Part shown: positions 1 through 52,366 of the stretch, piece after piece | How positions within the stretch are numbered: the first letter of the stretch is position 1 | Layout of the letters: each line of letters begins with the position of its first letter | IMG/VR virus record: IMGVR_UViG_3300032326_000835 | Location: 1 to 52,366 of that record | Source of the DNA: a virus | Taxonomy: Duplodnaviria; Caudoviricetes | Length of the DNA stretch: 52,366 nucleotides | Strand: one strand, 5' to 3' | Translations under genes and position numbers: made by a program | The notes under the pieces: model-generated | What the model saw: the letters and a program-made list of their open reading frames with translations, nothing else | What the model was told of the DNA's origin: nothing | The model's database searches: none

Positions 1-3000
1 GGCATTAAGCCAATTCTAGGTCTAGAAGGATACATGTGTGCAGACATATCTGATACACGAGATAAGTCTGAAAGAGAAGGTCAGCAAGATCTTGTCTACA
101 ATCACATTATCCTTCTAGCCAAGAATCAAATTGGTTTAGAAAACCTTAACAAGATTAGCGAATTGTCTTGGACAGATGGCTTTTTTAAGAAACCACGCTT
201 TGACTTTACTATTTTAGAAAAGTACAAAGAGGGAATTATTGTTACATCTGCTTGTCCAAGCAGCGTACTTGTAAAGGCATTAGAAGAAGAAGAGTTTGCT
301 CTTGCTAAGAAATATATATCTTGGTTCAAAGAACGCTTTGAAGATGACTACTATATCGAAGTCATGCCTCACAATGAGGCGCACATTAACAAATATTTGA
401 TTGAACTCGCAGATGAGTTTGGAATTAAGGTTGTTGTAACACCAGACTGCCACCATGTTGATTCGTCACAAAAAGAAGTTCAAGAGTTTAAGTTACTTAT
501 GAACACACACGGCAAGTTCGTAAAAGATGCAACATATGAAAAGTCAAAGAAAAAAGGCAGCATGATGGAACGCCTTGATTATCTTTATGGCGAAGACCGT
601 CAGATTACATTTAATAAGTTTGATATCCACCTGCTCTCATACGAAGAGATTAAAGCAGCCATGGAATCGCAGGGTATTGATAGACCTGACATATACTCAA
701 ACACACTCCTATTAGCAGAGACAGTAGGAGACTATGGCATTCAAGAAGGATTAAACCTATTGCCAGTACAGTATAAGAGTCCTGATAAGGAACTTGCCAA
801 GGTTGCACTCGAAGGTTTGGCAGAGCGAGGTTTGTCAGAAAATCAAGAATATCTCGACAGACTTGAAGAAGAGTTACAGATTATTAAAGATAAAAAGTTT
901 GCTCCATACTTTCTTGTTGTAAGTAACATGATTAACTGGGCCAAGAAGGAAGAGATCATGGTTGGACCAGGTCGTGGTTCTTCTGCTGGATCCCTTGTTT
1001 GTTATGCACTAAAGATTACAGACATTGATCCTATTGAGCATAATCTTTTGTTCTTCCGATTTATTAATCCAGAGCGTAATGACTTCCCAGATATTGACAC
1101 TGATATTCAAGATACTCGTCGTGAAGAGGTTAAAGATTATTTAGTTAGACAATATCGACATGTTGCATCTATTGCTACATTTCTTCAGTTTACTGGAAAA
1201 GGAATTGTTAGAGATGTTGCACGAGTATTAAATATTCCTTTGTCAGATGTTAATAAGGTTTTAAAAACCGTAGATACTTGGGATGACTTCTGCACATCTA
1301 AATCTACAAGAGAGTTTCGTGAAAAGTATCCAGAGGTAGAGATTTATGGAGAACAACTTCGTGGTCGCATTCGTGGTACAGGAATTCATGCTGCTGGAGT
1401 TGTAACTGCAAAAGAACCAATCTTTAGATATGCTCCACTTGAGACAAGATCATCTACTGGCTCTGATGAAAGAATTCCAGTTGTTGGTGTTGATATGGAA
1501 GAGGCTGAAAGAATTGGTTTGATTAAGATTGATGCGTTGGGACTTAAAACATTGTCTGTTCTTAAAAACACAATTGATATTATCAAAGAGCGAGATGGAA
1601 AAAAGATTGACCTTCTTAAAATTAAGATGGACGATGCCAATGTTTATCAGATGCTTTCAGATGGATACACAAAGGGTGTATTCCAGTGTGAAGCAGCACC
1701 GTATACAAACCTGTTAGTAAAGATGGGTGTAAAGAATCTAAATGAACTTGCAGCATCAAATGCTTTGGTTCGCCCAGGCGCAATGAATACAATTGGAAAG
1801 GACTATGTTGATCGTAAGCATGGTCGTCAAAACATATCTTATACACACCAAGTACTAAAGGAATTTACGGAGGACACTTATGGCTGTATTCTTTACCAGG
1901 AACAAGTTATGCAAGCATGCGTACACCTTGGCGGTATGTCCATGTCGGAAGCAGATAAAGTTAGAAAGATCATTGGCAAGAAAAAAGATGCTAAAGAATT
2001 TGATCAGTTTAAAGAGAAGTTTGTAGAGGGTGCATCCAAGTTTGTTTCTCCAAACATTGCTCGTGACCTATGGCACGACTTTGAGGCTCACGCAGGGTAC
2101 TCATTTAACAAGTCACACGCAGTAGCATACTCAACGCTATCATATTGGACAGCATGGCTAAAATATTATTACCCACTTGAGTTTATGTACTCAGTATTAA
2201 AAAATGAAAAGGATAAAGATGCAAGAACTGAATACCTTATTGAAGCAAAAAGAATGGGCATTAGTGTTAAGTTACCTCACATTAACGATTCGGATATCGA
2301 TTTTAAAATTGAGGGTAAAGGCATTCGGTTTGGACTCAGTGCTATCAAGTTCATATCTGATAAAATTGGTGAACGATACATATCGGCACGACCATTTAGT
2401 TCATACAAAGAACTTGAAGAATTTACATTCACCAAAGGCAACGGAGTAAATAGTCGTGCACTACAGGCACTAAAAGCAATAGGCGCTGCAACATTTACCG
2501 ATAATCCTAGAAATGATCAAGAAATTAAAGAAAATTTATATGAATACTTAAACCTTCCAGAGTTTAATATTACGATTCCTTCTCACTACTATGCATTTAT
2601 TCAGGACATAGTTGACTTTGAAGAAAAGGGATCATACATTTTTATGGGTATGGTAAAATCAATTAAGCGAGGAACAGGATGGTCACGAGTTGAAATTTTG
2701 GACAAAACTGGCAGTGTCGGTATATTTGATGATGAAAATACGACTATTGAGACTGGTCGTTCTTACTTGGTTCTCTGTAATGATAACAGGATTGTATCTT
2801 TCATACCATCTGATGAAATAAAAGAATCATCTCATGCCCTTGTAAAGTTCTTGAGTTACAAGCAACTTCCATACAAGGATGATGAAATGTTTGTAGTTTC
2901 ATTTAAGCCAAGAATTACAAAGACTGGAAAGAAGATGGCATCTCTTACTCTTGCAGATACAAGCAGAGACCTTCATTCTATTACTGTATTTCCTACATCG

Positions 3001-3105
3001 TTTGCAAAGGCATATATGAGTATTGAAGAAGGAAAATCTTATAAATTTGATTTTGGAAAAACAAAAGACGGAACAGTAACATTGGAGGATGTACATGTCA
3101 GTTAG
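1..3105 (+). CDS. dnaE: DNA polymerase III alpha subunit (5' truncated by window)
   Basis: Frame open from base 1 (GIKPILGLEGY); motifs PGRGSSAGS, PDIDTD, GIHAAGVV, YSFNKSHAVAY. Confidence 0.97.
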   Translation, partial: GIKPILGLEGYMCADISDTRDKSEREGQQDLVYNHIILLAKNQIGLENLNKISELSWTDGFFKKPRFDFTILEKYKEGIIVTSACPSSVLVKALEEEEFALAKKYISWFKERFEDDYYIEVMPHNEAHINKYLIELADEFGIKVVVTPDCHHVDSSQKEVQEFKLLMNTHGKFVKDATYEKSKKKGSMMERLDYLYGEDRQITFNKFDIHLLSYEEIKAAMESQGIDRPDIYSNTLLLAETVGDYGIQEGLNLLPVQYKSPDKELAKVALEGLAERGLSENQEYLDRLEEELQIIKDKKFAPYFLVVSNMINWAKKEEIMVGPGRGSSAGSLVCYALKITDIDPIEHNLLFFRFINPERNDFPDIDTDIQDTRREEVKDYLVRQYRHVASIATFLQFTGKGIVRDVARVLNIPLSDVNKVLKTVDTWDDFCTSKSTREFREKYPEVEIYGEQLRGRIRGTGIHAAGVVTAKEPIFRYAPLETRSSTGSDERIPVVGVDMEEAERIGLIKIDALGLKTLSVLKNTIDIIKERDGKKIDLLKIKMDDANVYQMLSDGYTKGVFQCEAAPYTNLLVKMGVKNLNELAASNALVRPGAMNTIGKDYVDRKHGRQNISYTHQVLKEFTEDTYGCILYQEQVMQACVHLGGMSMSEADKVRKIIGKKKDAKEFDQFKEKFVEGASKFVSPNIARDLWHDFEAHAGYSFNKSHAVAYSTLSYWTAWLKYYYPLEFMYSVLKNEKDKDARTEYLIEAKRMGISVKLPHINDSDIDFKIEGKGIRFGLSAIKFISDKIGERYISARPFSSYKELEEFTFTKGNGVNSRALQALKAIGAATFTDNPRNDQEIKENLYEYLNLPEFNITIPSHYYAFIQDIVDFEEKGSYIFMGMVKSIKRGTGWSRVEILDKTGSVGIFDDENTTIETGRSYLVLCNDNRIVSFIPSDEIKESSHALVKFLSYKQLPYKDDEMFVVSFKPRITKTGKKMASLTLADTSRDLHSITVFPTSFAKAYMSIEEGKSYKFDFGKTKDGTVTLEDVHVS

Positions 3106-4105
3106 TATAGAAGAAGCGTTAGCACAACTTGATCCTAAGTTGAGAAAGAGACTTGGAAGCGGAGTTGGTGTCAATTATGAATACCAGCCAACTCCTAGTT
3201 ATGGTTTAAACCGTGCACTGGGCGGAGGGTTGCCATACGGTAGACAAGTACTTATCTGGGGATCAAAGTCTTCTGCAAAGTCTTCTATGTGCCTTCAGAT
3301 GATTGCCCTAGCACAAGCAGAGGGAAAGTTATGTGCCTGGATTGACTCAGAGATGTCATACTCAGAAGATTGGGCCAGAACTCTTGGGGTAGATCCAGAA
3401 AAACTAATCTATTCACAAGCAAGAACTATTAGTGATATGGTAGATGTTGGCGTTGGATTAATGAATGCTGGTGTTGATCTAATTGTGGTAGACTCTATTA
3501 CATCAATGCTTCCAGCAATTTATTTTGAAAAAGATACAGATGAAATGAAGGCATTAGAAAACACTAAACAGATTGGAGCAGAATCCCGTGACTTTAGTAA
3601 CGCATGGAAAATGCTTAACTATGCAAACAATAAAGTTAAGCCAACTTTGCTTGTTCTTATTTCTCAGTCTCGCAACAATATCAATGCTATGTATACTAGC
3701 CAGCAGCCTTCTGGTGGTCAGGCTACTAAGTTTTATTCCTCATGTATTATTAAACTCTTTTCTTCAGAGTCAGACAATCAAGCAATTAAGGGCAAGATCA
3801 AGGTAGGAGATAAACTAATTGAAGAAAAGGTTGGCAGAACTATTAAGTGGGAACTACAGTTCTCCAAAACCTCTCCAGGGTTCCAGTCTGGTGAGTATGA
3901 TTTTTACTTTAGAGGTGACGATATTGGTCTTGATACCATTGGTGATCTGGTTACTACCGCAGAGTTAAACGGTATTGTAGAGCGCACAGGTGCTTGGTAT
4001 ATACTCCCTGACGGAACAAAGGTGCAGGGTAAAGAAGCATTTGTTAATCGTGTAAGAGAGGATCTTGAGTTGCAGGAATCAATCAAGGCTAAACTAAATG
4101 CCTAG
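3095..4105 (+). CDS. recA: RecA/UvsX-like recombinase
   Basis: GGGLPYGR, Walker A-like GSKSSAKS, WIDSE, LIVVDS, GGQATKFY; GGAGG RBS before ATG 3095. Confidence 0.93.
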   Translation: MSVSIEEALAQLDPKLRKRLGSGVGVNYEYQPTPSYGLNRALGGGLPYGRQVLIWGSKSSAKSSMCLQMIALAQAEGKLCAWIDSEMSYSEDWARTLGVDPEKLIYSQARTISDMVDVGVGLMNAGVDLIVVDSITSMLPAIYFEKDTDEMKALENTKQIGAESRDFSNAWKMLNYANNKVKPTLLVLISQSRNNINAMYTSQQPSGGQATKFYSSCIIKLFSSESDNQAIKGKIKVGDKLIEEKVGRTIKWELQFSKTSPGFQSGEYDFYFRGDDIGLDTIGDLVTTAELNGIVERTGAWYILPDGTKVQGKEAFVNRVREDLELQESIKAKLNA

Positions 4106-4274
4106 TTTTACAGTCTATAAAGGAGTTTTCCCATGCCATACTTGCAAGGTAGATGTTCTTAGCCTTCGGTGTTATGCAGCAACCCAAGAAGTTACTTGGA
4201 TGTGCAAGGATAAGCATTTGAGTAAGGTTAGTTTTGGAAAAAAGAAAAGGAGTGATTTTGACGGAGAAAAGTGA
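4098..4274 (+). CDS. small Zn-binding protein (58 aa, not in ORF track)
   Basis: MPSFTVYKGVFPCHTC...WMCKDKH; overlaps recA stop and next start. Confidence 0.6.
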   Translation: MPSFTVYKGVFPCHTCKVDVLSLRCYAATQEVTWMCKDKHLSKVSFGKKKRSDFDGEK

Positions 4275-4545
4275 GTCTAAAAGAATAGGTGCCAAACAGC
4301 ACAAGAATTCTGGTAGAAATACGCAAAAGGGAGACGCTTCTTGGAAGAACTTTGTTGTAGATTTTAAAGAGGTTGGAAAATCTTTTACTCTTAATAAAGA
4401 GGTTTGGGCTAAGGCCACTACAGATGCCATGAAAAATGGAAAAGATCCAGCCATAGTTGTAGTTATTGGAGAGGGAAACTCTAAGGTTAGACTTGCTATA
4501 ATTGAGATGAGCATTTTAGAACAACTTTCAGAGAATGGTGTATAA
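4258..4545 (+). CDS. PD-(D/E)xK Holliday junction resolvase-like nuclease
   Basis: NSGR..KGD..VVDFK pattern; TTG start after AGGAG. Confidence 0.65.
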   Translation: MTEKSESKRIGAKQHKNSGRNTQKGDASWKNFVVDFKEVGKSFTLNKEVWAKATTDAMKNGKDPAIVVVIGEGNSKVRLAIIEMSILEQLSENGV

Positions 4546-4552
4546 TAGAACT

Positions 4553-5242
4553 ATGAATACAGGATATGAACCAAAAAATAAAATAGTTCCACACATAGTC
4601 AAAAACTTCTTTACTGAAGAAGAAGTAGAGGTTTTACTTGCAATTGTTAAGTATCAAAAAAATGCTAAAGATCTTGATGCTTTTTACTCCCCCATTGTCT
4701 TGGCTGAATTATCAAGAATGCAGATAGAGGTTATGTATCCGATAACCATACGTAAAAAACTTGAAATGTTTGCATCAAATTTGGTTGGAGAAGAAGTTTT
4801 TATGTCTCATAATAGTTATTTAAGTTACAATAAAGAGCATAACTCTACATCAAATCCAAAACTACCCGTACACTACGATTCAGATAATTATTTTTCTAAA
4901 CTAACAATTGATTACCAATTAAATGCCAATATAGATTGGCCGATAGTAATTGAAAATGAAAGTTTTAATCTTCAGTACGGAGATCTTCTTGTATTTTGGG
5001 GTGCTGGTCAGGTACACTGGAGAGAGCCAGTATTATTTAAAGAGGGAGACAACACTGAAGTTTTGACAATGCATTTTTCAACAATAGAAGATTATAACAA
5101 GTTAAACAATGTTTCTCGTGATCCAGAAGCAAGAAAAGATAGGCTTAGATTATGGCAATCAGATCCAGTATTCTTAAAGTATAATGAAGATTTTTTTGAA
5201 AAAGAAGGAAATCTAACTAAAACAAACAACAACAACTCTTAA
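4553..5242 (+). CDS. 2OG-Fe(II) oxygenase, leaderless
   Basis: LPVHYD...HWRE facial triad; TATAAT 4541-4546 is 6 nt before ATG. Confidence 0.7.
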   Translation: MNTGYEPKNKIVPHIVKNFFTEEEVEVLLAIVKYQKNAKDLDAFYSPIVLAELSRMQIEVMYPITIRKKLEMFASNLVGEEVFMSHNSYLSYNKEHNSTSNPKLPVHYDSDNYFSKLTIDYQLNANIDWPIVIENESFNLQYGDLLVFWGAGQVHWREPVLFKEGDNTEVLTMHFSTIEDYNKLNNVSRDPEARKDRLRLWQSDPVFLKYNEDFFEKEGNLTKTNNNNS

Positions 5243-5254
5243 AAAGGAAAATAA

Positions 5255-5560
5255 ATGCAAAACGAAAGCACAACAATTGATATGGTAAATGGTTTGTCAG
5301 AAATTGCAGACTATATGCAAGATGAAGAACTTACTACAGCACTAACTTTCATTGCTAAAATTATTATTAAGCCAGACATTCCTTTAAATGTGGCTACAGT
5401 AGAAATTGTTCGACTACAGGCTATTGCAGCAAAGATGGCTTTTAAGGCTACATGGATGGCTAATGTTGACAAATCAGATCGTGGTAAAAAGAATCTTTAC
5501 TATACTGCAGCAGAGTCTATTAATAACCTTGTTTCTGCACTAAAATACATAACTCGATAG
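5255..5560 (+). CDS. hypothetical protein
   Basis: 101 aa ORF with AAGGA RBS. Confidence 0.7.
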   Translation: MQNESTTIDMVNGLSEIADYMQDEELTTALTFIAKIIIKPDIPLNVATVEIVRLQAIAAKMAFKATWMANVDKSDRGKKNLYYTAAESINNLVSALKYITR

Positions 5561-5597
5561 TCTGCTATACTTATAACTAATAGAAACGAGAAAATTA

Positions 5598-6413
5598 ATG
5601 ACGAAGAATTTACTACATACAGTTATGATTAAGCCAGAAGAAAAGCCAATTCATTCAATGGATATAGCAGGTCTTGAGGCTAAAATTAAAGAGGGATATA
5701 CGATTACTCGTGTAGACAAGCACACAACAAAGAAAACTTTTGCTCCATCAACTATTGCCTATGGCCATGGAGAGTGCGCTAGATATTGGTACTTGGCTTT
5801 TGATGGTCAGATGTTTGAAGACAATGCAGATGCTTACTCAGCAGCAAATATGACTGCTGGAACCCTATCGCATGCAAGAATTCAAAACGCAATGATGAAC
5901 GCTGGGATAGTTAAGGTTTATCGTGATGACGATAACGAGCCTACAACAGAGTTTAAGATTAGACATGATGATCCACCTATCTTTGGATATGGAGATGTTA
6001 TGTTTGATTGGCAAGGAGAAGAACTCATTGGTGAAATTAAAACAATGATGAACGAAGGGTTTGAATATAGAAAAGCATCAGGCAAGGCTAAAAATGGTCA
6101 CCTAATGCAGTTACTTATCTATATGAAGATCTTAAAGAGACCAAAAGGTGTTATGATTTATGAAAATAAAAATAATCATGAACTTCTTTTGATCCCTGTA
6201 GATGTAAACGATCATTACCGTCGGTGGGTAGACCAGGCATTTGATTGGATGAGACTAGTTAGAAAGACATGGGAAGATAGAACCCTGCCAAACAAAAACT
6301 ATAGATCAAATTCCAAGATATGCAAGTCATGCCCAATTAAAAAAGCATGTGAGTCTGCAGGTCCAGGCGTATTAAAAATAGCGCCCTTGGAGATTCTCGG
6401 TGAACAATTGTAG
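5598..6413 (+). CDS. Cas4-like PD-(D/E)xK exonuclease
   Basis: N-terminal C, GD..GEIKT, QxxxY, C-terminal CKSCPIKKAC Fe-S cysteines. Confidence 0.85.
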   Translation: MTKNLLHTVMIKPEEKPIHSMDIAGLEAKIKEGYTITRVDKHTTKKTFAPSTIAYGHGECARYWYLAFDGQMFEDNADAYSAANMTAGTLSHARIQNAMMNAGIVKVYRDDDNEPTTEFKIRHDDPPIFGYGDVMFDWQGEELIGEIKTMMNEGFEYRKASGKAKNGHLMQLLIYMKILKRPKGVMIYENKNNHELLLIPVDVNDHYRRWVDQAFDWMRLVRKTWEDRTLPNKNYRSNSKICKSCPIKKACESAGPGVLKIAPLEILGEQL

Positions 6414-6684
6414 ATGCTGCGATAATCAGTTTGAGCAAACAGTATCTTATCAAATATATTGTTCTCCAAATTGTAGAGATATTGCAACAAAAGAAAAGAT
6501 TGCAGCAAGATACTTGCAATCAAAAAGACAAAAAAGAAAAGGAAAGGTAAGACTTTGTAAGTCTTGCTCTAATCCTCTTTCTATTTATAATGATGATCCA
6601 GTATGTTCATCTTGTAATATAAATCCTGACGCTGTTAATAAAGCAATTAAAGAAATAAAAGGTAGGACTAATGGTAAAAAATAA
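6400..6684 (+). CDS. Cys-rich Zn-finger protein
   Basis: Four CxxC/CxxxC pairs; YCSPNCR. Confidence 0.7.
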   Translation: MNNCRCCDNQFEQTVSYQIYCSPNCRDIATKEKIAARYLQSKRQKRKGKVRLCKSCSNPLSIYNDDPVCSSCNINPDAVNKAIKEIKGRTNGKK

Positions 6685-7261
6685 ATGGGGGCTGGAGTTG
6701 AAGCCAGAACGTATTTGTGCTATTGATGCCAGTACCAATAGTCTTGCTTTTGCATTATTTGATGGAGATAGTCTTGAGAAGGTTGGCAAGATTTATTTTG
6801 AAGGAAATAATGTTTATGAAAAAGTTATGGATGCTGGACAAAAGGTAAAATCATTCTTTGACTATTGCGGTGGCTTTGAGGCAATAGTAATTGAGCACAC
6901 AGTGTTTATGAATAGTCCAAAGACTGCTGCAGATCTCGCACTGGTTCAGGGAGCAATTCTGGGTGCTGCAGGCCAGTCTGGAACAAAAGTAATAGGAAAA
7001 GTATCTCCTATCACTTGGCAAAATTTTATAGGAAATAAGAAAATATCAAAAGATGAGCAACTGTCTATTCGTTCTCAAATTCCTGGAAAGTCTGAGTCTT
7101 ACTACAAGGCTCATGAGCGCATGCTTCGTAAAGAAAGGACAATAAGATTTATTAATACAATCTATGATAAATCTATTACTGACAACGATGTAGCAGATGC
7201 GTGTGGCATTGGTCACTGGGCTATAAAAAACTGGGGAAAAGCAATAGGAGTTGACAAATAA
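6671..7261 (+). CDS. RuvC-like resolvase
   Basis: AIDAS, IVIE, DNDVADA catalytic acids. Confidence 0.85.
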   Translation: MVKNKWGLELKPERICAIDASTNSLAFALFDGDSLEKVGKIYFEGNNVYEKVMDAGQKVKSFFDYCGGFEAIVIEHTVFMNSPKTAADLALVQGAILGAAGQSGTKVIGKVSPITWQNFIGNKKISKDEQLSIRSQIPGKSESYYKAHERMLRKERTIRFINTIYDKSITDNDVADACGIGHWAIKNWGKAIGVDK

Positions 7262-7265
7262 CATT

Positions 7266-7421
7266 ATGGCTGCTAAACTATATACAAGTGAGACTTTTAT
7301 GCGTAAGAGATATCTTATGGATAAAAAAACACCAGAAGATATTGCAAAGGAATGTGGATGTTCTTTAGAAACGGTCTATGTATACCTTGCTAAATTTGGA
7401 TTAAGGAAATCAAAACGATGA
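7266..7421 (+). CDS. small HTH DNA-binding protein (not in ORF track)
   Basis: KTPEDIAKECGCSLETVYVYL helix-turn-helix. Confidence 0.7.
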   Translation: MAAKLYTSETFMRKRYLMDKKTPEDIAKECGCSLETVYVYLAKFGLRKSKR

Positions 7422-7540
7422 ATAAATTTGAAAAAACATTGGTAGCCGTTGCTGTTATTGGCATGGTAGGTTTTGGTTTTGCAATTACCACATTAAGAGG
7501 AATTCCAGAAACATTTAATTGGGAGGAAGATGATGAGTGA
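7418..7540 (+). CDS. small membrane protein (40 aa)
   Basis: ATGA overlap with previous gene; one hydrophobic helix. Confidence 0.55.
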   Translation: MNKFEKTLVAVAVIGMVGFGFAITTLRGIPETFNWEEDDE

Positions 7541-7775
7541 AAGTCTAAATATAACAGTTGATCAAGTAAATAATCCTTTGCATTATACTTCAGATCCATC
7601 TGGTATCGAGTGTATAGAAATTACTAGACATCGTAATTTTAATATTGGAAATGCCTTTAAATATCTGTGGAGAGCAGGGCTTAAAGATGAAGAAAAAACT
7701 ATTCAAGATCTTGAAAAAGCAATCTTTTATATTAAAGATGAAATTAATAGGTTAGAGGGAAAGTATGTCAACTGA
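7533..7775 (+). CDS. DUF3310 family protein
   Basis: VNNPLHY..IECI..GNAFKYLWRAGLK..DLEKA. Confidence 0.85.
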   Translation: MSESLNITVDQVNNPLHYTSDPSGIECIEITRHRNFNIGNAFKYLWRAGLKDEEKTIQDLEKAIFYIKDEINRLEGKYVN

Positions 7776-8301
7776 AGATGATTTGGTAAAGCACTTAGAC
7801 CAAGTAAATCTGGTAGTGGAGGAATACTTAAAAGGTAATGACCCAACAGTAATTTCAAAACAACTATCTATCCCAAGGCAAAAGGTTGTGACACTTATTA
7901 ATGAGTGGAAGGTCATGGCATCTGCTAATGATGCTATCCGTGCTCGTGCCAAAGAAGCACTCGCTGCTGCAGATACACATTACAGTAAACTTGTTTCTCG
8001 TACTTACGAAGTAATAGATGAAGCCTCTATGACTAATAATCTTAGTGCAAAAACAGCAGCAATCAAACTTGTTATGGATATTGAGTCTAAGCGTATTGAT
8101 ATGCTTCAAAAGGCTGGACTGCTTGAGAATAAAGAACTTGCTGAAGAAATGGTTGAAATTGAACGTAGACAAGAAGTTCTTGTAGGCATATTAAAAGATA
8201 TTGCATCTGAATACCCACAGATTCGTGATGAAATTATGAAAAGACTTTCTTCATTTGCAAAAGACAATGAGGTGATTACTGTTGTCCACGATGTTCAATG
8301 A
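7765..8301 (+). CDS. probable terminase small subunit (HTH + helical)
   Basis: N-terminal HTH; overlaps the terL start. Confidence 0.55.
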   Translation: MSTEDDLVKHLDQVNLVVEEYLKGNDPTVISKQLSIPRQKVVTLINEWKVMASANDAIRARAKEALAAADTHYSKLVSRTYEVIDEASMTNNLSAKTAAIKLVMDIESKRIDMLQKAGLLENKELAEEMVEIERRQEVLVGILKDIASEYPQIRDEIMKRLSSFAKDNEVITVVHDVQ

Positions 8302-10066
8302 ATTCCTTGAGGCACTTCAAGATGATCACTTTGAAGAAACTCCAGTAGATGCAAGAACATTTGTTGAAGGAGAATCATACCTTGGTCAGCCACCATTGTC
8401 TGATATTCAATATGACATTGTAGAAGCCATGAGTCAAATATATCGTAAAGAAGACCTGATTAATATTATGGGTGAAGAACAAGGTACTCAGTATTATAAC
8501 AAATATACAAAAAATGAAATTATTTTGCAACTTGGCAAGGGATCTGGAAAAGACTTCACATCAACAGTAGCATGCTCATACATCGTATACAAACTTCTAT
8601 GTCTAAAAGACCCAGCAAAATATTTTGGTAAGCCTTCTGGGGATGCTATTGACCTTATCAACGTAGCGATTAACGCTCAGCAAGCAAAGAATGTTTTTTT
8701 TAAAGGCTTCAAGTCAAAGATCGAAAGATCTCCTTGGTTTGCAGGAAAATATAATTCTAAGGCAGACTCAGTTGAATTTGATAAATCAATTACTGTTTAT
8801 TCTGGTCACTCAGAAAGAGAATCTCATGAGGGACTAAACCTTCTTCTTGCAGTTCTTGATGAGATTTCTGGTTTTGCATCTGAAGTTGGAACAGGCAATG
8901 AGCAAGGAAAGACTGCTGATAATATTTATAAAGCGTTTCGTGGATCAGTAGATTCTCGCTTTCCTGATCTTGGTAAGGTTGTTCTTCTTTCTTTTCCAAG
9001 ATACCCAGGAGACTTTATTTCAGAAAAATATGATGATGTTATTGCTGAAAAAGAAGTTATAGAAAGAACCCACAAGTTTACAATTAATCCGTTGCTTCCA
9101 GAAGATAGTCCAGACAACACATTTGAAATCTCATGGGACGAAGATCAAATCACATCATATAAATATCCTGGAGTATTTGCATTAAAAAGACCTACATGGG
9201 AAGTAAACCCAACTCGTAAGATTGATGACTTTATGATTGCATTTATGACAGACCTTGGAGATGCAATGATGCGCTTCGCATGTGTGCCAACATTTGCTTC
9301 TGATGCATTTTTTAAGCAGGCAGACAAGGTAAGAGCCTGTATGACATTGAGAAATCCAGTAGACAATTTCAGAAGGTTTGATGAAGCATTTAAACCAGAT
9401 CCAACAAAAAAATACTATGTACATGCTGACCTTGCACAAAAGCATGATAAGTGTGCAGTAGCAATTGCACATGTGGAAAAATGGGTAAATATCCAGGTAA
9501 TTAATAATTACGAACAGGTAGCACCAATAGTCGTAGTAGATGCAGTAGCATGGTGGGAACCAAAGGTTGAGGGACCAGTTAATCTTTCAGAGGTTAAGCA
9601 ATGGATTCAAAATCTTAGAAGACTTGGGTTTGATATTGGAATGGTTTCTTTTGACCGTTGGCAATCATTTGATATTCAGAATGAATTAAAGCAGGTTGGA
9701 ATGAGAACTGATACTGTCTCTGTTGCTAAGAAGCATTATGAGGACATGGCTATGCTTGTGTATGAGGAAAGACTTGCAATGCCAGCAATCGAACTTTTGT
9801 TTGATGAACTAACACAGTTAAAGATTATGAAAAATGATAGAGTTGACCACCCACGTAAAAAGTCAAAGGACTTGGCTGATGCTGTATGTGGAGCAATATT
9901 TGGGGCAATATCGCATACCCCAAAAAATATAGACACTGAAGTAGAGGTTCATACTTTTAGGGATAGACCTAAGCCAGTTGACGAACTACCAGAGAATGTG
10001 ATACACTATAACTCTAGTCAAATAGAAGAGATAAAAGACTATTTGGATAGACTAAAAATACTATAA
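8291..10066 (+). CDS. terL: terminase large subunit
   Basis: Walker A GKGSGKD, Walker B LAVLDE, nuclease HADLA and KDLADA. Confidence 0.9.
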   Translation: MFNEFLEALQDDHFEETPVDARTFVEGESYLGQPPLSDIQYDIVEAMSQIYRKEDLINIMGEEQGTQYYNKYTKNEIILQLGKGSGKDFTSTVACSYIVYKLLCLKDPAKYFGKPSGDAIDLINVAINAQQAKNVFFKGFKSKIERSPWFAGKYNSKADSVEFDKSITVYSGHSERESHEGLNLLLAVLDEISGFASEVGTGNEQGKTADNIYKAFRGSVDSRFPDLGKVVLLSFPRYPGDFISEKYDDVIAEKEVIERTHKFTINPLLPEDSPDNTFEISWDEDQITSYKYPGVFALKRPTWEVNPTRKIDDFMIAFMTDLGDAMMRFACVPTFASDAFFKQADKVRACMTLRNPVDNFRRFDEAFKPDPTKKYYVHADLAQKHDKCAVAIAHVEKWVNIQVINNYEQVAPIVVVDAVAWWEPKVEGPVNLSEVKQWIQNLRRLGFDIGMVSFDRWQSFDIQNELKQVGMRTDTVSVAKKHYEDMAMLVYEERLAMPAIELLFDELTQLKIMKNDRVDHPRKKSKDLADAVCGAIFGAISHTPKNIDTEVEVHTFRDRPKPVDELPENVIHYNSSQIEEIKDYLDRLKIL

Positions 10067-10080
10067 AAATAAGGAGAAAG

Positions 10081-11775
10081 ATGAATTCATTTAAGAAAAT
10101 CGCCCTTGGACTCGCTGCAGCAATGTCCCTTGGCGTACTAACAGCACTTCCGACAAGTGCTGCGGTAATCGCACCAACGCTTACAATTGATTCGGCAACG
10201 GATGCAATTACAGCAGGTGAAACGGCTACAGCAGTAGTTACATTGTCATTTATTTCAGAAACAGCAGCAGATACAGCAACAGTACTCTCTGCTATGTTTA
10301 CACAGCCAACAGGCTCATCAAAGTCTGCAACACTTTCGTTGCTTGAGACTACTACTTCAACAGTGGCAATTGCTGCTGGAAATCTTTCAGCAGATGTCAA
10401 CTCAACAGTTGGTACACCAGGATATGTAACTGCAAAGTTTACAGTTTCATTGGTTGCTCCTTCAGTTGCAGGTACATATGAAGCAAGAATCATTACAACT
10501 CGTCCAGCGACAGGTCCATCAGTTGCATGGACAGTAACAGTTAAGGCAGCAGATATTACACCTTCTGCAGCAACAACAACTTCAATCCTTAATCGTGGTG
10601 AAGTTACTACAGCAACAGCAGATGATTCCGTATTTGCTCCAAAGGCTACCTCTACAGATGCAGCAGCAGTAATTGTTGTTACACCTAAGAATGCAGCAGG
10701 TGGATCAGCAACTGAATCAATTCTTGCAACAGTTTCAGGAACAGGTTTGATTGGTTATGGCACAAATGCTACAACTATCTCTGCTCTTGGTCGTGCATTG
10801 GTAATTCCTACAGGAAATCACATTGGTGTATTTGCTGACGGTACAGCAGGAGTTGGAACAATTACTCTTACAACCCTTACAGGTACAGTTATTGCAACAG
10901 AAAAAGTAACATTCTATGGAGACATTGCTTCAATCGTTGCAACTCCAGTTAAGTCTGTTATCGCAACAGGTACAAATGTTTCAACAGTTAAGGCAGTTGC
11001 ATACGATGCATCAGGCGTAACAGTAGGAGCAGGAACACTCAATGCTTTCTCAAGCAACACAGCAATCGTATCTGATTCAGGTACAGCAGCAACTATTGTT
11101 AACGGAGAAGCCCTATTCACACTTACAGGTGTAGCAGCAGGCGGAGTAGCAGTTACAGTTAAGTCTGGAACTATCTCAGCAATTGCAGTACCAGTTCGTG
11201 TAGAGTCTGCACTTGCATCAGTCAAGATCGCATTTGATAAGGCTGAGTATCTTCCAGGAGAAGCAGCAACAATTACTGTAACTCCAGTCGATGCAGCAGG
11301 TCTTCCATTGTCTGCAAAGACACACGCTAACCTCTTTGCTACAGGCGGAATCACTTCTACATACGCATTTGGTTCAGGTTCAGATGTTCTAACTGGAGTT
11401 TCTGTAACAACAGATACATCAACAGTTAAGACATTCAGGGTCTTCATGCCTTTGACTGAAACTGAAGTCAAGATCTCAGCAACAGGTGGCTCATCACTTC
11501 CTATAGCAGGTCAGGTTGTAGTCTCTGCATCAGCAAAGGTTACAAACAAGGCAGCAGATGCTGCTAAGGATGCAGCAAAGGCAGCAGATGAGGCAACAGC
11601 AGCAGCAAAGTCTGCAATTGTTGCAGCAGATGCAGCAGCAGCACAGGCTAAGGCAGCAGTTGATGCAGTCACAGCATTGTCTACACAAGTTGCATCGCTA
11701 ATTGCTTCACTTAGAAAGCAAATCACATCACTAACTGCTTTGGTTCTTAAGATCCAGAAAAAGGTTCGTGCATAA
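10081..11775 (+). CDS. secreted Ala/Thr-rich Ig-like surface protein with C-terminal coiled coil
   Basis: Signal peptide MNSFKKIALGLAAA..SA; beta-rich body; helical tail. Confidence 0.7.
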   Translation: MNSFKKIALGLAAAMSLGVLTALPTSAAVIAPTLTIDSATDAITAGETATAVVTLSFISETAADTATVLSAMFTQPTGSSKSATLSLLETTTSTVAIAAGNLSADVNSTVGTPGYVTAKFTVSLVAPSVAGTYEARIITTRPATGPSVAWTVTVKAADITPSAATTTSILNRGEVTTATADDSVFAPKATSTDAAAVIVVTPKNAAGGSATESILATVSGTGLIGYGTNATTISALGRALVIPTGNHIGVFADGTAGVGTITLTTLTGTVIATEKVTFYGDIASIVATPVKSVIATGTNVSTVKAVAYDASGVTVGAGTLNAFSSNTAIVSDSGTAATIVNGEALFTLTGVAAGGVAVTVKSGTISAIAVPVRVESALASVKIAFDKAEYLPGEAATITVTPVDAAGLPLSAKTHANLFATGGITSTYAFGSGSDVLTGVSVTTDTSTVKTFRVFMPLTETEVKISATGGSSLPIAGQVVVSASAKVTNKAADAAKDAAKAADEATAAAKSAIVAADAAAAQAKAAVDAVTALSTQVASLIASLRKQITSLTALVLKIQKKVRA

Positions 11776-11790
11776 ATAATCCAACAATTA

Positions 11791-11819
11791 GGGGAGTCAG
11801 GAAACTGGCTCCCTTTTTT
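11791..11819 (+). terminator. intrinsic terminator
   Basis: GGGAGTCAG-GAAA-CTGGCTCCC followed by T tract. Confidence 0.85.
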
Positions 11820-11878
11820 GTTTAATAAAATGATATAATAGCCCTATTAGACATTGCTCTAATTAGGGGGAAAGGTTC

Positions 11879-14557
11879 ATTAAAAGATTAATATTACGAT
11901 CAGCATTTATAACAACATTTTTAGCATTGTGCCTACTGTTATTTCCACAGGATACCGCTCATGCTGAAGAGACAAGCACTGTCCAAGTAGCCCCATCAGA
12001 GACATCAACAGTAACCATTTCCGCAGGATCAACAATAACAATTGAAAGCGCAACAGCCACCATTGAGGCAGCACAGACTGCTATAACTCAGGCTGAAACT
12101 GCCACGGCAGCCATAGAGACCCAAGCAACAGCCATTACAGGCCCTACAGAGACTATTACAGCCACTATCACACAGGCTCAGACCTCTATAGTACAGGCTC
12201 AAGCAGTAGTAGATAGTGCTACTGTGGCTATGGCTCAGGTTGATTCCGCTACCGTTTTAGTTTCTGATGCTGAAGAAAATGTTGAAATTGCTCAGATTGC
12301 AGTGGATTCCCAAACAGCAGTAGTTGGAACAAATATAAGTTTAGTAGATTCTTCTACTGCAGTAGTAAATGCAAACACTAGTCCTGGTTTGACAATGACT
12401 GTTTATCATAATCCAGGTACAAATCAGTCTCCAGCAATGGGTGGCAATTTAGTTTATACTGGCACTGATACAAATGGTATTAATGAACAATGGGGTAGTA
12501 GTGGTCCAACAGTCAATGGTGGAACAACAACAATTACTGAAACTTTTAATAATAATAAACTCAACACTTCAATAGGCATTACAGTAAATGGAACACCAGT
12601 TTCAACTACAAACAATAATCAGGTTTACATTGGATCAATTGGATTCCCTGGTCCTGGACAAGACCCCTCCCTAACCCTTAGAGGATCAACTGCTGACACC
12701 CTTATAACTATGCCAGCAAATACAACCTCTGCAAGTTTCCAGGTTTTTGCTAAAAATGGTGATCATAATGCTGTTGTTACATACACTGACGGAACTACAA
12801 GTACTTTTAGTATTCAGCATAATGTTAGTGAAACATATCCTAACTATGTTCATCAAGAAATAATTACTGCACCTTCAGGAAAAACTATTGCAACAATAAA
12901 TATTCCAGCAAACTGGGACTATTATGGTGTTGACAATGTATCTGCAACTACTCAAACAACTACAACTGTTACAGAAGATTTTCAAGTAAGATGGCAAGGA
13001 CTTTGGACACCACAATACACTGGAACACAGTACATAACAGCATCAGCAGATGATGGTACTAGACTATACCTTGATGGAGAACTAGTTATTAATGACTGGT
13101 TTGATAAGGGTGGAGGAGGATCTGCTGCTGATGTTCAGACTACTGCTGGAGTTTCCAAGACTTTAGATTTTTGGTATTATGAAAATGGTGGAGGAGCAGG
13201 AGTAAGTCTACTTAGATATAGTGATAACTTGGGATGGGCAGTAATACCTGGATCAGAGTTTTCAACATCTACTGCAACACCACAACAAATTCAGGCTCTT
13301 AATACAGCACAAACAAATCTTGAGATTGCACAAGCCACACTAGATATTTTAGAATCAGATCTTGAAACAGCAGAAGAAGATCTTATTGAAGCAGAAGAAA
13401 ATCTAGAAGATGCTCAAGATGAATTAAACTCAGCAATTATTGCAGTTACAAATGCTGTAGCGGAAATGGATGCAAGCGTATCACAGGCTCAAAACTTAGT
13501 TGTGGAAACACTTGCTGCAGAAGAGGCAGAGAGAGCCAGAATTGCTGAAGAGGCAAGATTAGCAGAAATTGCAAGACAAGCGGCTTTGGCTGCAGAGGCT
13601 GCAAGACAAGCAGCAATAGCAGAGGCAAATGCAAGAGCAGCAGAAGCAGCAGCAGCCCGTGCACAAGCAGAGGCAGCAGCAGCAGAGGCTGCAGCAGAAA
13701 AAGCAGAGGCAGATAGAATTGCTGCAGAAGAGGCTGCAGCCCAGGCTGAAGCAGAAGCACAAAAAGCAGAGGCAGATAGAATTGCTGCAGAAGAAGAAGC
13801 AGCAAAAGCAGAAGCAGAAGCCAAAGAACAAGCAGAAGCAGAAGCAAAGGCTGAGGCTGAAAGACTAGAAGCAGAAGCGGAAGCAGCACGACAGGCTGAG
13901 GAAAATGCAAAGGCAGAAGCCGAAGCAAAGGAAGCAGAGGCAGAGGCTGCTAGACAAGCAGAAGAAGATGCTAAAGCAGAGGCTGAAGCAAAAGAGGCAG
14001 AACTAGAGGCTGCTAAGGCTGAAGAAGAAAAAGCACAGGCAGAAGAAGAAAAATTAAATGAGATTCTTGAAGAAGCAAAAGATGGTAAAGAATTAACTGA
14101 AGAACAAAAAGAGGTTGTTGTTGAAGCATTAGTAGCAAACTTAAAGGCTGGAGAATCAATCTCTGCAGCAGAAATAAAAGCATCTGGAGTCTCATATTCA
14201 GACCTACCACCAGCAACCCCAGTTGAGATTCGTACTGATGAAAGCGGAAATCCTCTTGTGATTACAGCAGAAGTTGCTGCACAAGTTGAATTAGTCCAAG
14301 ACCCAGGAGCATTATTAGAAGCAGCATTTACAGATCCAGGAGCAGCAATAGCAGCACTTGGAAGTATTGGTGCTGACATGACAGAGGCAGAAAGAGAAGA
14401 GGCAACAGATATGGTTGTCGCAACAGTTGTAGCAGCAGGAGCAGCATTAAATGCTGTTGGAGCAGCAACAGGTGGTTCAGCACCAGCAAGTGGTGGATCA
14501 TCAGGACCTAGTGGTGGAACAAACTCAGGTGGTTCAAGGAGGAATGAAAAATGGTAA
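11879..14557 (+). CDS. secreted PA14-domain protein with long Glu/Ala coiled coil
   Basis: FQVRWQG, ADDGTRLYLDG, YYENGGGA; probable ATT start giving a complete signal peptide. Confidence 0.75.
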   Translation: MKRLILRSAFITTFLALCLLLFPQDTAHAEETSTVQVAPSETSTVTISAGSTITIESATATIEAAQTAITQAETATAAIETQATAITGPTETITATITQAQTSIVQAQAVVDSATVAMAQVDSATVLVSDAEENVEIAQIAVDSQTAVVGTNISLVDSSTAVVNANTSPGLTMTVYHNPGTNQSPAMGGNLVYTGTDTNGINEQWGSSGPTVNGGTTTITETFNNNKLNTSIGITVNGTPVSTTNNNQVYIGSIGFPGPGQDPSLTLRGSTADTLITMPANTTSASFQVFAKNGDHNAVVTYTDGTTSTFSIQHNVSETYPNYVHQEIITAPSGKTIATINIPANWDYYGVDNVSATTQTTTTVTEDFQVRWQGLWTPQYTGTQYITASADDGTRLYLDGELVINDWFDKGGGGSAADVQTTAGVSKTLDFWYYENGGGAGVSLLRYSDNLGWAVIPGSEFSTSTATPQQIQALNTAQTNLEIAQATLDILESDLETAEEDLIEAEENLEDAQDELNSAIIAVTNAVAEMDASVSQAQNLVVETLAAEEAERARIAEEARLAEIARQAALAAEAARQAAIAEANARAAEAAAARAQAEAAAAEAAAEKAEADRIAAEEAAAQAEAEAQKAEADRIAAEEEAAKAEAEAKEQAEAEAKAEAERLEAEAEAARQAEENAKAEAEAKEAEAEAARQAEEDAKAEAEAKEAELEAAKAEEEKAQAEEEKLNEILEEAKDGKELTEEQKEVVVEALVANLKAGESISAAEIKASGVSYSDLPPATPVEIRTDESGNPLVITAEVAAQVELVQDPGALLEAAFTDPGAAIAALGSIGADMTEAEREEATDMVVATVVAAGAALNAVGAATGGSAPASGGSSGPSGGTNSGGSRRNEKW

Positions 14558-14721
14558 AACTAATCAAGGATATTCTTGATCAACAATGGACTCTCCTAGG
14601 CATGTTTATCGCTTGGGTGGTTTTGGACGGTAGTGCAAAAACTGTTGTTGGTTATGGAATTATAGTAACAATGATTACATGGATACTAAGTTATCCAATA
14701 CGAAATAGAGAGGAGGACTAA
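14551..14721 (+). CDS. two-TM membrane protein (not in ORF track)
   Basis: AGGAGG RBS; MVKLIKDILDQQWTLLGMFIAWVV... Confidence 0.65.
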   Translation: MVKLIKDILDQQWTLLGMFIAWVVLDGSAKTVVGYGIIVTMITWILSYPIRNREED

Positions 14722-14723
14722 AA

Positions 14724-15008
14724 ATGGCAACTAAGAAAATAGCAGTGGCTCCTAAAAAGGAGCACCCACAGAAGGCTCTTCCAAATATCTTAATGCGTAT
14801 AGTAGCGGTATTTGCTGCTTCTGGTCTCTCAGTACTTGGTGCTGGAGCAGTGGTAGGAATTGACACCATTCAGGCAGTAATGCTTGCAGGTCTACTAGGC
14901 GTAGCAACAGTCATTGAAAGACTGGCAAGGGCTTTTTTGGACGATGGAAAACTTACAATCGCAGAAATAAATGATGCATTTAAGACTGTAGACAAAAAGG
15001 CTAATTAG
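14724..15008 (+). CDS. membrane protein, holin-like
   Basis: Two hydrophobic helices; GGAGG RBS. Confidence 0.55.
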   Translation: MATKKIAVAPKKEHPQKALPNILMRIVAVFAASGLSVLGAGAVVGIDTIQAVMLAGLLGVATVIERLARAFLDDGKLTIAEINDAFKTVDKKAN

Positions 15009-15024
15009 TCATTGTAAGTTGTAG

Positions 15025-15054
15025 TTGACAGCCCTCTCTGGGCAATGGTATACT
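15025..15054 (+). promoter_or_regulatory. sigmaA-type promoter
   Basis: TTGACA-N18-TATACT. Confidence 0.7.
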
Positions 15055-15085
15055 TAGGTATATCTATCTGGAGAGGGCTTTTGCC

Positions 15086-15610
15086 ATGACTTGTATTGCT
15101 GTAGTAAAACATGAAGATAAAATCTATATGGCTGGAGATCGTGGTGCTTCAGATGATGGAACTATTCTAGCACTTTCTGCACCAAAGGTTTGGAAGATTG
15201 GTCCATATTTAATTGGTTATGCTGGGGCAATGGACGGAGAAAGAATTCGTTATAACTTTAAGCCAACCGCACCTAATATTAAAGACACTGATAAGTTTAT
15301 GCAGACAAAGTTTGTTAAAGAACTTCGTGATTTCTATAATGAATTTTGGGTTGACACATCAAAAGATGGAGACCTTGGTTTGATCATTGCCGTTCGTGGA
15401 GAAATCTATGAGCACAGTTCTGCAGATATGTCTTTATCTAAATACACACTTCCTTATCTTGCTATGGGGTCTGGAGCAGAATATGCTTACGGTGTTTTAT
15501 ATGCAACAGATAAGCAAAAAAATGCAAGGAATAGAGTAATGCAAGCAGTTAATGCTGCTATTAAGTTTAACCCATCTTGCATGGGTCCAGTTGACATTGT
15601 TAGCCTTTAG
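15086..15610 (+). CDS. Ntn-hydrolase (HslV/proteasome beta-like) peptidase
   Basis: MTCIA N-terminal Thr, MAGD, K, AMGSGA. Confidence 0.75.
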   Translation: MTCIAVVKHEDKIYMAGDRGASDDGTILALSAPKVWKIGPYLIGYAGAMDGERIRYNFKPTAPNIKDTDKFMQTKFVKELRDFYNEFWVDTSKDGDLGLIIAVRGEIYEHSSADMSLSKYTLPYLAMGSGAEYAYGVLYATDKQKNARNRVMQAVNAAIKFNPSCMGPVDIVSL

Positions 15611-15625
15611 GAGTATACTTTTAAT

Positions 15626-15829
15626 ATGAATCACTCGCACGAAGATTTATCACCAGAAGAGCAAGAGTTTGGTATCTGGCTTGAAAACGGTATTGAAAGA
15701 GGTTGGGTAACACCACCCTATTGCAACACCCATGATGGCGGATACGAATATATGAGTGAAGAAGAAAGTGAAGAATGGGACCAAGGTGGAGACCCATGTT
15801 GTCATGTCATAAGACTGATGATTTCTTAA
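15626..15829 (+). CDS. hypothetical protein, leaderless
   Basis: TATACT just upstream of ATG; CNTHDG motif. Confidence 0.6.
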   Translation: MNHSHEDLSPEEQEFGIWLENGIERGWVTPPYCNTHDGGYEYMSEEESEEWDQGGDPCCHVIRLMIS

Positions 15830-15844
15830 TAGAAAAGGAATAAA

Positions 15845-16741
15845 ATGAAGAAAGCACTACTAGCACTATTATCAGCAGCACTACTAGTTACAGTAACACA
15901 GCCAGCACAAGCAGAAGATCAAAAAGTCCTTGCGATTATTGATACTGCTATTAACTCAAAAAATTTCTCATCAATCATACACGAAGTTTGTTTTACTAGT
16001 GTAAAGTCAGCAACTCCTTCTCAAAATATGTCATGTTCTAATGGTGAACTATTTATGGAAGGAACTGGGGCAGCATCTGCTCCATGGCCAGCATCTCTCA
16101 ATAATGGAACATACCATGGAGATACAATGGTTAAGGCAGCGCTTGTAAACAATCCAAACATTAAAATTGTTTTTATTAGAGTTTACAATGTTTCTTCTCT
16201 TGGTAATTCGTCAACTCCTTATGATGGGTCAACAATTATCAAGGCTTTGGACTGGATAAATAACAATGCATCAAAGTATAGCATTGATGCTATTTCAGTA
16301 AGTCTGTCTGGAATTAATACTGCGACAAAGTCACTACACATTGGGTGCACAGATCCAGCAATTCTAAATCCATTTCAAAATCAAGTTGCAATGCTAAATT
16401 CAAAAAATGTTCCTACTTTTGTTGCTACTGGTAACGACAGACTAACTACCATTGTTGGTTTCCCAGCATGTGTGCCAGGAGTAATTGGTGTTGGGGCACT
16501 TGGAAATGAGACTCAACTTGAAAAAGCAACAAACTCTGGTCCAGGACTAGACATGGTTGCACGATCAACAGTAAGCATTACAAAGTATAATGGATCACCA
16601 ATAAATACTTCTGGAACTTCTGTAGCATCTGTAGTATCAGCAGCATCATATGTAAATCGTAATACCTTTAAAACTTTTGGAGAGTATTTATCTTCTCTTC
16701 CTAAGATTTTAATTGGCACTGCGTCATATATTCGTAACTAA
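15845..16741 (+). CDS. secreted subtilisin-like (S8) peptidase
   Basis: Signal peptide; IIDTA, HG, ATGND, SGTS. Confidence 0.85.
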   Translation: MKKALLALLSAALLVTVTQPAQAEDQKVLAIIDTAINSKNFSSIIHEVCFTSVKSATPSQNMSCSNGELFMEGTGAASAPWPASLNNGTYHGDTMVKAALVNNPNIKIVFIRVYNVSSLGNSSTPYDGSTIIKALDWINNNASKYSIDAISVSLSGINTATKSLHIGCTDPAILNPFQNQVAMLNSKNVPTFVATGNDRLTTIVGFPACVPGVIGVGALGNETQLEKATNSGPGLDMVARSTVSITKYNGSPINTSGTSVASVVSAASYVNRNTFKTFGEYLSSLPKILIGTASYIRN

Positions 16742-16746
16742 TAACA

Positions 16747-16772
16747 GTCCTGGGTATGACATAAACTGCCCA
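16747..16772 (+). ncRNA. repeated pseudoknot element copy 1
   Basis: GTC-CTGGGTAT-GAC-ATAAAC-TGCCCA. Confidence 0.65.
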
Positions 16773-16775
16773 CAT

Positions 16776-16848
16776 TGCCCTATAACTCAGATGGTAGAGT
16801 GCCGAACTGTTAATTCGGATGTCCCTGGATCGAGGCCAGGTGGGGCAG
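16776..16848 (+). tRNA. tRNA-Asn(GTT)
   Basis: Acceptor TGCCCTA/TGGGGCA; anticodon arm CCGAA-CTGTTAA-TTCGG; atypical T loop. Confidence 0.85.
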
Positions 16849-16899
16849 CAGATAGTGTATAATTGTTATGTCAAAGTAAAACAACAAAGGAGATAGACA

Positions 16900-17565
16900 G
16901 TGTTAAATTCAAATGTGCCCGTATTAAGGCCCAGCAAAGAGCATAAGTTTTTTGAAAGATATCTAGATAATGATTTAGAAGAGTTGTCAAAATTTTTAGA
17001 AAAAAAGTATGCGATGATTGAAAATGCAACCTTGCCTGGTGTAACATCAATGGAAAAAGATAAAGGAATTTTTCTAGAGTCTGGAAGTTTGTCAACAGTT
17101 AAATGGAAAGAATATAATGTGTTTCAGTTTTACCATGCATCTTTACACAAACTGTACAAAGCAATATCTGATACCGTCAAAGAAGCCTGCGAATACTATG
17201 AGGTAGATTTTGACAAGCAGGACTACTATATACAAGGCTGGTTTAACATTAATAGAGCAGAAGTAGGAAAGTTAGATTATCATGATCACGGGGCACCAGG
17301 CGCTCCAAACTTTCATGGCTACTACTGTGTAAATGCAGAGCCATCGATAACTCACTATAAATTATTTAATGATCCTTCACGAATTGTTGACAATGTAAAT
17401 AAAAATAACAGACTAGTGGTTTCAGAAGTTGGCCATCCACATGCTATGGGTGATTGGGACTGGACTGGACCAAGAATTACTATTGCGTATGATGTTCAGC
17501 CTTTAGAGGTATTGATTTCTGCAGGAAATACTATACCAGAGCAGCACTGGTTTCCATTACTATAG
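16900..17565 (+). CDS. putative 2OG-Fe(II) oxygenase / cupin
   Basis: WFNIN, HDH, GYYCV, H...RITIAYD. Confidence 0.65.
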   Translation: MLNSNVPVLRPSKEHKFFERYLDNDLEELSKFLEKKYAMIENATLPGVTSMEKDKGIFLESGSLSTVKWKEYNVFQFYHASLHKLYKAISDTVKEACEYYEVDFDKQDYYIQGWFNINRAEVGKLDYHDHGAPGAPNFHGYYCVNAEPSITHYKLFNDPSRIVDNVNKNNRLVVSEVGHPHAMGDWDWTGPRITIAYDVQPLEVLISAGNTIPEQHWFPLL

Positions 17566-17662
17566 TATGAAAATAATAATAAAAAAAATTAAAGCATACT
17601 TTTTATTGAGGAAGATAAGAAAAAATGGTAATCAAGATAGGTATATATACTAAGGATAAGAT

Positions 17663-19084
17663 GTGATAATTCTTGGAGTTAATGAAACCTCTCACGATGC
17701 TTCCGTGTCTTTGATTGAAAATGGGAAAATATTATTTGCTGGTCATGCAGAAAGATATAGTAAACAAAAAAATGACTGGTACATCAATGATAGTTTAATA
17801 AAAGATGCTTTACAGTATGGCAGACCAGATTGCCTTGCCTACTATGAAAAGCCTTTCCTAAAGGCCTCTAGGCTGCTTCTAAAGGGTGGTGCTGGAGACT
17901 GGAAGCCACGCTTTAATCTTACTGGTGTGCCAAGAAAATCCTTTGGACACCACTATTCTCATGCTGCTGCTGGATACTATACTAGTCCTTTTAATGATGC
18001 AGTAATAGTTGTTTTAGATGCTATTGGTGAATATAATACTTCTACCATCTGGGTTGGAGAAGGTAAAAAGATTAAACTAAAATATAAGCAAAACTATCCA
18101 ATTAGTTTTGGCTTATTTTATTCAGCGTTTACACAACTCATTGGACTTATGCCAAATCAAGAAGAATATATTATGATGGGAATGGCTGCATATGGTGATT
18201 GGAAAAAATACTATAAAAAAGTAGATAACTATTTCCCTAACTATCATACACAAAAATATAACTTTCATAAAGGTATAACTGATTGGGGATGGGTTTCTGA
18301 AGAAGATAAGTTTGATATTGCTGCTGCAGTACAGGCAGTGTATACAACAAGGCTTATGGAATTTATGTTTGAAGCAAAAGCAATTACTGGTAAAAAGAAT
18401 TTAGTATTTATGGGTGGGTGTGCCCTTAACTCATCAGCAAACACATCTTTGTGGAAATTATTTGATATGGTTTGGATAATGCCAAATCCTGGAGATGCTG
18501 GAAGTTCTTTAGGCGCTGCTGCTGCCCTGTATGGAGATCATGTTGAATGGAGTAGCCCATACATCGGATATGATCTTGGTGGAGAATATCCTATTCAAAA
18601 AATTGTTGACGGTATACTTAAAGATGGCATAGTAGCAGTTGCATCTGGTAGAGCAGAATATGGCCCAAGAGCATTGGGTAACAGATCAATTCTTGCAGAC
18701 CCAAGAGACCCATCAATAAAAGATAAGGTAAATAAGATTAAACAAAGAGAACTTTTTAGACCTTTTGCTCCTGTTGTTTTGGCTGACCATGCACATAAGT
18801 GGTTTGATATGGATTTTGAAAGCCCATATATGCAGTATACGGTCAAGTGTTTAAAACCAGAAAAGATACCCTCTGTAGTTCACGAAGATGGCACCTCTAG
18901 GGTTCAGACAGTTACAAGAGAGCAGCACCCAGGACTCTATAGGGTAATAAATAAGTTCTACCTTCAGACTGGAGTTCCAGTTCTTTTAAATACTAGTCTT
19001 AATATAAAAGGGCAGCCTCTTTTAAATGATGAAAACGATATACTTAAATGGGAAAAAGAATATAACTTTACAATATGTAGGTAA
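17663..19084 (+). CDS. carbamoyltransferase (NodU/CmcH/TobZ family)
   Basis: HDAS, HHYSHA, GGCALN, EYGPRALGNRS, RPFAP, LNTSLN. Confidence 0.93.
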   Translation: MIILGVNETSHDASVSLIENGKILFAGHAERYSKQKNDWYINDSLIKDALQYGRPDCLAYYEKPFLKASRLLLKGGAGDWKPRFNLTGVPRKSFGHHYSHAAAGYYTSPFNDAVIVVLDAIGEYNTSTIWVGEGKKIKLKYKQNYPISFGLFYSAFTQLIGLMPNQEEYIMMGMAAYGDWKKYYKKVDNYFPNYHTQKYNFHKGITDWGWVSEEDKFDIAAAVQAVYTTRLMEFMFEAKAITGKKNLVFMGGCALNSSANTSLWKLFDMVWIMPNPGDAGSSLGAAAALYGDHVEWSSPYIGYDLGGEYPIQKIVDGILKDGIVAVASGRAEYGPRALGNRSILADPRDPSIKDKVNKIKQRELFRPFAPVVLADHAHKWFDMDFESPYMQYTVKCLKPEKIPSVVHEDGTSRVQTVTREQHPGLYRVINKFYLQTGVPVLLNTSLNIKGQPLLNDENDILKWEKEYNFTICR

Positions 19085-19120
19085 CCTGGTATAATAGATA
19101 TGTCCTTAAGGAGGAATAAA

Positions 19121-19735
19121 ATGGCAGCAAAAGGTAGTCTAGACGCAATCATTGAGATTGCAAAGAAGGAAGTGGGCACAATAGAAGGCCCTAAAGATAA
19201 CGAAACAAAATACGGAAAGTGGACTGGAATGAATTTCCAACCATGGTGCCAATCCTTTGTTTCTTGGTGTGCATTCACATCTGGACTAGATCCAAAAAAG
19301 TATCCAAAGTCTGCATCAACAGTAGCAGCGTCAGATTGGTTCAAGAAAAATGAGCGCTGGTCAGATGCTCGCAATGATGACCCAACTCCAGGAGACTGGA
19401 TTTATTTTGATTTCCCAGAAGATGGTGTAAATCGTATTTCACATGTTGGTATTTGCATTAAGAATAACGGAGATGGAACCATTCAAGTTATTGAAGGAAA
19501 TACTTCAGGAACTGCAAAGGGAGATCAACGCAACGGCGGAATGTGCGTAGAAAAAACTCGTGCATATGTCAAGAACAACAAGAAGAAGTTAATTAATGGC
19601 ATTGTTGGCTGGGGCCGCCCAGTATATGCTGGAGAAGAAAATGCTCCATTGCTAAATAAAGTTGCATCGCAAGTTGCAGTAGTGCCTGCTGCTAAGGCAG
19701 TAGTTAAGAAACCAGCAGTTAAGAAGGCAAAATAA
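19121..19735 (+). CDS. CHAP-domain endolysin
   Basis: QPWC, SHVGI, IEGN; Ala/Lys-rich tail. Confidence 0.85.
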   Translation: MAAKGSLDAIIEIAKKEVGTIEGPKDNETKYGKWTGMNFQPWCQSFVSWCAFTSGLDPKKYPKSASTVAASDWFKKNERWSDARNDDPTPGDWIYFDFPEDGVNRISHVGICIKNNGDGTIQVIEGNTSGTAKGDQRNGGMCVEKTRAYVKNNKKKLINGIVGWGRPVYAGEENAPLLNKVASQVAVVPAAKAVVKKPAVKKAK

Positions 19736-19936
19736 ATGGAGTCAACAAAAAGAACACTACTCAAAACAGCAAGTTGGGAGACATTCCATCTTGTTGGTGT
19801 TGCTGGAGTAATTTATCTTTTTACTGGTGAATGGGAGTACGCAAGTCTAGGTGCACTTATTTATATTGGTTGGGAAGCCCTTGGGTACTTTCTACATGAA
19901 AGAGTGTGGGCAAAGTTTGGAAAAGGGGTAAAATAA
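19736..19936 (+). CDS. DUF2061-like membrane protein
   Basis: RTLLKTASW...YFLHERVW. Confidence 0.75.
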   Translation: MESTKRTLLKTASWETFHLVGVAGVIYLFTGEWEYASLGALIYIGWEALGYFLHERVWAKFGKGVK

Positions 19937-20043
19937 TGCGTATTAAAATTATTAAATTTGTAGTTAAAGCATTGGGTTATGAGTGGGGCGGAGATCAACT
20001 AAATCTACCTTATTGGACAGTAAAAGCAAAGAAGAAGTAACTC

Positions 20044-20229
20044 ATGGCATTGTACGAATATGATTGCATGCCATGTGCACAAAGATATACCAAGGAAAGA
20101 TCCATTAGAGAAGACGATCCTGGTTACAAGTGTGATAATTGCGATACTTCCTTGGTTCGTGTATATTCTAATGTTGGAGCAGTTTTCAACGGCAGTGGAT
20201 TTTATTCCACAGATAATAGGAAAAAGTGA
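20044..20229 (+). CDS. FmdB-family Zn ribbon protein
   Basis: YEYDCxxC..CxxC..FNGSGFYSTD. Confidence 0.85.
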   Translation: MALYEYDCMPCAQRYTKERSIREDDPGYKCDNCDTSLVRVYSNVGAVFNGSGFYSTDNRKK

Positions 20230-20837
20230 TAACTAGCATACCAGAAGGACAAATTTGTCAAGCATTTGATCCAAGAATGATTATGACTGACGAGATACTT
20301 CGCCGCCACCATGCCACTATTCAGCCTAATACATCTTGTATAGCGCCAGCGTATGTTTATGTGGAAGGAAAGCATGGCAAAAGGTTTCTTTGTGATACAC
20401 ACTACTACTACGAACTATACATGAATGGGCAAACCTATTCAGCCCCAAATCATTCTGTAAAAGAAATTTATCAATTTATAATAGACGAAACAGAAAGAGT
20501 TAAAGAAACTTTTGCAAAAAATGTAACAAGCACAGAAACGCTTGGTCATAAGTGTTGTTTAACTAATTACTACAATGGTGGTATAGGGTGTACTGCTGAT
20601 GCTTTAATAAAACTCAATGTCATAAAAATGCCTTTTGGCAAAGTAAATTTTATCTCAAATTTAGATCCAGACAATATTTCAAAAGATATGTTTTATTGTA
20701 ATTTTCACTTCAGAAGAACCTATTATAGATACGTTAATAATGGTGTTGTTTTTGAAAAATATTTTAAAGTGTTAGATGAAAGATACAGAATGACAATGAC
20801 TCTTGCTGAAGAAGCAGAAAGACTTACTTATCTGTAG
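20226..20837 (+). CDS. hypothetical Cys/His-rich protein
   Basis: 203 aa ORF with two C..CxxH repeats. Confidence 0.6.
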   Translation: MITSIPEGQICQAFDPRMIMTDEILRRHHATIQPNTSCIAPAYVYVEGKHGKRFLCDTHYYYELYMNGQTYSAPNHSVKEIYQFIIDETERVKETFAKNVTSTETLGHKCCLTNYYNGGIGCTADALIKLNVIKMPFGKVNFISNLDPDNISKDMFYCNFHFRRTYYRYVNNGVVFEKYFKVLDERYRMTMTLAEEAERLTYL

Positions 20838-20911
20838 CACATTCTTGACATCCTGTTCTTATTAGTATATAATTGAATATATTACAAACAATACAAGAAG
20901 TGGGGTATACT

Positions 20912-21166
20912 ATGAGTACAATGATTGAGACACCAGCAGAAGTAAAAGATTGGGTATTAAAAGCCACAGATCGATGTGATTCCTGCGCTGCAGAAGCCTT
21001 AGTCCAGGTCATAGGACTTAATGGAGAACTCTTGTTTTGTGGTCACCACTATAATAGTATAATGAGTAATCCAGCAGGGTATAAAAAGATGATGTCATTT
21101 ATGATAAGTATTGTAGATGAGAGAGACAAACTTATTGAAAACAAAGCAAAGGGGAAAGATTACTAA
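20912..21166 (+). CDS. small Zn-binding protein
   Basis: DRCDSC...LLFCGHH. Confidence 0.7.
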   Translation: MSTMIETPAEVKDWVLKATDRCDSCAAEALVQVIGLNGELLFCGHHYNSIMSNPAGYKKMMSFMISIVDERDKLIENKAKGKDY

Positions 21167-21573
21167 TGTATGAATACTATGTAAGAAAAGTAGAGAATGT
21201 TGTAGATGGAGATACCATTGATGTTCTTATTGATTTAGGGTTTGATGTCCTGTTTGCATCTCGTGTAAGGTTGGCTGGTATTGATACCCCAGAGTCTCGC
21301 ACAAAGGATCTTGCTGAGAAAGCACTTGGCCTAGAAGCCAAGGAGTACCTAAAGAAGGCTCTTAAGGATGCCAAGTCCGTTGTAATTAAGACTGAGAAGA
21401 TGAATTCATCTGAGAAGTATGGTCGCATTTTGGGCTGGGTATATGTAGATGGGAACACCGTATCTCTAAACGATATGATGATCAATGATGGCTACGCTTG
21501 GGGATATCTAGGTGACACTAAGGTTAAAGACTTTACTGCTCTTGCCAAGGCTAGGAAGAAGTCTGGCAAGTGA
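21166..21573 (+). CDS. thermonuclease (SNase family)
   Basis: VVDGDT, RLAGIDTPE, KYGRILG. Confidence 0.9.
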   Translation: MYEYYVRKVENVVDGDTIDVLIDLGFDVLFASRVRLAGIDTPESRTKDLAEKALGLEAKEYLKKALKDAKSVVIKTEKMNSSEKYGRILGWVYVDGNTVSLNDMMINDGYAWGYLGDTKVKDFTALAKARKKSGK

Positions 21574-21902
21574 GTGATGAATTTGACATTATTGATAATC
21601 TAATACTAAACGGAGGTTTAGAGTTTGCAGGAAAAGACTCTGAAACTGGAGAGCCATTATATAAGCCTACAGACAGACTTAAAGATATCGATGCTAGGCT
21701 TAGCGAGGAGATGTCTATATATTTTTCAGAGGTAACTTTAAAACTCTGGGAAAAGGGATTTCTTGATATGGATGTAACTCAAAAAGATCCAGTAGTCAAA
21801 CTTGGTCCAAAGTCTTTTGATGTTTCCTCTATAAAGTCATTGCCAAAAGATGAAAGAGTAGTCGTTGAAGAGATAGTTAAAGTTCTTTTCAATAAAAACT
21901 GA
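21570..21902 (+). CDS. hypothetical protein
   Basis: 110 aa; GTGA overlap. Confidence 0.6.
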   Translation: MSDEFDIIDNLILNGGLEFAGKDSETGEPLYKPTDRLKDIDARLSEEMSIYFSEVTLKLWEKGFLDMDVTQKDPVVKLGPKSFDVSSIKSLPKDERVVVEEIVKVLFNKN

Positions 21903-21926
21903 TATACTGGATGTATAGGGGTATTT

Positions 21927-22343
21927 ATGAATAACTTTTATGGTGCTATTGGAACAACAGTAACTATTCTTTTGCTAGTTTATATTTACATTCTTAAAAA
22001 TAATGTAAAAAATAATAGGCAGCCAATAATTAGTCAGGCCATGCTTCAGTATCGTTATAGTAATAGAAAAAATAATTCAAGAAAAATAAAAGTTAGAACT
22101 CAGTCAAAACTTCATTATGATAAGACTAACATAAAAGTTATTATTCTTGATAACGATGCATACTGGATCAAGGATAATATTTTTTATAAGGCACCATTAG
22201 TCAACGAACTTATCAATAAAGAAGAGGCCGAGCAAGTTGACACAATACACATGGATAAGGTACAATTAGACAAGATGTTGTTTATAATGGACAAACTAAG
22301 AGAAGGGATTGAGGATGATAGTAGGAGTTCAAGGGACGAGTAG
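21927..22343 (+). CDS. membrane-anchored hypothetical protein
   Basis: N-terminal TM helix. Confidence 0.6.
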   Translation: MNNFYGAIGTTVTILLLVYIYILKNNVKNNRQPIISQAMLQYRYSNRKNNSRKIKVRTQSKLHYDKTNIKVIILDNDAYWIKDNIFYKAPLVNELINKEEAEQVDTIHMDKVQLDKMLFIMDKLREGIEDDSRSSRDE

Positions 22344-22665
22344 TTTTGATAACTATCAGGTTTTCCTTAGATCTATGGCTGTTGCCCTTTCTGAGTTGTT
22401 AGAAAGCGACAAAGACTTTCATATATATTCTGCAGGACCAAATAATATTAATATGATGTCAATGGAGTTTACAAATCTATCCGAAAAAGGTATGAAGTCA
22501 AGAGGAAAAAATATTAAGTTTTTTAAAGTTTCTCCTCAGTGGTTAGAAGAAAATATATCTGAAGTAAATCATTTTGCTTTTTTATCTAATCCAAAAGAAC
22601 CAGTATCAAAGATTGTTCATATATCAAAACTAAATAATATAAATACAAATGTATATAACTTTTAA
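22315..22665 (+). CDS. SLOG/DUF2493-like protein
   Basis: MIVGVQGTSSFDNY N-terminus resembles the SLOG fold. Confidence 0.4.
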   Translation: MIVGVQGTSSFDNYQVFLRSMAVALSELLESDKDFHIYSAGPNNINMMSMEFTNLSEKGMKSRGKNIKFFKVSPQWLEENISEVNHFAFLSNPKEPVSKIVHISKLNNINTNVYNF

Positions 22666-22715
22666 TAGAATATACATAAGCCTGTGCTTTTGCACATAAA
22701 CAGAACGGAAAAAAT

Positions 22716-22928
22716 ATGAAATTAGTTAATTCTTTAGAAACTATGGAATCAATAGTGAACAAGAATAGACAACTGTCTTGGGATGGTTGGACCGTTGTTG
22801 AAACTTTTCCATCAGAAAAGGCATACTTTTCAAAGTTTGGAATATACAAAAATAATAAATGGCAAATGAAAAAAGAGTTTGCTCCTTCTGACTTAGGTTG
22901 GGAAATTCCTGATAAGTATGTGATCTAA
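22716..22928 (+). CDS. hypothetical protein
   Basis: 70 aa; abuts whiB. Confidence 0.6.
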   Translation: MKLVNSLETMESIVNKNRQLSWDGWTVVETFPSEKAYFSKFGIYKNNKWQMKKEFAPSDLGWEIPDKYVI

Positions 22929-23210
22929 ATGAATAAGTTTAAATGGAAAGATAATGCCGTTTGTTTAGACTACGATACAAACTTATTTTTTGAAAAATAT
23001 GAAGATGATGAATTGCTAAGGCCAGCAATTGACAGTTTGTGCTCTTCTTGCCCAGTAAGGAAAGAATGTTTTTCTGTTGGAATTTCTGGTAAAGAGTGGG
23101 GTGTTTGGGGTGGAGTTTATTTAGAAGGCGGAGAAGTCTCTAAAGAATTTTCTAGCCATAAGAGCAAAATTGACTGGGGAAAAACCTGGCAGTCTTTAAC
23201 AATGGAGTAG
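22929..23210 (+). CDS. whiB: WhiB-family Fe-S transcription factor
   Basis: W..AVC, FF, CSSCPVRKEC, GVWGG. Confidence 0.92.
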   Translation: MNKFKWKDNAVCLDYDTNLFFEKYEDDELLRPAIDSLCSSCPVRKECFSVGISGKEWGVWGGVYLEGGEVSKEFSSHKSKIDWGKTWQSLTME

Positions 23211-23211
23211 A

Positions 23212-23451
23212 ATGTATACAGATCAAATGAAAAGAGCCTTTAGATCTTTAGAGTGTCCAAAAAATTTTTCTTTACAAATTATAGATAACGATCATTTTAT
23301 AACAGTAAAAGCAAAGGAAAAAGATTTTATGTCTTTAGAGACGGTAGAGTTAAAGAGGCAGGCCATTGAGTATATGATTCGTGTAAAGAAAGCCCTAGAA
23401 GACAATGGGGCAATTGTACTACTTGTTCGAGAGGGCGGAAAAGAACTGTGA
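23212..23451 (+). CDS. hypothetical protein
   Basis: 79 aa, in operon. Confidence 0.6.
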   Translation: MYTDQMKRAFRSLECPKNFSLQIIDNDHFITVKAKEKDFMSLETVELKRQAIEYMIRVKKALEDNGAIVLLVREGGKEL

Positions 23452-23855
23452 CTCAGTCAATATTATTAGTTATCTTATCAATAACATCTACAACCATGGC
23501 TTTTCTTTTTTATATTCAAAAAAGAAGAAATGAACAGATGATTGCTCATACAGTACAATTCCTTCTACTGAATGAAGAGCAAAAAGAAAATGAAAAAACG
23601 GATAAAGAAAAGGCTAATGAAGATTTTTTAAAATTCATTTCAGATTCTCGTGATTGGGCATATGCCTATATAGATGAGGTACAGGCATCCTTAAATAAGT
23701 TTATTACTGATATTGAGCCAGAGATTAATTATTTTAATGAGTACGGAGACATTGGTTCAATGTCACCCAACTATGACTCCATGAAAAAAATTACTGTGTC
23801 CTATGAAGAATTAAAGAAACTGCTACCAGAAGACTATGGTAAAATAGATACATGA
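23448..23855 (+). CDS. membrane-anchored hypothetical protein
   Basis: N-terminal TM helix. Confidence 0.6.
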   Translation: MTQSILLVILSITSTTMAFLFYIQKRRNEQMIAHTVQFLLLNEEQKENEKTDKEKANEDFLKFISDSRDWAYAYIDEVQASLNKFITDIEPEINYFNEYGDIGSMSPNYDSMKKITVSYEELKKLLPEDYGKIDT

Positions 23856-24454
23856 TAACGAACCCTTCCGAAAAAGATGAAATCTATTTAGCAAATGTTG
23901 CAAAAATAGGAAACTCTACAGACAACATACAATATATAGAAAATGTGCTACCTGAAGAAGATCACAGGATTCTTCTTGATTACGCAAAGTCTGCCGACTC
24001 TTGGAAAGAGCAACCTTGGAAGGCTATAACTATTGAATCAGAAAAGTTGCCCGAAGAGATTAGAGAAATGCTAAACAAAATATTTGAACTTGTTTATAAA
24101 AGGTCCGTAGAACTTTATGATGTAGCCATTAATCCTTTTCACAAGTCTGCACTTCATATAGTCAAGTTTGTAAAAGGTTTTTATTTGGATCCACATGTAG
24201 ATACATTATCATCTGAGGGCAACCACATTGCCTCAGTATATTATATTAATGATGACTACACTGGTGGAGAACTTAACTTTCCAGATCACAATTTAAACAT
24301 TAAGCCAAAGCCTAACAGTTTAGTTATTTTCCCTGGCAATGAAAATTATTTGCATGAAGTCCGTAAGATTGTTGACAACGACAGATACAGTTCTGCTATG
24401 TGGCTTCAGTTCACTGGCTCCACCTTTAATAAAAAAGCAGAATGGTATAACTAA
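23852..24454 (+). CDS. prolyl 4-hydroxylase-like 2OG-Fe(II) oxygenase
   Basis: HVD, YINDDYTGGEL, HEV, RYS. Confidence 0.88.
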   Translation: MITNPSEKDEIYLANVAKIGNSTDNIQYIENVLPEEDHRILLDYAKSADSWKEQPWKAITIESEKLPEEIREMLNKIFELVYKRSVELYDVAINPFHKSALHIVKFVKGFYLDPHVDTLSSEGNHIASVYYINDDYTGGELNFPDHNLNIKPKPNSLVIFPGNENYLHEVRKIVDNDRYSSAMWLQFTGSTFNKKAEWYN

Positions 24455-24457
24455 CAT

Positions 24458-25012
24458 ATGACAAACTATAACTTAGGAAATTCTGTAGATAATATACAAA
24501 TTACAGAAAACGTTTTATCTAAAGAAGAGCACCAGTCCTTGCTTAATTATGTAGAAAGCGTTGATTCTTGGGATGCTATGCCATGGGGAGTTAAAGTCTT
24601 GGAATCAGGAGAAGTAGCAAAAGAATTTTCTGAGATCTTAGATAAAGTTTTTATGATTGCCCATAAAAAATCTACAGACTTTTATAATGTTGATCTTAAT
24701 GTTTTTGAAAAAACATCTGTTCCTTTAATTAAATTTGAAAAAGGATATAAGATGAATGAGCATGCAGACACTACAGGAGACATTGCAGCAATATATTATA
24801 TTAATGATGATTACGAAGGGGGAGAGATAAATTTTATGGACCACAACTTAAAGATTAAGCCAAAGGCTAACAGTTTTATAACATTCCCAAGTAATGCAGA
24901 CTACTGGCATGAGGTGCTAGAAAATACTGTAAAGGAAAGATACTCTTCTACCCTCTGGTTTCATTTTGCTGGATCTAGCCCTATTAGGCCAAAATTAGGT
25001 TTAACCAGGTAA
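24458..25012 (+). CDS. prolyl 4-hydroxylase-like 2OG-Fe(II) oxygenase (tandem paralog)
   Basis: HAD, YINDDYEGGEI, HEV, RYS. Confidence 0.88.
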   Translation: MTNYNLGNSVDNIQITENVLSKEEHQSLLNYVESVDSWDAMPWGVKVLESGEVAKEFSEILDKVFMIAHKKSTDFYNVDLNVFEKTSVPLIKFEKGYKMNEHADTTGDIAAIYYINDDYEGGEINFMDHNLKIKPKANSFITFPSNADYWHEVLENTVKERYSSTLWFHFAGSSPIRPKLGLTR

Positions 25013-25022
25013 TAAACTTATA

Positions 25023-25181
25023 ATGAAAGACATTATATTATCAACACTTACAGGTTTTGGATGCGGAATAGTGTTTGCTGCATTCAAATTGCCAGTACCA
25101 GCACCACCAGTTTTTGCGGGAGTCGCAGGAATTATTGGTCTATGGATTGGCTTTACAGTACTAACAAACGCAATATCCTAG
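25023..25181 (+). CDS. XapX/DUF1427 small membrane protein (not in ORF track)
   Basis: LPVPAPPVFAGVAGIIG. Confidence 0.75.
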   Translation: MKDIILSTLTGFGCGIVFAAFKLPVPAPPVFAGVAGIIGLWIGFTVLTNAIS

Positions 25182-25190
25182 GAGGAAAAC

Positions 25191-25469
25191 ATGAATGAAC
25201 AAATCAAAGCAGCACTAGCATCATACGGAAGATCAGTAATCGCAGCAGCAACAGCAATGTATGCATCAGGCGTAACAGATCCTCAGACGCTTGCTTACTC
25301 ATTACTTGGTGCAATTGTTCCAGTTGTATTGAGAGCAGCCAACCCTAATGACAAGGCATTTGGAAAGATGCCTTCAGTAGATGAGGTTGATGTAGCACTT
25401 AAGACTGCCAAGGTAGTCAAAAAGACTGCTAAGAAGGCTCCAGCAAAGAAGACAGCAGCAAAGAAGTAA
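25191..25469 (+). CDS. holin-like membrane protein with Lys/Ala tail
   Basis: Hydrophobic helices, NPNDKAFG, KKAPAKK tail. Confidence 0.5.
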   Translation: MNEQIKAALASYGRSVIAAATAMYASGVTDPQTLAYSLLGAIVPVVLRAANPNDKAFGKMPSVDEVDVALKTAKVVKKTAKKAPAKKTAAKK

Positions 25470-25480
25470 TTCTTTAGATT

Positions 25481-25512
25481 AGCAGGCCAGTTTTACTAAC
25501 TGGCCTGTTTTT
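25481..25512. terminator. terminator between convergent genes
   Basis: CAGGCCAGTT/AACTGGCCTG hairpin plus T tract. Confidence 0.75.
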
Positions 25513-25530
25513 CTATGCTAATATATTTTT

Positions 25531-26229
25531 CTATGAGTTTCTTTTTATATATATTTCGTGAAAACCAAGTTCATGCAATATTATAGCGTCAACATACCAA
25601 TTTTTATTAAAATGTAAAAATTCATTTACGCTTTGATATATACCCACATGAACATCGTAATGAACAGCATCATAATTCATATAGGAAGTAAACCCTACAA
25701 CGCCATCAACATTAACTATTTTAGAACAATGCTTCAAAAGATTTCTCATTAGAAGTCTATCTGTCTCCGCATCAAAAAGAATAAAATCATATTTTTTTTC
25801 TAAGGTAAAAAATACATCTTTCATATCTCCTTTTATAGTCTTTACATTAGTATTATAAGAAAATTTATTTTTTATAAATTGTTCATGCGTTATTGAACTA
25901 TCTTCTGGAGCGTCTCCACCTGGCTCTCTAGTTCCCTGAGCATTATCGTATAAATCTAATAGATCTGCACTTTTAGCATTTGTTGTATCTATAAACATTT
26001 TAGCCGATCCACCGTAGCCAACACCAACCTCTAGATAATCTATCTCTTTTTTCATGGTCTTTGCATATTCATATTTTGAATTAAATAATTTTGCATTATT
26101 TAACTGGGTTTGAAATATAGGCAATGCTCTTTCCATTTCATGCTCTGCATACTTAGTTTCTTCATAATACCCAATTGGATCTTTTATGACTTTACCCTTA
26201 GACCATATTATATTTTTTGTATTCTCCAT
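25531..26229 (-). CDS. class I SAM-dependent methyltransferase, leaderless
   Basis: LEVGVGYGGS, LLD, YDFILFD. Confidence 0.8.
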   Translation of the reverse strand: MENTKNIIWSKGKVIKDPIGYYEETKYAEHEMERALPIFQTQLNNAKLFNSKYEYAKTMKKEIDYLEVGVGYGGSAKMFIDTTNAKSADLLDLYDNAQGTREPGGDAPEDSSITHEQFIKNKFSYNTNVKTIKGDMKDVFFTLEKKYDFILFDAETDRLLMRNLLKHCSKIVNVDGVVGFTSYMNYDAVHYDVHVGIYQSVNEFLHFNKNWYVDAIILHELGFHEIYIKRNS

Positions 26230-26265
26230 ATTTGACAGTATATCACAAAACATGATACAATATAT

Positions 26266-26317
26266 TTACCTGCCCAAACGGGGGGTAAATTAACTTATTC
26301 GCTTGAAAGGGGAATAA
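26266..26317 (+). promoter_or_regulatory. structured hsp20 5' UTR occluding the SD
   Basis: TTATTC-GCTTGAAAGGG-GAATAA hairpin ends 1 nt before ATG; promoter TTGACA 26232 / TACAAT 26256. Confidence 0.5.
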
Positions 26318-26318
26318 A

Positions 26319-26723
26319 ATGGTAAAAACAGCACTGGATCTTTTTAATGATCCTTTTTTCAATACCTTCTCAAATCTTCAGAAGGTAACAACAACTACAA
26401 ACTATCCACCTTATAACCAGATTAAACTAAATGATACAGAGTATATTCTGTCATTTGCTTTGGCTGGTTTTTCTAAGGATGATGTCTCAGTATCGCTAGA
26501 CAATCGCAAACTTACAATCAAGGGCGAGAAGCAGGACACTGAGTTACCAGAGGGAGCAGAGTATCTACACAAGGGCATAGCAGCCCGAAAGTTCACAGAT
26601 ATCTTCACCCTTCCTGAATTTGTTGAGGTTATTGGGGCTGAATTCAAAGACGGTATCTTAGATATCAAACTTGAAAAACAGATACCAGAAGATAAACTAC
26701 CAAAGACCATTAAAATTAAGTAG
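26319..26723 (+). CDS. small heat shock protein Hsp20
   Basis: YPPYN, ALAGF, LHKGIAARKF, AEFKDGIL. Confidence 0.93.
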   Translation: MVKTALDLFNDPFFNTFSNLQKVTTTTNYPPYNQIKLNDTEYILSFALAGFSKDDVSVSLDNRKLTIKGEKQDTELPEGAEYLHKGIAARKFTDIFTLPEFVEVIGAEFKDGILDIKLEKQIPEDKLPKTIKIK

Positions 26724-26736
26724 TATAATGGTTAAC

Positions 26737-26850
26737 ATTCCGATATAAGACTTTAAAAGGTTTTACAACGGATGCTCCTATGAGAGGAGAGTTAGCAGGA
26801 GTCGAATCTTCGTGGCTAATAGACCTGAGCAGTCGTCTATAAACTGCTCA
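26737..26850 (+). ncRNA. candidate structured ncRNA A (ends in pseudoknot copy 2)
   Basis: TATAAT at 26724; three helices then TAGAC-CTGAGCAGTC-GTCTA-TAAAC-TGCTCA. Confidence 0.55.
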
Positions 26851-26872
26851 CTTACTATGCTACAATTATATT

Positions 26873-26956
26873 GTCCCACACAGGACCTTAGTGATGGATT
26901 AGTTACCCATTTGATAGAGACCGTGGCGCAAGTCAGGTGAATTGCTTGTGTGGGAC
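26873..26956 (+). ncRNA. candidate structured ncRNA B
   Basis: TGcTACAAT 6 nt upstream; 12-bp closing stem GTCCCACACAGG/CTTGTGTGGGAC. Confidence 0.6.
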
Positions 26957-26983
26957 CCAACATTTTGCGGTATAATAATAACA

Positions 26984-27253
26984 ATGACTGACAAAGAGTT
27001 AGACCATTATAATAAGCAGCAGTATAAGAAGATGCTTGCCAAGATAAAAGAGGATTCTGGCTGTGTAGATTGTGGTGTTGGCAATCATATAATCCTAGAC
27101 TTTGATCATATAAGAGACAAAAAATACAATATATCTAGAATGATCCATGATGGTTTTTCATGGAAATCTATAAAGAAAGAGATTGAGAAGTGCGAAGTAG
27201 TCTGCGCCAATTGTCATAGGATAAGGACTCATCATCGCTTAAATGGCCAATAG
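26984..27253 (+). CDS. small HNH endonuclease, leaderless
   Basis: CVDC, FDH, CANCHRIRT; TATAAT at 26971. Confidence 0.85.
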   Translation: MTDKELDHYNKQQYKKMLAKIKEDSGCVDCGVGNHIILDFDHIRDKKYNISRMIHDGFSWKSIKKEIEKCEVVCANCHRIRTHHRLNGQ

Positions 27254-27270
27254 TATGCTATAATTTTTGT

Positions 27271-27912
27271 ATGGCTATAATTACAAAACAAAATCTAATA
27301 GATGCTAAAAAAGAACGCAAACTTTTCGTTGTAAAAGATTTTTGTAAAGATTTTCCTTCGTGGGAATATGTAGACAATTTTTATGATCTTGCAAAAGAAA
27401 CTAAAACCATAGACTATAACTCTATTGGAACTTTTGTAATTGAAGAAGATCCCAGAGTTTTTGATTATTATAAAAAGGCAATATCAGATATTTCTTTATT
27501 TTACAAAGGCCATGTTATGTTTTCAATGATGATAGTTCATTTTATAAATAGAAATGACAATAGGATGATAGATAAAAATCTAAAAAACCTTTTTTCAAAA
27601 TTCACTATGGATAATTCTAAAAAAATTCCAGTGGAACTTACAATTAAAGAAGATGGCGTAGACGGATGGCCAATCGAATGGTGGGACCCAACGGTGCATT
27701 CAGATGCAGAAGACAGGTTCTTTATTCAGGGTAGTGGACAAAGCCTATGGAAGGTTTTTCATGACAACAAAGAAATAAATTATGAGGTGTTGTTGAGCCC
27801 TGGTGATATGGCATACATACCAAAAGGCGTAATTCATAGTGTTGAATCAATGTGCCCAAGGCACTCGGTAAGCATAGCCTTCTCTGACGACCCAGAGATT
27901 CTTAGGGCATAG
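27271..27912 (+). CDS. JmjC/cupin-domain protein
   Basis: HSD, QGSG..W, LSPGDMAYIPKGVIH. Confidence 0.8.
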   Translation: MAIITKQNLIDAKKERKLFVVKDFCKDFPSWEYVDNFYDLAKETKTIDYNSIGTFVIEEDPRVFDYYKKAISDISLFYKGHVMFSMMIVHFINRNDNRMIDKNLKNLFSKFTMDNSKKIPVELTIKEDGVDGWPIEWWDPTVHSDAEDRFFIQGSGQSLWKVFHDNKEINYEVLLSPGDMAYIPKGVIHSVESMCPRHSVSIAFSDDPEILRA

Positions 27913-27936
27913 TTCAAGGCATGGTATAATTATTAT

Positions 27937-28377
27937 ATGTTAAAAGAAGGCGATTTCGCAATGACCTCCCACGGTGGAGAAGGAGATACACACATAGGGC
28001 AAGTAGTACATGTTATGTATGAAGGTGCTCTTGGTAATCCAGGAACAGAATATTATATGGAAGCAAGTGCAGAAAATCCTGCGGTAATGATTCAATTATT
28101 TGAACAAGAAGAAAGCGGATTATGGGAAGCAACAAGACTATACACTGCATGTGCAATGTCTATGTATGTCCAGATCCCTCCACTAAGGGTTGAACCTGAA
28201 GATTCAGAAGTTGCTATGGCCATGTATGATGCACAAATAGGAAAGGCTGCTCCTTGCTGGGATGGATATGTCCAAAGAGGAATGAAGCCAGGGGCAGATG
28301 GTAAGCCTGTTCCTAACTGCATACCAGTTGCTAAGTCAGATAGTTGGGCAAACTCTCCATTTAAGGTTTCAAAGTAA
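27937..28377 (+). CDS. hypothetical protein with CWDGY..VPNC motif
   Basis: Leaderless TATAAT; 146 aa. Confidence 0.65.
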   Translation: MLKEGDFAMTSHGGEGDTHIGQVVHVMYEGALGNPGTEYYMEASAENPAVMIQLFEQEESGLWEATRLYTACAMSMYVQIPPLRVEPEDSEVAMAMYDAQIGKAAPCWDGYVQRGMKPGADGKPVPNCIPVAKSDSWANSPFKVSK

Positions 28378-28505
28378 TGCCAAAGAAAAAAGCACACGCA
28401 TTTAATCCTGTTCAAATTAAAGATGGGTGGATTGTAAGACTATATAAAGATGGTCGTATTAAATCTAAGATCGAGCCATACGAACCAAAACATCCTAAGA
28501 AGTAA

Positions 28506-28901
28506 TTATTTTAAATGATATCCGTATTTAGTTATTAACTCTACTACTTTATCGGCTAATCCTTCATGAAATTGATTAAAAAAGGTGGAGTATTGATCGC
28601 TGTGCATTATTGCATGCTTTAAGCCATACGCATAATTTCTATCTAGAGGAAAAAAATGTTTGCTCACATGATTCATTAATTTTATTGCTGCTTGCTCGGA
28701 TAAACTATCATCAATATCTATATTGTTTATGATAAGGTTTGCCATTTCTTGCATTGTCTCTTTTGCATCAACAACCATATTTTCCCAGTCTTGCTTTGTA
28801 TAGTTAGATATACGAGAATCTGCAGTTAATACTAATGGATTTTCAGGAGCAGATTGTTGCCAAGACTTCCAAAGTTGAACACAAGTTACTTCTTTTTCCA
28901 T
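28506..28901 (-). CDS. TipAS-like helical protein
   Basis: SEQA..H...F..GL...FFNQFHEGLA pattern; leaderless. Confidence 0.45.
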   Translation of the reverse strand: MEKEVTCVQLWKSWQQSAPENPLVLTADSRISNYTKQDWENMVVDAKETMQEMANLIINNIDIDDSLSEQAAIKLMNHVSKHFFPLDRNYAYGLKHAIMHSDQYSTFFNQFHEGLADKVVELITKYGYHLK

Positions 28902-28929
28902 AACCACAGTATAGCACAATCATATTTTG

Positions 28930-29002
28930 TACCCCTGGCAAGAATCGAACTTGCGACGCATGGCTTAGAAGTCCATCGTTCTGTCCACTGAACTACAGAG
29001 GT
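28930..29002 (-). tRNA. tRNA-Arg(TCT)
   Basis: Cloverleaf; loop CTTCTAA; TTCGATT. Confidence 0.9.
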
Positions 29003-29003
29003 G

Positions 29004-29089
29004 TGGCGGAAGTAATAGGATTCGAACCTATGGATCTTTCAATCTACGATTTAGCAAACCGCTGCATTCGACCACTCTGCCATACTTCC
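29004..29089 (-). tRNA. tRNA-Ser(GCT)
   Basis: Long variable arm; loop TTGCTAA; encoded CCA. Confidence 0.9.
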
Positions 29090-29090
29090 G

Positions 29091-29163
29091 TATCTCCAAC
29101 GGGATTCGAACCCGTGTTGCCACCGTGAAAGGGTGGAGTCCTAGGCCTCTAGACCATGGAGAC
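29091..29163 (-). tRNA. tRNA-Glu(TTC)
   Basis: CCACC-CTTTCAC-GGTGG. Confidence 0.92.
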
Positions 29164-29164
29164 T

Positions 29165-29238
29165 TGGAGCGGATGATCAGAATCGAACTGACCCCTTCTG
29201 CTTGGAAGGCAGAGGCACTACCAATATGCAACATCCGC
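29165..29238 (-). tRNA. tRNA-Gly(TCC)
   Basis: TCTGC-CTTCCAA-GCAGA; encoded CCA. Confidence 0.92.
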
Positions 29239-29242
29239 ATCG

Positions 29243-29316
29243 TACATCTGGAAGGACTTGAACCTTCGGCTCTCTGCATATAAGGCAGGTACTCTAACCA
29301 ACTGAGTTACAGATGT
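29243..29316 (-). tRNA. tRNA-Ile(TAT)
   Basis: Acceptor ACATCTG/CAGATGT; loop CTTATAT. Confidence 0.85.
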
Positions 29317-29320
29317 GTAG

Positions 29321-29394
29321 TACACCAGGTAGGACTTGAACCTACGATAACCGAATTATGAGTTCGGGGCCTTAACCAACTTGGCTACTGGTGC
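29321..29394 (-). tRNA. tRNA with CAT anticodon (Met or Ile2)
   Basis: CCGAA-CTCATAA-TTCGG. Confidence 0.88.
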
Positions 29395-29887
29395 TAGACC
29401 TTATTTAATTAGTAAGCCAAAAAATGTTCCAAGTAAAAAACATAATAGTCCAATAGTAGAGTAGTAATATCTTTTCATATGTTCTTTAATAATATGGCTT
29501 TTTACTTCTTTTGATACTCTATTTAAATCATCTTGATCTACCAATTATTTATCTCCTAAACATTTTGAGATGCCCGAAAAACGGACTGTTGAATAATCTG
29601 CTCTCTTAAAAATGCTTGCTTTCTTTCAAATTTAGACAATTGTGGTTTTGCCTGAACTCTTTTTTTATTTTTATTGGCTCGCTTAATTTTATGCTGAGAA
29701 ACTTTGTTGTTAGTTTGTTTCATTAGATCACTGGCTTTCTGATACTTTGTCACAAGGACAAATGATGGACTCTGGTAGTTCGTGAACTCTGGTTACAATG
29801 GTAATCATGGTTTCACACTCTATGCATTTATAAATTTTCTTTACTCTTTTACTCATATACTAATCATACCACATTAAGGTATGTGTG

Positions 29888-30355
29888 TCAAGATTTGTTT
29901 CCATCCCATGTACCAATCTTAGTAGTAGGAATCCCATGATCTTCCCATAGCCTAATAACATTTGGGTTATCATCTACAGCATGCAAAACATTCCAATGCT
30001 TTTTAATCTGAAGAAGTATGTCTTTCTTTACTTCGTAGTCTGGCCTGTTGTCATCATCTTTACGCATATATAATGCGTGATGTCCAATATCATTCTTAGC
30101 AAGCCACTGAGAGGTTAGGCCACGCCAGTTTTCTTTTCTTGATGTAACAATAATTATATGTTTTTGATCAAAAAAAGCCTGATTTAACATTTCAACTACT
30201 TCAAAATTTGGCAGGGCATCTATAGAAGCCTCATGAAAGGCATCGTAATCCCTATTGGGACCACGAACAAGGTGCAGGTATGGATCTACATTAGCCAGAG
30301 TTCCATCTACATCAAAGATGACTGCTGGCGTTTCAGGGCTAGTTTTGATCAACAT
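29888..30355 (-). CDS. HAD-family phosphatase (polynucleotide kinase 3'-phosphatase-like)
   Basis: FDVDGT, VTSR, VKK, VDD. Confidence 0.85.
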   Translation of the reverse strand: MLIKTSPETPAVIFDVDGTLANVDPYLHLVRGPNRDYDAFHEASIDALPNFEVVEMLNQAFFDQKHIIIVTSRKENWRGLTSQWLAKNDIGHHALYMRKDDDNRPDYEVKKDILLQIKKHWNVLHAVDDNPNVIRLWEDHGIPTTKIGTWDGNKS

Positions 30356-30424
30356 GATATGTCATAACTAGATAGCATGCGATATATCCAACAATCAATG
30401 CTGGTATTAAAAAGAATATACTAA

Positions 30425-30598
30425 TCATTCAAAATCTACCTGTCTTTCAAACCACTTAGTCATGTAATTATCTAAGCCTCTTGCAATAGATGCTGCCTCT
30501 GTACGCATACCTAAAGCATTGGTTACTCCAGGCTCAATAGGAATAGCCTCTATTGCTCTGGCTATTTCCTCTCTTAATGTCATATCATCTATACTCAT
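30425..30598 (-). CDS. small hypothetical protein, leaderless
   Basis: TATAAT-N7-ATG (MSIDDMTLREE). Confidence 0.55.
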   Translation of the reverse strand: MSIDDMTLREEIARAIEAIPIEPGVTNALGMRTEAASIARGLDNYMTKWFERQVDFE

Positions 30599-30629
30599 AT
30601 TTCTATTATACATCCTGTCTCTTTCTGTG

Positions 30630-31637
30630 TCAAGCCTGATCTTTTTTGCTATGTAGGCTATAGAAAAGATCTGCAACATGGTTTTGATAATGAACTCCTG
30701 GATGAGCACGACTTTCATCTTTTTTATAGTTTATTATAGAGTAGTCTGAGCCTTCGTTCCAGTACCTAGTGAATATAAAATCAGACTTATGAGATGATTT
30801 ACAGGTTCTTCTTATGGAAAAATTAAGACTTTCTATTGGATTAATTGGTAAAAGAAATGAAAAATTATTTAATTTAAAATCTTTTATATTTGTTAGTTTT
30901 TCCATTACCAAAGAACTTGCTACATCCCAAGTTGTCCAGTGTAACTTTATATTATTTAACAAGCAAAAGGACTCTAAAATGTAAATAAAGTTTATGGAGT
31001 TTAAAATTAATTGATGTGGAGAAGTTGCGTCTTCTATATATTTTTGATCATCTATTTCCATAAATACAGAGTCAGACTTTGTATCTTTATGTACTTGAGG
31101 ATTAGAAAAGGTTAATCGCAAATGTTCGTTATTGTCAAGTCTTCTTTTTACTTTTGATTTATAAAATTCTTTGTCTACTACAACCATATTTCTAAAAAAA
31201 TCTGGAAACAAGCAAAAAATTTCTTTTGGCATTTTATTATTTAAACAGTATCTAATAATAGTATTACACATAGTTTCTACAGATGCCCCAGGACTTCCTA
31301 GGTTTAAAACATTTTTATTTATCTTATTACCTAAAATATTTGTCCATCTTCCAGATTCTGGAATACCGAGACCAAAAGTTATTGAGCAACCAACTCCAAT
31401 TACATCGGGAGATTCATAGACTTCTCCACGAAAACCAAGACTATTAATTTCATATTCATTATGCTCATCAACTGTTCCCATAAAAGAGTCGCCGTTTGGA
31501 GAATTTGCAACAACACCCTTAGCATATGGAGAATAAAGTCCCATACTTCCACTGTTTGTAAAATATTTTGTAAGGTACCAGTCGGTATTGTTGTTAATTT
31601 CGTAAAATTTTAAAATATCATTTGTGAAATAGGGCAT
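30630..31637 (-). CDS. SGNH/GDSL hydrolase-like protein
   Basis: NSLGFRG, GCSITFG, NLGSPG, HPG. Confidence 0.65.
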   Translation of the reverse strand: MPYFTNDILKFYEINNNTDWYLTKYFTNSGSMGLYSPYAKGVVANSPNGDSFMGTVDEHNEYEINSLGFRGEVYESPDVIGVGCSITFGLGIPESGRWTNILGNKINKNVLNLGSPGASVETMCNTIIRYCLNNKMPKEIFCLFPDFFRNMVVVDKEFYKSKVKRRLDNNEHLRLTFSNPQVHKDTKSDSVFMEIDDQKYIEDATSPHQLILNSINFIYILESFCLLNNIKLHWTTWDVASSLVMEKLTNIKDFKLNNFSFLLPINPIESLNFSIRRTCKSSHKSDFIFTRYWNEGSDYSIINYKKDESRAHPGVHYQNHVADLFYSLHSKKDQA

Positions 31638-31870
31638 AATTAATTATATCACAGGGTATATCAGAAACTATTCTGTATTCTTGTCTTCATTATCTTTTTC
31701 CCAAATCCTTTTACCATCTTTATAAACAGGCCAGTACCCAAGGCTACGCCAGTCCATAGACATTATCTTAGGATCTTTTGGCATTTGTACACCATACATG
31801 CCCATCGCTCATAGTCTGATGAGTTTCCCAATATAAAGGATCTTTAATTGACATACTACAATTTTTGCAC

Positions 31871-32164
31871 TCATTTTTTTTCATTTTTATTATCCCAAAC
31901 TAATTTAGTAAAACTTTTCCAAGACAATAAGTCTGAATCTAATTCTTTCCAATGCTTATATGATTTAATATATACAAGTCCATAGGCTACTGCACTTACA
32001 ATAAACCCATATTGTTTTGTAACTAAGCCATATACAGTCCACAATGTTTAATTAAATAATAAAACAAACCAACCCCACAGAGTCTTCCTACCAACAAAAT
32101 AGATTCCAGATACACCAATAACGGCAAGCACCCAGTGAGCATAGTCATTAATCCATTGTTCCAT
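31871..32164 (-). pseudogene. PnuC/SemiSWEET-like small membrane protein with in-frame TAA
   Basis: ...GWFVLLFN*TLWTVYGLVTKQYGF...; stop at 32048-32050, frame continues. Confidence 0.55.
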
Positions 32165-32204
32165 ATATCTAGTATACCTTAAAGTGACAGTTTAGTCAAA
32201 TTGA

Positions 32205-32747
32205 CTATATAATAATTTTTCTTTCTAACATTTTATTGTAATAGAAATAACACAGACCCATATTAATATCATCTAAAATATTTTTGTTATATGATAATAT
32301 TTTTTTGCTTGATGGTAAATAAGTTTTTTCGTATATATGTGGCATTTTATTAAAATTTTTATAATCTTCTTTTTTTATTTCTAATAGTTCTATAATTTTT
32401 TTAATTACATCATCTGGATGTAATATAAGATCGTTAAAGTCAATAACATAATCTGCATGCTCATATAAAAAATTATTAAGGGTTATATATTCTGACATTA
32501 TTTGATGAAGCCTAATGTTTTGCCAAGATACACGGCTTGAATTATTTATTTCTTCTATTGCTCTGTAAGAAATAATACTATTTTTGGGATCCCTAACGAT
32601 TGTAATTATTTTTCTTGTTTTATTATTATTTTTATCAAACAATAAATCTACTGAATGAGACTTGTCAAAATGAATTCCTTCTTTTTTATAAAGAAGTTCG
32701 TCAAAATAGTGAGACCCACTTCTTGGAAATGTTACCAAATACGGCAT
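32205..32747 (-). CDS. sulfotransferase-like protein
   Basis: TFPRSGSHY (5'-PSB loop), VRDP..S. Confidence 0.7.
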   Translation of the reverse strand: MPYLVTFPRSGSHYFDELLYKKEGIHFDKSHSVDLLFDKNNNKTRKIITIVRDPKNSIISYRAIEEINNSSRVSWQNIRLHQIMSEYITLNNFLYEHADYVIDFNDLILHPDDVIKKIIELLEIKKEDYKNFNKMPHIYEKTYLPSSKKILSYNKNILDDINMGLCYFYYNKMLERKIII

Positions 32748-32892
32748 ATTGTTACGAGATTAATCCCATAGACAAATGGCTAAAGCACACATCAGCAATA
32801 ATATAGTCAGCATGATTTACGACGATATCAAAATGTGTAGCATCTTTTTCGCAAAAGAAGCATTTGGGTTTTTTCATATAAACATTATACCA

Positions 32893-34320
32893 TTAGACAA
32901 AATCAAACCATAGAGGCATTATGTATCTTGATCCATGTGTAGGTGCAACATCATGCCAATAATTCATGTTTCCAGGGTATAGAATTAAATCGCCAGCCTT
33001 TGGTTTAAACGACAAGCCTTGATGGATAAAAGATAGTTCTCCACCATCATAATTATCATTTAAATATACCCAGCCTGCTAAATGGTTTGAATCTTTACGC
33101 CCCATATCATTTATTGGTATTGATTTACTATTGTTGTGTACCCACTGAGCAAAGCGAGAATTTCTTGCTTTTAGTTTTACTCCGTACTCTTTTTCTAATA
33201 AAGCCTGAACTTGAGGAATATACTTTTCTGAATAGGTAAGTGAGTCATAATATAGCAAAGATATAGCAGGCCAGCCAGCATCGTCATTCTGTAGACGACG
33301 ATTATTGCTTGTCTCTGTACTATTTATAAGTTCTATAATATGATCACATTCTTCTTTGCTTAAATAATTATTAAATACCTTTACATTACTAGGATCACTT
33401 CCAATATTGTTAAAGTTTTGTACCGTTAGGTCAGAGTAACCTATGACATTTCCTTCAGGAACGACAATATCATTAAAGTTTTTTACTAATTCTAATAGAC
33501 GACTAATGTCTGCTTGGTCAGTATGAATCATAAAGTCATAAATGCCAAATTTTTCAGATAGGTTTCTTATTTGTGCAACAACATCAATCATTGATCCTTT
33601 TATTAGATGGTGTTGCTGTCTAACTGGTGCATTCTTATCATACTTAACATGCTTTTCATCATCTGGATGATTCATTATAAGTGGGTCAACAATAACTATT
33701 GGTTTTACCTTATCTAGATCAATCTTTTTAAACTGATCTCTAAACAATAGATTATCGTCAACATAAATATATTCACAATGCTTATTTGCTATTCTAATTG
33801 TTGTGTCTGAAGAGCCAACTACAGCCATATGGGTTTTATGTTCATGATTTTTCATTAAAGCCATTACCTTGTCCATCCAGACTTCAGATATGGCAACTCT
33901 TTTTTCAAGAGTATCAATCAGCGCTGGATCGTGCATGTAATGATCTATTACTAACTTTTCAGAATGACCATTACCTTCATCACCCCATCTTCCAGCAACC
34001 ATGTTTACTCCAATTCTTCCAGGAGCAAAACGATTTAAAGTTTCAAGAATCTTTGCAGCATAGTCTGGGCTTACTCCATATGCTGGCAAAGCGATTGTCA
34101 TTATCAGTTGATTTGTTTTTTCTAATGCCTCTTTTATAACTAATGAAAAATCAATCCCCCCTGGACCATATGGGAGCAAAACAGATTTTACATTAGCATC
34201 ATCTAGTTCTTGGGCCATCTTAAGAATTCCATTAAGGTCTAAGTGTTCAATGCTGTCATTTATTTGCCAGTGTCTTCTCCACATCCAGTGAAATGTTATA
34301 GGCTTATTAGTACTATCCAT
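32893..34320 (-). CDS. luciferase-like flavin monooxygenase fused to 2OG-Fe(II) oxygenase domain
   Basis: PDYAAK..TLNRFAPGRIGVNMVAG; C-terminal YLNDNYDGGEL..H..RY. Confidence 0.75.
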   Translation of the reverse strand: MDSTNKPITFHWMWRRHWQINDSIEHLDLNGILKMAQELDDANVKSVLLPYGPGGIDFSLVIKEALEKTNQLIMTIALPAYGVSPDYAAKILETLNRFAPGRIGVNMVAGRWGDEGNGHSEKLVIDHYMHDPALIDTLEKRVAISEVWMDKVMALMKNHEHKTHMAVVGSSDTTIRIANKHCEYIYVDDNLLFRDQFKKIDLDKVKPIVIVDPLIMNHPDDEKHVKYDKNAPVRQQHHLIKGSMIDVVAQIRNLSEKFGIYDFMIHTDQADISRLLELVKNFNDIVVPEGNVIGYSDLTVQNFNNIGSDPSNVKVFNNYLSKEECDHIIELINSTETSNNRRLQNDDAGWPAISLLYYDSLTYSEKYIPQVQALLEKEYGVKLKARNSRFAQWVHNNSKSIPINDMGRKDSNHLAGWVYLNDNYDGGELSFIHQGLSFKPKAGDLILYPGNMNYWHDVAPTHGSRYIMPLWFDFV

Positions 34321-34564
34321 TTTTTATCACTCTTCCTTTTGTTTTAAACCAAGAACCTATCTTGGATTGTGCGACTTTACTTCTAAGAAGTTCACCAAAT
34401 GTTTCATGAGATATTTCTGAACCAAGATACTCTTGTCCAGTTTCAAGATCAATGAGTTTCCACTTCCCTGGCGCTCTTGTATGTAAGATCAAATCAATGG
34501 GATACTCATAATCATTTACTTCAGAACCATCTAAAAGAATTCTTTTTTTTATATTTTCTGTCAT
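34313..34564 (-). CDS. hypothetical protein
   Basis: 83 aa; coupled between the two oxygenase genes. Confidence 0.65.
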   Translation of the reverse strand: MTENIKKRILLDGSEVNDYEYPIDLILHTRAPGKWKLIDLETGQEYLGSEISHETFGELLRSKVAQSKIGSWFKTKGRVIKNG

Positions 34565-34565
34565 A

Positions 34566-35180
34566 TTAAACTATCGTAAACCAAATTGGAAGTGTATACC
34601 TTGTTCCAGACAATACTTCTTTAACCTCATGAGGGTAGTGTAAATTGCCTGGGAAGACAATGAAGTCTCCAATATTAGGCTTTATAGAAACATCATGAAG
34701 TCCAAAACTAATTTCTCCACCTTCATATGAATCATTTAAATAAACCAATACTGGCAGATGATTGTCTGTAACATACCCTAAATCATCAACATGCAACTTT
34801 AGGTATGTTCCTTCTGTCCACTTTACAACACTAAGATGTGGTTCTTTTGCTCTAATTTTTTCTTTTTCAATGCCATATGCTTTACATATTTGCTCTTTAC
34901 ATCGTTCTATTATATTGTTAATATCTTTGACACCACTGTACTGATGCATATATGTTATAGCGTTTCCTTCGTTATCTTTTTGAGACACAAAACTGATACA
35001 ATTTCTATTATCTATGTCCTCCAGCAAGTATTCAATTTCTTTTTTTGTTAAAAAATTAGGGATAACCTTAATATTTTCTGCGGAATTTCCAATCCTATGA
35101 AAAAATTCCATATATGATTCATTTCTTTCTATGCTTGGAGGATCATTTCCAACAGGTATTCCATTAACTATATAGGCCAT
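34566..35180 (-). CDS. prolyl 4-hydroxylase-like 2OG-Fe(II) oxygenase
   Basis: HVD, YLNDSYEGGEI, HEV, RYT; leaderless. Confidence 0.88.
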   Translation of the reverse strand: MAYIVNGIPVGNDPPSIERNESYMEFFHRIGNSAENIKVIPNFLTKKEIEYLLEDIDNRNCISFVSQKDNEGNAITYMHQYSGVKDINNIIERCKEQICKAYGIEKEKIRAKEPHLSVVKWTEGTYLKLHVDDLGYVTDNHLPVLVYLNDSYEGGEISFGLHDVSIKPNIGDFIVFPGNLHYPHEVKEVLSGTRYTLPIWFTIV

Positions 35181-35224
35181 ACAACCATTATACACTATGA
35201 GTGGATTTGAAGTATAATAGGATA

Positions 35225-35539
35225 ATGACCCTACTATATATTTTGTATAGCCCTGCATACCGTGCCATTAAAATAGGTATATCAGATGTCTCAGGCAGAA
35301 GATATGCAAGTCATAGGACTAAGGGATGGATATTGATAAAGTATTGGTGGTTTTCCGAACGGGATAAGGCAAGAGCAATAGAATCCCTAGTAGTACAAAC
35401 ACTTACTAAGAAGCATGGATACTTCTTAGATAAAAAAGATATGCCTCAAGGCGGATACACTGAGACATTTGATGCGTCTAAGATAACTCGAAAAGGCTTG
35501 ATCCGTATGGTCAATAGGGCTATAAAGGACCTGTCGTAA
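35225..35539 (+). CDS. GIY-YIG/T5orf172-like nuclease
   Basis: LYIL..IKIGIS..RR..E..GYTETF. Confidence 0.7.
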   Translation: MTLLYILYSPAYRAIKIGISDVSGRRYASHRTKGWILIKYWWFSERDKARAIESLVVQTLTKKHGYFLDKKDMPQGGYTETFDASKITRKGLIRMVNRAIKDLS

Positions 35540-35542
35540 TCT

Positions 35543-36142
35543 TTACCTTGGTTTTATACATCGAGCAATTGCCTCAGTATAAAACTTATATAAACGAGAC
35601 AGGTCTAACTGCTCTACATACATCTTTATTTCTTCATACTCAGGAGAAACCTTACTAGATACAAGATGGCTGTATTCTGGATATCCTTTTACTGTATTTT
35701 CTTTATAGCCTTTGGTAATTATTGGTAGATTCATAGCATCTGCTACCGCAATGGTGGTTTCAAGAGGATATGTCATTAAGTCCTCATAGTCTATGATGGT
35801 ATGAAATCCTTTGGATACATCTATCTTGTCTACAGCGTCAAAGTATTCTTGTACATCTTTTATTATTTTATTATTTTTAATATCATTAAGAGTCTCATTA
35901 TCTTTGTCATAAAAAGCAGTCATTGCTATCTTTGATGTAACCATATCGACAGGATCTCTTGCTATTGTTATCATTTTGTTATTTTTAGCACTGTGATATT
36001 TTTTAATATATACACCAGTGTGCTGAAGGATTCTGTCTTGAAGATAAAAGGATCCAACTCTAGGTGGTGTGACTATAGAGTATTCTAGGTTTACCTTATC
36101 AAATATCCTAGGTTGATCATTTACTTCTGGCATTTTGGACAC
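35543..36142 (-). CDS. sulfotransferase-like protein
   Basis: TPPRVGSFY, ARDP..S, YEDL. Confidence 0.7.
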   Translation of the reverse strand: MSKMPEVNDQPRIFDKVNLEYSIVTPPRVGSFYLQDRILQHTGVYIKKYHSAKNNKMITIARDPVDMVTSKIAMTAFYDKDNETLNDIKNNKIIKDVQEYFDAVDKIDVSKGFHTIIDYEDLMTYPLETTIAVADAMNLPIITKGYKENTVKGYPEYSHLVSSKVSPEYEEIKMYVEQLDLSRLYKFYTEAIARCIKPR

Positions 36143-36629
36143 TGCTTCGTAATGTCTTTGGTTCCATAGGGTGCCTGATACATACCCCCACAGTTAAAGC
36201 ATAGAACATCTAGCATTTTTTGCCTTTATTACATTTCATTATATAAGTATAGCATGGGCATTAGTTCGGCGAAAAATAGGTTTTAAAGTTCGGCGCAAAG
36301 TAGAGGTAACAAAACCTTTCTATGCCCTAAACGGGCACTATCGGTGAGTAGCCTTCATATGCCTAGATAGAGAATCATGTCCAAATACACCCCATCTTAA
36401 GTCCCACTCTTTCTTACAAATCGGACATATTAATATCCTCATCACTCTCCCAAACGACTAAACATTTTGTACAGGTAATGCCATGCTCTCTCATATACCA
36501 AGTATGATCACACTTCTTCATTGCCTATGTCTTTTCTTGTTGCCATACCTAGCCTTAACCTCAGCCTTAGCCTGATCCACAATAGCGTTCGTAATGTCTT
36601 CAACACTAAACTCTTGATCGAAGGTTTGT

Positions 36630-36836
36630 TCAGTATCCATTTAGGCACTCATTTCTTGTATGGTATAGTCTGATCTTGGTCATTGTCTTTTTGTTCGGGG
36701 CATACAACTCTTCACCACAACAAGCAGTCTTAAGATACCACTCCTTAGCAAAGAAGTCATAAAGCATACCTTTATAGTTCTCATATTTCTTAGCCACAAA
36801 GGTTTGAAATGGGTCTGGTATTTCCATATTGATCAT
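36630..36836 (-). CDS. hypothetical protein
   Basis: TTGACT-N17-TATACT promoter directly upstream. Confidence 0.6.
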   Translation of the reverse strand: MINMEIPDPFQTFVAKKYENYKGMLYDFFAKEWYLKTACCGEELYAPNKKTMTKIRLYHTRNECLNGY

Positions 36837-37136
36837 ACTCTAAGTATAGCGATTTTGGCGGGGGAAGTCAAGAGGCCATCGTAATCCCTAGTATAAGATA
36901 TAAACCCTATTAGGAGATACGCCAGATATATAAGGCTAACGCAGTGCTGAGGATATATGGGATAGCGCAGAAAACAAACATATCCATCATTTGCTCCCTG
37001 GCCAGATAGACTCTTTGATAGCCAATATCATTAACAAACCAGATAGACCCAACATTCCATATATCCAGTATACGAATAAGATGTATGGGTCATTTAGGAT
37101 GTGTTGCATTGTTTTAGTATACCCTGGTTTTATAGT

Positions 37137-37325
37137 CTATACATAGTCTGGATGGTCTAATGGAGTAGGTGCTGTGATAAGACATTTACATTCCATGCAT
37201 TGGGCATCGTCTAATAGATACCCTGCGATCTCATAGGTTTCTTGGTCAAATTGAACTGTTACTCGTAATAAACTTGATCCACAACAAGGACAAACAGGTG
37301 TTGGGATACCTCTGAGATTTACCAT
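37137..37325 (-). CDS. Zn-ribbon protein
   Basis: CPCC..CMEC..APTPLD. Confidence 0.6.
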   Translation of the reverse strand: MVNLRGIPTPVCPCCGSSLLRVTVQFDQETYEIAGYLLDDAQCMECKCLITAPTPLDHPDYV

Positions 37326-37589
37326 AGTTATCCAGTCATACGGATTTGTTGTAGGTATGCCATGTAGTTGAGAAATATGAATAGGCCAAGCATTATGATT
37401 AAGAAAGGTTTCATGGTTTATACATCACATCGTAATATTTATTTGACATAGCAAAGGCTTTCTTCTTGGTTGGCCATTCTTCTGATGAGTATTCTTGTAT
37501 GACAGCATCGTAGTATCTCCATTGGCCAGTAGCAGGATTGATCTCAACTTTTACTTTCATAGTGTTCATATCTCCATCATATCAGATAG

Positions 37590-37819
37590 TTATCCACATG
37601 TCAATACCCATAAAAATGTTAGTTATCCACAGGTTTATCCACAGATTAATCTTACTGATAATATATTTAGACATTCTAATAGTGGAGCGTTGTGGAGGAT
37701 AGTGGAGAATAGAGCGCTACCACAGATGCATCGTAATGTCAAACCGAAAAACCTTCATATCCCCAAACCTTCATAGCGGGGATTTTATCACAAACCTTCA
37801 TATCTGTCAAACCTTCATA
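37590..37819. repeat. origin-like region: DnaA boxes, AT-rich tract, iterons
   Basis: TTATCCACA at 37590, 37623, 37635; GTGGAG x3; AAACCTTCATA at 37749, 37765, 37792, 37809. Confidence 0.6.
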
Positions 37820-37994
37820 TGCATGGTTTGGGCATTATACATCGTAAACGATGGTTTGTCAAGCCCATTTGCTGCAAAAAAATCTCCCAAAACCAGGGAG
37901 AAATTGTCGATAATCGTAATGTTTTTTTAACAAACCTTTATAGAATTTAAAGAAACCAGGACATAATGGTTTGTTATTCTATAGGGGTTATTTG

Positions 37995-38261
37995 TTATAG
38001 GGTTTGGTCTTGATCCCCTGGGGTTTCGCCCTCGGCGAATTGGCCTTCGGCCTGATCACTGAGGTTATAAACTGTTCCCAGTTGCTTACCAATCTTGTTT
38101 GGATCTAGCCCCTCCAAAAAATCGGGGGTAAATGAAAAGAAGTGTTTCAAACCTACAGTATGAGTAACACCTACAAAGGTATTCCATAGGTTATCACTAA
38201 AGGTTTTATATCCTTTGGGATCATTCTTCATATAGTCTGCAAAGTGATGTCTAGGACTCAT
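37995..38261 (-). CDS. hypothetical protein, leaderless
   Basis: TGtTATAAT just before ATG. Confidence 0.5.
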   Translation of the reverse strand: MSPRHHFADYMKNDPKGYKTFSDNLWNTFVGVTHTVGLKHFFSFTPDFLEGLDPNKIGKQLGTVYNLSDQAEGQFAEGETPGDQDQTL

Positions 38262-38450
38262 AATATCATTATAACATGGTTTGACAAACCTTAAAACCTC
38301 TGGTATAAGTTCAGCAGGGGGAAAGTTTTAAGGGTTCGTAATGTCCTGGTTTGGGGATATAAAGGTTTGGATCGTAATGTCTTTTGGAAATGAGGTTTGG
38401 GGTTTGACAATTTGATAAAACTATGTCACGTGCCCTTTCGGGCCAAAAGA

Positions 38451-38711
38451 CTAGTCGTCTTCGAGTAGGTCCTCAATGCTCTCAAACCCTGTGTCCTCAG
38501 TATCCAAACCTTCAATAAATAAATCCCATGTTTCATTTATGTATTGCTCTAGTGTTGGAGTATGATTAATTACTCCCTCGGCAAATGCGAAAGCAAGTGG
38601 CAAACCTAAGTCGTTATAAATAAAGAAATCAATCCACTCATCCTCTGCTTTATAGTTAATCCATAGTTGCCCAAGGATTAGTGCCTTGTTCTCAAATGTT
38701 GTTGCTGGCAT
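38451..38711 (-). CDS. acidic hypothetical protein
   Basis: 86 aa; GAAGGAA RBS. Confidence 0.65.
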   Translation of the reverse strand: MPATTFENKALILGQLWINYKAEDEWIDFFIYNDLGLPLAFAFAEGVINHTPTLEQYINETWDLFIEGLDTEDTGFESIEDLLEDD

Positions 38712-38898
38712 AGTTTGTTCCTTCCTTAGTTTCTTTGGCTGACTCTGCTATTACCTGTAAACGATTATACACTACATAGGGCTGAGATTTTGCCATGTAT
38801 TCCCCGACCAATTCTAAATCCACTCGCAGGTCAGCAATAATGTTACCCATTTTATTGGCAATCTTTTCCTCATCTGTAATTCGTTTGCTTATTCTCAT
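38692..38898 (-). CDS. hypothetical protein
   Basis: 68 aa; GGGAG RBS. Confidence 0.6.
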   Translation of the reverse strand: MRISKRITDEEKIANKMGNIIADLRVDLELVGEYMAKSQPYVVYNRLQVIAESAKETKEGTNYASNNI

Positions 38899-38991
38899 GG
38901 TTCTCCCTTATGTTAATTGTATCAAAAAGTGGGGGAAAGAGCAAGCCCCACGCCTGCCCTTCCCACCCGATTAGCCTAGGTGACCCAATAC

Positions 38992-39345
38992 CTAGACTAG
39001 CGCAGGGCAATAAGCACCCATAAATTTATCAAAGGGCACTGAGACTCTATCAGTAACAGTATTAGTAGTGAAGTCGACTAGGACCGTAAACTCACCTAGT
39101 TCTAAGGACCCACCCTCGTTAGCAATTGCATGGATTCCAAACCCTGTCTCTTCTAGAATGCTATCCTGCATAAGATAACTAATGATCATCCGTGTTCCAT
39201 AGGATGAATCACCTAGTCTAGGTTTTGCATGCTGCAGCGCCATGGCCAGGTCCCGCTGCCATTCAGTCTCTCCCCAGTGGCTGTACAAAACTACCATAGG
39301 CCCCTTGTCAGAGTCCTTGAATACAAAATTAATCCGTGCTCCCAT
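38992..39345 (-). CDS. hypothetical phage protein (LYSHWG motif)
   Basis: TAATG coupling; 117 aa. Confidence 0.65.
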   Translation of the reverse strand: MGARINFVFKDSDKGPMVVLYSHWGETEWQRDLAMALQHAKPRLGDSSYGTRMIISYLMQDSILEETGFGIHAIANEGGSLELGEFTVLVDFTTNTVTDRVSVPFDKFMGAYCPALV

Positions 39346-39683
39346 TATTCTTGCTCCTCATCTAAGTCGCCTTCAAAGTCGATAACTACTTTAACAATTC
39401 GTCCGTCCTCGTTATACTTAACATAAACAGGATAATATCCGTCACCATATCCTGTGTTAAATACTACTGCACTACCAGTGCCTAAAACACCAGCACTAGC
39501 AGAAAGTGTCATAGCACTAGCGCCATGATAAGAGTAATCTCCAGCCTTACCCTCTAACTCCCACTCCTCGCCTTCATTTGTTTTCCATTGGTCAAGGTAG
39601 CAGGGGTCACCCACCATTGCTTGACCTGAGTCAACTGCAAAGGAACCTACTAATTCAAGTTCATCTATTACTATTTGTGTCAT
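39345..39683 (-). CDS. DUF4241-like protein
   Basis: FAVDSG..GDPCY..GYGDGYYPVY. Confidence 0.6.
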   Translation of the reverse strand: MTQIVIDELELVGSFAVDSGQAMVGDPCYLDQWKTNEGEEWELEGKAGDYSYHGASAMTLSASAGVLGTGSAVVFNTGYGDGYYPVYVKYNEDGRIVKVVIDFEGDLDEEQE

Positions 39684-40132
39684 TTCTTATCCAATCCTAC
39701 TAGGGTCATTTGTTCTTGTTCTAATTTTAGCATTTCTTCCTCAGTTATGCAAACTGGACACCGCTCATACTCATAGTATCTTTCATTAATTAGTTGGCCA
39801 TCATCTTCAATCTCTGCCCCGCAACCTTCGCAGTAATACCAATATGAAGATACTTTGATTTGAATAGTAGTATTATCAGGGAAAGGAACCTCAGTGATAA
39901 AGTATCCTATTCGATTAACGAATCCCCATCCACTCCAAATGTAGGACCCACCGTCGTCGCCATCCCCATACATCCAGATATTTTTTTCAGGGGATTGCTT
40001 AACAAACTCATACTCATCACCATAGGTTTCAAACATCAAACCATCGAATGAGGCATTGTTGTCTATATGGTTAGTGATTGGCTTATAGGTCTCAACAAAG
40101 TCGTCAAAGTCCATTTCAATAAATGTGTCCAT
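39680..40132 (-). CDS. hypothetical protein with C-terminal Zn ribbon
   Basis: VNRIGYFITE; CEGC..CPVC. Confidence 0.65.
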   Translation of the reverse strand: MDTFIEMDFDDFVETYKPITNHIDNNASFDGLMFETYGDEYEFVKQSPEKNIWMYGDGDDGGSYIWSGWGFVNRIGYFITEVPFPDNTTIQIKVSSYWYYCEGCGAEIEDDGQLINERYYEYERCPVCITEEEMLKLEQEQMTLVGLDKK

Positions 40133-40426
40133 GTGGGGTTCTTTCTGTTAGGGTATATTATAAGTATAGCGGTTTGATATTAATCTGTCAACTTCATTCG
40201 CACTAGGTCATAAGCGTCAATGGCACCAGCACAGTAATCATCTAGTTCATGATCATTTTCTAACTGATACTGCTCACGCTTTTCTGTGAGGTCAGCAATG
40301 CGTTCCTCTACAAATTTACGCAGGGTATCAATAACATCTAGTGAAGCACATTCTCCACAGTATGAGTTGTAGTCCTCTTCCTCTGTATAGGGGATAGAGC
40401 AACCACAACTGTTACACCATGATTCA

Positions 40427-40711
40427 TCACGCATTCCCATTTTTTCTCCTATCTGAAATAGCAAAGGCTAGTTGGTATGTTAATCCATATACCGCTGTAA
40501 GTGCGTCCATGTAACCTTCGTTATATAAACGCTGTACGGTATCTTCATAGTCCTCATCTGAACCTAGTTCATTAGAGTTCTCTAGGAGAGGAACCAATTC
40601 CTTCTCACATTCATACATCATATTCTTAAGTTCTCCATGAAGGATATCTGTTCCTGATTCGCCTAGGTCTACTAGGGTCTGTAGTCTTGGTTCTAGTTGT
40701 GTTGTTTCCAT
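40427..40711 (-). CDS. hypothetical protein, leaderless
   Basis: ATG is 6 nt after the -10 of a TGTCAG promoter. Confidence 0.65.
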   Translation of the reverse strand: METTQLEPRLQTLVDLGESGTDILHGELKNMMYECEKELVPLLENSNELGSDEDYEDTVQRLYNEGYMDALTAVYGLTYQLAFAISDRRKNGNA

Positions 40712-40717
40712 TACTCT

Positions 40718-40739
40718 ATCATACCCTCTGCCACTGACA
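40718..40739 (-). promoter_or_regulatory. PafBC-type promoter 1
   Basis: TGTCAG-TGGCAGAGGG-TATGAT. Confidence 0.7.
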
Positions 40740-41432
40740 AAAGGTGACGGGTAGCCAATACCTGTCCGTTTAAATGAATAACAGAATCACGGTCACCGTC
40801 GGGCAATCTATCATAGTCTTGTTCTAGACTAATCAAATGTATCTTTATATATTCAATGAACTCATTCATTACATATTCTCCCTTACAAGATTATTACTAA
40901 CTAACTCATCAATTACAACTGCGTTGCCATAGTGTTGGACGACCTGCTCAAACTTGTCCTCACCCCAACCACCCCACTCTTCTTCAATCTCATCAATCTC
41001 GTTTTGGTTTAGTTGTTCAGTGTCCAGAATAAAAAGCGGGGAGCGAGAGTCAAACTCCCACCAATCCCCATTGACATTGCTAATGTAAATAGTCATTAGT
41101 TATCCTCGCACTCATGGGCTTCAATAAACGACGGCATATCAATTAACTGTAAGTCACAATCTCCACAGTAAGGAACATAAACTACATTAGTTGTCATCTT
41201 CTTCCTCATCTTCATCTTCTGAGGTTTGTGTTACATCAATTGAATAGACTTCACCTGAGAAAGCATAATCTTCATAGTGCCAGCCAAGTTCTTCTGCGGC
41301 TTGTTCGTCTTCTGCTTCAACTTCGTAGTTATACTCTACGATTACTTTAATGTCATATGTTGGCATTAGGGTCTCCTTTTTCTTTATATATTAATTATAG
41401 GGGTTGGTGTTGATTTTTACAACTTGTGAGGG

Positions 41433-41448
41433 TGTGATATCAGTCACA
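41433..41448. promoter_or_regulatory. CRP-family box
   Basis: TGTGA-TATCAG-TCACA upstream of a TTGTAA-N17-TATAAT promoter (- strand). Confidence 0.6.
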
Positions 41449-42171
41449 TCATCTGGGCTGGTCTTGACTGTTGCATCTTCCCAGCCTAAAAGGATCAATT
41501 CATCTGGGTAGTCACAGACACAGGTAGGAGCCTTTTTAAAGTCTTGGGTAGTTACCTCAAAGAGGGTATCACAATGGGTACAGATAAGATTATACTTAAG
41601 CCAAGTAGTCATTAGTCAAAATACCCTTCTGCCCATAGTCCTTGTAGAAAATCTTCTGCTAGTTTTAGTCCTTCTTTATCTTCAGGTGTAGTTACATATT
41701 TGTATGCATTTTGCACAGCAACAACCATGAGTTCTTGGTCATATACTTCATAACCTAGCATTACTCACCTTCCTCAAACTCATGTCCAATAATATCAATG
41801 TGGTCAGGTTCTGTTCCCTGAATTTCTTCAAGCATTAGGGTTTGGGCTTCAACCAGGGTATCAGCCTCAATCTCCCTGTTCCAATAGTTATTTACTCTCT
41901 CATGATAATCAATACTGAATTTCATTACTCTCCCTGATTAACTAGATAGGCACGGACTTCTTCAAGGGTATTAATTGATTCCTCACACATTACGATTAAG
42001 TCTTCTCTAGTCATTATTCTCCCCAATACTTGACAATAGTTTCCATGGTAATATGTAGGTGGCAGTCACAGGGTTCTCCACCCATGTTCTCCTCAAATTC
42101 AAAGTGCGATAGGTTGTCCTCATAAATTTCCATTACGAGTTCTGATATGGTGTATGGCTTGTATTGTGTGG

Positions 42172-42597
42172 TCATGCTTCTATCATAACACTAGGGTCTG
42201 ACATTTTGGATTGCCATAGGTCACAGTTTCTATCTAATCTATCACCAAAGACACGGATGTAGTCTGCGATATCTTCTGTTTGATCTGTTAGACATTCTTT
42301 GACTGTATCTACTGATATAAAGACTCTTCCATTCCATAGACCCATTTGGCCAATGTTTGTTGGTACCTCTAGGCAACCATATGTATCTTGTTCCCAGCCA
42401 ACACCTTCTGAGCAAACCAAGGCATACTTGTTGTCGCCAAATACATTTTTTTCATCCAGGGTAACGAATAGTAAATTGTCTACAGTACATTCACTAAAGT
42501 CGCTACTATACTGTAGATTGTAAATTCCATTAGCGATTACTGCTAACTTCTTGCCGTCAATGATTTGTCCTATATAGCCTTTTGATCGATTTCTCAT
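42172..42597 (-). CDS. hypothetical protein
   Basis: AAGGAA RBS; TTGATA-N17-TATACT promoter. Confidence 0.65.
   Translation of the reverse strand: MRNRSKGYIGQIIDGKKLAVIANGIYNLQYSSDFSECTVDNLLFVTLDEKNVFGDNKYALVCSEGVGWEQDTYGCLEVPTNIGQMGLWNGRVFISVDTVKECLTDQTEDIADYIRVFGDRLDRNCDLWQSKMSDPSVMIEA
42182..42203 (-). promoter_or_regulatory. PafBC-type promoter 2
   Basis: TGTCAG-ACCCTAGTGT-TATGAT, ATG 6 nt later. Confidence 0.7.
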
Positions 42598-42799
42598 GGG
42601 GTTCCTTTGTTAGTGGGTATATATCAAGTATAGCCGAAACCTGGGAAAATATCAAGTCTGTCGTAAAGAATTTTTGGTTTGACATTTTGGGGAAAAGGTT
42701 TGATGATCGTAAAGTTTATTTTGTTTGACATTTTTATGTCCGATATGTCTGGTTTGGTCCACGTGCGATTTTTTATGCATTGTGCTGCATATTTATTTG

Positions 42800-42873
42800 C
42801 GAAGCGTACGGGACTTGAACCCGTGATCTCTACCGTGACAGGGTAGCGCATTAACCAACTATGCTAACGCTCC
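42800..42873 (-). tRNA. tRNA-Asp(GTC)
   Basis: GGAGCGT/ACGCTTC acceptor; CTACC-CTGTCAC-GGTAG; TTCAAGT. Confidence 0.92.
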
Positions 42874-42878
42874 ATGCG

Positions 42879-42904
42879 AGGCAGTTTTAATTCATGCCTA
42901 GGAA
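42879..42904 (-). ncRNA. repeated pseudoknot element copy 3
   Basis: TTC-CTAGGCAT-GAA-TTAAAAC-TGCCT. Confidence 0.6.
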
Positions 42905-42910
42905 ATTGTA

Positions 42911-43933
42911 TCATGCGAGAGACATTACATTCTGCACAACTTTTAGCAGACGATTTTTCTCTGCGTTAATTGCAGGGTCAAAGCCTGATGCTGATGCAAG
43001 GATTGATTCGTTAGAACCACCACGAGCAGAGCGATACCAATCAAGGCGCTCAGTAAGTGCATTGAACGCACCCCAAGCATTACCAGCAATCATGCCATTG
43101 AATTCGCCAGTGTAAATATCGTTGATTACATCAACTTTATTTTCCCACTTCTTGCTTGAACCCTTAGCATCTTTTTCTGGCTTAGGATATGCAGCAAGAA
43201 TGATGTCGTTGAATTGCTTAGCATTGACTTCCTTCTCGAACATAGCCTTAGCCATGATGTCGAATTCGTCCATGTATGCATTAGCAAGACCAAGAGTCTC
43301 ACGAGCAATCTGCACCTTACCATTGGCGGTTTGAGTGTGGCGAATCTTGAAAGATTGCTTGATGCCCTTATTTTTCTTACGACCTACGCCACCAAGAGCA
43401 AGGTTAAGAGTATTAGCGCACACAACACGAACAGGTGTTATGCTTGCTTGAATGGCAATAGAACCATCGTGTGATGTGTTGATAAGTAGATAAGTTTTAA
43501 CCTTATCACTTACGCCGTTAGGGTCTAGGATTGTTTCACGCTCTAGTGCAAGAGCACCGAATACAACACGACCACCCTTGATTGAGCCAGCGGTCTCCCA
43601 ACGACCACCACCGTCTAGGATATTATCACCGAATGAGAATAAATCTTCATTCTGCAATGGGTGATAACGCTCACCAACGATGCCAAGAACATCTGTCTGT
43701 GTGTTATCGGTAGGATTTGTTCGCAAGACATATTGGTATGCCTTGTCGCTTGTTAGATGTGTAGGGGTTTCCAAATCTTCCAGACGAACATTCCAACCAT
43801 TAAGATTTGCTGCGGACAACATTTCTGCGGTTGTTTTTTCTTCTGTGAATACGGTTCCCAATCCATGCCAAGCAGGTTCACGGAAAGATGCGAATGATGT
43901 TTTTCCGTTTTGTGTTTCTAGGTCATGTGCCAT
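42911..43933 (-). CDS. DUF932 / TIGR03299 family protein
   Basis: Start MAHDLE; PAWHGLG, ETAGSIKGG, NTSHDGS, TPVRVVCANT. Confidence 0.88.
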   Translation of the reverse strand: MAHDLETQNGKTSFASFREPAWHGLGTVFTEEKTTAEMLSAANLNGWNVRLEDLETPTHLTSDKAYQYVLRTNPTDNTQTDVLGIVGERYHPLQNEDLFSFGDNILDGGGRWETAGSIKGGRVVFGALALERETILDPNGVSDKVKTYLLINTSHDGSIAIQASITPVRVVCANTLNLALGGVGRKKNKGIKQSFKIRHTQTANGKVQIARETLGLANAYMDEFDIMAKAMFEKEVNAKQFNDIILAAYPKPEKDAKGSSKKWENKVDVINDIYTGEFNGMIAGNAWGAFNALTERLDWYRSARGGSNESILASASGFDPAINAEKNRLLKVVQNVMSLA

Positions 43934-43964
43934 GAGTTTTCTCTTTTCTGTTGTTGTTAATTTA

Positions 43965-44110
43965 AGTATACACCGACCCACTGACAAATGCAAATCGGGA
44001 TAGTTAAACAGGGGATAAATCGGACATTCCTTAATGTGATTAAATTCACATGATCGTAAAGGCGTGTCGTAACTTATCCACAAGTTATCCACAGGCCCAC
44101 GTGCAATTTT
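43965..44110 (-). promoter_or_regulatory. regulatory module: PafBC-type promoter 3, CRP box, GACAC motif, 2 DnaA boxes, CACGTG
   Basis: Promoter 43965-43986; TGTGA-N6-TCACA 44035; GGCGTGTCG 44061; TTATCCACA 44074, 44085; CACGTG 44098. Confidence 0.75.
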
Positions 44111-44127
44111 TGCAGGAAAATAAAAAG

Positions 44128-44157
44128 TGAGCAGTTTACATGGCCATGCTCAGGGCC
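44128..44157 (-). ncRNA. repeated pseudoknot element copy 4
   Basis: GGCC-CTGAGCAT-GGCC-ATGTAAAC-TGCTCA. Confidence 0.65.
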
Positions 44158-44203
44158 CTCACCTAGTTTAGAGACATTCGGCATGTCTATTAGTAGCCCC
44201 CTA

Positions 44204-44635
44204 CTAAAAATCAATCCTGTCTACACTTGAAGAAAGCCAAGTAATATTATCAGAATTATATGATACAGATTCAAAATCAATATCATTTACAATTGATTCA
44301 ACATCCTCATCGTGAGGTACCTGCAGTGTTAAGTTATAAGTTACGGTAACCTCAACTTCAACTTCCTTGATTAATTCAAAGCCACAGATTTCTGCAATCT
44401 CATTTGCTTGGTCCTCTGTGATTCCACCGTCAGAAAGTTCTTTCATTGTCCACTCGTGCATTGCGTCACGCATTGACTGTGTTGCATTCTGTGCTTTGTA
44501 GACATTCTGTGACATCTCTGAAGAGCGCTCCTGCAATGACAGGATTAATGCATCTTTTCTTTGAAGTGATTCCCTAAATGATTCAATCTGATTATTAAGG
44601 AATTCTGTTGTTGCATTTGTTACGGTTTGGTCCAT
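44204..44635 (-). CDS. coiled-coil hypothetical protein
   Basis: 143 aa; AAAGAGG RBS. Confidence 0.65.
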   Translation of the reverse strand: MDQTVTNATTEFLNNQIESFRESLQRKDALILSLQERSSEMSQNVYKAQNATQSMRDAMHEWTMKELSDGGITEDQANEIAEICGFELIKEVEVEVTVTYNLTLQVPHDEDVESIVNDIDFESVSYNSDNITWLSSSVDRIDF

Positions 44636-44665
44636 GGGGGCCTCTTTCTATTGTTGGTTTACTTA

Positions 44666-44687
44666 AGTATACTACTGGCCACTGACA
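44666..44687 (-). promoter_or_regulatory. PafBC-type promoter 4
   Basis: TGTCAG-TGGCCAGTAG-TATACT. Confidence 0.7.
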
Positions 44688-44708
44688 ATTGTCAAGGACC
44701 CTTGCGGG

Positions 44709-44735
44709 GAGCCTTTTCCCTACATGCTCAGGTAG
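44709..44735 (-). ncRNA. repeated pseudoknot element copy 5
   Basis: CTAC-CTGAGCAT-GTAG-GGAAAAG-GCTC. Confidence 0.6.
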
Positions 44736-44843
44736 TATGGGTTCTTTCAGTCCCCCAATGAACTGTGCTCTATAGTATTTCTGTGATCGCCCTAATCAGC
44801 CTGGCGAATTGGAGTGGGGCTTTTACACCCCACCCAACCTCAT

Positions 44844-45269
44844 TTAGAGATAACGAGCCACCGCATTGTATGTGGAAGTATTTACAACTTCCTCATCTGT
44901 CATTTTGAGGATACGAATTGCGTTCGTGATTTCCTCTTTCATTTCCTTATAGGTATGAGTATGAATAACCTCAAAGTCCTTTTCAGGTTCAGCAGGGAAC
45001 TCATTTTCATTGGCTACTACAATATCAAAATCAACATTGAGATTGTTATTCCAAGAACGATAGTTAGTGCGAAGGTTGATTGCCTTTGAGAAATTAGCAA
45101 TAGCCCACTTACCAATTTCTGTTTTCCATGCTTCATATGCGATTAGGTGCTTTCGTTCGTTTTCACCTTGTGTTGCGTAGTCCATCTCTAGTTTTGCTAG
45201 TGATGCTTCTAGTCCTGCGATTACTCGTTGAGTAGGGATTTTTACTGAGATTGCTTTGCCTCTTGCCAT
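44844..45269 (-). CDS. hypothetical protein
   Basis: 141 aa; followed by GTGGGG/CCCCAC hairpin. Confidence 0.7.
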   Translation of the reverse strand: MARGKAISVKIPTQRVIAGLEASLAKLEMDYATQGENERKHLIAYEAWKTEIGKWAIANFSKAINLRTNYRSWNNNLNVDFDIVVANENEFPAEPEKDFEVIHTHTYKEMKEEITNAIRILKMTDEEVVNTSTYNAVARYL

Positions 45270-45311
45270 TTGTTTTCTCTTTTCTGTTGTGGGGTGTTAG
45301 TTGGGGGTTTG

Positions 45312-45341
45312 TGAGCCTTTTGACAACTTGCTCAGGTTGTC
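45312..45341 (-). ncRNA. repeated pseudoknot element copy 6
   Basis: GACAAC-CTGAGCAA-GTTGTC-AAAAG-GCTCA. Confidence 0.65.
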
Positions 45342-45405
45342 CCACTCTATTTATTTAGACACGCATTTCTGTGGGGCGTGTTTGGTTTTGGCGTTATTGC
45401 CAAAC

Positions 45406-45570
45406 TTACTTGGCTGTCCAAGTTGTGTAACGGGTTGCACCTGCTACATCTAACTTAACACGAACATTACCATTTGCCTGTGGTGTGATTTCTGTGATGA
45501 TACCACTTACCTTTGACTTTTGTGTTGTGTAGGTATCGCCTACCTTGTATGTTGCTGTTGCTACTGCCAT
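45406..45570 (-). CDS. small SH3-like beta protein (not in ORF track)
   Basis: MAVATATYKVGDTYTTQKSKVSGII..; own TTGACA-N18-TATACT promoter. Confidence 0.65.
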   Translation of the reverse strand: MAVATATYKVGDTYTTQKSKVSGIITEITPQANGNVRVKLDVAGATRYTTWTAK

Positions 45571-45675
45571 TTTTTTCTCTTTTCTGTTTAGGGGTTGTTA
45601 TTTGGTTATACCTAAGTATAACATTTTGTAAATAAAAATGTCAAATCGAAACCTGACATTTCTCACATATTGAGA

Positions 45676-45846
45676 TTACTTAGATGTCTTGACCATAGCC
45701 AAGCGACGAGAGCCGTTTGCTAGGACAAGTGAAACTCTAGTAACCTTATTAGACATTGGTGTAAAACCTGCGATACGACCTGTAACGCCTGTCTTGCTTG
45801 TTGTAAATAAATCACCAATTTGGTAAGTGTATCCATGAAGTGTCAT
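45676..45846 (-). CDS. small SH3-like beta protein, paralog of the previous gene
   Basis: TYQIGDLFTTSKTGVTGRI; AAAGG RBS. Confidence 0.65.
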   Translation of the reverse strand: MTLHGYTYQIGDLFTTSKTGVTGRIAGFTPMSNKVTRVSLVLANGSRRLAMVKTSK

Positions 45847-46083
45847 TTGGGTCTTGCCTTTCTTTGTGGGGGTTAATTGCTTATAGTATAATTTTAGCAG
45901 AAAAATGTCATAAATGCTAATTCTAGGGGGGTTTTGGGGTGTGTTCTTAAACACATCTTAAAGGCGTGTCGCAACTTGACAAATTAAGTTTTGCCGACGT
46001 GGATCCCTGCAATTTTTATTGGTGGAAAAATAAAAGTACTATGCACCAAATTAAAAATATTATTTGCAGGGAATTCATTTATC

Positions 46084-46818
46084 TCATTTCTTAGTTGCAG
46101 AAAAAATTATGTCACTCTTAGAGTATACACACAATGAGCAAGAAACGCAAGCGCTACCTTTTTCTGATATTAGTTTAATTTGTTTATTATTTTCAGGACA
46201 TTTAGCAGCAGGCTTACCAATCATTTCTTTTACATCGGCCTGGCCAATTGCAAAATTCTTAGCAAGATATGCCATGCGAACCCCGCTATTAATTTTTAAA
46301 TCAACGGCAGTTTTAACATTCTCACTATCTGCAGAAAAATACAATGATAAATTAGATACATCCTTAAGGATAAGCGCTGCAGACTTAACTCGTGTGTATA
46401 CCCAAAATTGAATGTCAGGATTATTTTCAATTACAACTTTCCAGGCATTAGTATATGTATCATTAAAAAAGTCTCCGTCCCAGTGGATACGGAACAACTT
46501 AGGGGCATTTTTCTTTTCACAATCTGCAATAAACTCATCAATCATTTCAGAAAGTAGCATGAGCATAGTTAGACCGTCTGCGTCTTTTAGCAGGGACCAA
46601 TTGTGTAGTAGGTTAACCTTTACGGTAGGGAAGACCTTTTCCAATTTGCCTGCATAGCAAACACTCTCGCAGACACTCGTAGCGCCAGGACATGAATAAG
46701 CCTTTCCTGCAGGTAGGCCAAAGGTATTTGCGATACTTGCTTGTTTTCCATTAGGGGTGACGGCATTAGCAACCTTTCTATCTTTTGATCTTTTTAGTTT
46801 AAGTGTATTAGTAGTCAA
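46084..46818 (-). CDS. Gp88-like Fe-S (radical-SAM-like) phage protein
   Basis: CPGATSVCESVCYA, FRIHWDGDF, CVSCSLC. Confidence 0.75.
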   Translation of the reverse strand: MTTNTLKLKRSKDRKVANAVTPNGKQASIANTFGLPAGKAYSCPGATSVCESVCYAGKLEKVFPTVKVNLLHNWSLLKDADGLTMLMLLSEMIDEFIADCEKKNAPKLFRIHWDGDFFNDTYTNAWKVVIENNPDIQFWVYTRVKSAALILKDVSNLSLYFSADSENVKTAVDLKINSGVRMAYLAKNFAIGQADVKEMIGKPAAKCPENNKQIKLISEKGSACVSCSLCVYSKSDIIFSATKK

Positions 46819-47015
46819 GGCCTAGGCTCATTTCTAATGCAATGTCTTCATTATACATTGCGGACATTTCTTCTAGTAAGCAATGGGTGCATTTTTCTTC
46901 ATATGCGTCAACCGCATTTTCTTTACATTCAGGGCAGGTAGTTGCATAGTATTCGTCATAGAACTCATCTGATATATTTCCCATGGGGGCTATTCTCCTT
47001 TTTGTTGATATTTTA

Positions 47016-47037
47016 ATTGTAGCATTTCGGACTGACA
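47016..47037 (-). promoter_or_regulatory. PafBC-type promoter 5
   Basis: TGTCAG-TCCGAAATGC-TACAAT. Confidence 0.7.
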
Positions 47038-47148
47038 TTTTCTACCCTTGCGAGAGTAGGCCTTTTTAGAGGGAACGGCAGAGGCAGCATTGCTACGGCG
47101 TAATTCCATAAGCCTGCGTAATTCCTCTGGTGTTTTTTTCATATAATA

Positions 47149-47220
47149 ATCTTAGCATACAGGGGAAAAAATATCAACTTCTTAAATGTGATAAATCTCA
47201 CAAGGGCGGGACGTGCATTT
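47149..47220 (-). promoter_or_regulatory. regulatory module: sigmaA promoter, CRP box, GACGTGC
   Basis: TTGATA-N17-TAAGAT; TGTGA-TAAATC-TCACA 47187-47202. Confidence 0.65.
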
Positions 47221-47496
47221 CTGTGCGGGGAAGCACACAAAAATACTTTTAACTATTCTTCTTCTTCAATAAAAACATATAACTTAAATACATGTTCATA
47301 GTTGCAAATAAAAACATCTTCCTCACCATAGTCATTACGATAAGTAATTGTGTAATTATCTCCAGTAGCATCATCTTCAATTGATATTACATCAACAATA
47401 ACACCTTCAATCTCTACAAGATCATTTTCCATTAACTGGCTAGGTGTTAGTAGGTCTGCATATACAAGTTCCATGCTGTTTATTGTATCAGACATT

Positions 47497-47781
47497 CTAA
47501 TCCTCCCAATCGGGTAGCCAAAACGATAGGTGGTGTTGGTCTACAATCGCTCTTGCAGGTGCTTGAGTTTCTCCACGATAGAGAATCTGAAAGTCACCAA
47601 CCTTTGGCATATCAATCATGCGCTCATAGTCCTCATCATAGTAAGCGTCAATAGCCTCGATACAAGGTTGCACCATTTCTGCGGGGACTGGAGGGTAGTG
47701 ATTACCCTTTAGGTGATAAAGAATCTGAGTTTCTAAATCCAAGACTGTATCCTGAATTCCTAACGCTGTAACTGCTCCCAT
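47497..47781 (-). CDS. hypothetical phage protein
   Basis: HLKGNHYPPVP motif; in compact operon 47253-48517. Confidence 0.65.
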   Translation of the reverse strand: MGAVTALGIQDTVLDLETQILYHLKGNHYPPVPAEMVQPCIEAIDAYYDEDYERMIDMPKVGDFQILYRGETQAPARAIVDQHHLSFWLPDWED

Positions 47782-48549
47782 ATTATTTCACACTCACATT
47801 TCCATTACGATAGAAGGTCTTGGTATACATTTTACCCGTAGGGTCTGACAAGTTATATGTTGCATATTCCTTAGCATCGCCATAGTCCACACACTTATTC
47901 CATGCAGTTACTATTTCTAGCATATCTGCGGTGCGTGTTGTTGATACAAGTTCGCCGTCATAGGCGATAGTAAGTGAGTAGTTATATTCCATTAGTCGTT
48001 CTCCTTAGTAGTAAATAGTGCGCCTTCATTAAGCAAGCCTAACTCTAAATTAAATAGTTCATCGCTATTAGCCTTAGACAAGTCTATCCAACCTGCGCCA
48101 TCGTTGTCAATTCTAAATATCTCTACATATCCCATTAGTGTTGTTCCTCGCAATTCTCTGAATAGTTAAACTCACAATAGTAGCAACCCATAGTTTCTCC
48201 ATGAGCCTTGCATACATATTTAAATTGTAATTCATCGCAACACAATAGTTGCTCATCTTTAATTAAATAGAATTCGTTTTGGTCAATATAGGTATCTATC
48301 ATTATGCACCAACCTTTACTGCAACTGTGCGATAAGTTTTGCGACCCCAATTATTGTAACCGCTATTGGGTGCAACCTCTACAAGATAGGTTTCGCAACC
48401 CTCATACCAAACTGCGTGAGGGTGAGGCTCTGCACTTACAATTTCACCTTGCAAGGTGCGTGATGAGTAATTTGTTCCCACTAGAAGGGACTGGACTGTA
48501 TATACATTTGCTGACATAGTGTCACCGCTTTCTTTTTCTTGATAATTCT

Positions 48550-48571
48550 ATCTTAGCATAGGGGACTGACA
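48550..48571 (-). promoter_or_regulatory. PafBC-type promoter 6
   Basis: TGTCAG-TCCCCTATGC-TAAGAT. Confidence 0.7.
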
Positions 48572-48632
48572 TTTTCGGTTAGCCCCGCCGTAGCGGATAG
48601 ACTTTCTTTTATTTATTTTTTCTTACTATGTA

Positions 48633-48790
48633 AGTCTAGCCTATCAGACATAAATTATCAACTTACTAGCCAGTAAATCCAAATAGTGAGACGCTCAAGT
48701 CGTGTGATTAATCTCACAAAACTTCGGGCGTGTCGTACACAGCCTCTTAAACACTTGTGGATAAACCTGTGGATAAGTCCCACGTCCAAT
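48633..48790 (-). promoter_or_regulatory. regulatory module: sigmaA promoter, CRP box, GACAC motif, 2 DnaA boxes, CACGT
   Basis: CRP 48703-48718; GGCGTGTCG 48727; TGTGGATAA 48756, 48768; CACGT 48781. Confidence 0.75.
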
Positions 48791-48801
48791 TTTTGAAGTG
48801 T

Positions 48802-48828
48802 TGAGCAGTTTTAGATCTTGCTCAGGAT
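48802..48828 (-). ncRNA. repeated pseudoknot element copy 7
   Basis: ATC-CTGAGCAA-GAT-CTAAAAC-TGCTCA. Confidence 0.65.
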
Positions 48829-49605
48829 TTTTTTTATTCAGTAATTATCTTTGTTACACGCTTCAAAAAATTTAGTTGCATCAAATCTTTTGTTGTCTGC
48901 TTGAAACATACTAGCAAACTCATCAACTAAATCGTGAAAAGTAAATTCATCACCGATTAAATCTTTAAATGATGAAAGAATTTCAGCAGTTGCCACATAG
49001 TCTTTGCGTGTCATCATTATTCGGCCACCTTTAAAAGTGCCCAAGAGCCACCTTCGTTAATTTCATCTAGTGCTGGCTGAATTCTTGGTGCAACCATTTC
49101 TTTTAGCATACCTTCAAGAAAAACAATTTGCATTTCACTAGGAAGTTGAAGCAGGCGCAGAGCAGTTGGGTGAGTTTCATCAACCTCGGTTACGAATTTT
49201 AGAGAGTGTTCAATTTTTACCATTTTTATTTATTTCCTATTCTTTTAGTTGTTGAATTGTTGTAGGTCTTGGTCAATACCAAAATCGCAGTTGCAAGTTT
49301 CTACATCGTAGTCATTTCCGTTACCGAAAAAAATTAGTCCTGTTGAATTGCATTCATCGCAGGGGATAGATAAGACGGAGTTTATCATTAGAGAACCGCC
49401 TTACCTCTAAGAGTGCCACTAACGCCAAGAGCGTCACAAGCAACTTTAACGGATACACCAACTGGGAGTTGTGTTGGGTAAGTTGAGAGGAATTGAGCAA
49501 CCGCACCACGAGAAGCAAGGTTGATTTTTTTTGTAGAACCATTAAAGGTTTCTAGTGTTATAGTGTAAGTCATTGGGTGACTTCCTTTCGTTTGTTTATA
49601 TTACT

Positions 49606-49830
49606 ATTCTAGCAGAGGGGTCTGACATTTTGGGCACTTATTTGCTTAGGCTCACTGTGATACTGGTCACATTTATTTGCTAAGGCTCATTGCTTTATTA
49701 GTCATTATTTAATTGTATAAGAGAATCTTATCACAAAAATATTAAAAAGTCAAGCCCAAACACGGCGTGTCGTAAGTGATTAATCTCACATTAGTTGTAC
49801 ACAGCCTGTGGATAACTTTTGCCACGTTCA
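49606..49830 (-). promoter_or_regulatory. regulatory module: PafBC-type promoter 7, two CRP boxes, GACAC motif, DnaA box, CACGT
   Basis: Promoter 49606-49627; CRP 49656, 49775; GGCGTGTCG 49764; TGTGGATAA 49807; CACGT 49823. Confidence 0.75.
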
Positions 49831-50666
49831 AAATTATTCGCCTTTCACGAATAAATAGGATCCAATAAAAAAAGAAATAAAAGAAAACCAAAACAATGCA
49901 TTACCACTTGCAAAAAAAGTTTGATAAAAATTATTCATTAGTTACCCCATTCTAAAAAATAAAATAAAAAATTAATTAAAATGTTTGCGTGTGATGTTAG
50001 CATTTCAATTGTTGCTAAATCTTTTGCTTCATTTATCCAATCAAGATATTGAAATATGTCTGCAAATAGTGAGTTTATGTTCATTTATTGTTCACTCACC
50101 TTTTCTAATTCGTTGCGAAATGATTCCGCAGTTTCATGTTGTTGTTTCAATGTGAGTGAAGCCCACAAGTAACCCATTAGGTAAGCGTTGCCACTATCTA
50201 CATCGCCACGAATATCTTGTGACATAGATTTTACATATTGAAGTAATTGCATATCAGTCATTAGTTGTAACTCCTTTTACATTCTGAACATAGGTAATTT
50301 AATTTGCAATAGCAACCTGCATATACAGGTTCTGGATTTTCATAGTAGTCATCATAGTAATTCATAGATTATCCCCAACATTCTGAACAAGTAGCGGTTA
50401 AAAGTTTTGCATCTGCGAGAGCAACTTCAACAGTAGGCTCTTCGCAAATTTGACAAGATAAAGTTATCATTTCTTTTTGCATTAGTTTTCACACTCACAT
50501 TCTGAGGCAGATAGGTCAAAGTCGCAATATTGGCAACCTTGAAATTCAAAGTGTTCATCGCAATAAATTGCGGTTTGCATTTCTTCGCAACACAAGAATT
50601 GTTTTGTGCCACGCAAGAAAACTTTTGTTAAAGGCATATGAGAAAGAATAAGTGTAGGTGTACTCA

Positions 50667-50852
50667 TTAGTTAGACACCTTCCACTTAGACCATGGAGAA
50701 AATGGGTTTTCAATATCAGCCCATCTTTCAATGTTCTGTTCACACTCTGTACAGAATGTAAATTGTTCATCAAATGCCATGTTGCAGACAGTTGAGATAG
50801 CGGACATTTGAGGTGTATGCATTTCGCATACTGTAGTTTTTAGTGAAGTCAT
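50667..50852 (-). CDS. small Zn-binding protein (paralog of 51663-51845)
   Basis: CxxH..TFCTECEQNIE..WSKWKVS. Confidence 0.65.
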   Translation of the reverse strand: MTSLKTTVCEMHTPQMSAISTVCNMAFDEQFTFCTECEQNIERWADIENPFSPWSKWKVSN

Positions 50853-50907
50853 TTTAGACTTCCTTTCTTTAAGGGGCTTACTTCTTTTTCAACCTTCTAT
50901 ATATAGA

Positions 50908-51055
50908 AGTATAACAGAGGGGTCTGACATCTACTGGAGAGTAATCATACCAAAACGGACATTTTGAAATGTGACTTACATCATGTGGATAACTTGAGCG
51001 TAAATCGTAGGTGTGATGTGCATCATGTGGATAACTTTTTGGCACGTGCAAAAAT
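50908..51055 (-). promoter_or_regulatory. regulatory module: PafBC-type promoter 8, CRP-like/DnaA overlaps, CACGTGC
   Basis: Promoter 50908-50929; TGTGA-N6-TCA overlapping TGTGGATAA at 50984 and 51026; CACGTGC 51043. Confidence 0.75.
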
Positions 51056-51662
51056 TGCAGAGTGTGAATCTGCAAGATTTGTTTTTATTTATTTATAGTC
51101 TTTAAAAATTTCTTCTAAAGTTTTAATTTGATCATTTGTTAAATGGTCAATGTTGATTGCATTTGCAAATCCGAAAATATCTTTTTCCATTTACTGAATC
51201 TCCTCTACATGAAAAGCGTTAAACTTTTCAATTTCGTTTTCGCTAAGTGGATAGAGCGATTTTTGTAGAGCGAATACCGCTCTCATTTCATCTTCTGCCT
51301 CTACAGCATAAGAAATAAGCACATTATATTTAGTCATTTATTTGACTCCTTTATATAGAAAATCCCAAGCCTTACGGCACATTAAAATTGACTCACAGTT
51401 ATCGCAACAGATAACACCATGAGGGTTAAGGTCTACATCATAGACATCAACAGAGGCGAAAGATTTGCCACATACAGAGGCAAGATTTACGAAACTACTC
51501 ATTTATTTACTCCTTCAAATAGTTCTTTACACTTATTAGGATTTTCCCAATAAGGCTGACCCTCATGATAGAGGGCGGGGGCTAATACAACCTGACCGCA
51601 GGGGCATAAGTTCATCATGCCTTTGGGGTAATTGTTTACCGTAGGAAAGCGAGTCCAAATAC

Positions 51663-51845
51663 TCATTGAGACACCTTCCATTCTGACCAACCACTTAGTC
51701 GGTCTGAGTCATAGTCCATATACCATGACTCTATATTATTTTCACATTCCATGCAGAATGTATAAGCCACATCATTGTGAAATTCAACCGCTGGCTTGAA
51801 CGGCTTATGAGTAACGCATATTGCGTTAGTTGTTAGTGTAGTCAT
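51663..51845 (-). CDS. small Zn-binding protein
   Basis: CxxH..TFCMECENNIE..WSEWKVS; AAAGGTGG RBS. Confidence 0.65.
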   Translation of the reverse strand: MTTLTTNAICVTHKPFKPAVEFHNDVAYTFCMECENNIESWYMDYDSDRLSGWSEWKVSQ

Positions 51846-51900
51846 ATTGACCACCTTTCTTTAGCGGATTTCTTTACCGCTTGTTTTTCTTTATATGATA

Positions 51901-52134
51901 ATTATAGCAGGGGGGTCTGACATCTACTAGCCAGTAACTATGCTAAAACGGACATTTTGATTTGTGAATCACATCACATTTTCGGGGGAATTATAACAAT
52001 AAAGTAACAATACTAACATTAACGGCGTGTCGATTTGACAAGGTCGACGTGCGATCAGTGTGGTGTATATCACATAGAAAATGTCCGATTTGTCCGTGTC
52101 TAAACTTGACTTTTTGAGATTTCTGTGCTATACT
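51901..52134. promoter_or_regulatory. divergent regulatory module: PafBC-type promoter 9 (-) and sigmaA promoter (+)
   Basis: TGTCAG-N10-TATAAT 51901-51922; CRP 51963, 52059; GGCGTGTCG 52024; GACGTGC 52046; TTGACT-N17-TATACT near 52106. Confidence 0.72.
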
Positions 52135-52250
52135 TCTAGTATAAGAAAAATTAAATAAGAATAAATCCTAGTGAGCCTTAGAAATAAGCAAATAACCTAG
52201 GTCAAGGAAAAAGATAACACAAGGTTATCAAAAAAAGAAAGGAGTTCAAT

Positions 52251-52366
52251 ATGAACTCACTAAATGAATACAATGAAAGTATCCGCAAGGATATCGCCCT
52301 CGATTTCGGATTAGAGGCAGGTGGCTATGCCCCTAGCCCTAAGATGATACCTATACGCATAGCACA
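52251..52366 (+). CDS. hypothetical protein, 3' truncated
   Basis: GAAAGGAG RBS, then ATGAACTCA.. open to window end. Confidence 0.55.
   Translation, partial: MNSLNEYNESIRKDIALDFGLEAGGYAPSPKMIPIRIA

What the first reader, a model, noticed from the sequence alone, without database searches (positions are those of the whole stretch)
16747..48828. Seven-copy small RNA pseudoknot with compensatory base changes
Seen: the pattern P1-CTGAGCA(T/A)-P1'-(N)AAA(C/G)-(T)GCTCA occurs at 16747(+), 26820(+), 42879(-), 44128(-), 44709(-), 45312(-) and 48802(-). P1 differs in every copy yet pairs (GTC/GAC, TAGAC/GTCTA, TTC/GAA, GGCC/GGCC, CTAC/GTAG, GACAAC/GTTGTC, ATC/GAT). P2 also covaries (TGGGTA/TGCCCA, AGGCA/TGCCT, TGAGCA/TGCTCA). 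Every copy is on the transcribed strand and downstream of a gene or RNA. Inference: an H-type pseudoknot with an A-rich loop acting as a 3' end protector, processing or termination signal, or protein-binding site.
Basis: partly seen in the sequence, partly recalled or inferred. Interest (0 to 1): 0.8.

Follow-up and report, generated by a model that had tools for sequence, protein, structure and literature searches.

The report
Phage RNA pseudoknot capping transcript ends
A 25-30 base RNA pseudoknot recurs seven times in this phage and hundreds of times in other phages, always just after genes and often just before a tRNA, a self-cleaving ribozyme or a terminator T-run, so it most likely caps and protects RNA 3' ends.

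Summary
All seven sites exist. A covariance model built only from 87 copies in other contigs ranks them as the top seven hits in the window and finds no further copy.

The fold is an H-type pseudoknot: P1 (3-6 bp, closing C:G), L1 CU, P2 GAGCA/UGCUC, a 1-nt junction and an AAAC-ended L3. P1 is always paired with 3-4 pair types per position. Of 36 non-consensus P2 versions, 35 stay fully paired.

No Rfam 15 family matches it. A capped scan gave 138 copies in 120 viral contigs, plus prophage or MAG copies assigned to many phyla.

Position argues for a role at RNA 3' ends:
- It is intergenic and co-oriented with genes.
- It lies at least 9 nt after the stop codon in 176 of 178 cases, piling up at 9-10 nt.
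- Same-strand tRNAs lie 4-13 nt downstream in 15 of 132 copies.
- Type III hammerheads start 0-5 nt downstream in 3 copies.
- T-runs follow in 30 of 189 copies against 2.9 expected.

Best reading: a 3'-end cap or stabiliser. This function is inferred, not shown.

The parts
16747..16772 (+). Copy 1. P1 GTC/GAC, L1 C(U), P2 UGGGUA/UGCCCA (compensatory variant), L3 AUAAAC. It lies 5 nt after the stop of ORF 15845-16741 and 3 nt before tRNA-Asn (16776-16849).
26819..26850 (+). Copy 2. P1 AUAGAC/GUCUAU, 3-nt junction GUC, L3 AAAC, P2 UGAGCA/UGCUCA. It follows a conserved structured non-coding stretch (26724-26818). An extended -10-like TGCTACAAT lies about 10 nt downstream.
42878..42904 (-). Copy 3. 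P1 UUC/GAA, P2 UAGGCA/UGCCU(C) (compensatory variant). It lies 6 nt after the stop of the DUF932 gene 42911-44092 and 4 nt before tRNA-Asp (42799-42873).
44128..44157 (-). Copy 4. P1 GGCC/GGCC, L3 AUGUAAAC, consensus P2. It is followed at once by CTTTTTATTTT (44127-44117), so it looks like a terminator.
44709..44735 (-). Copy 5. P1 CUAC/GUAG, 'AAAAG-GCUC' subclass. It is followed by a small GCAA-loop hairpin and the promoter-like TTGACA-18-TATACT at 44695-44666.
45312..45341 (-). Copy 6. P1 GACAAC/GUUGUC, 'AAAAG-GCUCA' subclass. It lies between the 54-aa ORF 45406-45570 and gene 44844-45269, inside one operon downstream of the promoter-like site 45644-45615.
48802..48828 (-). Copy 7. P1 AUC/GAU, consensus P2. 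It lies 9 nt after the TGA stop of ORF 48838-49044. An AAAAATTGGACGTGGG box and TTATCCACA repeats follow.
16776..16849 (+). tRNA-Asn. Its 5' end (the RNase P cleavage site) lies 3 nt after copy 1.
42799..42873 (-). tRNA-Asp. Its 5' end lies 4 nt after copy 3.

Best explanation
The element is a compact H-type RNA pseudoknot on the sense strand of phage transcripts.

Its parts are:
- P1, 3-6 bp of variable sequence with a closing C:G pair.
- A 2-nt L1, CU.
- P2, GAGCA paired with UGCUC.
- A one-base junction.
- L3, which ends in AAAC.

Most likely it is a 3'-end cap. It sits in the 3' UTR as close to the stop codon as a terminating ribosome allows. It ends up at or within a few bases of the RNA 3' end made by one of three devices: RNase P cutting at a downstream tRNA, a downstream hammerhead cutting itself, or termination at a U-tract. 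Where none of these is adjacent, 3'-to-5' trimming from further downstream would reach it. There it would block 3'-to-5' exonucleases and so stabilise the upstream message or small RNA.

Shown: the fold (by covariation), the strand, the intergenic placement, the 9-nt rule and the downstream neighbours.
Inferred: that RNA ends really lie there, and that the knot protects them.
For: Fold:
- P1 pairs 5:16 and 4:17 are Watson-Crick in 87 of 87 copies, with 3 and 4 pair types. None of 500 shuffles reaches the observed covariation score. Sliding the partners drops pairing from 87.5% to 25-36%.
- With P2 left free in the search, there were 176 anchors against 5 in reversed sequence. Of 36 non-consensus P2 versions, 35 are fully paired; shuffled partners give a mean of 17.6 and a maximum of 24 in 2000 shuffles.
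- U.G wobbles occur only on this strand: GAGU with GCUC in 12 copies.

Placement:
- 2 of 189 copies lie inside a same-strand ORF.
- The nearest upstream ORF is on the same strand in 164 cases and on the other strand in 16.
- Apart from the window, whose two gene blocks have opposite directions, no locus has copies on both strands.
- The distance from the end of the stop codon to L1 has a hard floor: 26 copies at 9 nt, 16 at 10 nt, and only 2 of 178 below 9.
- The floor is repeated in the independent genome set: 8 at 9 nt, 7 at 10 nt, 1 of 27 below 9.
- The distance to the next start codon shows no such pile-up.

Downstream neighbours that make a 3' end:
- A same-strand tRNA lies 4-13 nt downstream in 15 of 132 unique copies. 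Only one tRNA lies upstream, 100 nt away. Window copies 1 and 3 sit 3 and 4 nt before a tRNA.
- Type III hammerheads begin 0-5 nt after the motif in L149 (two copies) and in L007. The cleavage sites lie 6 and 13 nt after UGCUC.
- At least 6 T in 8 bases start within 2 nt of the motif in 30 of 189 copies, against 2.9 expected from 1123 control positions.

Literature: Perreault et al. 2011 inferred that hammerheads cut long phage transcripts into gene-length mRNAs (PMC3088659, passages read).
Against: - No RNA end was mapped. The only RNA data are metatranscriptome contigs of 90-95% relatives, which cannot show ends.
- About three quarters of copies have no adjacent tRNA, ribozyme or T-run, so for them the 3' end would have to arise by trimming from further downstream.
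- A passive barrier does not obviously need L1, P2 and L3 to be conserved across contigs of 23-73% G+C. That conservation points to a special tertiary fold or a trans-acting reader.
- With 4 + 5 base pairs the knot is not very stable on paper.
- Several copies lie only 12-20 nt before the next start codon with no promoter between. They are therefore internal to polycistronic RNA and must be read through.
Confidence: 0.5

Rival explanations
1. The pseudoknot is a transcription terminator module. P2 acts as the terminator hairpin, pre-organised by P1, and stops RNA polymerase. Copies without a U-tract would be weak or conditional terminators or pause sites.
For: T-runs are enriched about ten-fold directly after P2, 30 of 189 against 2.9 expected. 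Window copy 4 is followed by CTTTTTATTTT. Many copies, including window copies 2 and 5, are followed by a promoter-like site and so sit at the end of a transcription unit.
Against: By that test 159 of 189 copies have no T-run. Copies lie 12-20 nt before a start codon, or 3-13 nt before a tRNA that must still be transcribed. RNA-library contigs from two runs bridge copy 6 at 45219-45468, a weak point because DNA may be present in those libraries. A terminator does not explain the hammerhead partners.
Confidence: 0.15
2. The knot is a sequence-specific binding site for a trans-acting protein or RNA, from phage or host. That factor would regulate stability, processing or translation of the flanking genes. 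The knot merely presents L1, P2 and L3.
For: Sequence is strongly conserved in L1 (CU), P2, L3 (AAAC) and the base after P2 (A in 156 of 189), while P1 varies freely. There are multiple dispersed copies per genome.
Against: No protein family is consistently encoded next to it. DUF932 flanks 23 of 117 upstream and 12 of 137 downstream sides, and the rest are diverse. Copies occur in contigs assigned to many phyla and over a wide G+C range, so the factor would have to be near-universal.
Confidence: 0.12
3. The knot mimics a tRNA acceptor stem and is itself cut by RNase P in L1 (CU|G), or by RNase Z after the base following P2. It would punctuate polycistronic phage RNA without needing a tRNA.
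For: Small H-type pseudoknots carrying a 3' RCCA are cut in loop 1 by bacterial and archaeal RNase P RNA in vitro, and U is preferred at -1 (PMC12710915; abstract, outline and introduction read). The motif has U before P2, a G:C first pair, A after P2 in 156 of 189 copies and then C in 96 of 189. RNase P is near-universal, which would fit the wide spread.
Against: ACCA follows P2 in only 20 of 189 copies. RNase P recognition would not explain the conserved P2 and L3 sequence. A cut in L1 would strip the upstream mRNA of any structure. Placing a hammerhead or a tRNA right after a self-sufficient processing signal would be redundant. The paper reports low efficiency for such substrates.
Confidence: 0.08
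4. The knot is a folding insulator or ribosome stop-sign. It would shield a downstream structured RNA (tRNA, ribozyme, small RNA) or the next cistron from upstream sequence and from ribosomes that read through or slide past the stop codon.
For: It abuts tRNAs, hammerheads, an Rfam DUF2800 RNA (L024: motif 260-284, RNA 285-445) and structured RNA at window copy 2. The 9-nt floor equals the reach of a terminating ribosome; that ribosome geometry is recalled, not tested.
Against: Most copies precede ordinary leaders or promoters rather than structured RNAs. More than half lie more than 12 nt from the stop and up to several hundred nt away, so contact with the ribosome is not obligatory.
Confidence: 0.07
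5. The knot is a new minimal self-cleaving ribozyme or a small-ligand aptamer.
For: It has a pseudoknot, many near-invariant bases and a multi-phylum spread, which Weinberg et al. 2017 take as marks of a sophisticated RNA (PMC5737381, passage read). It shares contigs with hammerhead and hatchet ribozymes.
Against: It is only about 25 nt long. It matches no ribozyme or riboswitch model. The flanking genes share no pathway. The adjacent hammerheads suggest that it does not cut itself. RNA-library contigs span copy 6, a weak point.
Confidence: 0.04

Closest known systems
Luteovirus-type -1 frameshift pseudoknots such as that of beet western yellows virus (recalled, not fetched here)
   Same: Same size class (about 26-28 nt) and layout: a short S1, a 2-nt L1 beginning with C, one unpaired junction base and an A-rich last loop placed to lie in the S1 minor groove. 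Both sit 4-6 nt downstream of the codon in the ribosomal A site.
   Different: This motif follows stop codons in intergenic DNA. There is no slippery heptamer and no overlapping frame, and only 2 of 189 copies lie inside an ORF. It is dispersed after many unrelated genes.
MALAT1 / MEN-beta triple helix upstream of the tRNA-like mascRNA (recalled)
   Same: A compact tertiary structure lies just 5' of a tRNA(-like) element, so that RNase P cleavage leaves the structure as a protective 3' end.
   Different: That system is eukaryotic, uses a U-rich/A-rich triple helix and is a single locus. Here the structure is a 25-nt pseudoknot in phages, paired with real tRNAs, hammerheads or U-tracts, and protection is not yet shown.
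REP elements and terminator hairpins as bacterial 3' mRNA stabilisers (recalled)
   Same: Repeated, intergenic, co-oriented with transcription, placed in 3' UTRs, and proposed to stall 3' exonucleases.
   Different: Those are long G+C-rich nested hairpins confined to particular genomes. This is a short pseudoknot with conserved loops, found across very different phages.
Pseudoknot substrates of RNase P: the TYMV tRNA-like structure and the biotin-aptamer pseudoknot (PMC12710915)
   Same: H-type knot. U precedes the 5' strand of the second stem, and an A and C(C) follow its 3' strand.
   Different: RCCA is present in only a minority of copies, 20 of 189. Cleavage was not tested.
preQ1-I riboswitch aptamer
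   Same: A very small H-type knot with an A-rich 3' loop followed by the second-stem strand.
   Different: There is no hit to the Rfam model. The junction is 1 nt rather than a ligand pocket. It is not upstream of queuosine genes, and it sits in 3' UTRs.

Membership tests
Any Rfam 15 family | Match to a curated covariance model | tested here: not met
   The gathering scan of the window found only 8 tRNAs. Scans at E up to 10 of 44050-45400 and 26600-27050 gave no sense-strand match on any motif site.
preQ1-I riboswitch | Location in the 5' UTR of queuosine or preQ1 genes | tested here: not met
   Flanking genes are diverse (DUF932, Hsp20, RNR, PhoH, helicases). The motif is anchored to upstream stop codons.
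-1 frameshift or readthrough stimulatory pseudoknot | Compact H-type knot 5-9 nt after the recoding site | tested here: met
   P1 starts 4-6 nt after the stop codon in the commonest class.
-1 frameshift or readthrough stimulatory pseudoknot | Slippery site, or an extended or overlapping ORF through the knot | tested here: not met
   Only 2 of 189 copies lie inside a same-strand ORF. Leaders, promoters or tRNAs follow.
Intrinsic (Rho-independent) terminator | Hairpin directly followed by a U-tract | tested here: inconclusive
   Met in 30 of 189 copies, ten-fold above the control, and absent in 159.
Hammerhead ribozyme | CUGANGA ... GAAA core with three stems | tested here: not met
   The motif reads CUGAGCA and lacks the core, and no Rfam hit falls on it. 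True hammerheads lie next to it, not in it.
RNase P pseudoknot substrate / tRNA-like acceptor mimic | 3' RCCA after the second stem | tested here: inconclusive
   A follows P2 in 156 of 189 copies, C comes next in 96 of 189, and a full ACCA occurs in 20 of 189.
RNase P pseudoknot substrate / tRNA-like acceptor mimic | Cleavage by RNase P | not testable with these tools
   This needs an enzyme assay.
3' exonuclease-blocking stabiliser (REP-like) | Repeated element in 3' UTRs, co-oriented with genes | tested here: met
3' exonuclease-blocking stabiliser (REP-like) | Stalls PNPase or RNase II and prolongs the upstream mRNA half-life | not testable with these tools
   This needs half-life and nuclease assays.
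Type III toxin-antitoxin RNA (ToxI-like pseudoknot repeats) | Tandem array of repeats of about 35 nt next to a ToxN-family gene | tested here: not met
   Copies are single and kilobases apart. No such neighbouring gene family was found.

The most novel reading that the evidence does not exclude
The knot is not a passive barrier. It is the smallest natural 'sophisticated' RNA: a roughly 25-nt acceptor-stem-like pseudoknot that a universal enzyme (RNase P or RNase Z) or its own chemistry cuts. That would give phages of many phyla a tRNA-free punctuation mark for polycistronic transcripts. It would also answer the question left open in PMC12710915, whether RNase P targets pseudoknots in vivo.
Probability: 0.1. 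Interest if true: 0.9.

Novelty: new variant of a known kind. Interest (0 to 1): 0.76.

Why it matters
If the reading holds, phages of many hosts share a portable 25-base module that defines and protects RNA 3' ends. It works together with tRNAs, ribozymes and terminators.

That would:
- explain why tRNAs and hammerheads sit where they do in phage operons;
- give a prokaryotic counterpart to the way MALAT1 matures its 3' end;
- supply a very small, context-independent stabiliser for synthetic biology;
- improve phage annotation, because the motif marks the strand and the ends of genes.

Even without a settled function, it is an abundant structured RNA class with textbook covariation that Rfam 15 does not hold.

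Tried and rejected
DNA-level element (promoter, protein operator, ssDNA hairpin): rejected. Both helices covary. U.G wobbles occur on the sense strand only. The motif never comes closer than 9 nt to the upstream stop codon, which makes sense only for RNA on the translated message. The distance to downstream promoter-like sites varies from 1 to 15 nt.

Riboswitch and frameshift signal: rejected. See the membership tests.

Known family: none of the following named this motif.
- Rfam scans.
- Five full-text searches.
- Passages of two 2026 preprints on intergenic motif mining.
I therefore cannot state that it is unpublished.

Cultured relatives:
- The window is about 50-55% identical in protein to Streptomyces BE/BK-cluster phages.
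- Phage NootNoot has no copy; the 2 loose pattern hits lack AAAC.
- No near-DNA match in the phage collection was found for the window or for L172. L185 matched only two prophage-like pieces.
- The phage collection cannot be pattern-scanned, so no cultured carrier was identified.

RNA evidence: six lake-water and one wastewater RNA libraries hold 5-7% of the sampled words. Four of them were laid and gave short contigs, mostly 90-95% alike, so they come from relatives. Contigs cannot show ends. Parts without cover, such as copy 4, say nothing. The 'joints' between 48802, 44708, 45292 and 42867 are cross-matches between motif copies.

Neighbouring protein partner: none was found.

No structure prediction, protein search or complex prediction was needed.

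Full report
WHAT THE WINDOW IS

The window is a whole IMG/VR virus record of 52,366 bases, 37% G+C, estimated 48% complete. It encodes a DnaE-like polymerase about 55% identical to those of Streptomyces phages such as BillNye. It also encodes a terminase, a DUF932 protein whose best relatives are in Streptomyces BE-cluster phages, and 8 tRNAs. Genes run on the + strand up to about 28.4 kb and on the - strand from there to about 49 kb.

THE OBSERVATION

I read all seven sites. Each has the order P1(5') - C - U - GAGCA-like - one base (three in copy 2) - P1(3') - N(0-4)AAAC/AAAAG - (U)GCUC(A). P1 differs in every copy apart from an invariant closing C:G. Copies 1 and 3 carry compensatory P2 versions: UGGGUA/UGCCCA and UAGGCA/UGCCU.

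The strict pattern matches 3 times against 0.00 in 100 shuffles. E-values run from 7.6e-12 to 2.4, and nothing further is found.

THE FOLD IS REAL

A capped scan of viral contigs for CCTGAGCA-N(4-14)-AAACTGCTCA returned 120 loci with 138 matches. P1 was not part of that pattern, yet all 138 have at least 3 P1 pairs.

The same pattern in 596 Gb of prokaryote genomes should hit about 190 times by chance (my arithmetic, assuming equal base frequencies). The 118 loci returned split cleanly. Forty-eight have P1 of at least 3 bp, and 41 of these have the 7-nt middle. Seventy have 0-2 pairs and scattered spacer lengths. This is a built-in control.

On the 87-copy alignment:
- pair 6:15 is C:G in 87 of 87;
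- pair 5:16 is paired in 87 of 87, with UA, AU and CG;
- pair 4:17 is paired in 87 of 87, with GC, AU, UA and CG;
- pair 3:18 is paired in 70 of 87.
None of 500 shuffles reaches the covariation score. Sliding the partners drops pairing from 87.5% to 25-36%.

For P2 I anchored on everything except its four inner pairs. That gave 176 anchors against 5 in reversed sequence. Of these, 140 are consensus. Of the 36 others, 35 are fully paired; examples are AAGC/GCUU, GGAC/GUCC, GGCC/GGCC, GAAC/GUUC, AGAC/GUCU and GAGU/ACUC. Shuffled partners give a mean of 17.6 and a maximum of 24 in 2000 shuffles.

Anchoring on CTGAGCA alone gave 166 occurrences with P1 of at least 3 bp. Of these, 144 have TGCTC within 18 nt and 11 have the AAAAGGCTC variant seen in window copies 5 and 6. 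Of the 138 occurrences with P1 of at most 2 bp, 119 have neither.

U.G wobbles on this strand (GAGU with GCUC, 12 copies) point to RNA of the sense strand.

The two helices interleave, so they form an H-type pseudoknot. L1 is 2 nt. P1 length plus L3 length is roughly constant at about 10 nt. By the usual loop-length rules (recalled) this is sterically reasonable.

NOT A CATALOGUED FAMILY

Rfam 15 gives no match on any site. Five literature searches and passages from two 2026 preprints did not name it. Supplements could not be read.

WHERE IT SITS

Among 189 unique copies:
- 2 lie inside a same-strand ORF;
- the nearest upstream ORF is on the same strand in 164 cases and on the other strand in 16;
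- no locus other than the window has copies on both strands.

The number of bases between the upstream stop codon and the L1 C has a hard floor at 9. Twenty-six copies are at 9, 16 at 10, then there is a long tail. Only 2 of 178 are below 9, and one of those is window copy 1, at 8. The independent genome set repeats this: 8 at 9, 7 at 10, 1 of 27 below 9.

The floor equals the reach of a ribosome with the stop codon in its A site, given a leading edge near +15/16 and duplexes allowed from about +11. That geometry is recalled knowledge and was not tested here. The knot is therefore part of the upstream gene's mRNA and is placed as close as it can be without being unwound. The distance to the next start codon has no such pile-up.

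WHAT FOLLOWS IT

- A same-strand tRNA begins 4-13 nt downstream in 15 of 132 unique copies. Only one tRNA lies upstream, 100 nt away, and none is on the other strand within 300 nt. Window copies 1 and 3 are 3 and 4 nt before tRNA-Asn and tRNA-Asp.
- Type III hammerhead ribozymes start right after the motif in two unrelated lineages. L149 has two copies. One is an Rfam Hammerhead_3 hit at 50.5 bits, above the gathering score; the second rests on the regular-expression match alone. In both, stem III begins at the A after UGCUC and the cut lies 6 nt after UGCUC. In L007 a full-length hit of 32.1 bits (E 2.8e-5) begins 5 nt after the motif, and the cut lies 13 nt after UGCUC.
- A T-run (at least 6 T in 8) starts within 2 nt in 30 of 189 copies, against 2.9 expected from 1123 shifted control positions. 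Window copy 4 is one of these.
- In L024 the motif (260-284) abuts an Rfam DUF2800 RNA (285-445).

Other copies are followed by promoter-like sites (window copies 2 and 5) or by C/A-rich leaders and a start codon (copy 6).

Three different devices each make an RNA 3' end a few bases after the knot. None was found just upstream of it.

INTERPRETATION

The simplest account is a 3'-end cap: a compact knot that remains at the 3' end of the upstream RNA after RNase P cleavage, ribozyme cleavage, termination or trimming, and that hinders 3' exonucleases.

Perreault et al. 2011 had proposed that hammerheads cut long phage transcripts into gene-length mRNAs (PMC3088659, passages). The knot would be the protective end of such pieces.

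The layout resembles luteoviral frameshift knots, and the arrangement with tRNAs resembles MALAT1-mascRNA. Both comparisons are recalled.

The open problem is the strong sequence conservation of L1, P2 and L3 across contigs of 23-73% G+C and many assigned phyla. It suggests either a demanding tertiary fold or a reader molecule. The rivals are therefore kept:
- Terminator module.
- Binding site for a trans-acting factor.
- RNase P or RNase Z substrate. In vitro precedent exists in PMC12710915 (abstract and introduction read).
- Folding insulator or ribosome stop-sign.
- Ribozyme or aptamer.

RNA-library contigs from lake water, from relatives 90-95% alike, span copy 6 in two runs. This is a weak hint that this copy is read through and is not fully cleaved.

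SPREAD

Seventy-eight of the 239 loci form one nucleotide-similarity cluster with the window. These look like freshwater phages. The rest fall into 142 small groups. Copy density is similar in both, about 0.15-0.17 per kb of locus. Host labels of MAG contigs are unreliable. Two isolate genomes (Lacticaseibacillus, Ligilactobacillus) carry it, and the first is in a prophage-like region.

VERDICT

This is a real, abundant and apparently uncatalogued phage RNA pseudoknot. Its function as a 3'-end cap is well motivated by position but unproven.

Noticed in passing
window 26724-26818 (+) and 26872-26957 (+): Two structured non-coding stretches flank copy 2. The upstream one, about 95 nt, is conserved in at least 9 other loci and ends in a T-arm-like GGAG-UCGAAU-CUUC. 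The downstream one is a long hairpin behind an extended -10-like TGCTACAAT. The whole stretch 26724-26960 folds with z = -3.2. There is no meaningful Rfam match; the only hit up to E 10 is a weak opposite-strand one (E 3.4).
   Followed up: partly
window 44050-44112 (-) and 48720-48795 (-); also 42760-42775 (-): After copies 4 and 7, and after tRNA-Asp, comes a shared box AAAAAT(T/C)G(C/G)ACGTGG. After copies 4 and 7 this is followed by two DnaA-box-like TTATCCACA / TGTGGATAA repeats and by ACGACACGCC. This could be an origin or a regulated early promoter region.
   Followed up: no
window 42690-42745 (-), 48565-48580 (-); L086, L113, L119: A recurrent AAAATGTCA(A/G)ACC box and TTTACGA(C/T)CA boxes lie in the promoter-rich intergenic regions. 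They are candidate binding sites for a phage regulator.
   Followed up: no
window 44783-44804 (-); L056, L119: A conserved hairpin, UUCGCC-AGGCUGAUUAG-GGCGA, lies between gene 44844-45269 and copy 5. It is preceded by a 10-bp hairpin at about 44812-44842. It may be part of a small RNA.
   Followed up: no
window 45572-45607 (-) and 45270-45311 (-); many loci: The 5' leaders are G-poor and C/A-rich, with a shared ...CCCC(U)AA(C)ACAGAAAAGAGAAAA-AUG. The leader after copy 6 closely resembles the leader of the primary transcript from the promoter-like site at 45644-45615.
   Followed up: partly
L088 2975-3112 (+); L109 5649-5733 (+); L042 11778-12019 (+); L004 2105-2185 (+): Motif-bearing contigs also carry a Hatchet ribozyme, a RAGATH-1 hammerhead (placed before an ORF whose stop is followed by a motif copy), a permuted tmRNA and a tmRNA-like hit.
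   Followed up: partly
window 16767-16782 (+): The variant P2 3' strand of copy 1 (UGCCCA) is nearly repeated 3 nt later by the first bases of tRNA-Asn (UGCCCUA). The P1 loop could therefore pair with either. This may be chance or an alternative pairing.
   Followed up: no
window 28929-29394 (-): A cluster of six tRNAs (Arg, Ser, Glu, Gly, Ile, Met) with 0-3 nt spacers has no pseudoknot copy in front of it.
   Followed up: partly
window 42700-49000: Lake-water metatranscriptome libraries from several studies hold contigs 90-99% alike to the early-region genes, so relatives of this phage occur in lakes. DNA carry-over in those libraries cannot be excluded.
   Followed up: partly

What the first reader, a model, noticed from the sequence alone, without database searches (positions are those of the whole stretch)
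38420..52134. Cassette-like array punctuated by a repeated multi-motif module with an ACGT core
Seen: about every 1-2 kb (once 4.3 kb) a non-coding block recurs. Its boundary is (C/G)ACGT(G)C, often followed by AATTTTT (38427, 42760, 44098, 45996, 47210, 48781, 49823, 51043, 52046). On one side only lie DnaA boxes, GGCGTGTCG, CRP boxes, CGGACATT and then a promoter; not every block has every motif. Each interval holds a self-contained operon of microproteins. Inference: either an integron-like or recombining array of expression cassettes with ACGT as the junction, or repeated nick/ejection/regulatory signals in the first-injected DNA. No recombinase is visible in this window.
Basis: partly seen in the sequence, partly recalled or inferred. 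Interest (0 to 1): 0.82.

Follow-up and report, generated by a model that had tools for sequence, protein, structure and literature searches.

The report
Repeated control blocks in phage early arm
Nine repeated non-coding blocks divide the early-gene arm of an uncultured lake-water phage of Actinobacteria into separate transcription units, and they look like compound terminator/operator/promoter regions rather than integron-style recombination sites.

Summary
All nine sites exist at the stated coordinates. ACGT is purged from this genome (16 sites against about 69 expected), and all nine ACGT in 38.4-52.1 kb sit at the same edge of an intergenic block. On one side lie perfect DnaA boxes, GGCGTGTCG, CRP-type boxes, ATGTCCG and a promoter for the minus-strand genes.

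The window is about half of a roughly 115-kb whiB-encoding actinophage with 374 relatives. The arm is homologous to the 11-kb terminal repeat of Streptomyces BE1 phages.

The integron reading fails:
- No tyrosine or serine recombinase occurs in the window or in three complete relatives.
- The arm is colinear across 80 relatives.
- Breakpoints pile up at gene ends (57% against 23.5% expected), not at ACGT (4.8% against 3.2%).
- Only one cassette-sized indel (8 loci) and one tandem duplication use the blocks as homology, as T4 PeSLs do.

ACGT is one lineage's version of a GC-rich boundary cluster. In relatives, the otherwise purged CCGG survives almost only at this place. The boundary flanks evolve in concert within genomes. 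What the boundary element itself does remains unknown.

The parts
38262..38450 (-). Block 1. Boundary TGTCACGTGCC (ACGT 38428-38431) lies next to a GCCC-GAAA-GGGC hairpin just after the stop of gene 38451-38711. It carries GGTTTGACA and CGTAATGTC motifs, and a promoter-like site TTGTCA-16-TATTAT at 38287-38260.
42598..42798 (-). Block 2. Boundary CCACGTGCG (ACGT 42761) lies 35 nt after the 3' end of tRNA-Asp. It carries ATGTCCGATATGTC (42736) and GGTTTGACA, and a promoter-like site TTGATA-17-TATACT at 42655-42627.
42799..42873 (-). tRNA-Asp (GTC) inside the arm.
42911..43933 (-). DUF932 gene (340 aa from the ATG with a ribosome-binding site). It is 52.6% identical to gp003 in the terminal repeat of Streptomyces phage NootNoot.
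43934..44203 (-). Block 3, read on the minus strand: terminator hairpin (TGAGCA..TGCTCA plus T-run, 44129-44151), boundary GGCCCACGTGC (ACGT 44099), two DnaA boxes (44074, 44085), GGCGTGTCG (44061), CRP-type box (44035), ATGTCCG (44021), then promoter TTGTCAG-N10-TATACT (43987-43965).
45847..46083 (-). Block 4. Long hairpin CCCTGCAA..TTGCAGGG, boundary CCGACGTGG (ACGT 45997), GGCGTGTCG (45963) followed by TTGACA, and promoter-like sites at 45920-45883.
46084..46818 (-). GP88-family gene (244 aa), 50.6% identical to NootNoot gp008. It has the same order and orientation relative to the DUF932 gene as in the BE1 terminal repeat.
47143..47252 (-). Block 5. Hairpin GTGTGC..GCACA(G), boundary GGGACGTGC (ACGT 47211), CRP-type box (47187), and promoter-like site TTGATA-17-TAAGAT (47177-47149).
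48518..48837 (-). Block 6. Hairpin TGAGCAG..TGCTCAGG (48803-48823, with a T8 run on the + strand), boundary CCCACGTCC (ACGT 48782), two DnaA boxes (48756, 48768), GGCGTGTCG (48727), CRP-type box (48703), and promoter ATGTCAG-N10-TAAGAT (48572-48550).
49574..49833 (-). Block 7. Boundary GCCACGTTC (ACGT 49824) lies only 6 nt after the stop at 49834, with no hairpin between. It carries a DnaA box (49807), a near-CRP box, GGCGTGTCG (49764), a second CRP-type box (49656), a 35-nt tandem repeat (49635-49704), and promoter ATGTCAG-N10-TAGAAT (49628-49606).
49834..51044 (-). A cassette of seven genes (34-61 aa) plus block 8. It is absent as one unit from 8 relatives. The junction lies inside the shared TGTGGATAACTTTT(T)G-ACGT-AAAATT segment of blocks 7 and 8.
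50853..51088 (-). Block 8. Bidirectional terminator hairpin TTGCAGAG..CTGCAA (51055-51075), boundary GGCACGTGC (ACGT 51044), DnaA boxes 42 nt apart (51026, 50984), ATGTCCG (50956), and promoter ATGTCAG-N10-TATACT (50930-50908). Its promoter-proximal half is about 80% identical to that of block 9.
51846..52251 (.). Block 9, a divergent control region. The minus-strand promoter is ATGTCAG-N10-TATAAT (51923-51901), with ATGTCCG (51949) and a CRP-type box (51963). Then come GGCGTGTCG (52024)-TTGACA and boundary TCGACGTGC (ACGT 52047). Then ATGTCCGATTTGTCCG (52081) and the + strand promoter TTGACT-17-TATACT (52106-52134) for the gene starting at 52252.
44709..45333 (-). Two further copies of the conserved-stem hairpin family GAGC(A/C)..GCTC (44709-44729, 45313-45333), in ACGT-free intergenic regions of the arm.
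50667..50852 (-). First gene after block 8. It is a paralog (43% identity, E = 7e-12) of the first gene after block 9 (51663-51845). Together with the shared block halves this marks a tandem duplication of promoter plus first gene.

Best explanation
The blocks are compound intergenic control regions. They cut the early ('host-takeover'-type) arm of a lytic, roughly 115-kb freshwater actinophage into about nine separately controlled transcription units, all read on the minus strand.

In the direction of transcription each block holds:
1. The end of the previous unit, usually a stem-loop. Several stem-loops come from one family with conserved stems.
2. A short GC-rich boundary cluster followed by an A(n)T(n) tract. 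In this lineage the cluster is (C/G)ACGT(G/C)C.
3. A set of upstream operator-like sites: helically phased DnaA boxes in one orientation, GGCGTGTCG, CRP/GlxR-type TGTGA-N6-TCACA, and ATGTCCG.
4. One or two housekeeping-sigma-type promoters of the form (A/T)TGTCAG-N10-TAnnnT, mostly with a TGn extension.
5. A ribosome-binding site and small genes.

I infer that host DnaA and a host CRP-family protein, possibly with a phage factor, tune or insulate these early promoters. ACGT is not a recombination junction. It is the local form of a boundary element whose constraint is strong enough to keep ACGT (CCGG in relatives) where the genome has otherwise purged these words. Because the blocks are repeated, they occasionally serve as homology for general recombination. 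The phage has a UvsX-like recombinase. This has given one cassette loss or gain and one tandem duplication.

Shown: the anatomy, the statistics, conservation, breakpoints, and absence of site-specific recombinases. Inferred: promoter and terminator activity, who binds each motif, and early timing.
For: Anatomy and statistics:
- All genes in the arm are on the minus strand, and the blocks have a fixed polarity.
- Motif enrichments are as given in the observation check.
- Nine sites in the arm's blocks and intergenic regions match (A/T)TGTCAG-N10-TAnnnT, each just upstream of a ribosome-binding site and ATG.
- All six best sigma-70-type matches (11-12 of 12) are on the minus strand.
- Terminator-like sites number 26 against 10.6 +/- 4.1 expected. 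Hairpins lie between stop codon and boundary in blocks 1, 3-6 and 8; in block 2 the hairpin follows the tRNA.

Conservation:
- Per-site retention of ACGT is 17/22, 20/27, 12/45, 20/36, 15/44, 19/32, 6/16, 9/12 and 12/17.
- G001 has no ACGT from 30 to 65 kb, and all 9 in 66.7-79.7 kb are at boundaries.
- Where ACGT is lost, another GC cluster stands there: GC 0.58 against flanks of 0.37 and 0.40, in 105 cases.
- Of 55 distinct CCGG sites in 80 loci, 47 (85%) have a block motif within 70 nt on the left and only 4 (7%) are in ORFs. Random positions give 11% and 68%.
- The right flank of ACGT is the same in 28.3% of within-genome pairs against 13.2% between genomes. The maximum of 500 permutations was 19.5%.

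DnaA boxes:
- In 60 of 61 distinct neighbour pairs the two boxes share one orientation. Centre spacings are 11-13, 21, 32-34, 41-45 and 54-56 nt.
- In three complete relatives the boxes are confined to this arm: 8 of 9, 8 of 12 and 7 of 8.

Genomic setting:
- whiB is present in 4 of 4 records.
- DUF932 and GP88 lie in the same order as in the 10.8-kb terminal repeat of NootNoot (PMC5764925, whole text read).
- ATGTCCG is also enriched in the first 14 kb of NootNoot, which holds the repeat: 12 against 2.0.

Recombination through the blocks:
- One cassette indel in 8 loci and one tandem duplication.
- A UvsX-like recombinase is present.
Against: - No transcript data. Promoters and terminators are pattern matches only. 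Promoter-like matches overall are not clearly above shuffles (63 against 49.9 +/- 7.6).
- Several hairpins lack a T-run on the transcribed strand, and one has its T-run on the opposite strand (blocks 5 and 6).
- The distance from the boundary to the promoter varies from about 34 to 210 nt, which is odd for a single operator.
- The order of CRP box and GGCGTGTCG differs between blocks, and DnaA boxes occur in both orientations relative to the boundary.
- In more distant relatives many ACGT sites lie in ORFs: 295 of 502 in the arms. The exclusivity therefore holds only in lineages with strong ACGT avoidance.
- No function of the boundary cluster is shown. Purely G/C clusters at the boundary are not more palindromic than shuffles.
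- The host is unknown beyond 'an actinobacterium'. Calling the boxes DnaA and CRP sites rests on identity with consensus sequences recalled from the literature, not on a test.
- Streptomyces phage NootNoot has none of the DnaA or CRP boxes.
Confidence: 0.6

Rival explanations
1. PeSL-like mobile regulatory cassettes. The main significance of the blocks is evolutionary. Repeated terminator-promoter modules act as portable homology that lets general recombination insert, delete, duplicate and swap early-gene cassettes, possibly through small circles.
For: - The 49834-51044 cassette is missing from 8 loci, with the junction inside the roughly 30-nt segment shared by blocks 7 and 8.
- Blocks 8 and 9 plus their first genes are a tandem duplication.
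- Boundary flanks are homogenised within genomes.
- A stem-loop family with conserved stems recurs: 4 copies in the arm and 203 distinct copies in relatives.
- A UvsX-like recombinase is present.
- The PeSL precedent was read in PMC2839356 (sections 13 and 16) and in the abstract of PMC4122927.
Against: - Only 8 of 87 clean 'absent in relative' events use two blocks. The other recurrent classes are mostly single-gene indels at gene boundaries.
- Breakpoints are barely enriched at ACGT or in the blocks: 20.4% fall in blocks against 15.4% expected.
- The arm is largely colinear in 80 relatives.
- No circle or junction evidence was found. Contigs only were available.
Confidence: 0.15
2. T5-like entry signals. 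The arm is the first DNA to enter the cell. Paired DnaA boxes hold or pace the entering DNA on membrane-bound DnaA, and the rare palindromes (ACGT, CCGG) are programmed targets of a restriction-like nuclease or nickase, or of a protein that shields them.
For: - The arm is homologous to a long direct terminal repeat (PMC5764925).
- DnaA boxes occur in same-orientation pairs 2-3 nt apart, as described for the T5 injection stop region (preprint 10.1101/866236, sections 18 and 31 read. That model is itself a hypothesis).
- ACGT and CCGG, purged elsewhere, survive at the boundaries.
- A repeat-rich untranslated region with 3 DnaA boxes and inverted repeats lies next door at 37.56-38.45 kb.
Against: - The DnaA boxes are spread over six promoter regions, not gathered in one stop signal.
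- Many relatives have boundary clusters without any palindrome, such as CCCCGAGG.
- Physical ends, a terminal repeat, nicks and two-step entry have not been shown for this phage.
- NootNoot's terminal repeat has no DnaA boxes.
Confidence: 0.1
3. Decoy array. The clustered high-affinity DnaA and CRP boxes, multiplied by phage replication, titrate host DnaA and Crp and so shut down host replication initiation and catabolite control. Their position near promoters is secondary.
For: - There are 10 perfect DnaA boxes and 6 perfect CRP-type boxes in 15 kb.
- The boxes are helically phased, as in DnaA-oligomer sites.
- They are confined to one arm in complete relatives.
Against: - The boxes sit at a fixed place in promoter regions with a fixed polarity. 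Titration does not require this.
- Numbers per genome are modest.
- There is no test.
Confidence: 0.07
4. Multiple DnaA-dependent unwinding elements or replication origins. Tandem DnaA boxes, then a GC cluster, then an AT-rich tract resemble the basal unwinding unit of bacterial origins.
For: The order DnaA boxes, GC cluster (within 9 nt), A(n)T(n) tract holds in blocks 3, 6, 7 and 8.
Against: - The DnaA boxes face either way relative to the GC cluster.
- No run of DnaA-trio-like triplets was visible on reading the sequence.
- Nine origins in 14 kb is implausible.
- Blocks 1, 2, 4, 5 and 9 have the boundary without an adjacent perfect DnaA box.
Confidence: 0.04
5. Integron-like array. Cassettes are captured and shuffled by a site-specific recombinase acting at the ACGT core.
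For: Regular punctuation by a short, often palindromic core. One indel runs from core to core.
Against: - There is no tyrosine or serine recombinase: 0 of 4 records for each family, while the control genomes give hits.
- Every unit has its own promoter.
- The core is 8-10 nt, not an attC-type structured site.
- Breakpoints do not map to it.
- The core-to-core indel lies within about 30 nt of plain homology.
Confidence: 0.02

Closest known systems
PeSLs (promoter-early stem-loops) of T4-type phages (PMC2839356; PMC4122927)
   Same: Repeated composite terminator/promoter modules stand upstream of small genes of unknown function in a plastic early region. They are occasionally used as homology for cassette deletion, insertion or duplication.
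   Different: This is a different phage lineage (whiB-encoding actinophage). The blocks are 110-400 nt long. They also carry a GC-rich boundary cluster and operator-like DnaA, CRP, GGCGTGTCG and ATGTCCG sites, which the PeSL sections and abstract I read do not mention. Most indels here do not use the blocks. No mini-circles have been shown.
Host-takeover module in the terminal redundancy of Bacillus phage SPO1 (PMC6873191, passages read)
   Same: An arm of 12-14 kb in or homologous to a long terminal repeat, holding about two dozen to four dozen small genes. They are arranged in several operons with their own strong promoters and ribosome-binding sites.
   Different: No sequence relationship was seen or tested. 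Early expression and toxicity are untested here. The SPO1 passages read do not mention host DnaA or CRP boxes or a boundary element.
Direct terminal repeat of Streptomyces cluster BE1 phages such as NootNoot (PMC5764925; record NC_042009.1)
   Same: True homology: DUF932 and GP88 genes at 51-53% identity, in the same order and strand. Layout is the same, with minus-strand small genes separated by 100-270-nt gaps. The ATGTCCG motif is shared, as is a TGTC-N-TAnnnT promoter layout that I read by eye.
   Different: Only 2 of 47 arm proteins match. NootNoot has no DnaA or CRP boxes and no avoidance of ACGT or CCGG. Its boundary clusters are CCGG-rich. Whether this phage has a terminal repeat at all is not shown.
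Injection stop region of phage T5 (preprint 10.1101/866236)
   Same: Perfect DnaA boxes in same-orientation pairs 2-3 nt apart, inside terminal-repeat-type DNA rich in repeats and palindromes.
   Different: In T5 the boxes form one block of eight in a long untranslated region. Here they are split among promoter regions. The T5 role is itself hypothetical.
Integron attC cassette arrays
   Same: A one-directional array of small genes punctuated by a recurring site.
   Different: There is no integrase. The cassettes have their own promoters, there is no attC-like structure, and breakpoints are not at the site.

Membership tests
Integron | Adjacent intI tyrosine recombinase | tested here: not met
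   PF00589 gives 0 of 4 records (the window plus three complete relatives), while 14 of 14 control genomes give hits. PF00239 also gives 0 of 4.
Integron | Promoterless cassettes expressed from one common promoter | tested here: not met
   Every block carries its own promoter-like site directly upstream of a ribosome-binding site and ATG. These are patterns only; no transcript data exist.
Integron | Gene-content breakpoints at the recombination core | tested here: not met
   65 of 1367 breakpoint ends (4.8%) lie within 25 nt of ACGT against 3.2% expected. 57.1% lie at gene ends against 23.5% expected.
PeSL-type regulatory cassette | Composite of a sigma-70-like early promoter and a stem-loop in one intergenic motif | tested here: met
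   Promoter-like sites and hairpins are present in 8 of 9 blocks; block 7 has no hairpin between the stop codon and the boundary. This is at sequence level only.
PeSL-type regulatory cassette | Indels between close relatives are flanked by the motif | tested here: inconclusive
   One class (8 of 87 clean deletions) runs from block to block, and there is one tandem duplication. The other recurrent classes are mostly single-gene indels at gene ends.
PeSL-type regulatory cassette | Mini-circles formed by recombination between motifs | not testable with these tools
   Only assembled contigs were available, with no raw reads.
Terminal-repeat host-takeover module (SPO1, T5 or BE1 type) | Lies in a long direct terminal repeat | tested here: inconclusive
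   The arm is homologous to part of the BE1 terminal repeat. IMG/VR classes the window and G001-G003 as linear without end repeats.
Terminal-repeat host-takeover module (SPO1, T5 or BE1 type) | Many small genes in several operons with their own promoters | tested here: met
   47 ORFs of 25-340 aa were called in 14 kb, all on the minus strand, with 9 blocks plus internal promoter-like sites.
Terminal-repeat host-takeover module (SPO1, T5 or BE1 type) | Expressed first and acts on host functions | not testable with these tools
   No RNA holder was listed. Most of the larger proteins scanned have no family, and the small ones were not scanned.
T5-type injection stop signal | Paired DnaA boxes about 3 bp apart in terminal-repeat DNA | tested here: met
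   Pairs at 44074/44085, 48756/48768 and 37623/37635 have gaps of 2-3 nt. In relatives, 15 distinct pairs have gaps of 2-4 nt.
T5-type injection stop signal | One long untranslated region with large inverted repeats that stops DNA entry | tested here: inconclusive
   The boxes are spread over six regions. A repeat-rich region with inverted repeats exists at 37.56-38.45 kb. Entry cannot be tested.

The most novel reading that the evidence does not exclude
The boundary cluster is a purpose-kept site. In an early arm that has purged ACGT and CCGG, these words are kept only at operon boundaries. The reason would be that a sequence-specific protein acts there, with a specificity that drifts together with the sites within each lineage. 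That protein could be a phage nickase or restriction-like nuclease, or a shielding or insulating factor. Together with phased DnaA boxes, it would partition the first-entering terminal-repeat DNA into units that are cut, held or silenced one by one. This would be a new kind of genome-entry or early-timing control in actinophages, related in spirit to the T5 proposal.
Probability: 0.12. Interest if true: 0.8.

Novelty: new variant of a known kind. Interest (0 to 1): 0.55.

Why it matters
This group of freshwater actinophages is large: 374 related contigs in one viral collection, and near-identical DNA in lake metagenomes from 14 studies. Yet nothing is known about how they take over their streamlined hosts.

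The blocks give a ready map of the early transcription units. They also point to host DnaA and a CRP-family regulator as inputs to phage early expression, which can be tested directly.

Restriction-type words purged from the arm survive only at operon boundaries, and their flanks evolve in concert within genomes. This is an unusually clean signature of a constrained cis-element whose reader is still unknown.

The work also corrects an attractive but wrong reading, that of an integron-like array.

Tried and rejected
- Integron reading: rejected.
- A ParB/KorB-type global regulator acting on the CACGTG core: no ParB_N domain in 4 of 4 records.
- A phage sigma factor for the TGTCAG promoters: no Sigma70_r4 in 4 of 4 records.
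- A known RNA family in the blocks: Rfam at E <= 1 finds only the tRNA.
- The ACGT palindrome as a terminator hairpin: a 10-nt palindrome gives at most a 3-bp stem, and the folds place it outside the main hairpins.
- The ACGT core as the -10 or start site of a + strand promoter after GGCGTGTCG-TTGACA: the spacing from TTGACA to ACGT is 6 nt in block 9 and 15 nt in block 4, and there is no TAnnnT.
- General palindromy of the boundary: pure G/C clusters are no more palindromic than shuffles, at 26 of 186 against 31.0 +/- 4.4 for 6-bp palindromes. Only the ACGT-type sites show some excess: 86 of 149 are 6-bp palindromes, against roughly 34% expected from the flank frequencies by my arithmetic.
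- Host identification through whiB in cellular genomes: the close hits are short contigs in bins labelled Acidimicrobiaceae, Chitinophagaceae and Saccharibacteria. I take these to be mis-binned phage DNA, so no host was assigned.
- A megablast search of cultured phages with 3.2 kb of the arm found no match.
- Sequencing runs: 20 holders in 14 studies, all kept as contigs, and no RNA holder listed.
- Laying four runs gave only contigs of mixed strains. No table of molecule ends was produced. The listed joints mostly link copies of the repeated hairpin or come from diverged relatives. I draw nothing from them about nicks, circles or terminal repeats.
- Literature: searches for the block or its motifs in phages found only the T5 preprint and general papers on whiB actinophages. 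I saw no description of these blocks. Supplementary files were not opened, and those of PMC10914622 may list this phage group.

Full report
**What the window is.** The window is a whole viral contig of 52,366 nt, estimated by CheckV to be 48% complete, with about 37% G+C. It carries:
- a DnaE-like polymerase, a UvsX-like recombinase, a large terminase subunit and a carbamoyltransferase;
- eight tRNA genes;
- a whiB gene at 22929-23210.

The nearest cultured relatives, by polymerase and by the 340-aa DUF932 protein, are Streptomyces phages of about 130 kb, at 50-55% amino-acid identity. One viral collection holds 374 related stretches, and 80 were fetched as L006-L085. Three relatives are rated 100% complete at 115-119 kb. 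The window maps colinearly onto 27,355-79,903 of one of them, G001. Near-identical DNA occurs in lake-water metagenomes from 14 studies. I read this as a lytic freshwater actinophage. The host is otherwise unknown, because the whiB search in cellular genomes gave only short contigs that I take to be mis-binned phage DNA.

**Check of the observation.**
- All nine coordinates hold.
- The word ACGT is strongly avoided: 16 copies against 69.4 +/- 8.4 in shuffles. AGCT, CCGG and CGCG are absent altogether, against Markov expectations of 157, 22 and 20.
- Between 38.4 and 52.1 kb all nine ACGT lie in nine intergenic blocks that cover 15.4% of the stretch. None lies in the roughly 47 ORFs there.
- Perfect DnaA boxes (10 against 0.68), TGTGA-N6-TCACA (6 against 0.14), GGCGTGTCG (5, all on the + strand) and ATGTCCG (8 against 1.97) are all far above chance. 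Apart from three DnaA boxes just upstream at 37.6 kb and three ATGTCCG copies (36422, 46861, 50801), they lie in or next to these blocks.
- The intervals are not only microprotein operons. They include tRNA-Asp, the DUF932 gene and a GP88-family gene, and extra promoter-like sites.

**Anatomy.** All genes of the arm are on the minus strand. Read in that direction, a block starts right after the stop codon of the previous gene (6-100 nt) or after the tRNA. It then holds, in order:
1. A stem-loop in most blocks. Four stem-loops belong to a family with the same stem, GAGC(A/C)..GCTC.
2. The GC-rich boundary with ACGT. Its consensus is SSSS-ACGT-SC-AAATTTT over 149 distinct sites from this phage group.
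3. DnaA boxes, within 5-9 nt of the boundary in blocks 3, 6, 7 and 8.
4. GGCGTGTCG, a CRP-type box and ATGTCCG.
5. 34-210 nt from the boundary, a promoter of the form (A/T)TGTCAG-N10-TAnnnT, mostly with TGn before the -10.
6. A ribosome-binding site and ATG.

Block 9 is divergent and also drives the + strand gene at 52252, from TTGACT-17-TATACT. Blocks 1 and 2 use a different vocabulary (GGTTTGACA, CGTAA(T/A)G, ATGTCCG) but have the same boundary. Not all hairpins look like canonical terminators on the transcribed strand. The hairpin in block 6 has its T-run on the other strand, and block 7 has none. Rfam finds nothing except the tRNA.

**Relatives: the boundary element.**
- The relatives avoid the same words. 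Per kb they carry ACGT 0.81, AGCT 0.24, CCGG 0.05 and CGCG 0.01.
- At the nine orthologous places, 134 of 239 spanning alignments keep ACGT (per-site counts).
- In G001 there is no ACGT from 30 to 65 kb, and all nine ACGT of its arm are at block boundaries. The closest relative, L018, has 9 of 10 there, and G002's arm has 8 of 13.
- Where ACGT is missing, another short GC cluster occupies the place, such as CCCCGAGG, GGCCGG, GCTAGG or GGTTCGAA, again followed by AAATTTT.
- CCGG, almost eliminated from these genomes, survives nearly only here. Of 55 distinct sites, 47 have a block motif within 70 nt to the left and 4 are inside ORFs. Random positions give 11% and 68%.
- ACGT is therefore one lineage's form of a boundary cluster, and the constraint on that cluster overrides avoidance.
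- In more distant relatives avoidance is weaker, and many ACGT lie in genes: 295 of 502 in the arms.
- Within a genome the boundary flanks resemble each other more than between genomes. Identity of the right-hand 3 nt is 28.3% against 13.2%, and the maximum of 500 permutations was 19.5%. This genome prefers ACGTGC, while G002 prefers GGGACGTCCC. That is concerted evolution, either by exchange between blocks or by co-evolution with a reader.

**Test of the cassette idea.**
- The arm is colinear in relatives, with gene-sized gaps.
- Chaining the alignments gave 963 gaps. Of 87 clean 'absent in relative' events, most remove single genes at gene boundaries: 40130-40440, 46790-47010, 48140-48300, 49240-49410 and 42180-42610.
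- One class, in 8 loci, removes exactly 49.82-51.04 kb, from boundary 7 to boundary 8.
- Those relatives have one hybrid block. The junction lies inside the roughly 30 nt that blocks 7 and 8 share, made up of a DnaA box, the boundary and the A/T tract.
- Over all 1367 breakpoint ends, 4.8% lie within 25 nt of ACGT (3.2% expected) and 57.1% within 25 nt of a gene end (23.5% expected).
- Blocks 8 and 9 share an approximately 80% identical promoter-proximal half, and their first genes are paralogs (43% identity, E = 7e-12).
- No tyrosine or serine recombinase exists in the window or in three complete relatives.
- The array is therefore not integron-like. The blocks occasionally serve as homology for general recombination, as described for T4-type PeSLs (PMC2839356, sections 13 and 16; PMC4122927, abstract).

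**Genomic setting.**
- In Streptomyces phage NootNoot the DUF932 and GP88 homologs (52.6% and 50.6% identity) lie in the same order and strand at 1.4-5.2 kb. That is inside its 10,787-bp direct terminal repeat (PMC5764925, whole text).
- That repeat has the same layout of minus-strand small genes separated by 100-270-nt gaps.
- ATGTCCG is enriched in the 14 kb that hold it, at 12 against 2.0. By eye it also shows the same TGTC-N-TAnnnT promoter spacing and GC-rich, CCGG-bearing boundary clusters next to its terminators.
- It has no DnaA or CRP boxes, and only 2 of 47 arm proteins match.
- The arm is thus the counterpart of a terminal-repeat early region, of the general kind known from SPO1 (PMC6873191, passages) and T5. 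Whether this phage has such a repeat is not shown.

**DnaA boxes.**
- In 80 relatives there are 434 perfect boxes. Of 61 distinct neighbour pairs within 60 nt, 60 share orientation. Their centre spacings fall at 11-13, 21, 32-34, 41-45 and 54-56 nt, which is about one to five helical turns.
- In three complete genomes the boxes are confined to this arm.
- Phasing and orientation argue for real cooperative DnaA binding. This is an inference, because the pairs are not phylogenetically independent.
- Same-orientation pairs 2-3 nt apart are also what a preprint describes for the T5 injection stop region (10.1101/866236, sections 18 and 31).

**Reading.**
- The best-supported account is a compound control region at the head of each early transcription unit: end of the previous unit, boundary cluster, host-factor sites, then promoter.
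- I recall, but did not check here, that DnaA bound to its box can block a transcribing polymerase, and that TGTGA-N6-TCACA is also the actinobacterial Crp/GlxR consensus. Both would fit an insulating or tuning role.
- The boundary cluster is the part without an explanation. It is constrained against restriction-type avoidance, usually CG-centred, often palindromic in the ACGT lineages, followed by an A(n)T(n) tract, and homogenised within genomes.
- A sequence-specific protein, phage-encoded or from the host, is the simplest reader. Nicking, cleavage or shielding in first-entering DNA remains open.

**Limits.** There are no transcripts and no raw reads. All four runs laid were contigs of mixed strains. 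Promoter and terminator calls are patterns, and breakpoint positions from BLAST ends are good to about 10-20 nt.

Noticed in passing
window 37560-38450: A repeat-rich, mostly non-coding region lies just left of the finding. It holds three perfect DnaA boxes (37590, 37623, 37635). It has four iteron-like AAACCTTCATAT copies with at most 1 mismatch (37749-37820) and one inverted copy (38357). It also carries three of the five + strand CGTAATGTC copies (the other two lie at 36148 and 36590) and 21-30-nt inverted repeats flanking an 88-aa gene (37995-38261). It is a candidate replication origin or a T5-like stop/repeat region.
   Followed up: partly
whole window; G001; L006-L085: AGCT, CCGG and CGCG are completely absent from the 52-kb window and ACGT is five-fold depleted. 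The same holds across 80 relatives. In G001 the only 13 AGCT sites all lie in the last 3 kb (116135-118875), which suggests a foreign or misjoined contig end.
   Followed up: partly
window 22929-23210 (+): A whiB-family gene (93 aa) is present in the window and in all three complete relatives. It marks the phage as an actinophage.
   Followed up: yes
L103 (NootNoot) 2428-10164 and window blocks 2, 3, 8, 9: ATGTCCG recurs next to the GC-rich boundary, in some copies as ATGTCCG-NN-TTGTCCG direct repeats 9 nt apart. This occurs both in the Streptomyces phage terminal repeat and in this freshwater phage, despite only about 50% protein identity and very different G+C. It looks like a cis-element conserved across the phage family.
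   Followed up: partly
relatives and window 52093-52134: In many relatives GGCGTGTCG sits 1-4 nt upstream of the -35 TTGAC(T/A) of a strong promoter in the same orientation. It may therefore be a promoter-proximal activator or UP-like site. In the arm's blocks the same word stands without a usable -10.
   Followed up: partly
window 46990-47142 (-): A 50-aa highly basic ORF starts 6 nt after a TAAGAT -10-like element and has no ribosome-binding site, so it may be a leaderless message. The promoter of the next gene lies inside its 3' end.
   Followed up: no
window 49635-49704: Two tandem 35-nt repeats (77% identical) lie between the promoter and the upstream sites of block 7. One of them holds a CRP-type box.
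   Followed up: no
L094:1256-2440 (+), G001 about 80.6-81.7 kb: A cytochrome P450 gene (E = 8e-57) and a GlcNAc-type glycosyltransferase lie just right of the arm in the complete relative. The window itself carries a carbamoyltransferase (17663-19084), and weaker matches to sulfotransferases (35543-36142, below Pfam's cut-off) and to 2OG-Fe(II) oxygenase / endonuclease V families (32893-34320). These are possible auxiliary or DNA-modification functions.
   Followed up: no
window 28929-29394 (-) and 42799-42873 (-): There is a cluster of six tRNA genes (Arg, Ser, Glu, Gly, Ile, Met) and a lone tRNA-Asp embedded between blocks 2 and 3 of the arm.
   Followed up: no

What the first reader, a model, noticed from the sequence alone, without database searches (positions are those of the whole stretch)
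40718..51922. Nine PafBC-type (DNA-damage-activated) promoters drive the small-gene arm
Seen: TGTCAG-N10-TANNNT occurs nine times on the - strand with invariant spacing (40718, 42182, 43965, 44666, 47016, 48550, 49606, 50908, 51901). Each lies upstream of a gene start, and two are 6 nt before a leaderless ATG. Established: this matches the actinobacterial RecA-independent DNA-damage promoter (TGTCRG-N10-TANNNT), which is read by sigmaA-RNA polymerase only with the ssDNA-sensing WYL activator PafBC. Inference: the phage wires its probable early genes to the host DNA-damage sensor, so the host alarm raised by infection would switch on phage transcription. I do not know of this being described for a phage.
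Basis: partly seen in the sequence, partly recalled or inferred. Interest (0 to 1): 0.88.

Follow-up and report, generated by a model that had tools for sequence, protein, structure and literature searches.

The report
Phage promoters mimicking host DNA-damage promoters
An abundant group of uncultured freshwater phages of actinobacteria drives one arm of small genes from about ten promoters built like the host's own DNA-damage (PafBC-type) promoters, so the phage may borrow the host's damage sensor to switch these genes on.

Summary
TGTCAG-N10-TANNNT occurs 12 times, all on the - strand (0.73 expected). All nine reported sites are exact. A tenth likely promoter lies at 47829. Two other matches (48495, 26972) are coding or doubtful. 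Each of the ten sits 6 nt (two, leaderless) or 30-55 nt before an ORF.

The motif is conserved across the phage family: 687 gene-strand copies against 3-4 control matches in 80 related loci. Hexamer and spacing are rigid. In five complete ~110 kb relatives it is confined to one ~11 kb arm.

The phage encodes WhiB, and its nearest cultured relatives are Streptomyces phages, so the host is very probably an actinobacterium. No sigma, WYL, PafB/C or MotA homologue was found in the complete relatives.

In one order of streamlined Actinomycetota, 81 of 81 genomes carry WYL genes, mostly as pafBC-like tandems. In 72 of 81, the same TGTC(A/G)G-N10-TAnnnT element plus a LexA box is present. In the one genome examined it precedes recA, dnaE2 and nrdR.

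PafBC-type reading is my best explanation (about 0.55) but is untested. "Early" timing is unsupported, because a second, canonical TTGACA-N17-TATAAT promoter class serves the rest of the genome. I found no published description.

The parts
51901..51922 (-). Class II promoter TGTCAGACCCCCCTGCTATAAT; ORF 51845-51663 (60 aa) starts 55 nt downstream
50908..50929 (-). Class II promoter; ORF 50852-50667 (61 aa) starts 55 nt downstream
49606..49627 (-). Class II promoter; ORF 49573-49388 (61 aa) starts 32 nt downstream
48550..48571 (-). Class II promoter; ORF 48517-48302 (71 aa) starts 32 nt downstream
47829..47850 (-).
47016..47037 (-). Class II promoter; ORF 46984-46808 (58 aa) starts 31 nt downstream, followed by the GP88-family gene 46818-46084
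44666..44695 (-). Dual promoter: TTGACA (-35, 18-nt spacer) abutting TGTCAGTGG, then TATACT; ORF 44635-44204 (143 aa) starts 30 nt downstream
43965..43986 (-). Class II promoter; DUF932 gene 43933-42911 starts 31 nt downstream
42182..42203 (-). Class II promoter with leaderless design: ATG of ORF 42175-42014 lies 6 nt after the -10
40718..40739 (-). Class II promoter with leaderless design: ATG of ORF 40711-40427 lies 6 nt after the -10; last of the class in this direction
48495..48516 (-). Pattern match that overlaps the start codon of ORF 48517-48302; read as a coding-sequence coincidence, not a promoter
26972..26993 (-). Isolated pattern match outside the arm; lacks the G/C pair and the TG; conserved in relatives; status uncertain
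51949..51966 (-). Upstream element TCACA-N7-ATGTCCG, about 26 nt before the 51922 promoter. Further copies at 50956-50973 and 44021-44038 (-) and at 52071-52087 (+)
52106..52134 (+). Divergent canonical promoter TTGACT-17-TATACT (with TG) pointing out of the window, preceded by the ATGTCCG element
45615..45644 (-). Canonical (class I) promoter TTGACA-18-TATACT inside the arm
40163..40191 (-). Canonical (class I) promoter TTGACA-17-TATACT just past the last class II promoter; class I continues to about 29.9 kb on this strand
22929..23210 (+). WhiB-like gene (93 aa), a marker of actinophages
   Evidence: passages

Best explanation
The ten sites are real promoters of one class, aWW-TGTCAG-W-S-S-N4-(TGn)-TAnAAT. 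They drive a roughly 11.5 kb arm of mostly small genes of unknown function in an uncultured, roughly 110 kb freshwater actinophage.

They have the architecture of actinobacterial PafBC-dependent (RecA-NDp) DNA-damage promoters: a -26 element, TGTCRG, exactly 10 nt upstream of a sigma-A -10, usually without a -35.

The most likely mechanism is that host PafBC reads them. PafBC is activated by single-stranded DNA. It would bridge sigma-A region 4 and the TGTCAG hexamer (sigma adaptation), so the arm is switched on, or boosted, when single-stranded DNA appears in the infected cell.

Shown here: the motif, its conservation and rigidity, its confinement to one arm, its placement before ORFs, and the same element at host-lineage damage promoters.

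For: 1. The motif is far above chance: 12 matches against 0.73 expected, all on one strand.

2. It is conserved in the phage family. In 80 related loci (1.34 Mb) there are 687 gene-strand and 83 opposite-strand matches, against 3 and 4 control matches.

3. The logo shows no -35. It has an invariant hexamer, G/C at positions 8-9, and a TGnTAnAAT -10 region.

4. The element is rigid. Exact TGTCAG occurs 417 times, any single-mismatch variant at most 7 times, and other spacings 0-3 times. That suits a stereospecific contact with RNA polymerase better than a loosely placed operator.

5. It is restricted to one arm in 5 of 5 complete relatives, with 8-13 copies each.

6. The geometry equals the published PafBC consensus and -26 element. 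PafBC acts through the non-palindromic RecA-NDp motif.

7. Actinobacterial host: a WhiB gene, nearest cultured relatives are Streptomyces phages, and leaderless start designs.

8. In the order around MAG G007, 81 of 81 genomes have at least 2 WYL genes, mostly adjacent pairs. The pair in G029 scores HTH_PafC at 1.5e-31 plus WYL and WCX. Its PafB aligns over its full length to 7P5X chain AY (E 1.3e-35) and keeps the DNA-reading arginines R46 and R50 in RMFERDK.

9. In that order, 72 of 81 genomes carry TGTCRG-N10-TANNNT directly followed by a LexA box; controls gave 0. In G029 these sites precede recA-recX, a dnaE2-dinB cassette and nrdR-RNR.

10. The 35 unique host sites share the phage's fine structure: A at position 5 in 71%; G/C at both positions 8 and 9 in 33 of 35, against 348 of 430 phage sites; and TGG, TCC and CCC among the commonest triplets in both.

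11. More distant family members use TGTCGGTGG instead. One example has 17 motif sites in 10 kb, mostly TGTCGGTGG. That is the other base allowed by the R of the PafBC motif.

12. Apart from the binned phage contigs, genome-wide counts of the motif in MAGs G006 and G007 are near control level. It is therefore not a housekeeping promoter type there.

13. No sigma r2, sigma r4 above cut-off, WYL, HTH_PafC, PafB homologue or MotA C-terminal domain was found in 5 of 5 complete relatives.
Against: - The host is not identified. Contigs of this phage family are binned into MAGs labelled as at least six different phyla. The phage WhiB is only 30-47% identical to the WhiBs of the candidate order.
- The phage -10 regions are close to consensus (TAnAAT). 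262 of 430 phage sites have an extended-10 TG, against 7 of 35 host sites. Sigma-A RNA polymerase might start there without an activator.
- 138 of 430 phage sites, and many in divergent relatives, also have a -35-like TTGA/TTGC just upstream. The published mycobacterial class lacks this, although 27 of 35 host-order sites have it too.
- The hexamer is far more invariant in the phage (98% A at position 5) than in the host sites.
- The Streptomyces-phage relatives BillNye and Jay2Jay show no enrichment: 0 and 2 matches, against control counts of 1-3 per strand. Yet Streptomyces, by recall, has PafBC. Use of the motif is therefore specific to this lineage.
- All motif-bearing contigs seen may belong to one broad phage family, so a family-specific phage factor is not excluded.
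- There is no expression data.
Confidence: 0.55

Rival explanations
1. A phage-encoded activator of unknown fold reads the TGTCAG box and redirects host sigma-A RNA polymerase, as T4 MotA/AsiA does at middle promoters. The canonical TTGACA-N17-TATAAT promoters would be the true early class and would express that activator.
For: - A second, canonical promoter class exists and is strongly gene-strand biased: 432 against 47, controls 30 and 18. It is interleaved with class II and then replaces it.
- The box sits at about -26, 10 nt before a good -10 and usually without a -35. I recall that T4 middle promoters look like this; PMC8635444 itself draws the parallel with AsiA/MotA.
- The hexamer is more invariant than in host sites.
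- All motif-bearing contigs found may be one broad family.
- Most ORFs of the arm have no known function.
Against: - No MotA C-terminal domain, sigma, WYL or PafB/C homologue was found in 5 of 5 complete relatives.
- An unrelated activator would have to match, by coincidence, the host's hexamer, its exact 10-nt spacing, the A/G alternative at position 5 and the G/C pair that follows.
- The promoters nearest the divergence point are class II only. This does not fit a class that must wait for an early product.
Confidence: 0.25
2. The promoters fire with sigma-A RNA polymerase alone, through the extended -10 with or without a -35. TGTCAG would then be a site for a repressor or other modulator, of phage or host origin, that shuts the arm off or times it.
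For: - 262 of 430 phage sites have TGnTAnnnT, and the -10 is near consensus.
- Many sites in relatives have a full TTGAYA -35 at a 17-nt spacer with TGTCAG inside the spacer.
- Another conserved upstream element (TCACA-N6-7-ATGTCCG) shows that further regulators act here.
Against: - A 6-bp asymmetric site with no inverted partner (low information from -30 to -4) is unusual for a repressor.
- The spacing to the -10 never varies: 417 against 0-3. Steric blocking would not require that.
- The same element at host recA, dnaE2 and nrdR promoters sits beside a separate LexA operator. There it is the activating element, according to the mycobacterial work.
Confidence: 0.15
3. The matches are a chance or repeat artefact and are not promoters.
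For: Two of the 12 matches (48495 and 26972) are probably not promoters. One unrelated contig, G152, owes its matches to a tandem repeat.
Against: - 0 of 100 shuffles reach 12 matches.
- 687 matches against 3-4 in controls across 80 loci.
- Fixed placement before ORF starts.
- Sequence between the conserved blocks varies freely.
Confidence: 0.02

Closest known systems
PafBC-dependent (RecA-NDp) DNA-damage promoters of mycobacteria and other Actinobacteria (sigma adaptation; PMC8635444, PMC11804915, bioRxiv 10.1101/612655)
   Same: - TGTCRG hexamer at -28..-23, exactly 10 nt before TANNNT.
- Non-palindromic.
- Usually no -35.
- G/C-rich bases after the hexamer; the TGG subclass equals the TGTCRGTG consensus, which I recall from Gamulin 2004 and did not see in any call.
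- The candidate host order has pafBC-like genes and the same element, in G029 at recA, dnaE2 and nrdR.
   Different: - Located on a phage genome, about ten copies in one arm.
- No LexA box beside them: 0 exact matches in the window, and one with a mismatch at 9790, which is within chance.
- Stronger -10 (TAnAAT) and a frequent extended-10 TG.
- Almost only A at position 5 in this sublineage.
- PafBC dependence is not shown.
Phage T4 middle promoters (MotA box at -30 with a sigma-70 -10; MotA/AsiA sigma appropriation)
   Same: An upstream box replaces the -35 at a fixed short distance from a good -10. It forms a distinct promoter class alongside canonical promoters in the same phage.
   Different: No MotA, AsiA-like or sigma gene was detected (for MotCF; AsiA was not searched separately). 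The box sequence here equals a host regulator's site.
Streptomyces phages of the Stanwilliamsviridae (BillNye, Jay2Jay)
   Same: DnaE-type polymerase and large terminase are 52-55% identical. They also have large genomes (about 105-134 kb), many tRNAs and a GC content well below that of actinobacterial hosts.
   Different: The motif is not enriched in BillNye (0 matches) or Jay2Jay (2 matches; control counts 1-3 per strand).
DNA-damage control of temperate phages through LexA or RecA (SOS induction; recalled, not from any call)
   Same: Phage gene expression is coupled to the host's DNA-damage state.
   Different: That works by removing a repressor at one or a few operators. Here it would be positive control by the RecA-independent activator at about ten promoters. 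No integrase or repressor was seen in the window.

Membership tests
PafBC-dependent (RecA-NDp) promoter | Hexamer TGTCRG at about -28..-23 (the -26 element) | tested here: met
   10 of 10 sites in the window. The hexamer is essentially invariant in relatives: 417 exact against at most 7 for any variant. The position is inferred from the -10 and from two ATGs that lie 6 nt after it.
PafBC-dependent (RecA-NDp) promoter | Exactly 10 nt between the hexamer and a TANNNT -10 | tested here: met
   417 at this spacing against 0-3 at nine other spacings. Consensus taken from PMC8635444.
PafBC-dependent (RecA-NDp) promoter | No canonical -35 element | tested here: inconclusive
   The logo shows no -35. 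However, 138 of 430 phage sites have TTGA/TTGC within 10 nt upstream, and site 44666 has a full TTGACA. 27 of 35 host-order damage promoters also have one.
PafBC-dependent (RecA-NDp) promoter | The host encodes PafB and PafC with the DNA-reading arginines | tested here: inconclusive
   The host is unknown. In the candidate order, 81 of 81 genomes carry WYL genes, mostly as tandem pairs. HTH_PafC scores 1.5e-31 in G029, and R46 and R50 are conserved.
PafBC-dependent (RecA-NDp) promoter | Transcription requires PafBC and rises on DNA damage or single-stranded DNA | not testable with these tools
   No RNA run was listed. Reporter or in vitro transcription assays are needed.
T4-type MotA/AsiA middle promoter | Phage-encoded MotA-like DNA-binding activator | tested here: not met
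   MotCF (PF09158): 0 of 5 complete relatives at E<=1. No such family appears among the Pfam hits reported for 77 and 35 window ORFs; one search showed only 25 of 34 families.
Alternative sigma factor promoter (phage-encoded sigma) | Phage sigma-70-family gene | tested here: not met
   Sigma70_r2: 0 of 5. Sigma70_r4: 0 of 5 over the cut-off, with one hit at E 0.038. A 10-nt spacer is also too short for sigma-70-type -35/-10 recognition (established knowledge).
Actinophage | WhiB-like gene and relatives among phages of Actinobacteria | tested here: met
   Pfam Whib 1.8e-11, assigned to ORF 22929-23210 by its cysteine motif. Best tblastn hits are all Streptomyces phages. WhiB is used as an actinophage marker in passages of PMC10202952 and PMC6802176.

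The most novel reading that the evidence does not exclude
A very abundant family of freshwater actinophages has no activator of its own for one whole gene arm. Instead it uses the host's single-stranded-DNA sensor PafBC, by sigma adaptation, as the dedicated activator of about ten promoters. Expression of these small genes, possibly counter-defence or takeover functions, would then be triggered by the same alarm that infection or replication raises. With about ten strong -26 sites on every replicating phage genome, against three found by the composite LexA-box pattern in a 1.3 Mb host-type genome, the phage could also draw PafBC away from the host's own damage response.
Probability: 0.45. Interest if true: 0.85.

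Novelty: new variant of a known kind. Interest (0 to 1): 0.72.

Why it matters
PafBC sigma adaptation is so far known only as a chromosomal stress response of Actinobacteria. If a phage family has copied that promoter type for a whole gene arm, three things follow.

- It would be the first case of a phage borrowing this RecA-independent damage activator. That is a host-supplied counterpart of T4's MotA/AsiA.
- It would tie phage gene timing to the appearance of single-stranded DNA.
- It would do so in phages of what may be the most abundant freshwater bacteria.

The claim is directly testable with reporter fusions in wild-type and pafBC-deleted laboratory actinobacteria. The motif could also help assign uncultured phages to actinobacterial hosts.

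Tried and rejected
- **Close DNA relatives.** A megablast of window 1-20000 against cultured phages found no match.
- **Host from binning.** 16 genome-contig loci carry this phage family. They sit in MAGs labelled Bacteroidetes, Chitinophagales, Victivallaceae, Lishizhenia, Methylococcus, cyanobacterium, Phycisphaerae, Gammaproteobacteria, Flavobacteriaceae and two Actinomycetota. I read this as mis-binning and make no host call from it. I used the two actinobacterial MAGs only as entry points to actinobacterial genomes.
- **Host from WhiB identity.** Identity is only 30-47% in the candidate order, which is uninformative.
- **Expression data.** No RNA holder was listed for window 42001-52000.
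- **LexA boxes in the phage.** No exact match. One 1-mismatch match at 9790 is within chance.
- **Motif clusters in unrelated phages.** A two-motif scan of IMG/VR gave 40 loci. Those with clusters either share proteins with this family or are 18-29% fragments of genomes of similar size. One (G152) is a tandem repeat. This test therefore could not separate a host factor from a family-specific phage factor.
- **Records not held.** The G2 actinophage records KU886271 and KU886273 are not in the collection.
- **Phage-encoded readers.** Searches for sigma, WYL, PafB/C and MotA found none. Unknown folds cannot be excluded. I made no structure predictions, because the relatives are too similar (81-92%) to give useful alignments.
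- **Not seen.** Rafique et al. 2025 (ACS Infect Dis, PafBC and mycobacteriophage resistance) is known to me only as a citation in PMC12848934 and was not read.
- **Unpublished genome.** The count of 7 of 61 includes a match in G105, which is flagged unpublished. Only that count rests on it.

Full report
**What the window is.** The window is an IMG/VR viral contig of 52,366 bases, rated 48% complete, with about 37% G+C. It encodes the following:
- a DnaE-type polymerase, a RecA/UvsX-like recombinase, a large terminase, a carbamoyltransferase and several 2OG-Fe(II) oxygenases;
- eight tRNAs;
- a WhiB-like protein at 22929-23210.

By protein, the nearest cultured phages are all Streptomyces phages of the Stanwilliamsviridae, with DnaE and TerL up to 55% identical. 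WhiB is used in the literature as a marker of actinophages (passages in PMC10202952 and PMC6802176). The host is therefore very probably an actinobacterium, despite the low G+C.

**The observation.** TGTCAG-N10-TANNNT occurs 12 times, always on the - strand, against 0.73 expected; 0 of 100 shuffles reach 12. Widening the fifth base to R adds nothing. The nine reported sites are exact.
- A tenth site, 47829-47850, also precedes an ORF.
- The match at 48495 overlaps a start codon and recurs as coding sequence in relatives.
- The match at 26972 is isolated and atypical.

In the ten good sites the -10 hexamer lies 6 nt before an ATG twice (leaderless design) and 30-55 nt before an ORF start eight times. 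Seven of those eight have a Shine-Dalgarno-like sequence.

**Conservation.** The GP88-family protein of the arm (46084-46818) has at least 595 relatives in IMG/VR. The best 80 loci (81-92% identity) were kept.
- In their 1.34 Mb the pattern (with R) occurs 687 times on the gene strand and 83 times on the other strand. Control matches number 3 and 4.
- The logo from 481 distinct sites reads aWW-TGTCAG-W-S-S-c-N3-TGn-TAnAAT, with no information where a -35 would lie.
- With TGnTAnnnT held fixed, exact TGTCAG occurs 417 times, any one-base variant at most 7 times, and any other spacing 0-3 times.
- In five complete relatives (105-115 kb) the motif is confined to one arm of about 11 kb, with 8-13 copies each.

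**A second promoter class.** Canonical TTGACA-N16-18-TAnnnT sites are also strongly gene-strand biased in the related loci: 432 against 47, with controls of 30 and 18.
- In the window they occur on both arms.
- Six of them have an ATG exactly 6 nt after the -10.
- In 40 of the 80 loci, class II fills -6 to +6 kb around the GP88 gene. Class I is interleaved from about -3 kb and takes over from +5 kb.

The genome therefore has a canonical class as well. Nothing shows that the TGTCAG class is the early one.

**Comparison with PafBC promoters.** PMC8635444 gives the in vivo consensus tGTCgg(N10)tA(N3)T. The PafB helix-turn-helix domain reads the -23..-28 element through R46 and R50, a canonical -10 is present, and there is no -35. 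PafBC acts through the non-palindromic RecA-NDp motif. The phage motif has this geometry exactly.

**Does a plausible host read such promoters?** Binning gave no host, but two actinobacterial MAGs served as entry points to actinobacterial genomes. In the order around one of them I sampled 81 genomes of 1.2-2.2 Mb.
- All 81 have at least two WYL genes, mostly adjacent ORFs of about 300-345 aa.
- In G029 the pair scores as HTH_PafC/WYL/WCX and WYL/WCX.
- The G029 PafB aligns end to end with the PafB chain of the RNA polymerase-PafBC structure 7P5X. It keeps RMFERDK, which holds R46 and R50.
- In 72 of 81 genomes, TGTCRG-N10-TANNNT is followed within 14 nt by a LexA box; controls gave 0.
- In G029 the three such sites precede recA-recX, a small gene plus dnaE2 and dinB, and a LysM-like gene plus nrdR and a ribonucleotide reductase.

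The 35 distinct host sites held in loci resemble the phage sites in detail:
- A at position 5 in 71%;
- G/C at both positions 8 and 9 in 33 of 35, against 348 of 430 phage sites, in DNA that is only about 38% G+C;
- TGG, TCC and CCC among the commonest following triplets in both sets.

In a phylum-wide sample the tight composite arrangement is much rarer, at 7 of 61 genomes. That count includes G007 itself and the unpublished G105. Outside the binned phage contigs, the plain motif is at control level in the two MAGs, so it is not a housekeeping promoter type there.

**Does the phage bring its own reader?** In five complete relatives I found none of these:
- WYL;
- Sigma70_r2;
- a PafB homologue at E<=1;
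- HTH_PafC;
- the MotA C-terminal domain;
- Sigma70_r4 above the cut-off, with one hit at E 0.038.

Pfam and PHROG scans of 77 ORFs from 25-52 kb showed no regulator. The first half of the window has WhiB and one weak helix-turn-helix hit, probably beside the terminase. An activator of unknown fold cannot be excluded.

**Variation within the family.** More distant members (62-74% GP88 identity) keep the class. Some use TGTCGGTGG. Many place a TTGAYA -35 directly before the hexamer, at a 17-nt spacer. One fragment has 17 such promoters in 10 kb, mostly TGTCGGTGG. The Streptomyces relatives BillNye and Jay2Jay are not enriched.

**Weighing.** The reading as real promoters is secure. I judge PafBC the most likely reader, at about 0.55. 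The reason is that hexamer, spacing, A/G alternative and flanking G/C pair all coincide with the damage promoters of a plausible host lineage, while no phage reader is visible.

Against strict dependence:
- the phage sites have stronger -10 regions and a frequent extended-10 TG (262 of 430, against 7 of 35 host sites);
- some have -35-like elements;
- the host is unknown;
- every motif-bearing contig I found may belong to one broad family.

The rivals are a phage-encoded MotA-like activator (0.25) and a modulator site on promoters that work on their own (0.15).

**Literature.** I found no paper describing PafBC-type or RecA-NDp promoters on a phage, in these full-text searches:
- 'PafBC' + 'phage': 61 papers, 20 listed;
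- 'RecA-NDp' + 'phage': 5 papers;
- 'PafBC' + 'mycobacteriophage': 12 papers, 10 listed;
- 'actinophage' + 'early promoter' + 'DNA damage': 1 paper.

For these I saw the listings and abstract starts only. I read passages of PMC8635444, PMC11804915, PMC12848934, PMC6802176 and bioRxiv 10.1101/612655, and part 1 of 2 of PMC10202952. Subscription papers are outside the library.

Noticed in passing
window 15025, 15591, 19067, 20845, 26232 (+); 45644, 42655, 40191, 37862, 37810, 37604, 36871, 32199, 30633, 29891 (-): A second promoter class, the canonical TTGACA-N16-18-TATAAT type. It is strongly gene-strand biased in relatives (432 against 47). Six window copies have an ATG exactly 6 nt after the -10, which is a leaderless design typical of Actinobacteria.
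   Followed up: partly
window 52071-52087 (+); 51949-51966, 50956-50973, 44021-44038 (-): A conserved upstream element, TCACA-N6-7-ATGTCCG(W)TTT. There are 30 copies in 26 of 80 related loci (controls 0 and 2). Every copy lies 18-26 nt before a promoter of either class, mostly near the divergence point. It is probably the site of another regulator.
   Followed up: partly
L099 (G007:C195), G149 (via L202), G151 (via L208): Divergent members of the phage family use TGTCGGTGG-N7-TATAAT instead of TGTCAG, with up to 17 promoters in 10 kb. Many relatives place a TTGAYA -35 directly against the hexamer.
   Followed up: partly
L091-L106: Contigs of this phage family are binned into MAGs labelled as at least six different phyla in public genome collections. 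This is likely binning contamination of those MAGs.
   Followed up: no
window 28929-29394 (-), 16776-16849 (+), 42799-42873 (-): Eight tRNA genes: a cluster of six (Arg, Ser, Glu, Gly, Ile-tat, Met), plus Asn, plus Asp. The Asp gene lies inside the class II arm.
   Followed up: no
window 4535-5242, 23852-25012, 32893-35258, 32205-32747, 35543-36142, 17663-19084: Many auxiliary-type genes: several 2OG-Fe(II) oxygenases, two sulfotransferase-like proteins, a carbamoyltransferase, a TipAS-domain protein (28506-28919), and an Hsp20 whose position I did not map.
   Followed up: no
host-order loci L111-L176 (for example L174, L176): In the sampled actinobacterial order, the dnaE2 and nrdR damage promoters combine a -35-like cTTGCc, the -26 element and a LexA box. 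The recA promoter lacks the -35-like part and has TGC-TACCTT. The published mycobacterial description states that there is no -35.
   Followed up: partly
G152 (via L183), about 841-1132: An unrelated viral contig holds a 27-nt tandem repeat that happens to match the pattern seven times. This is a caution for motif scans.
   Followed up: no
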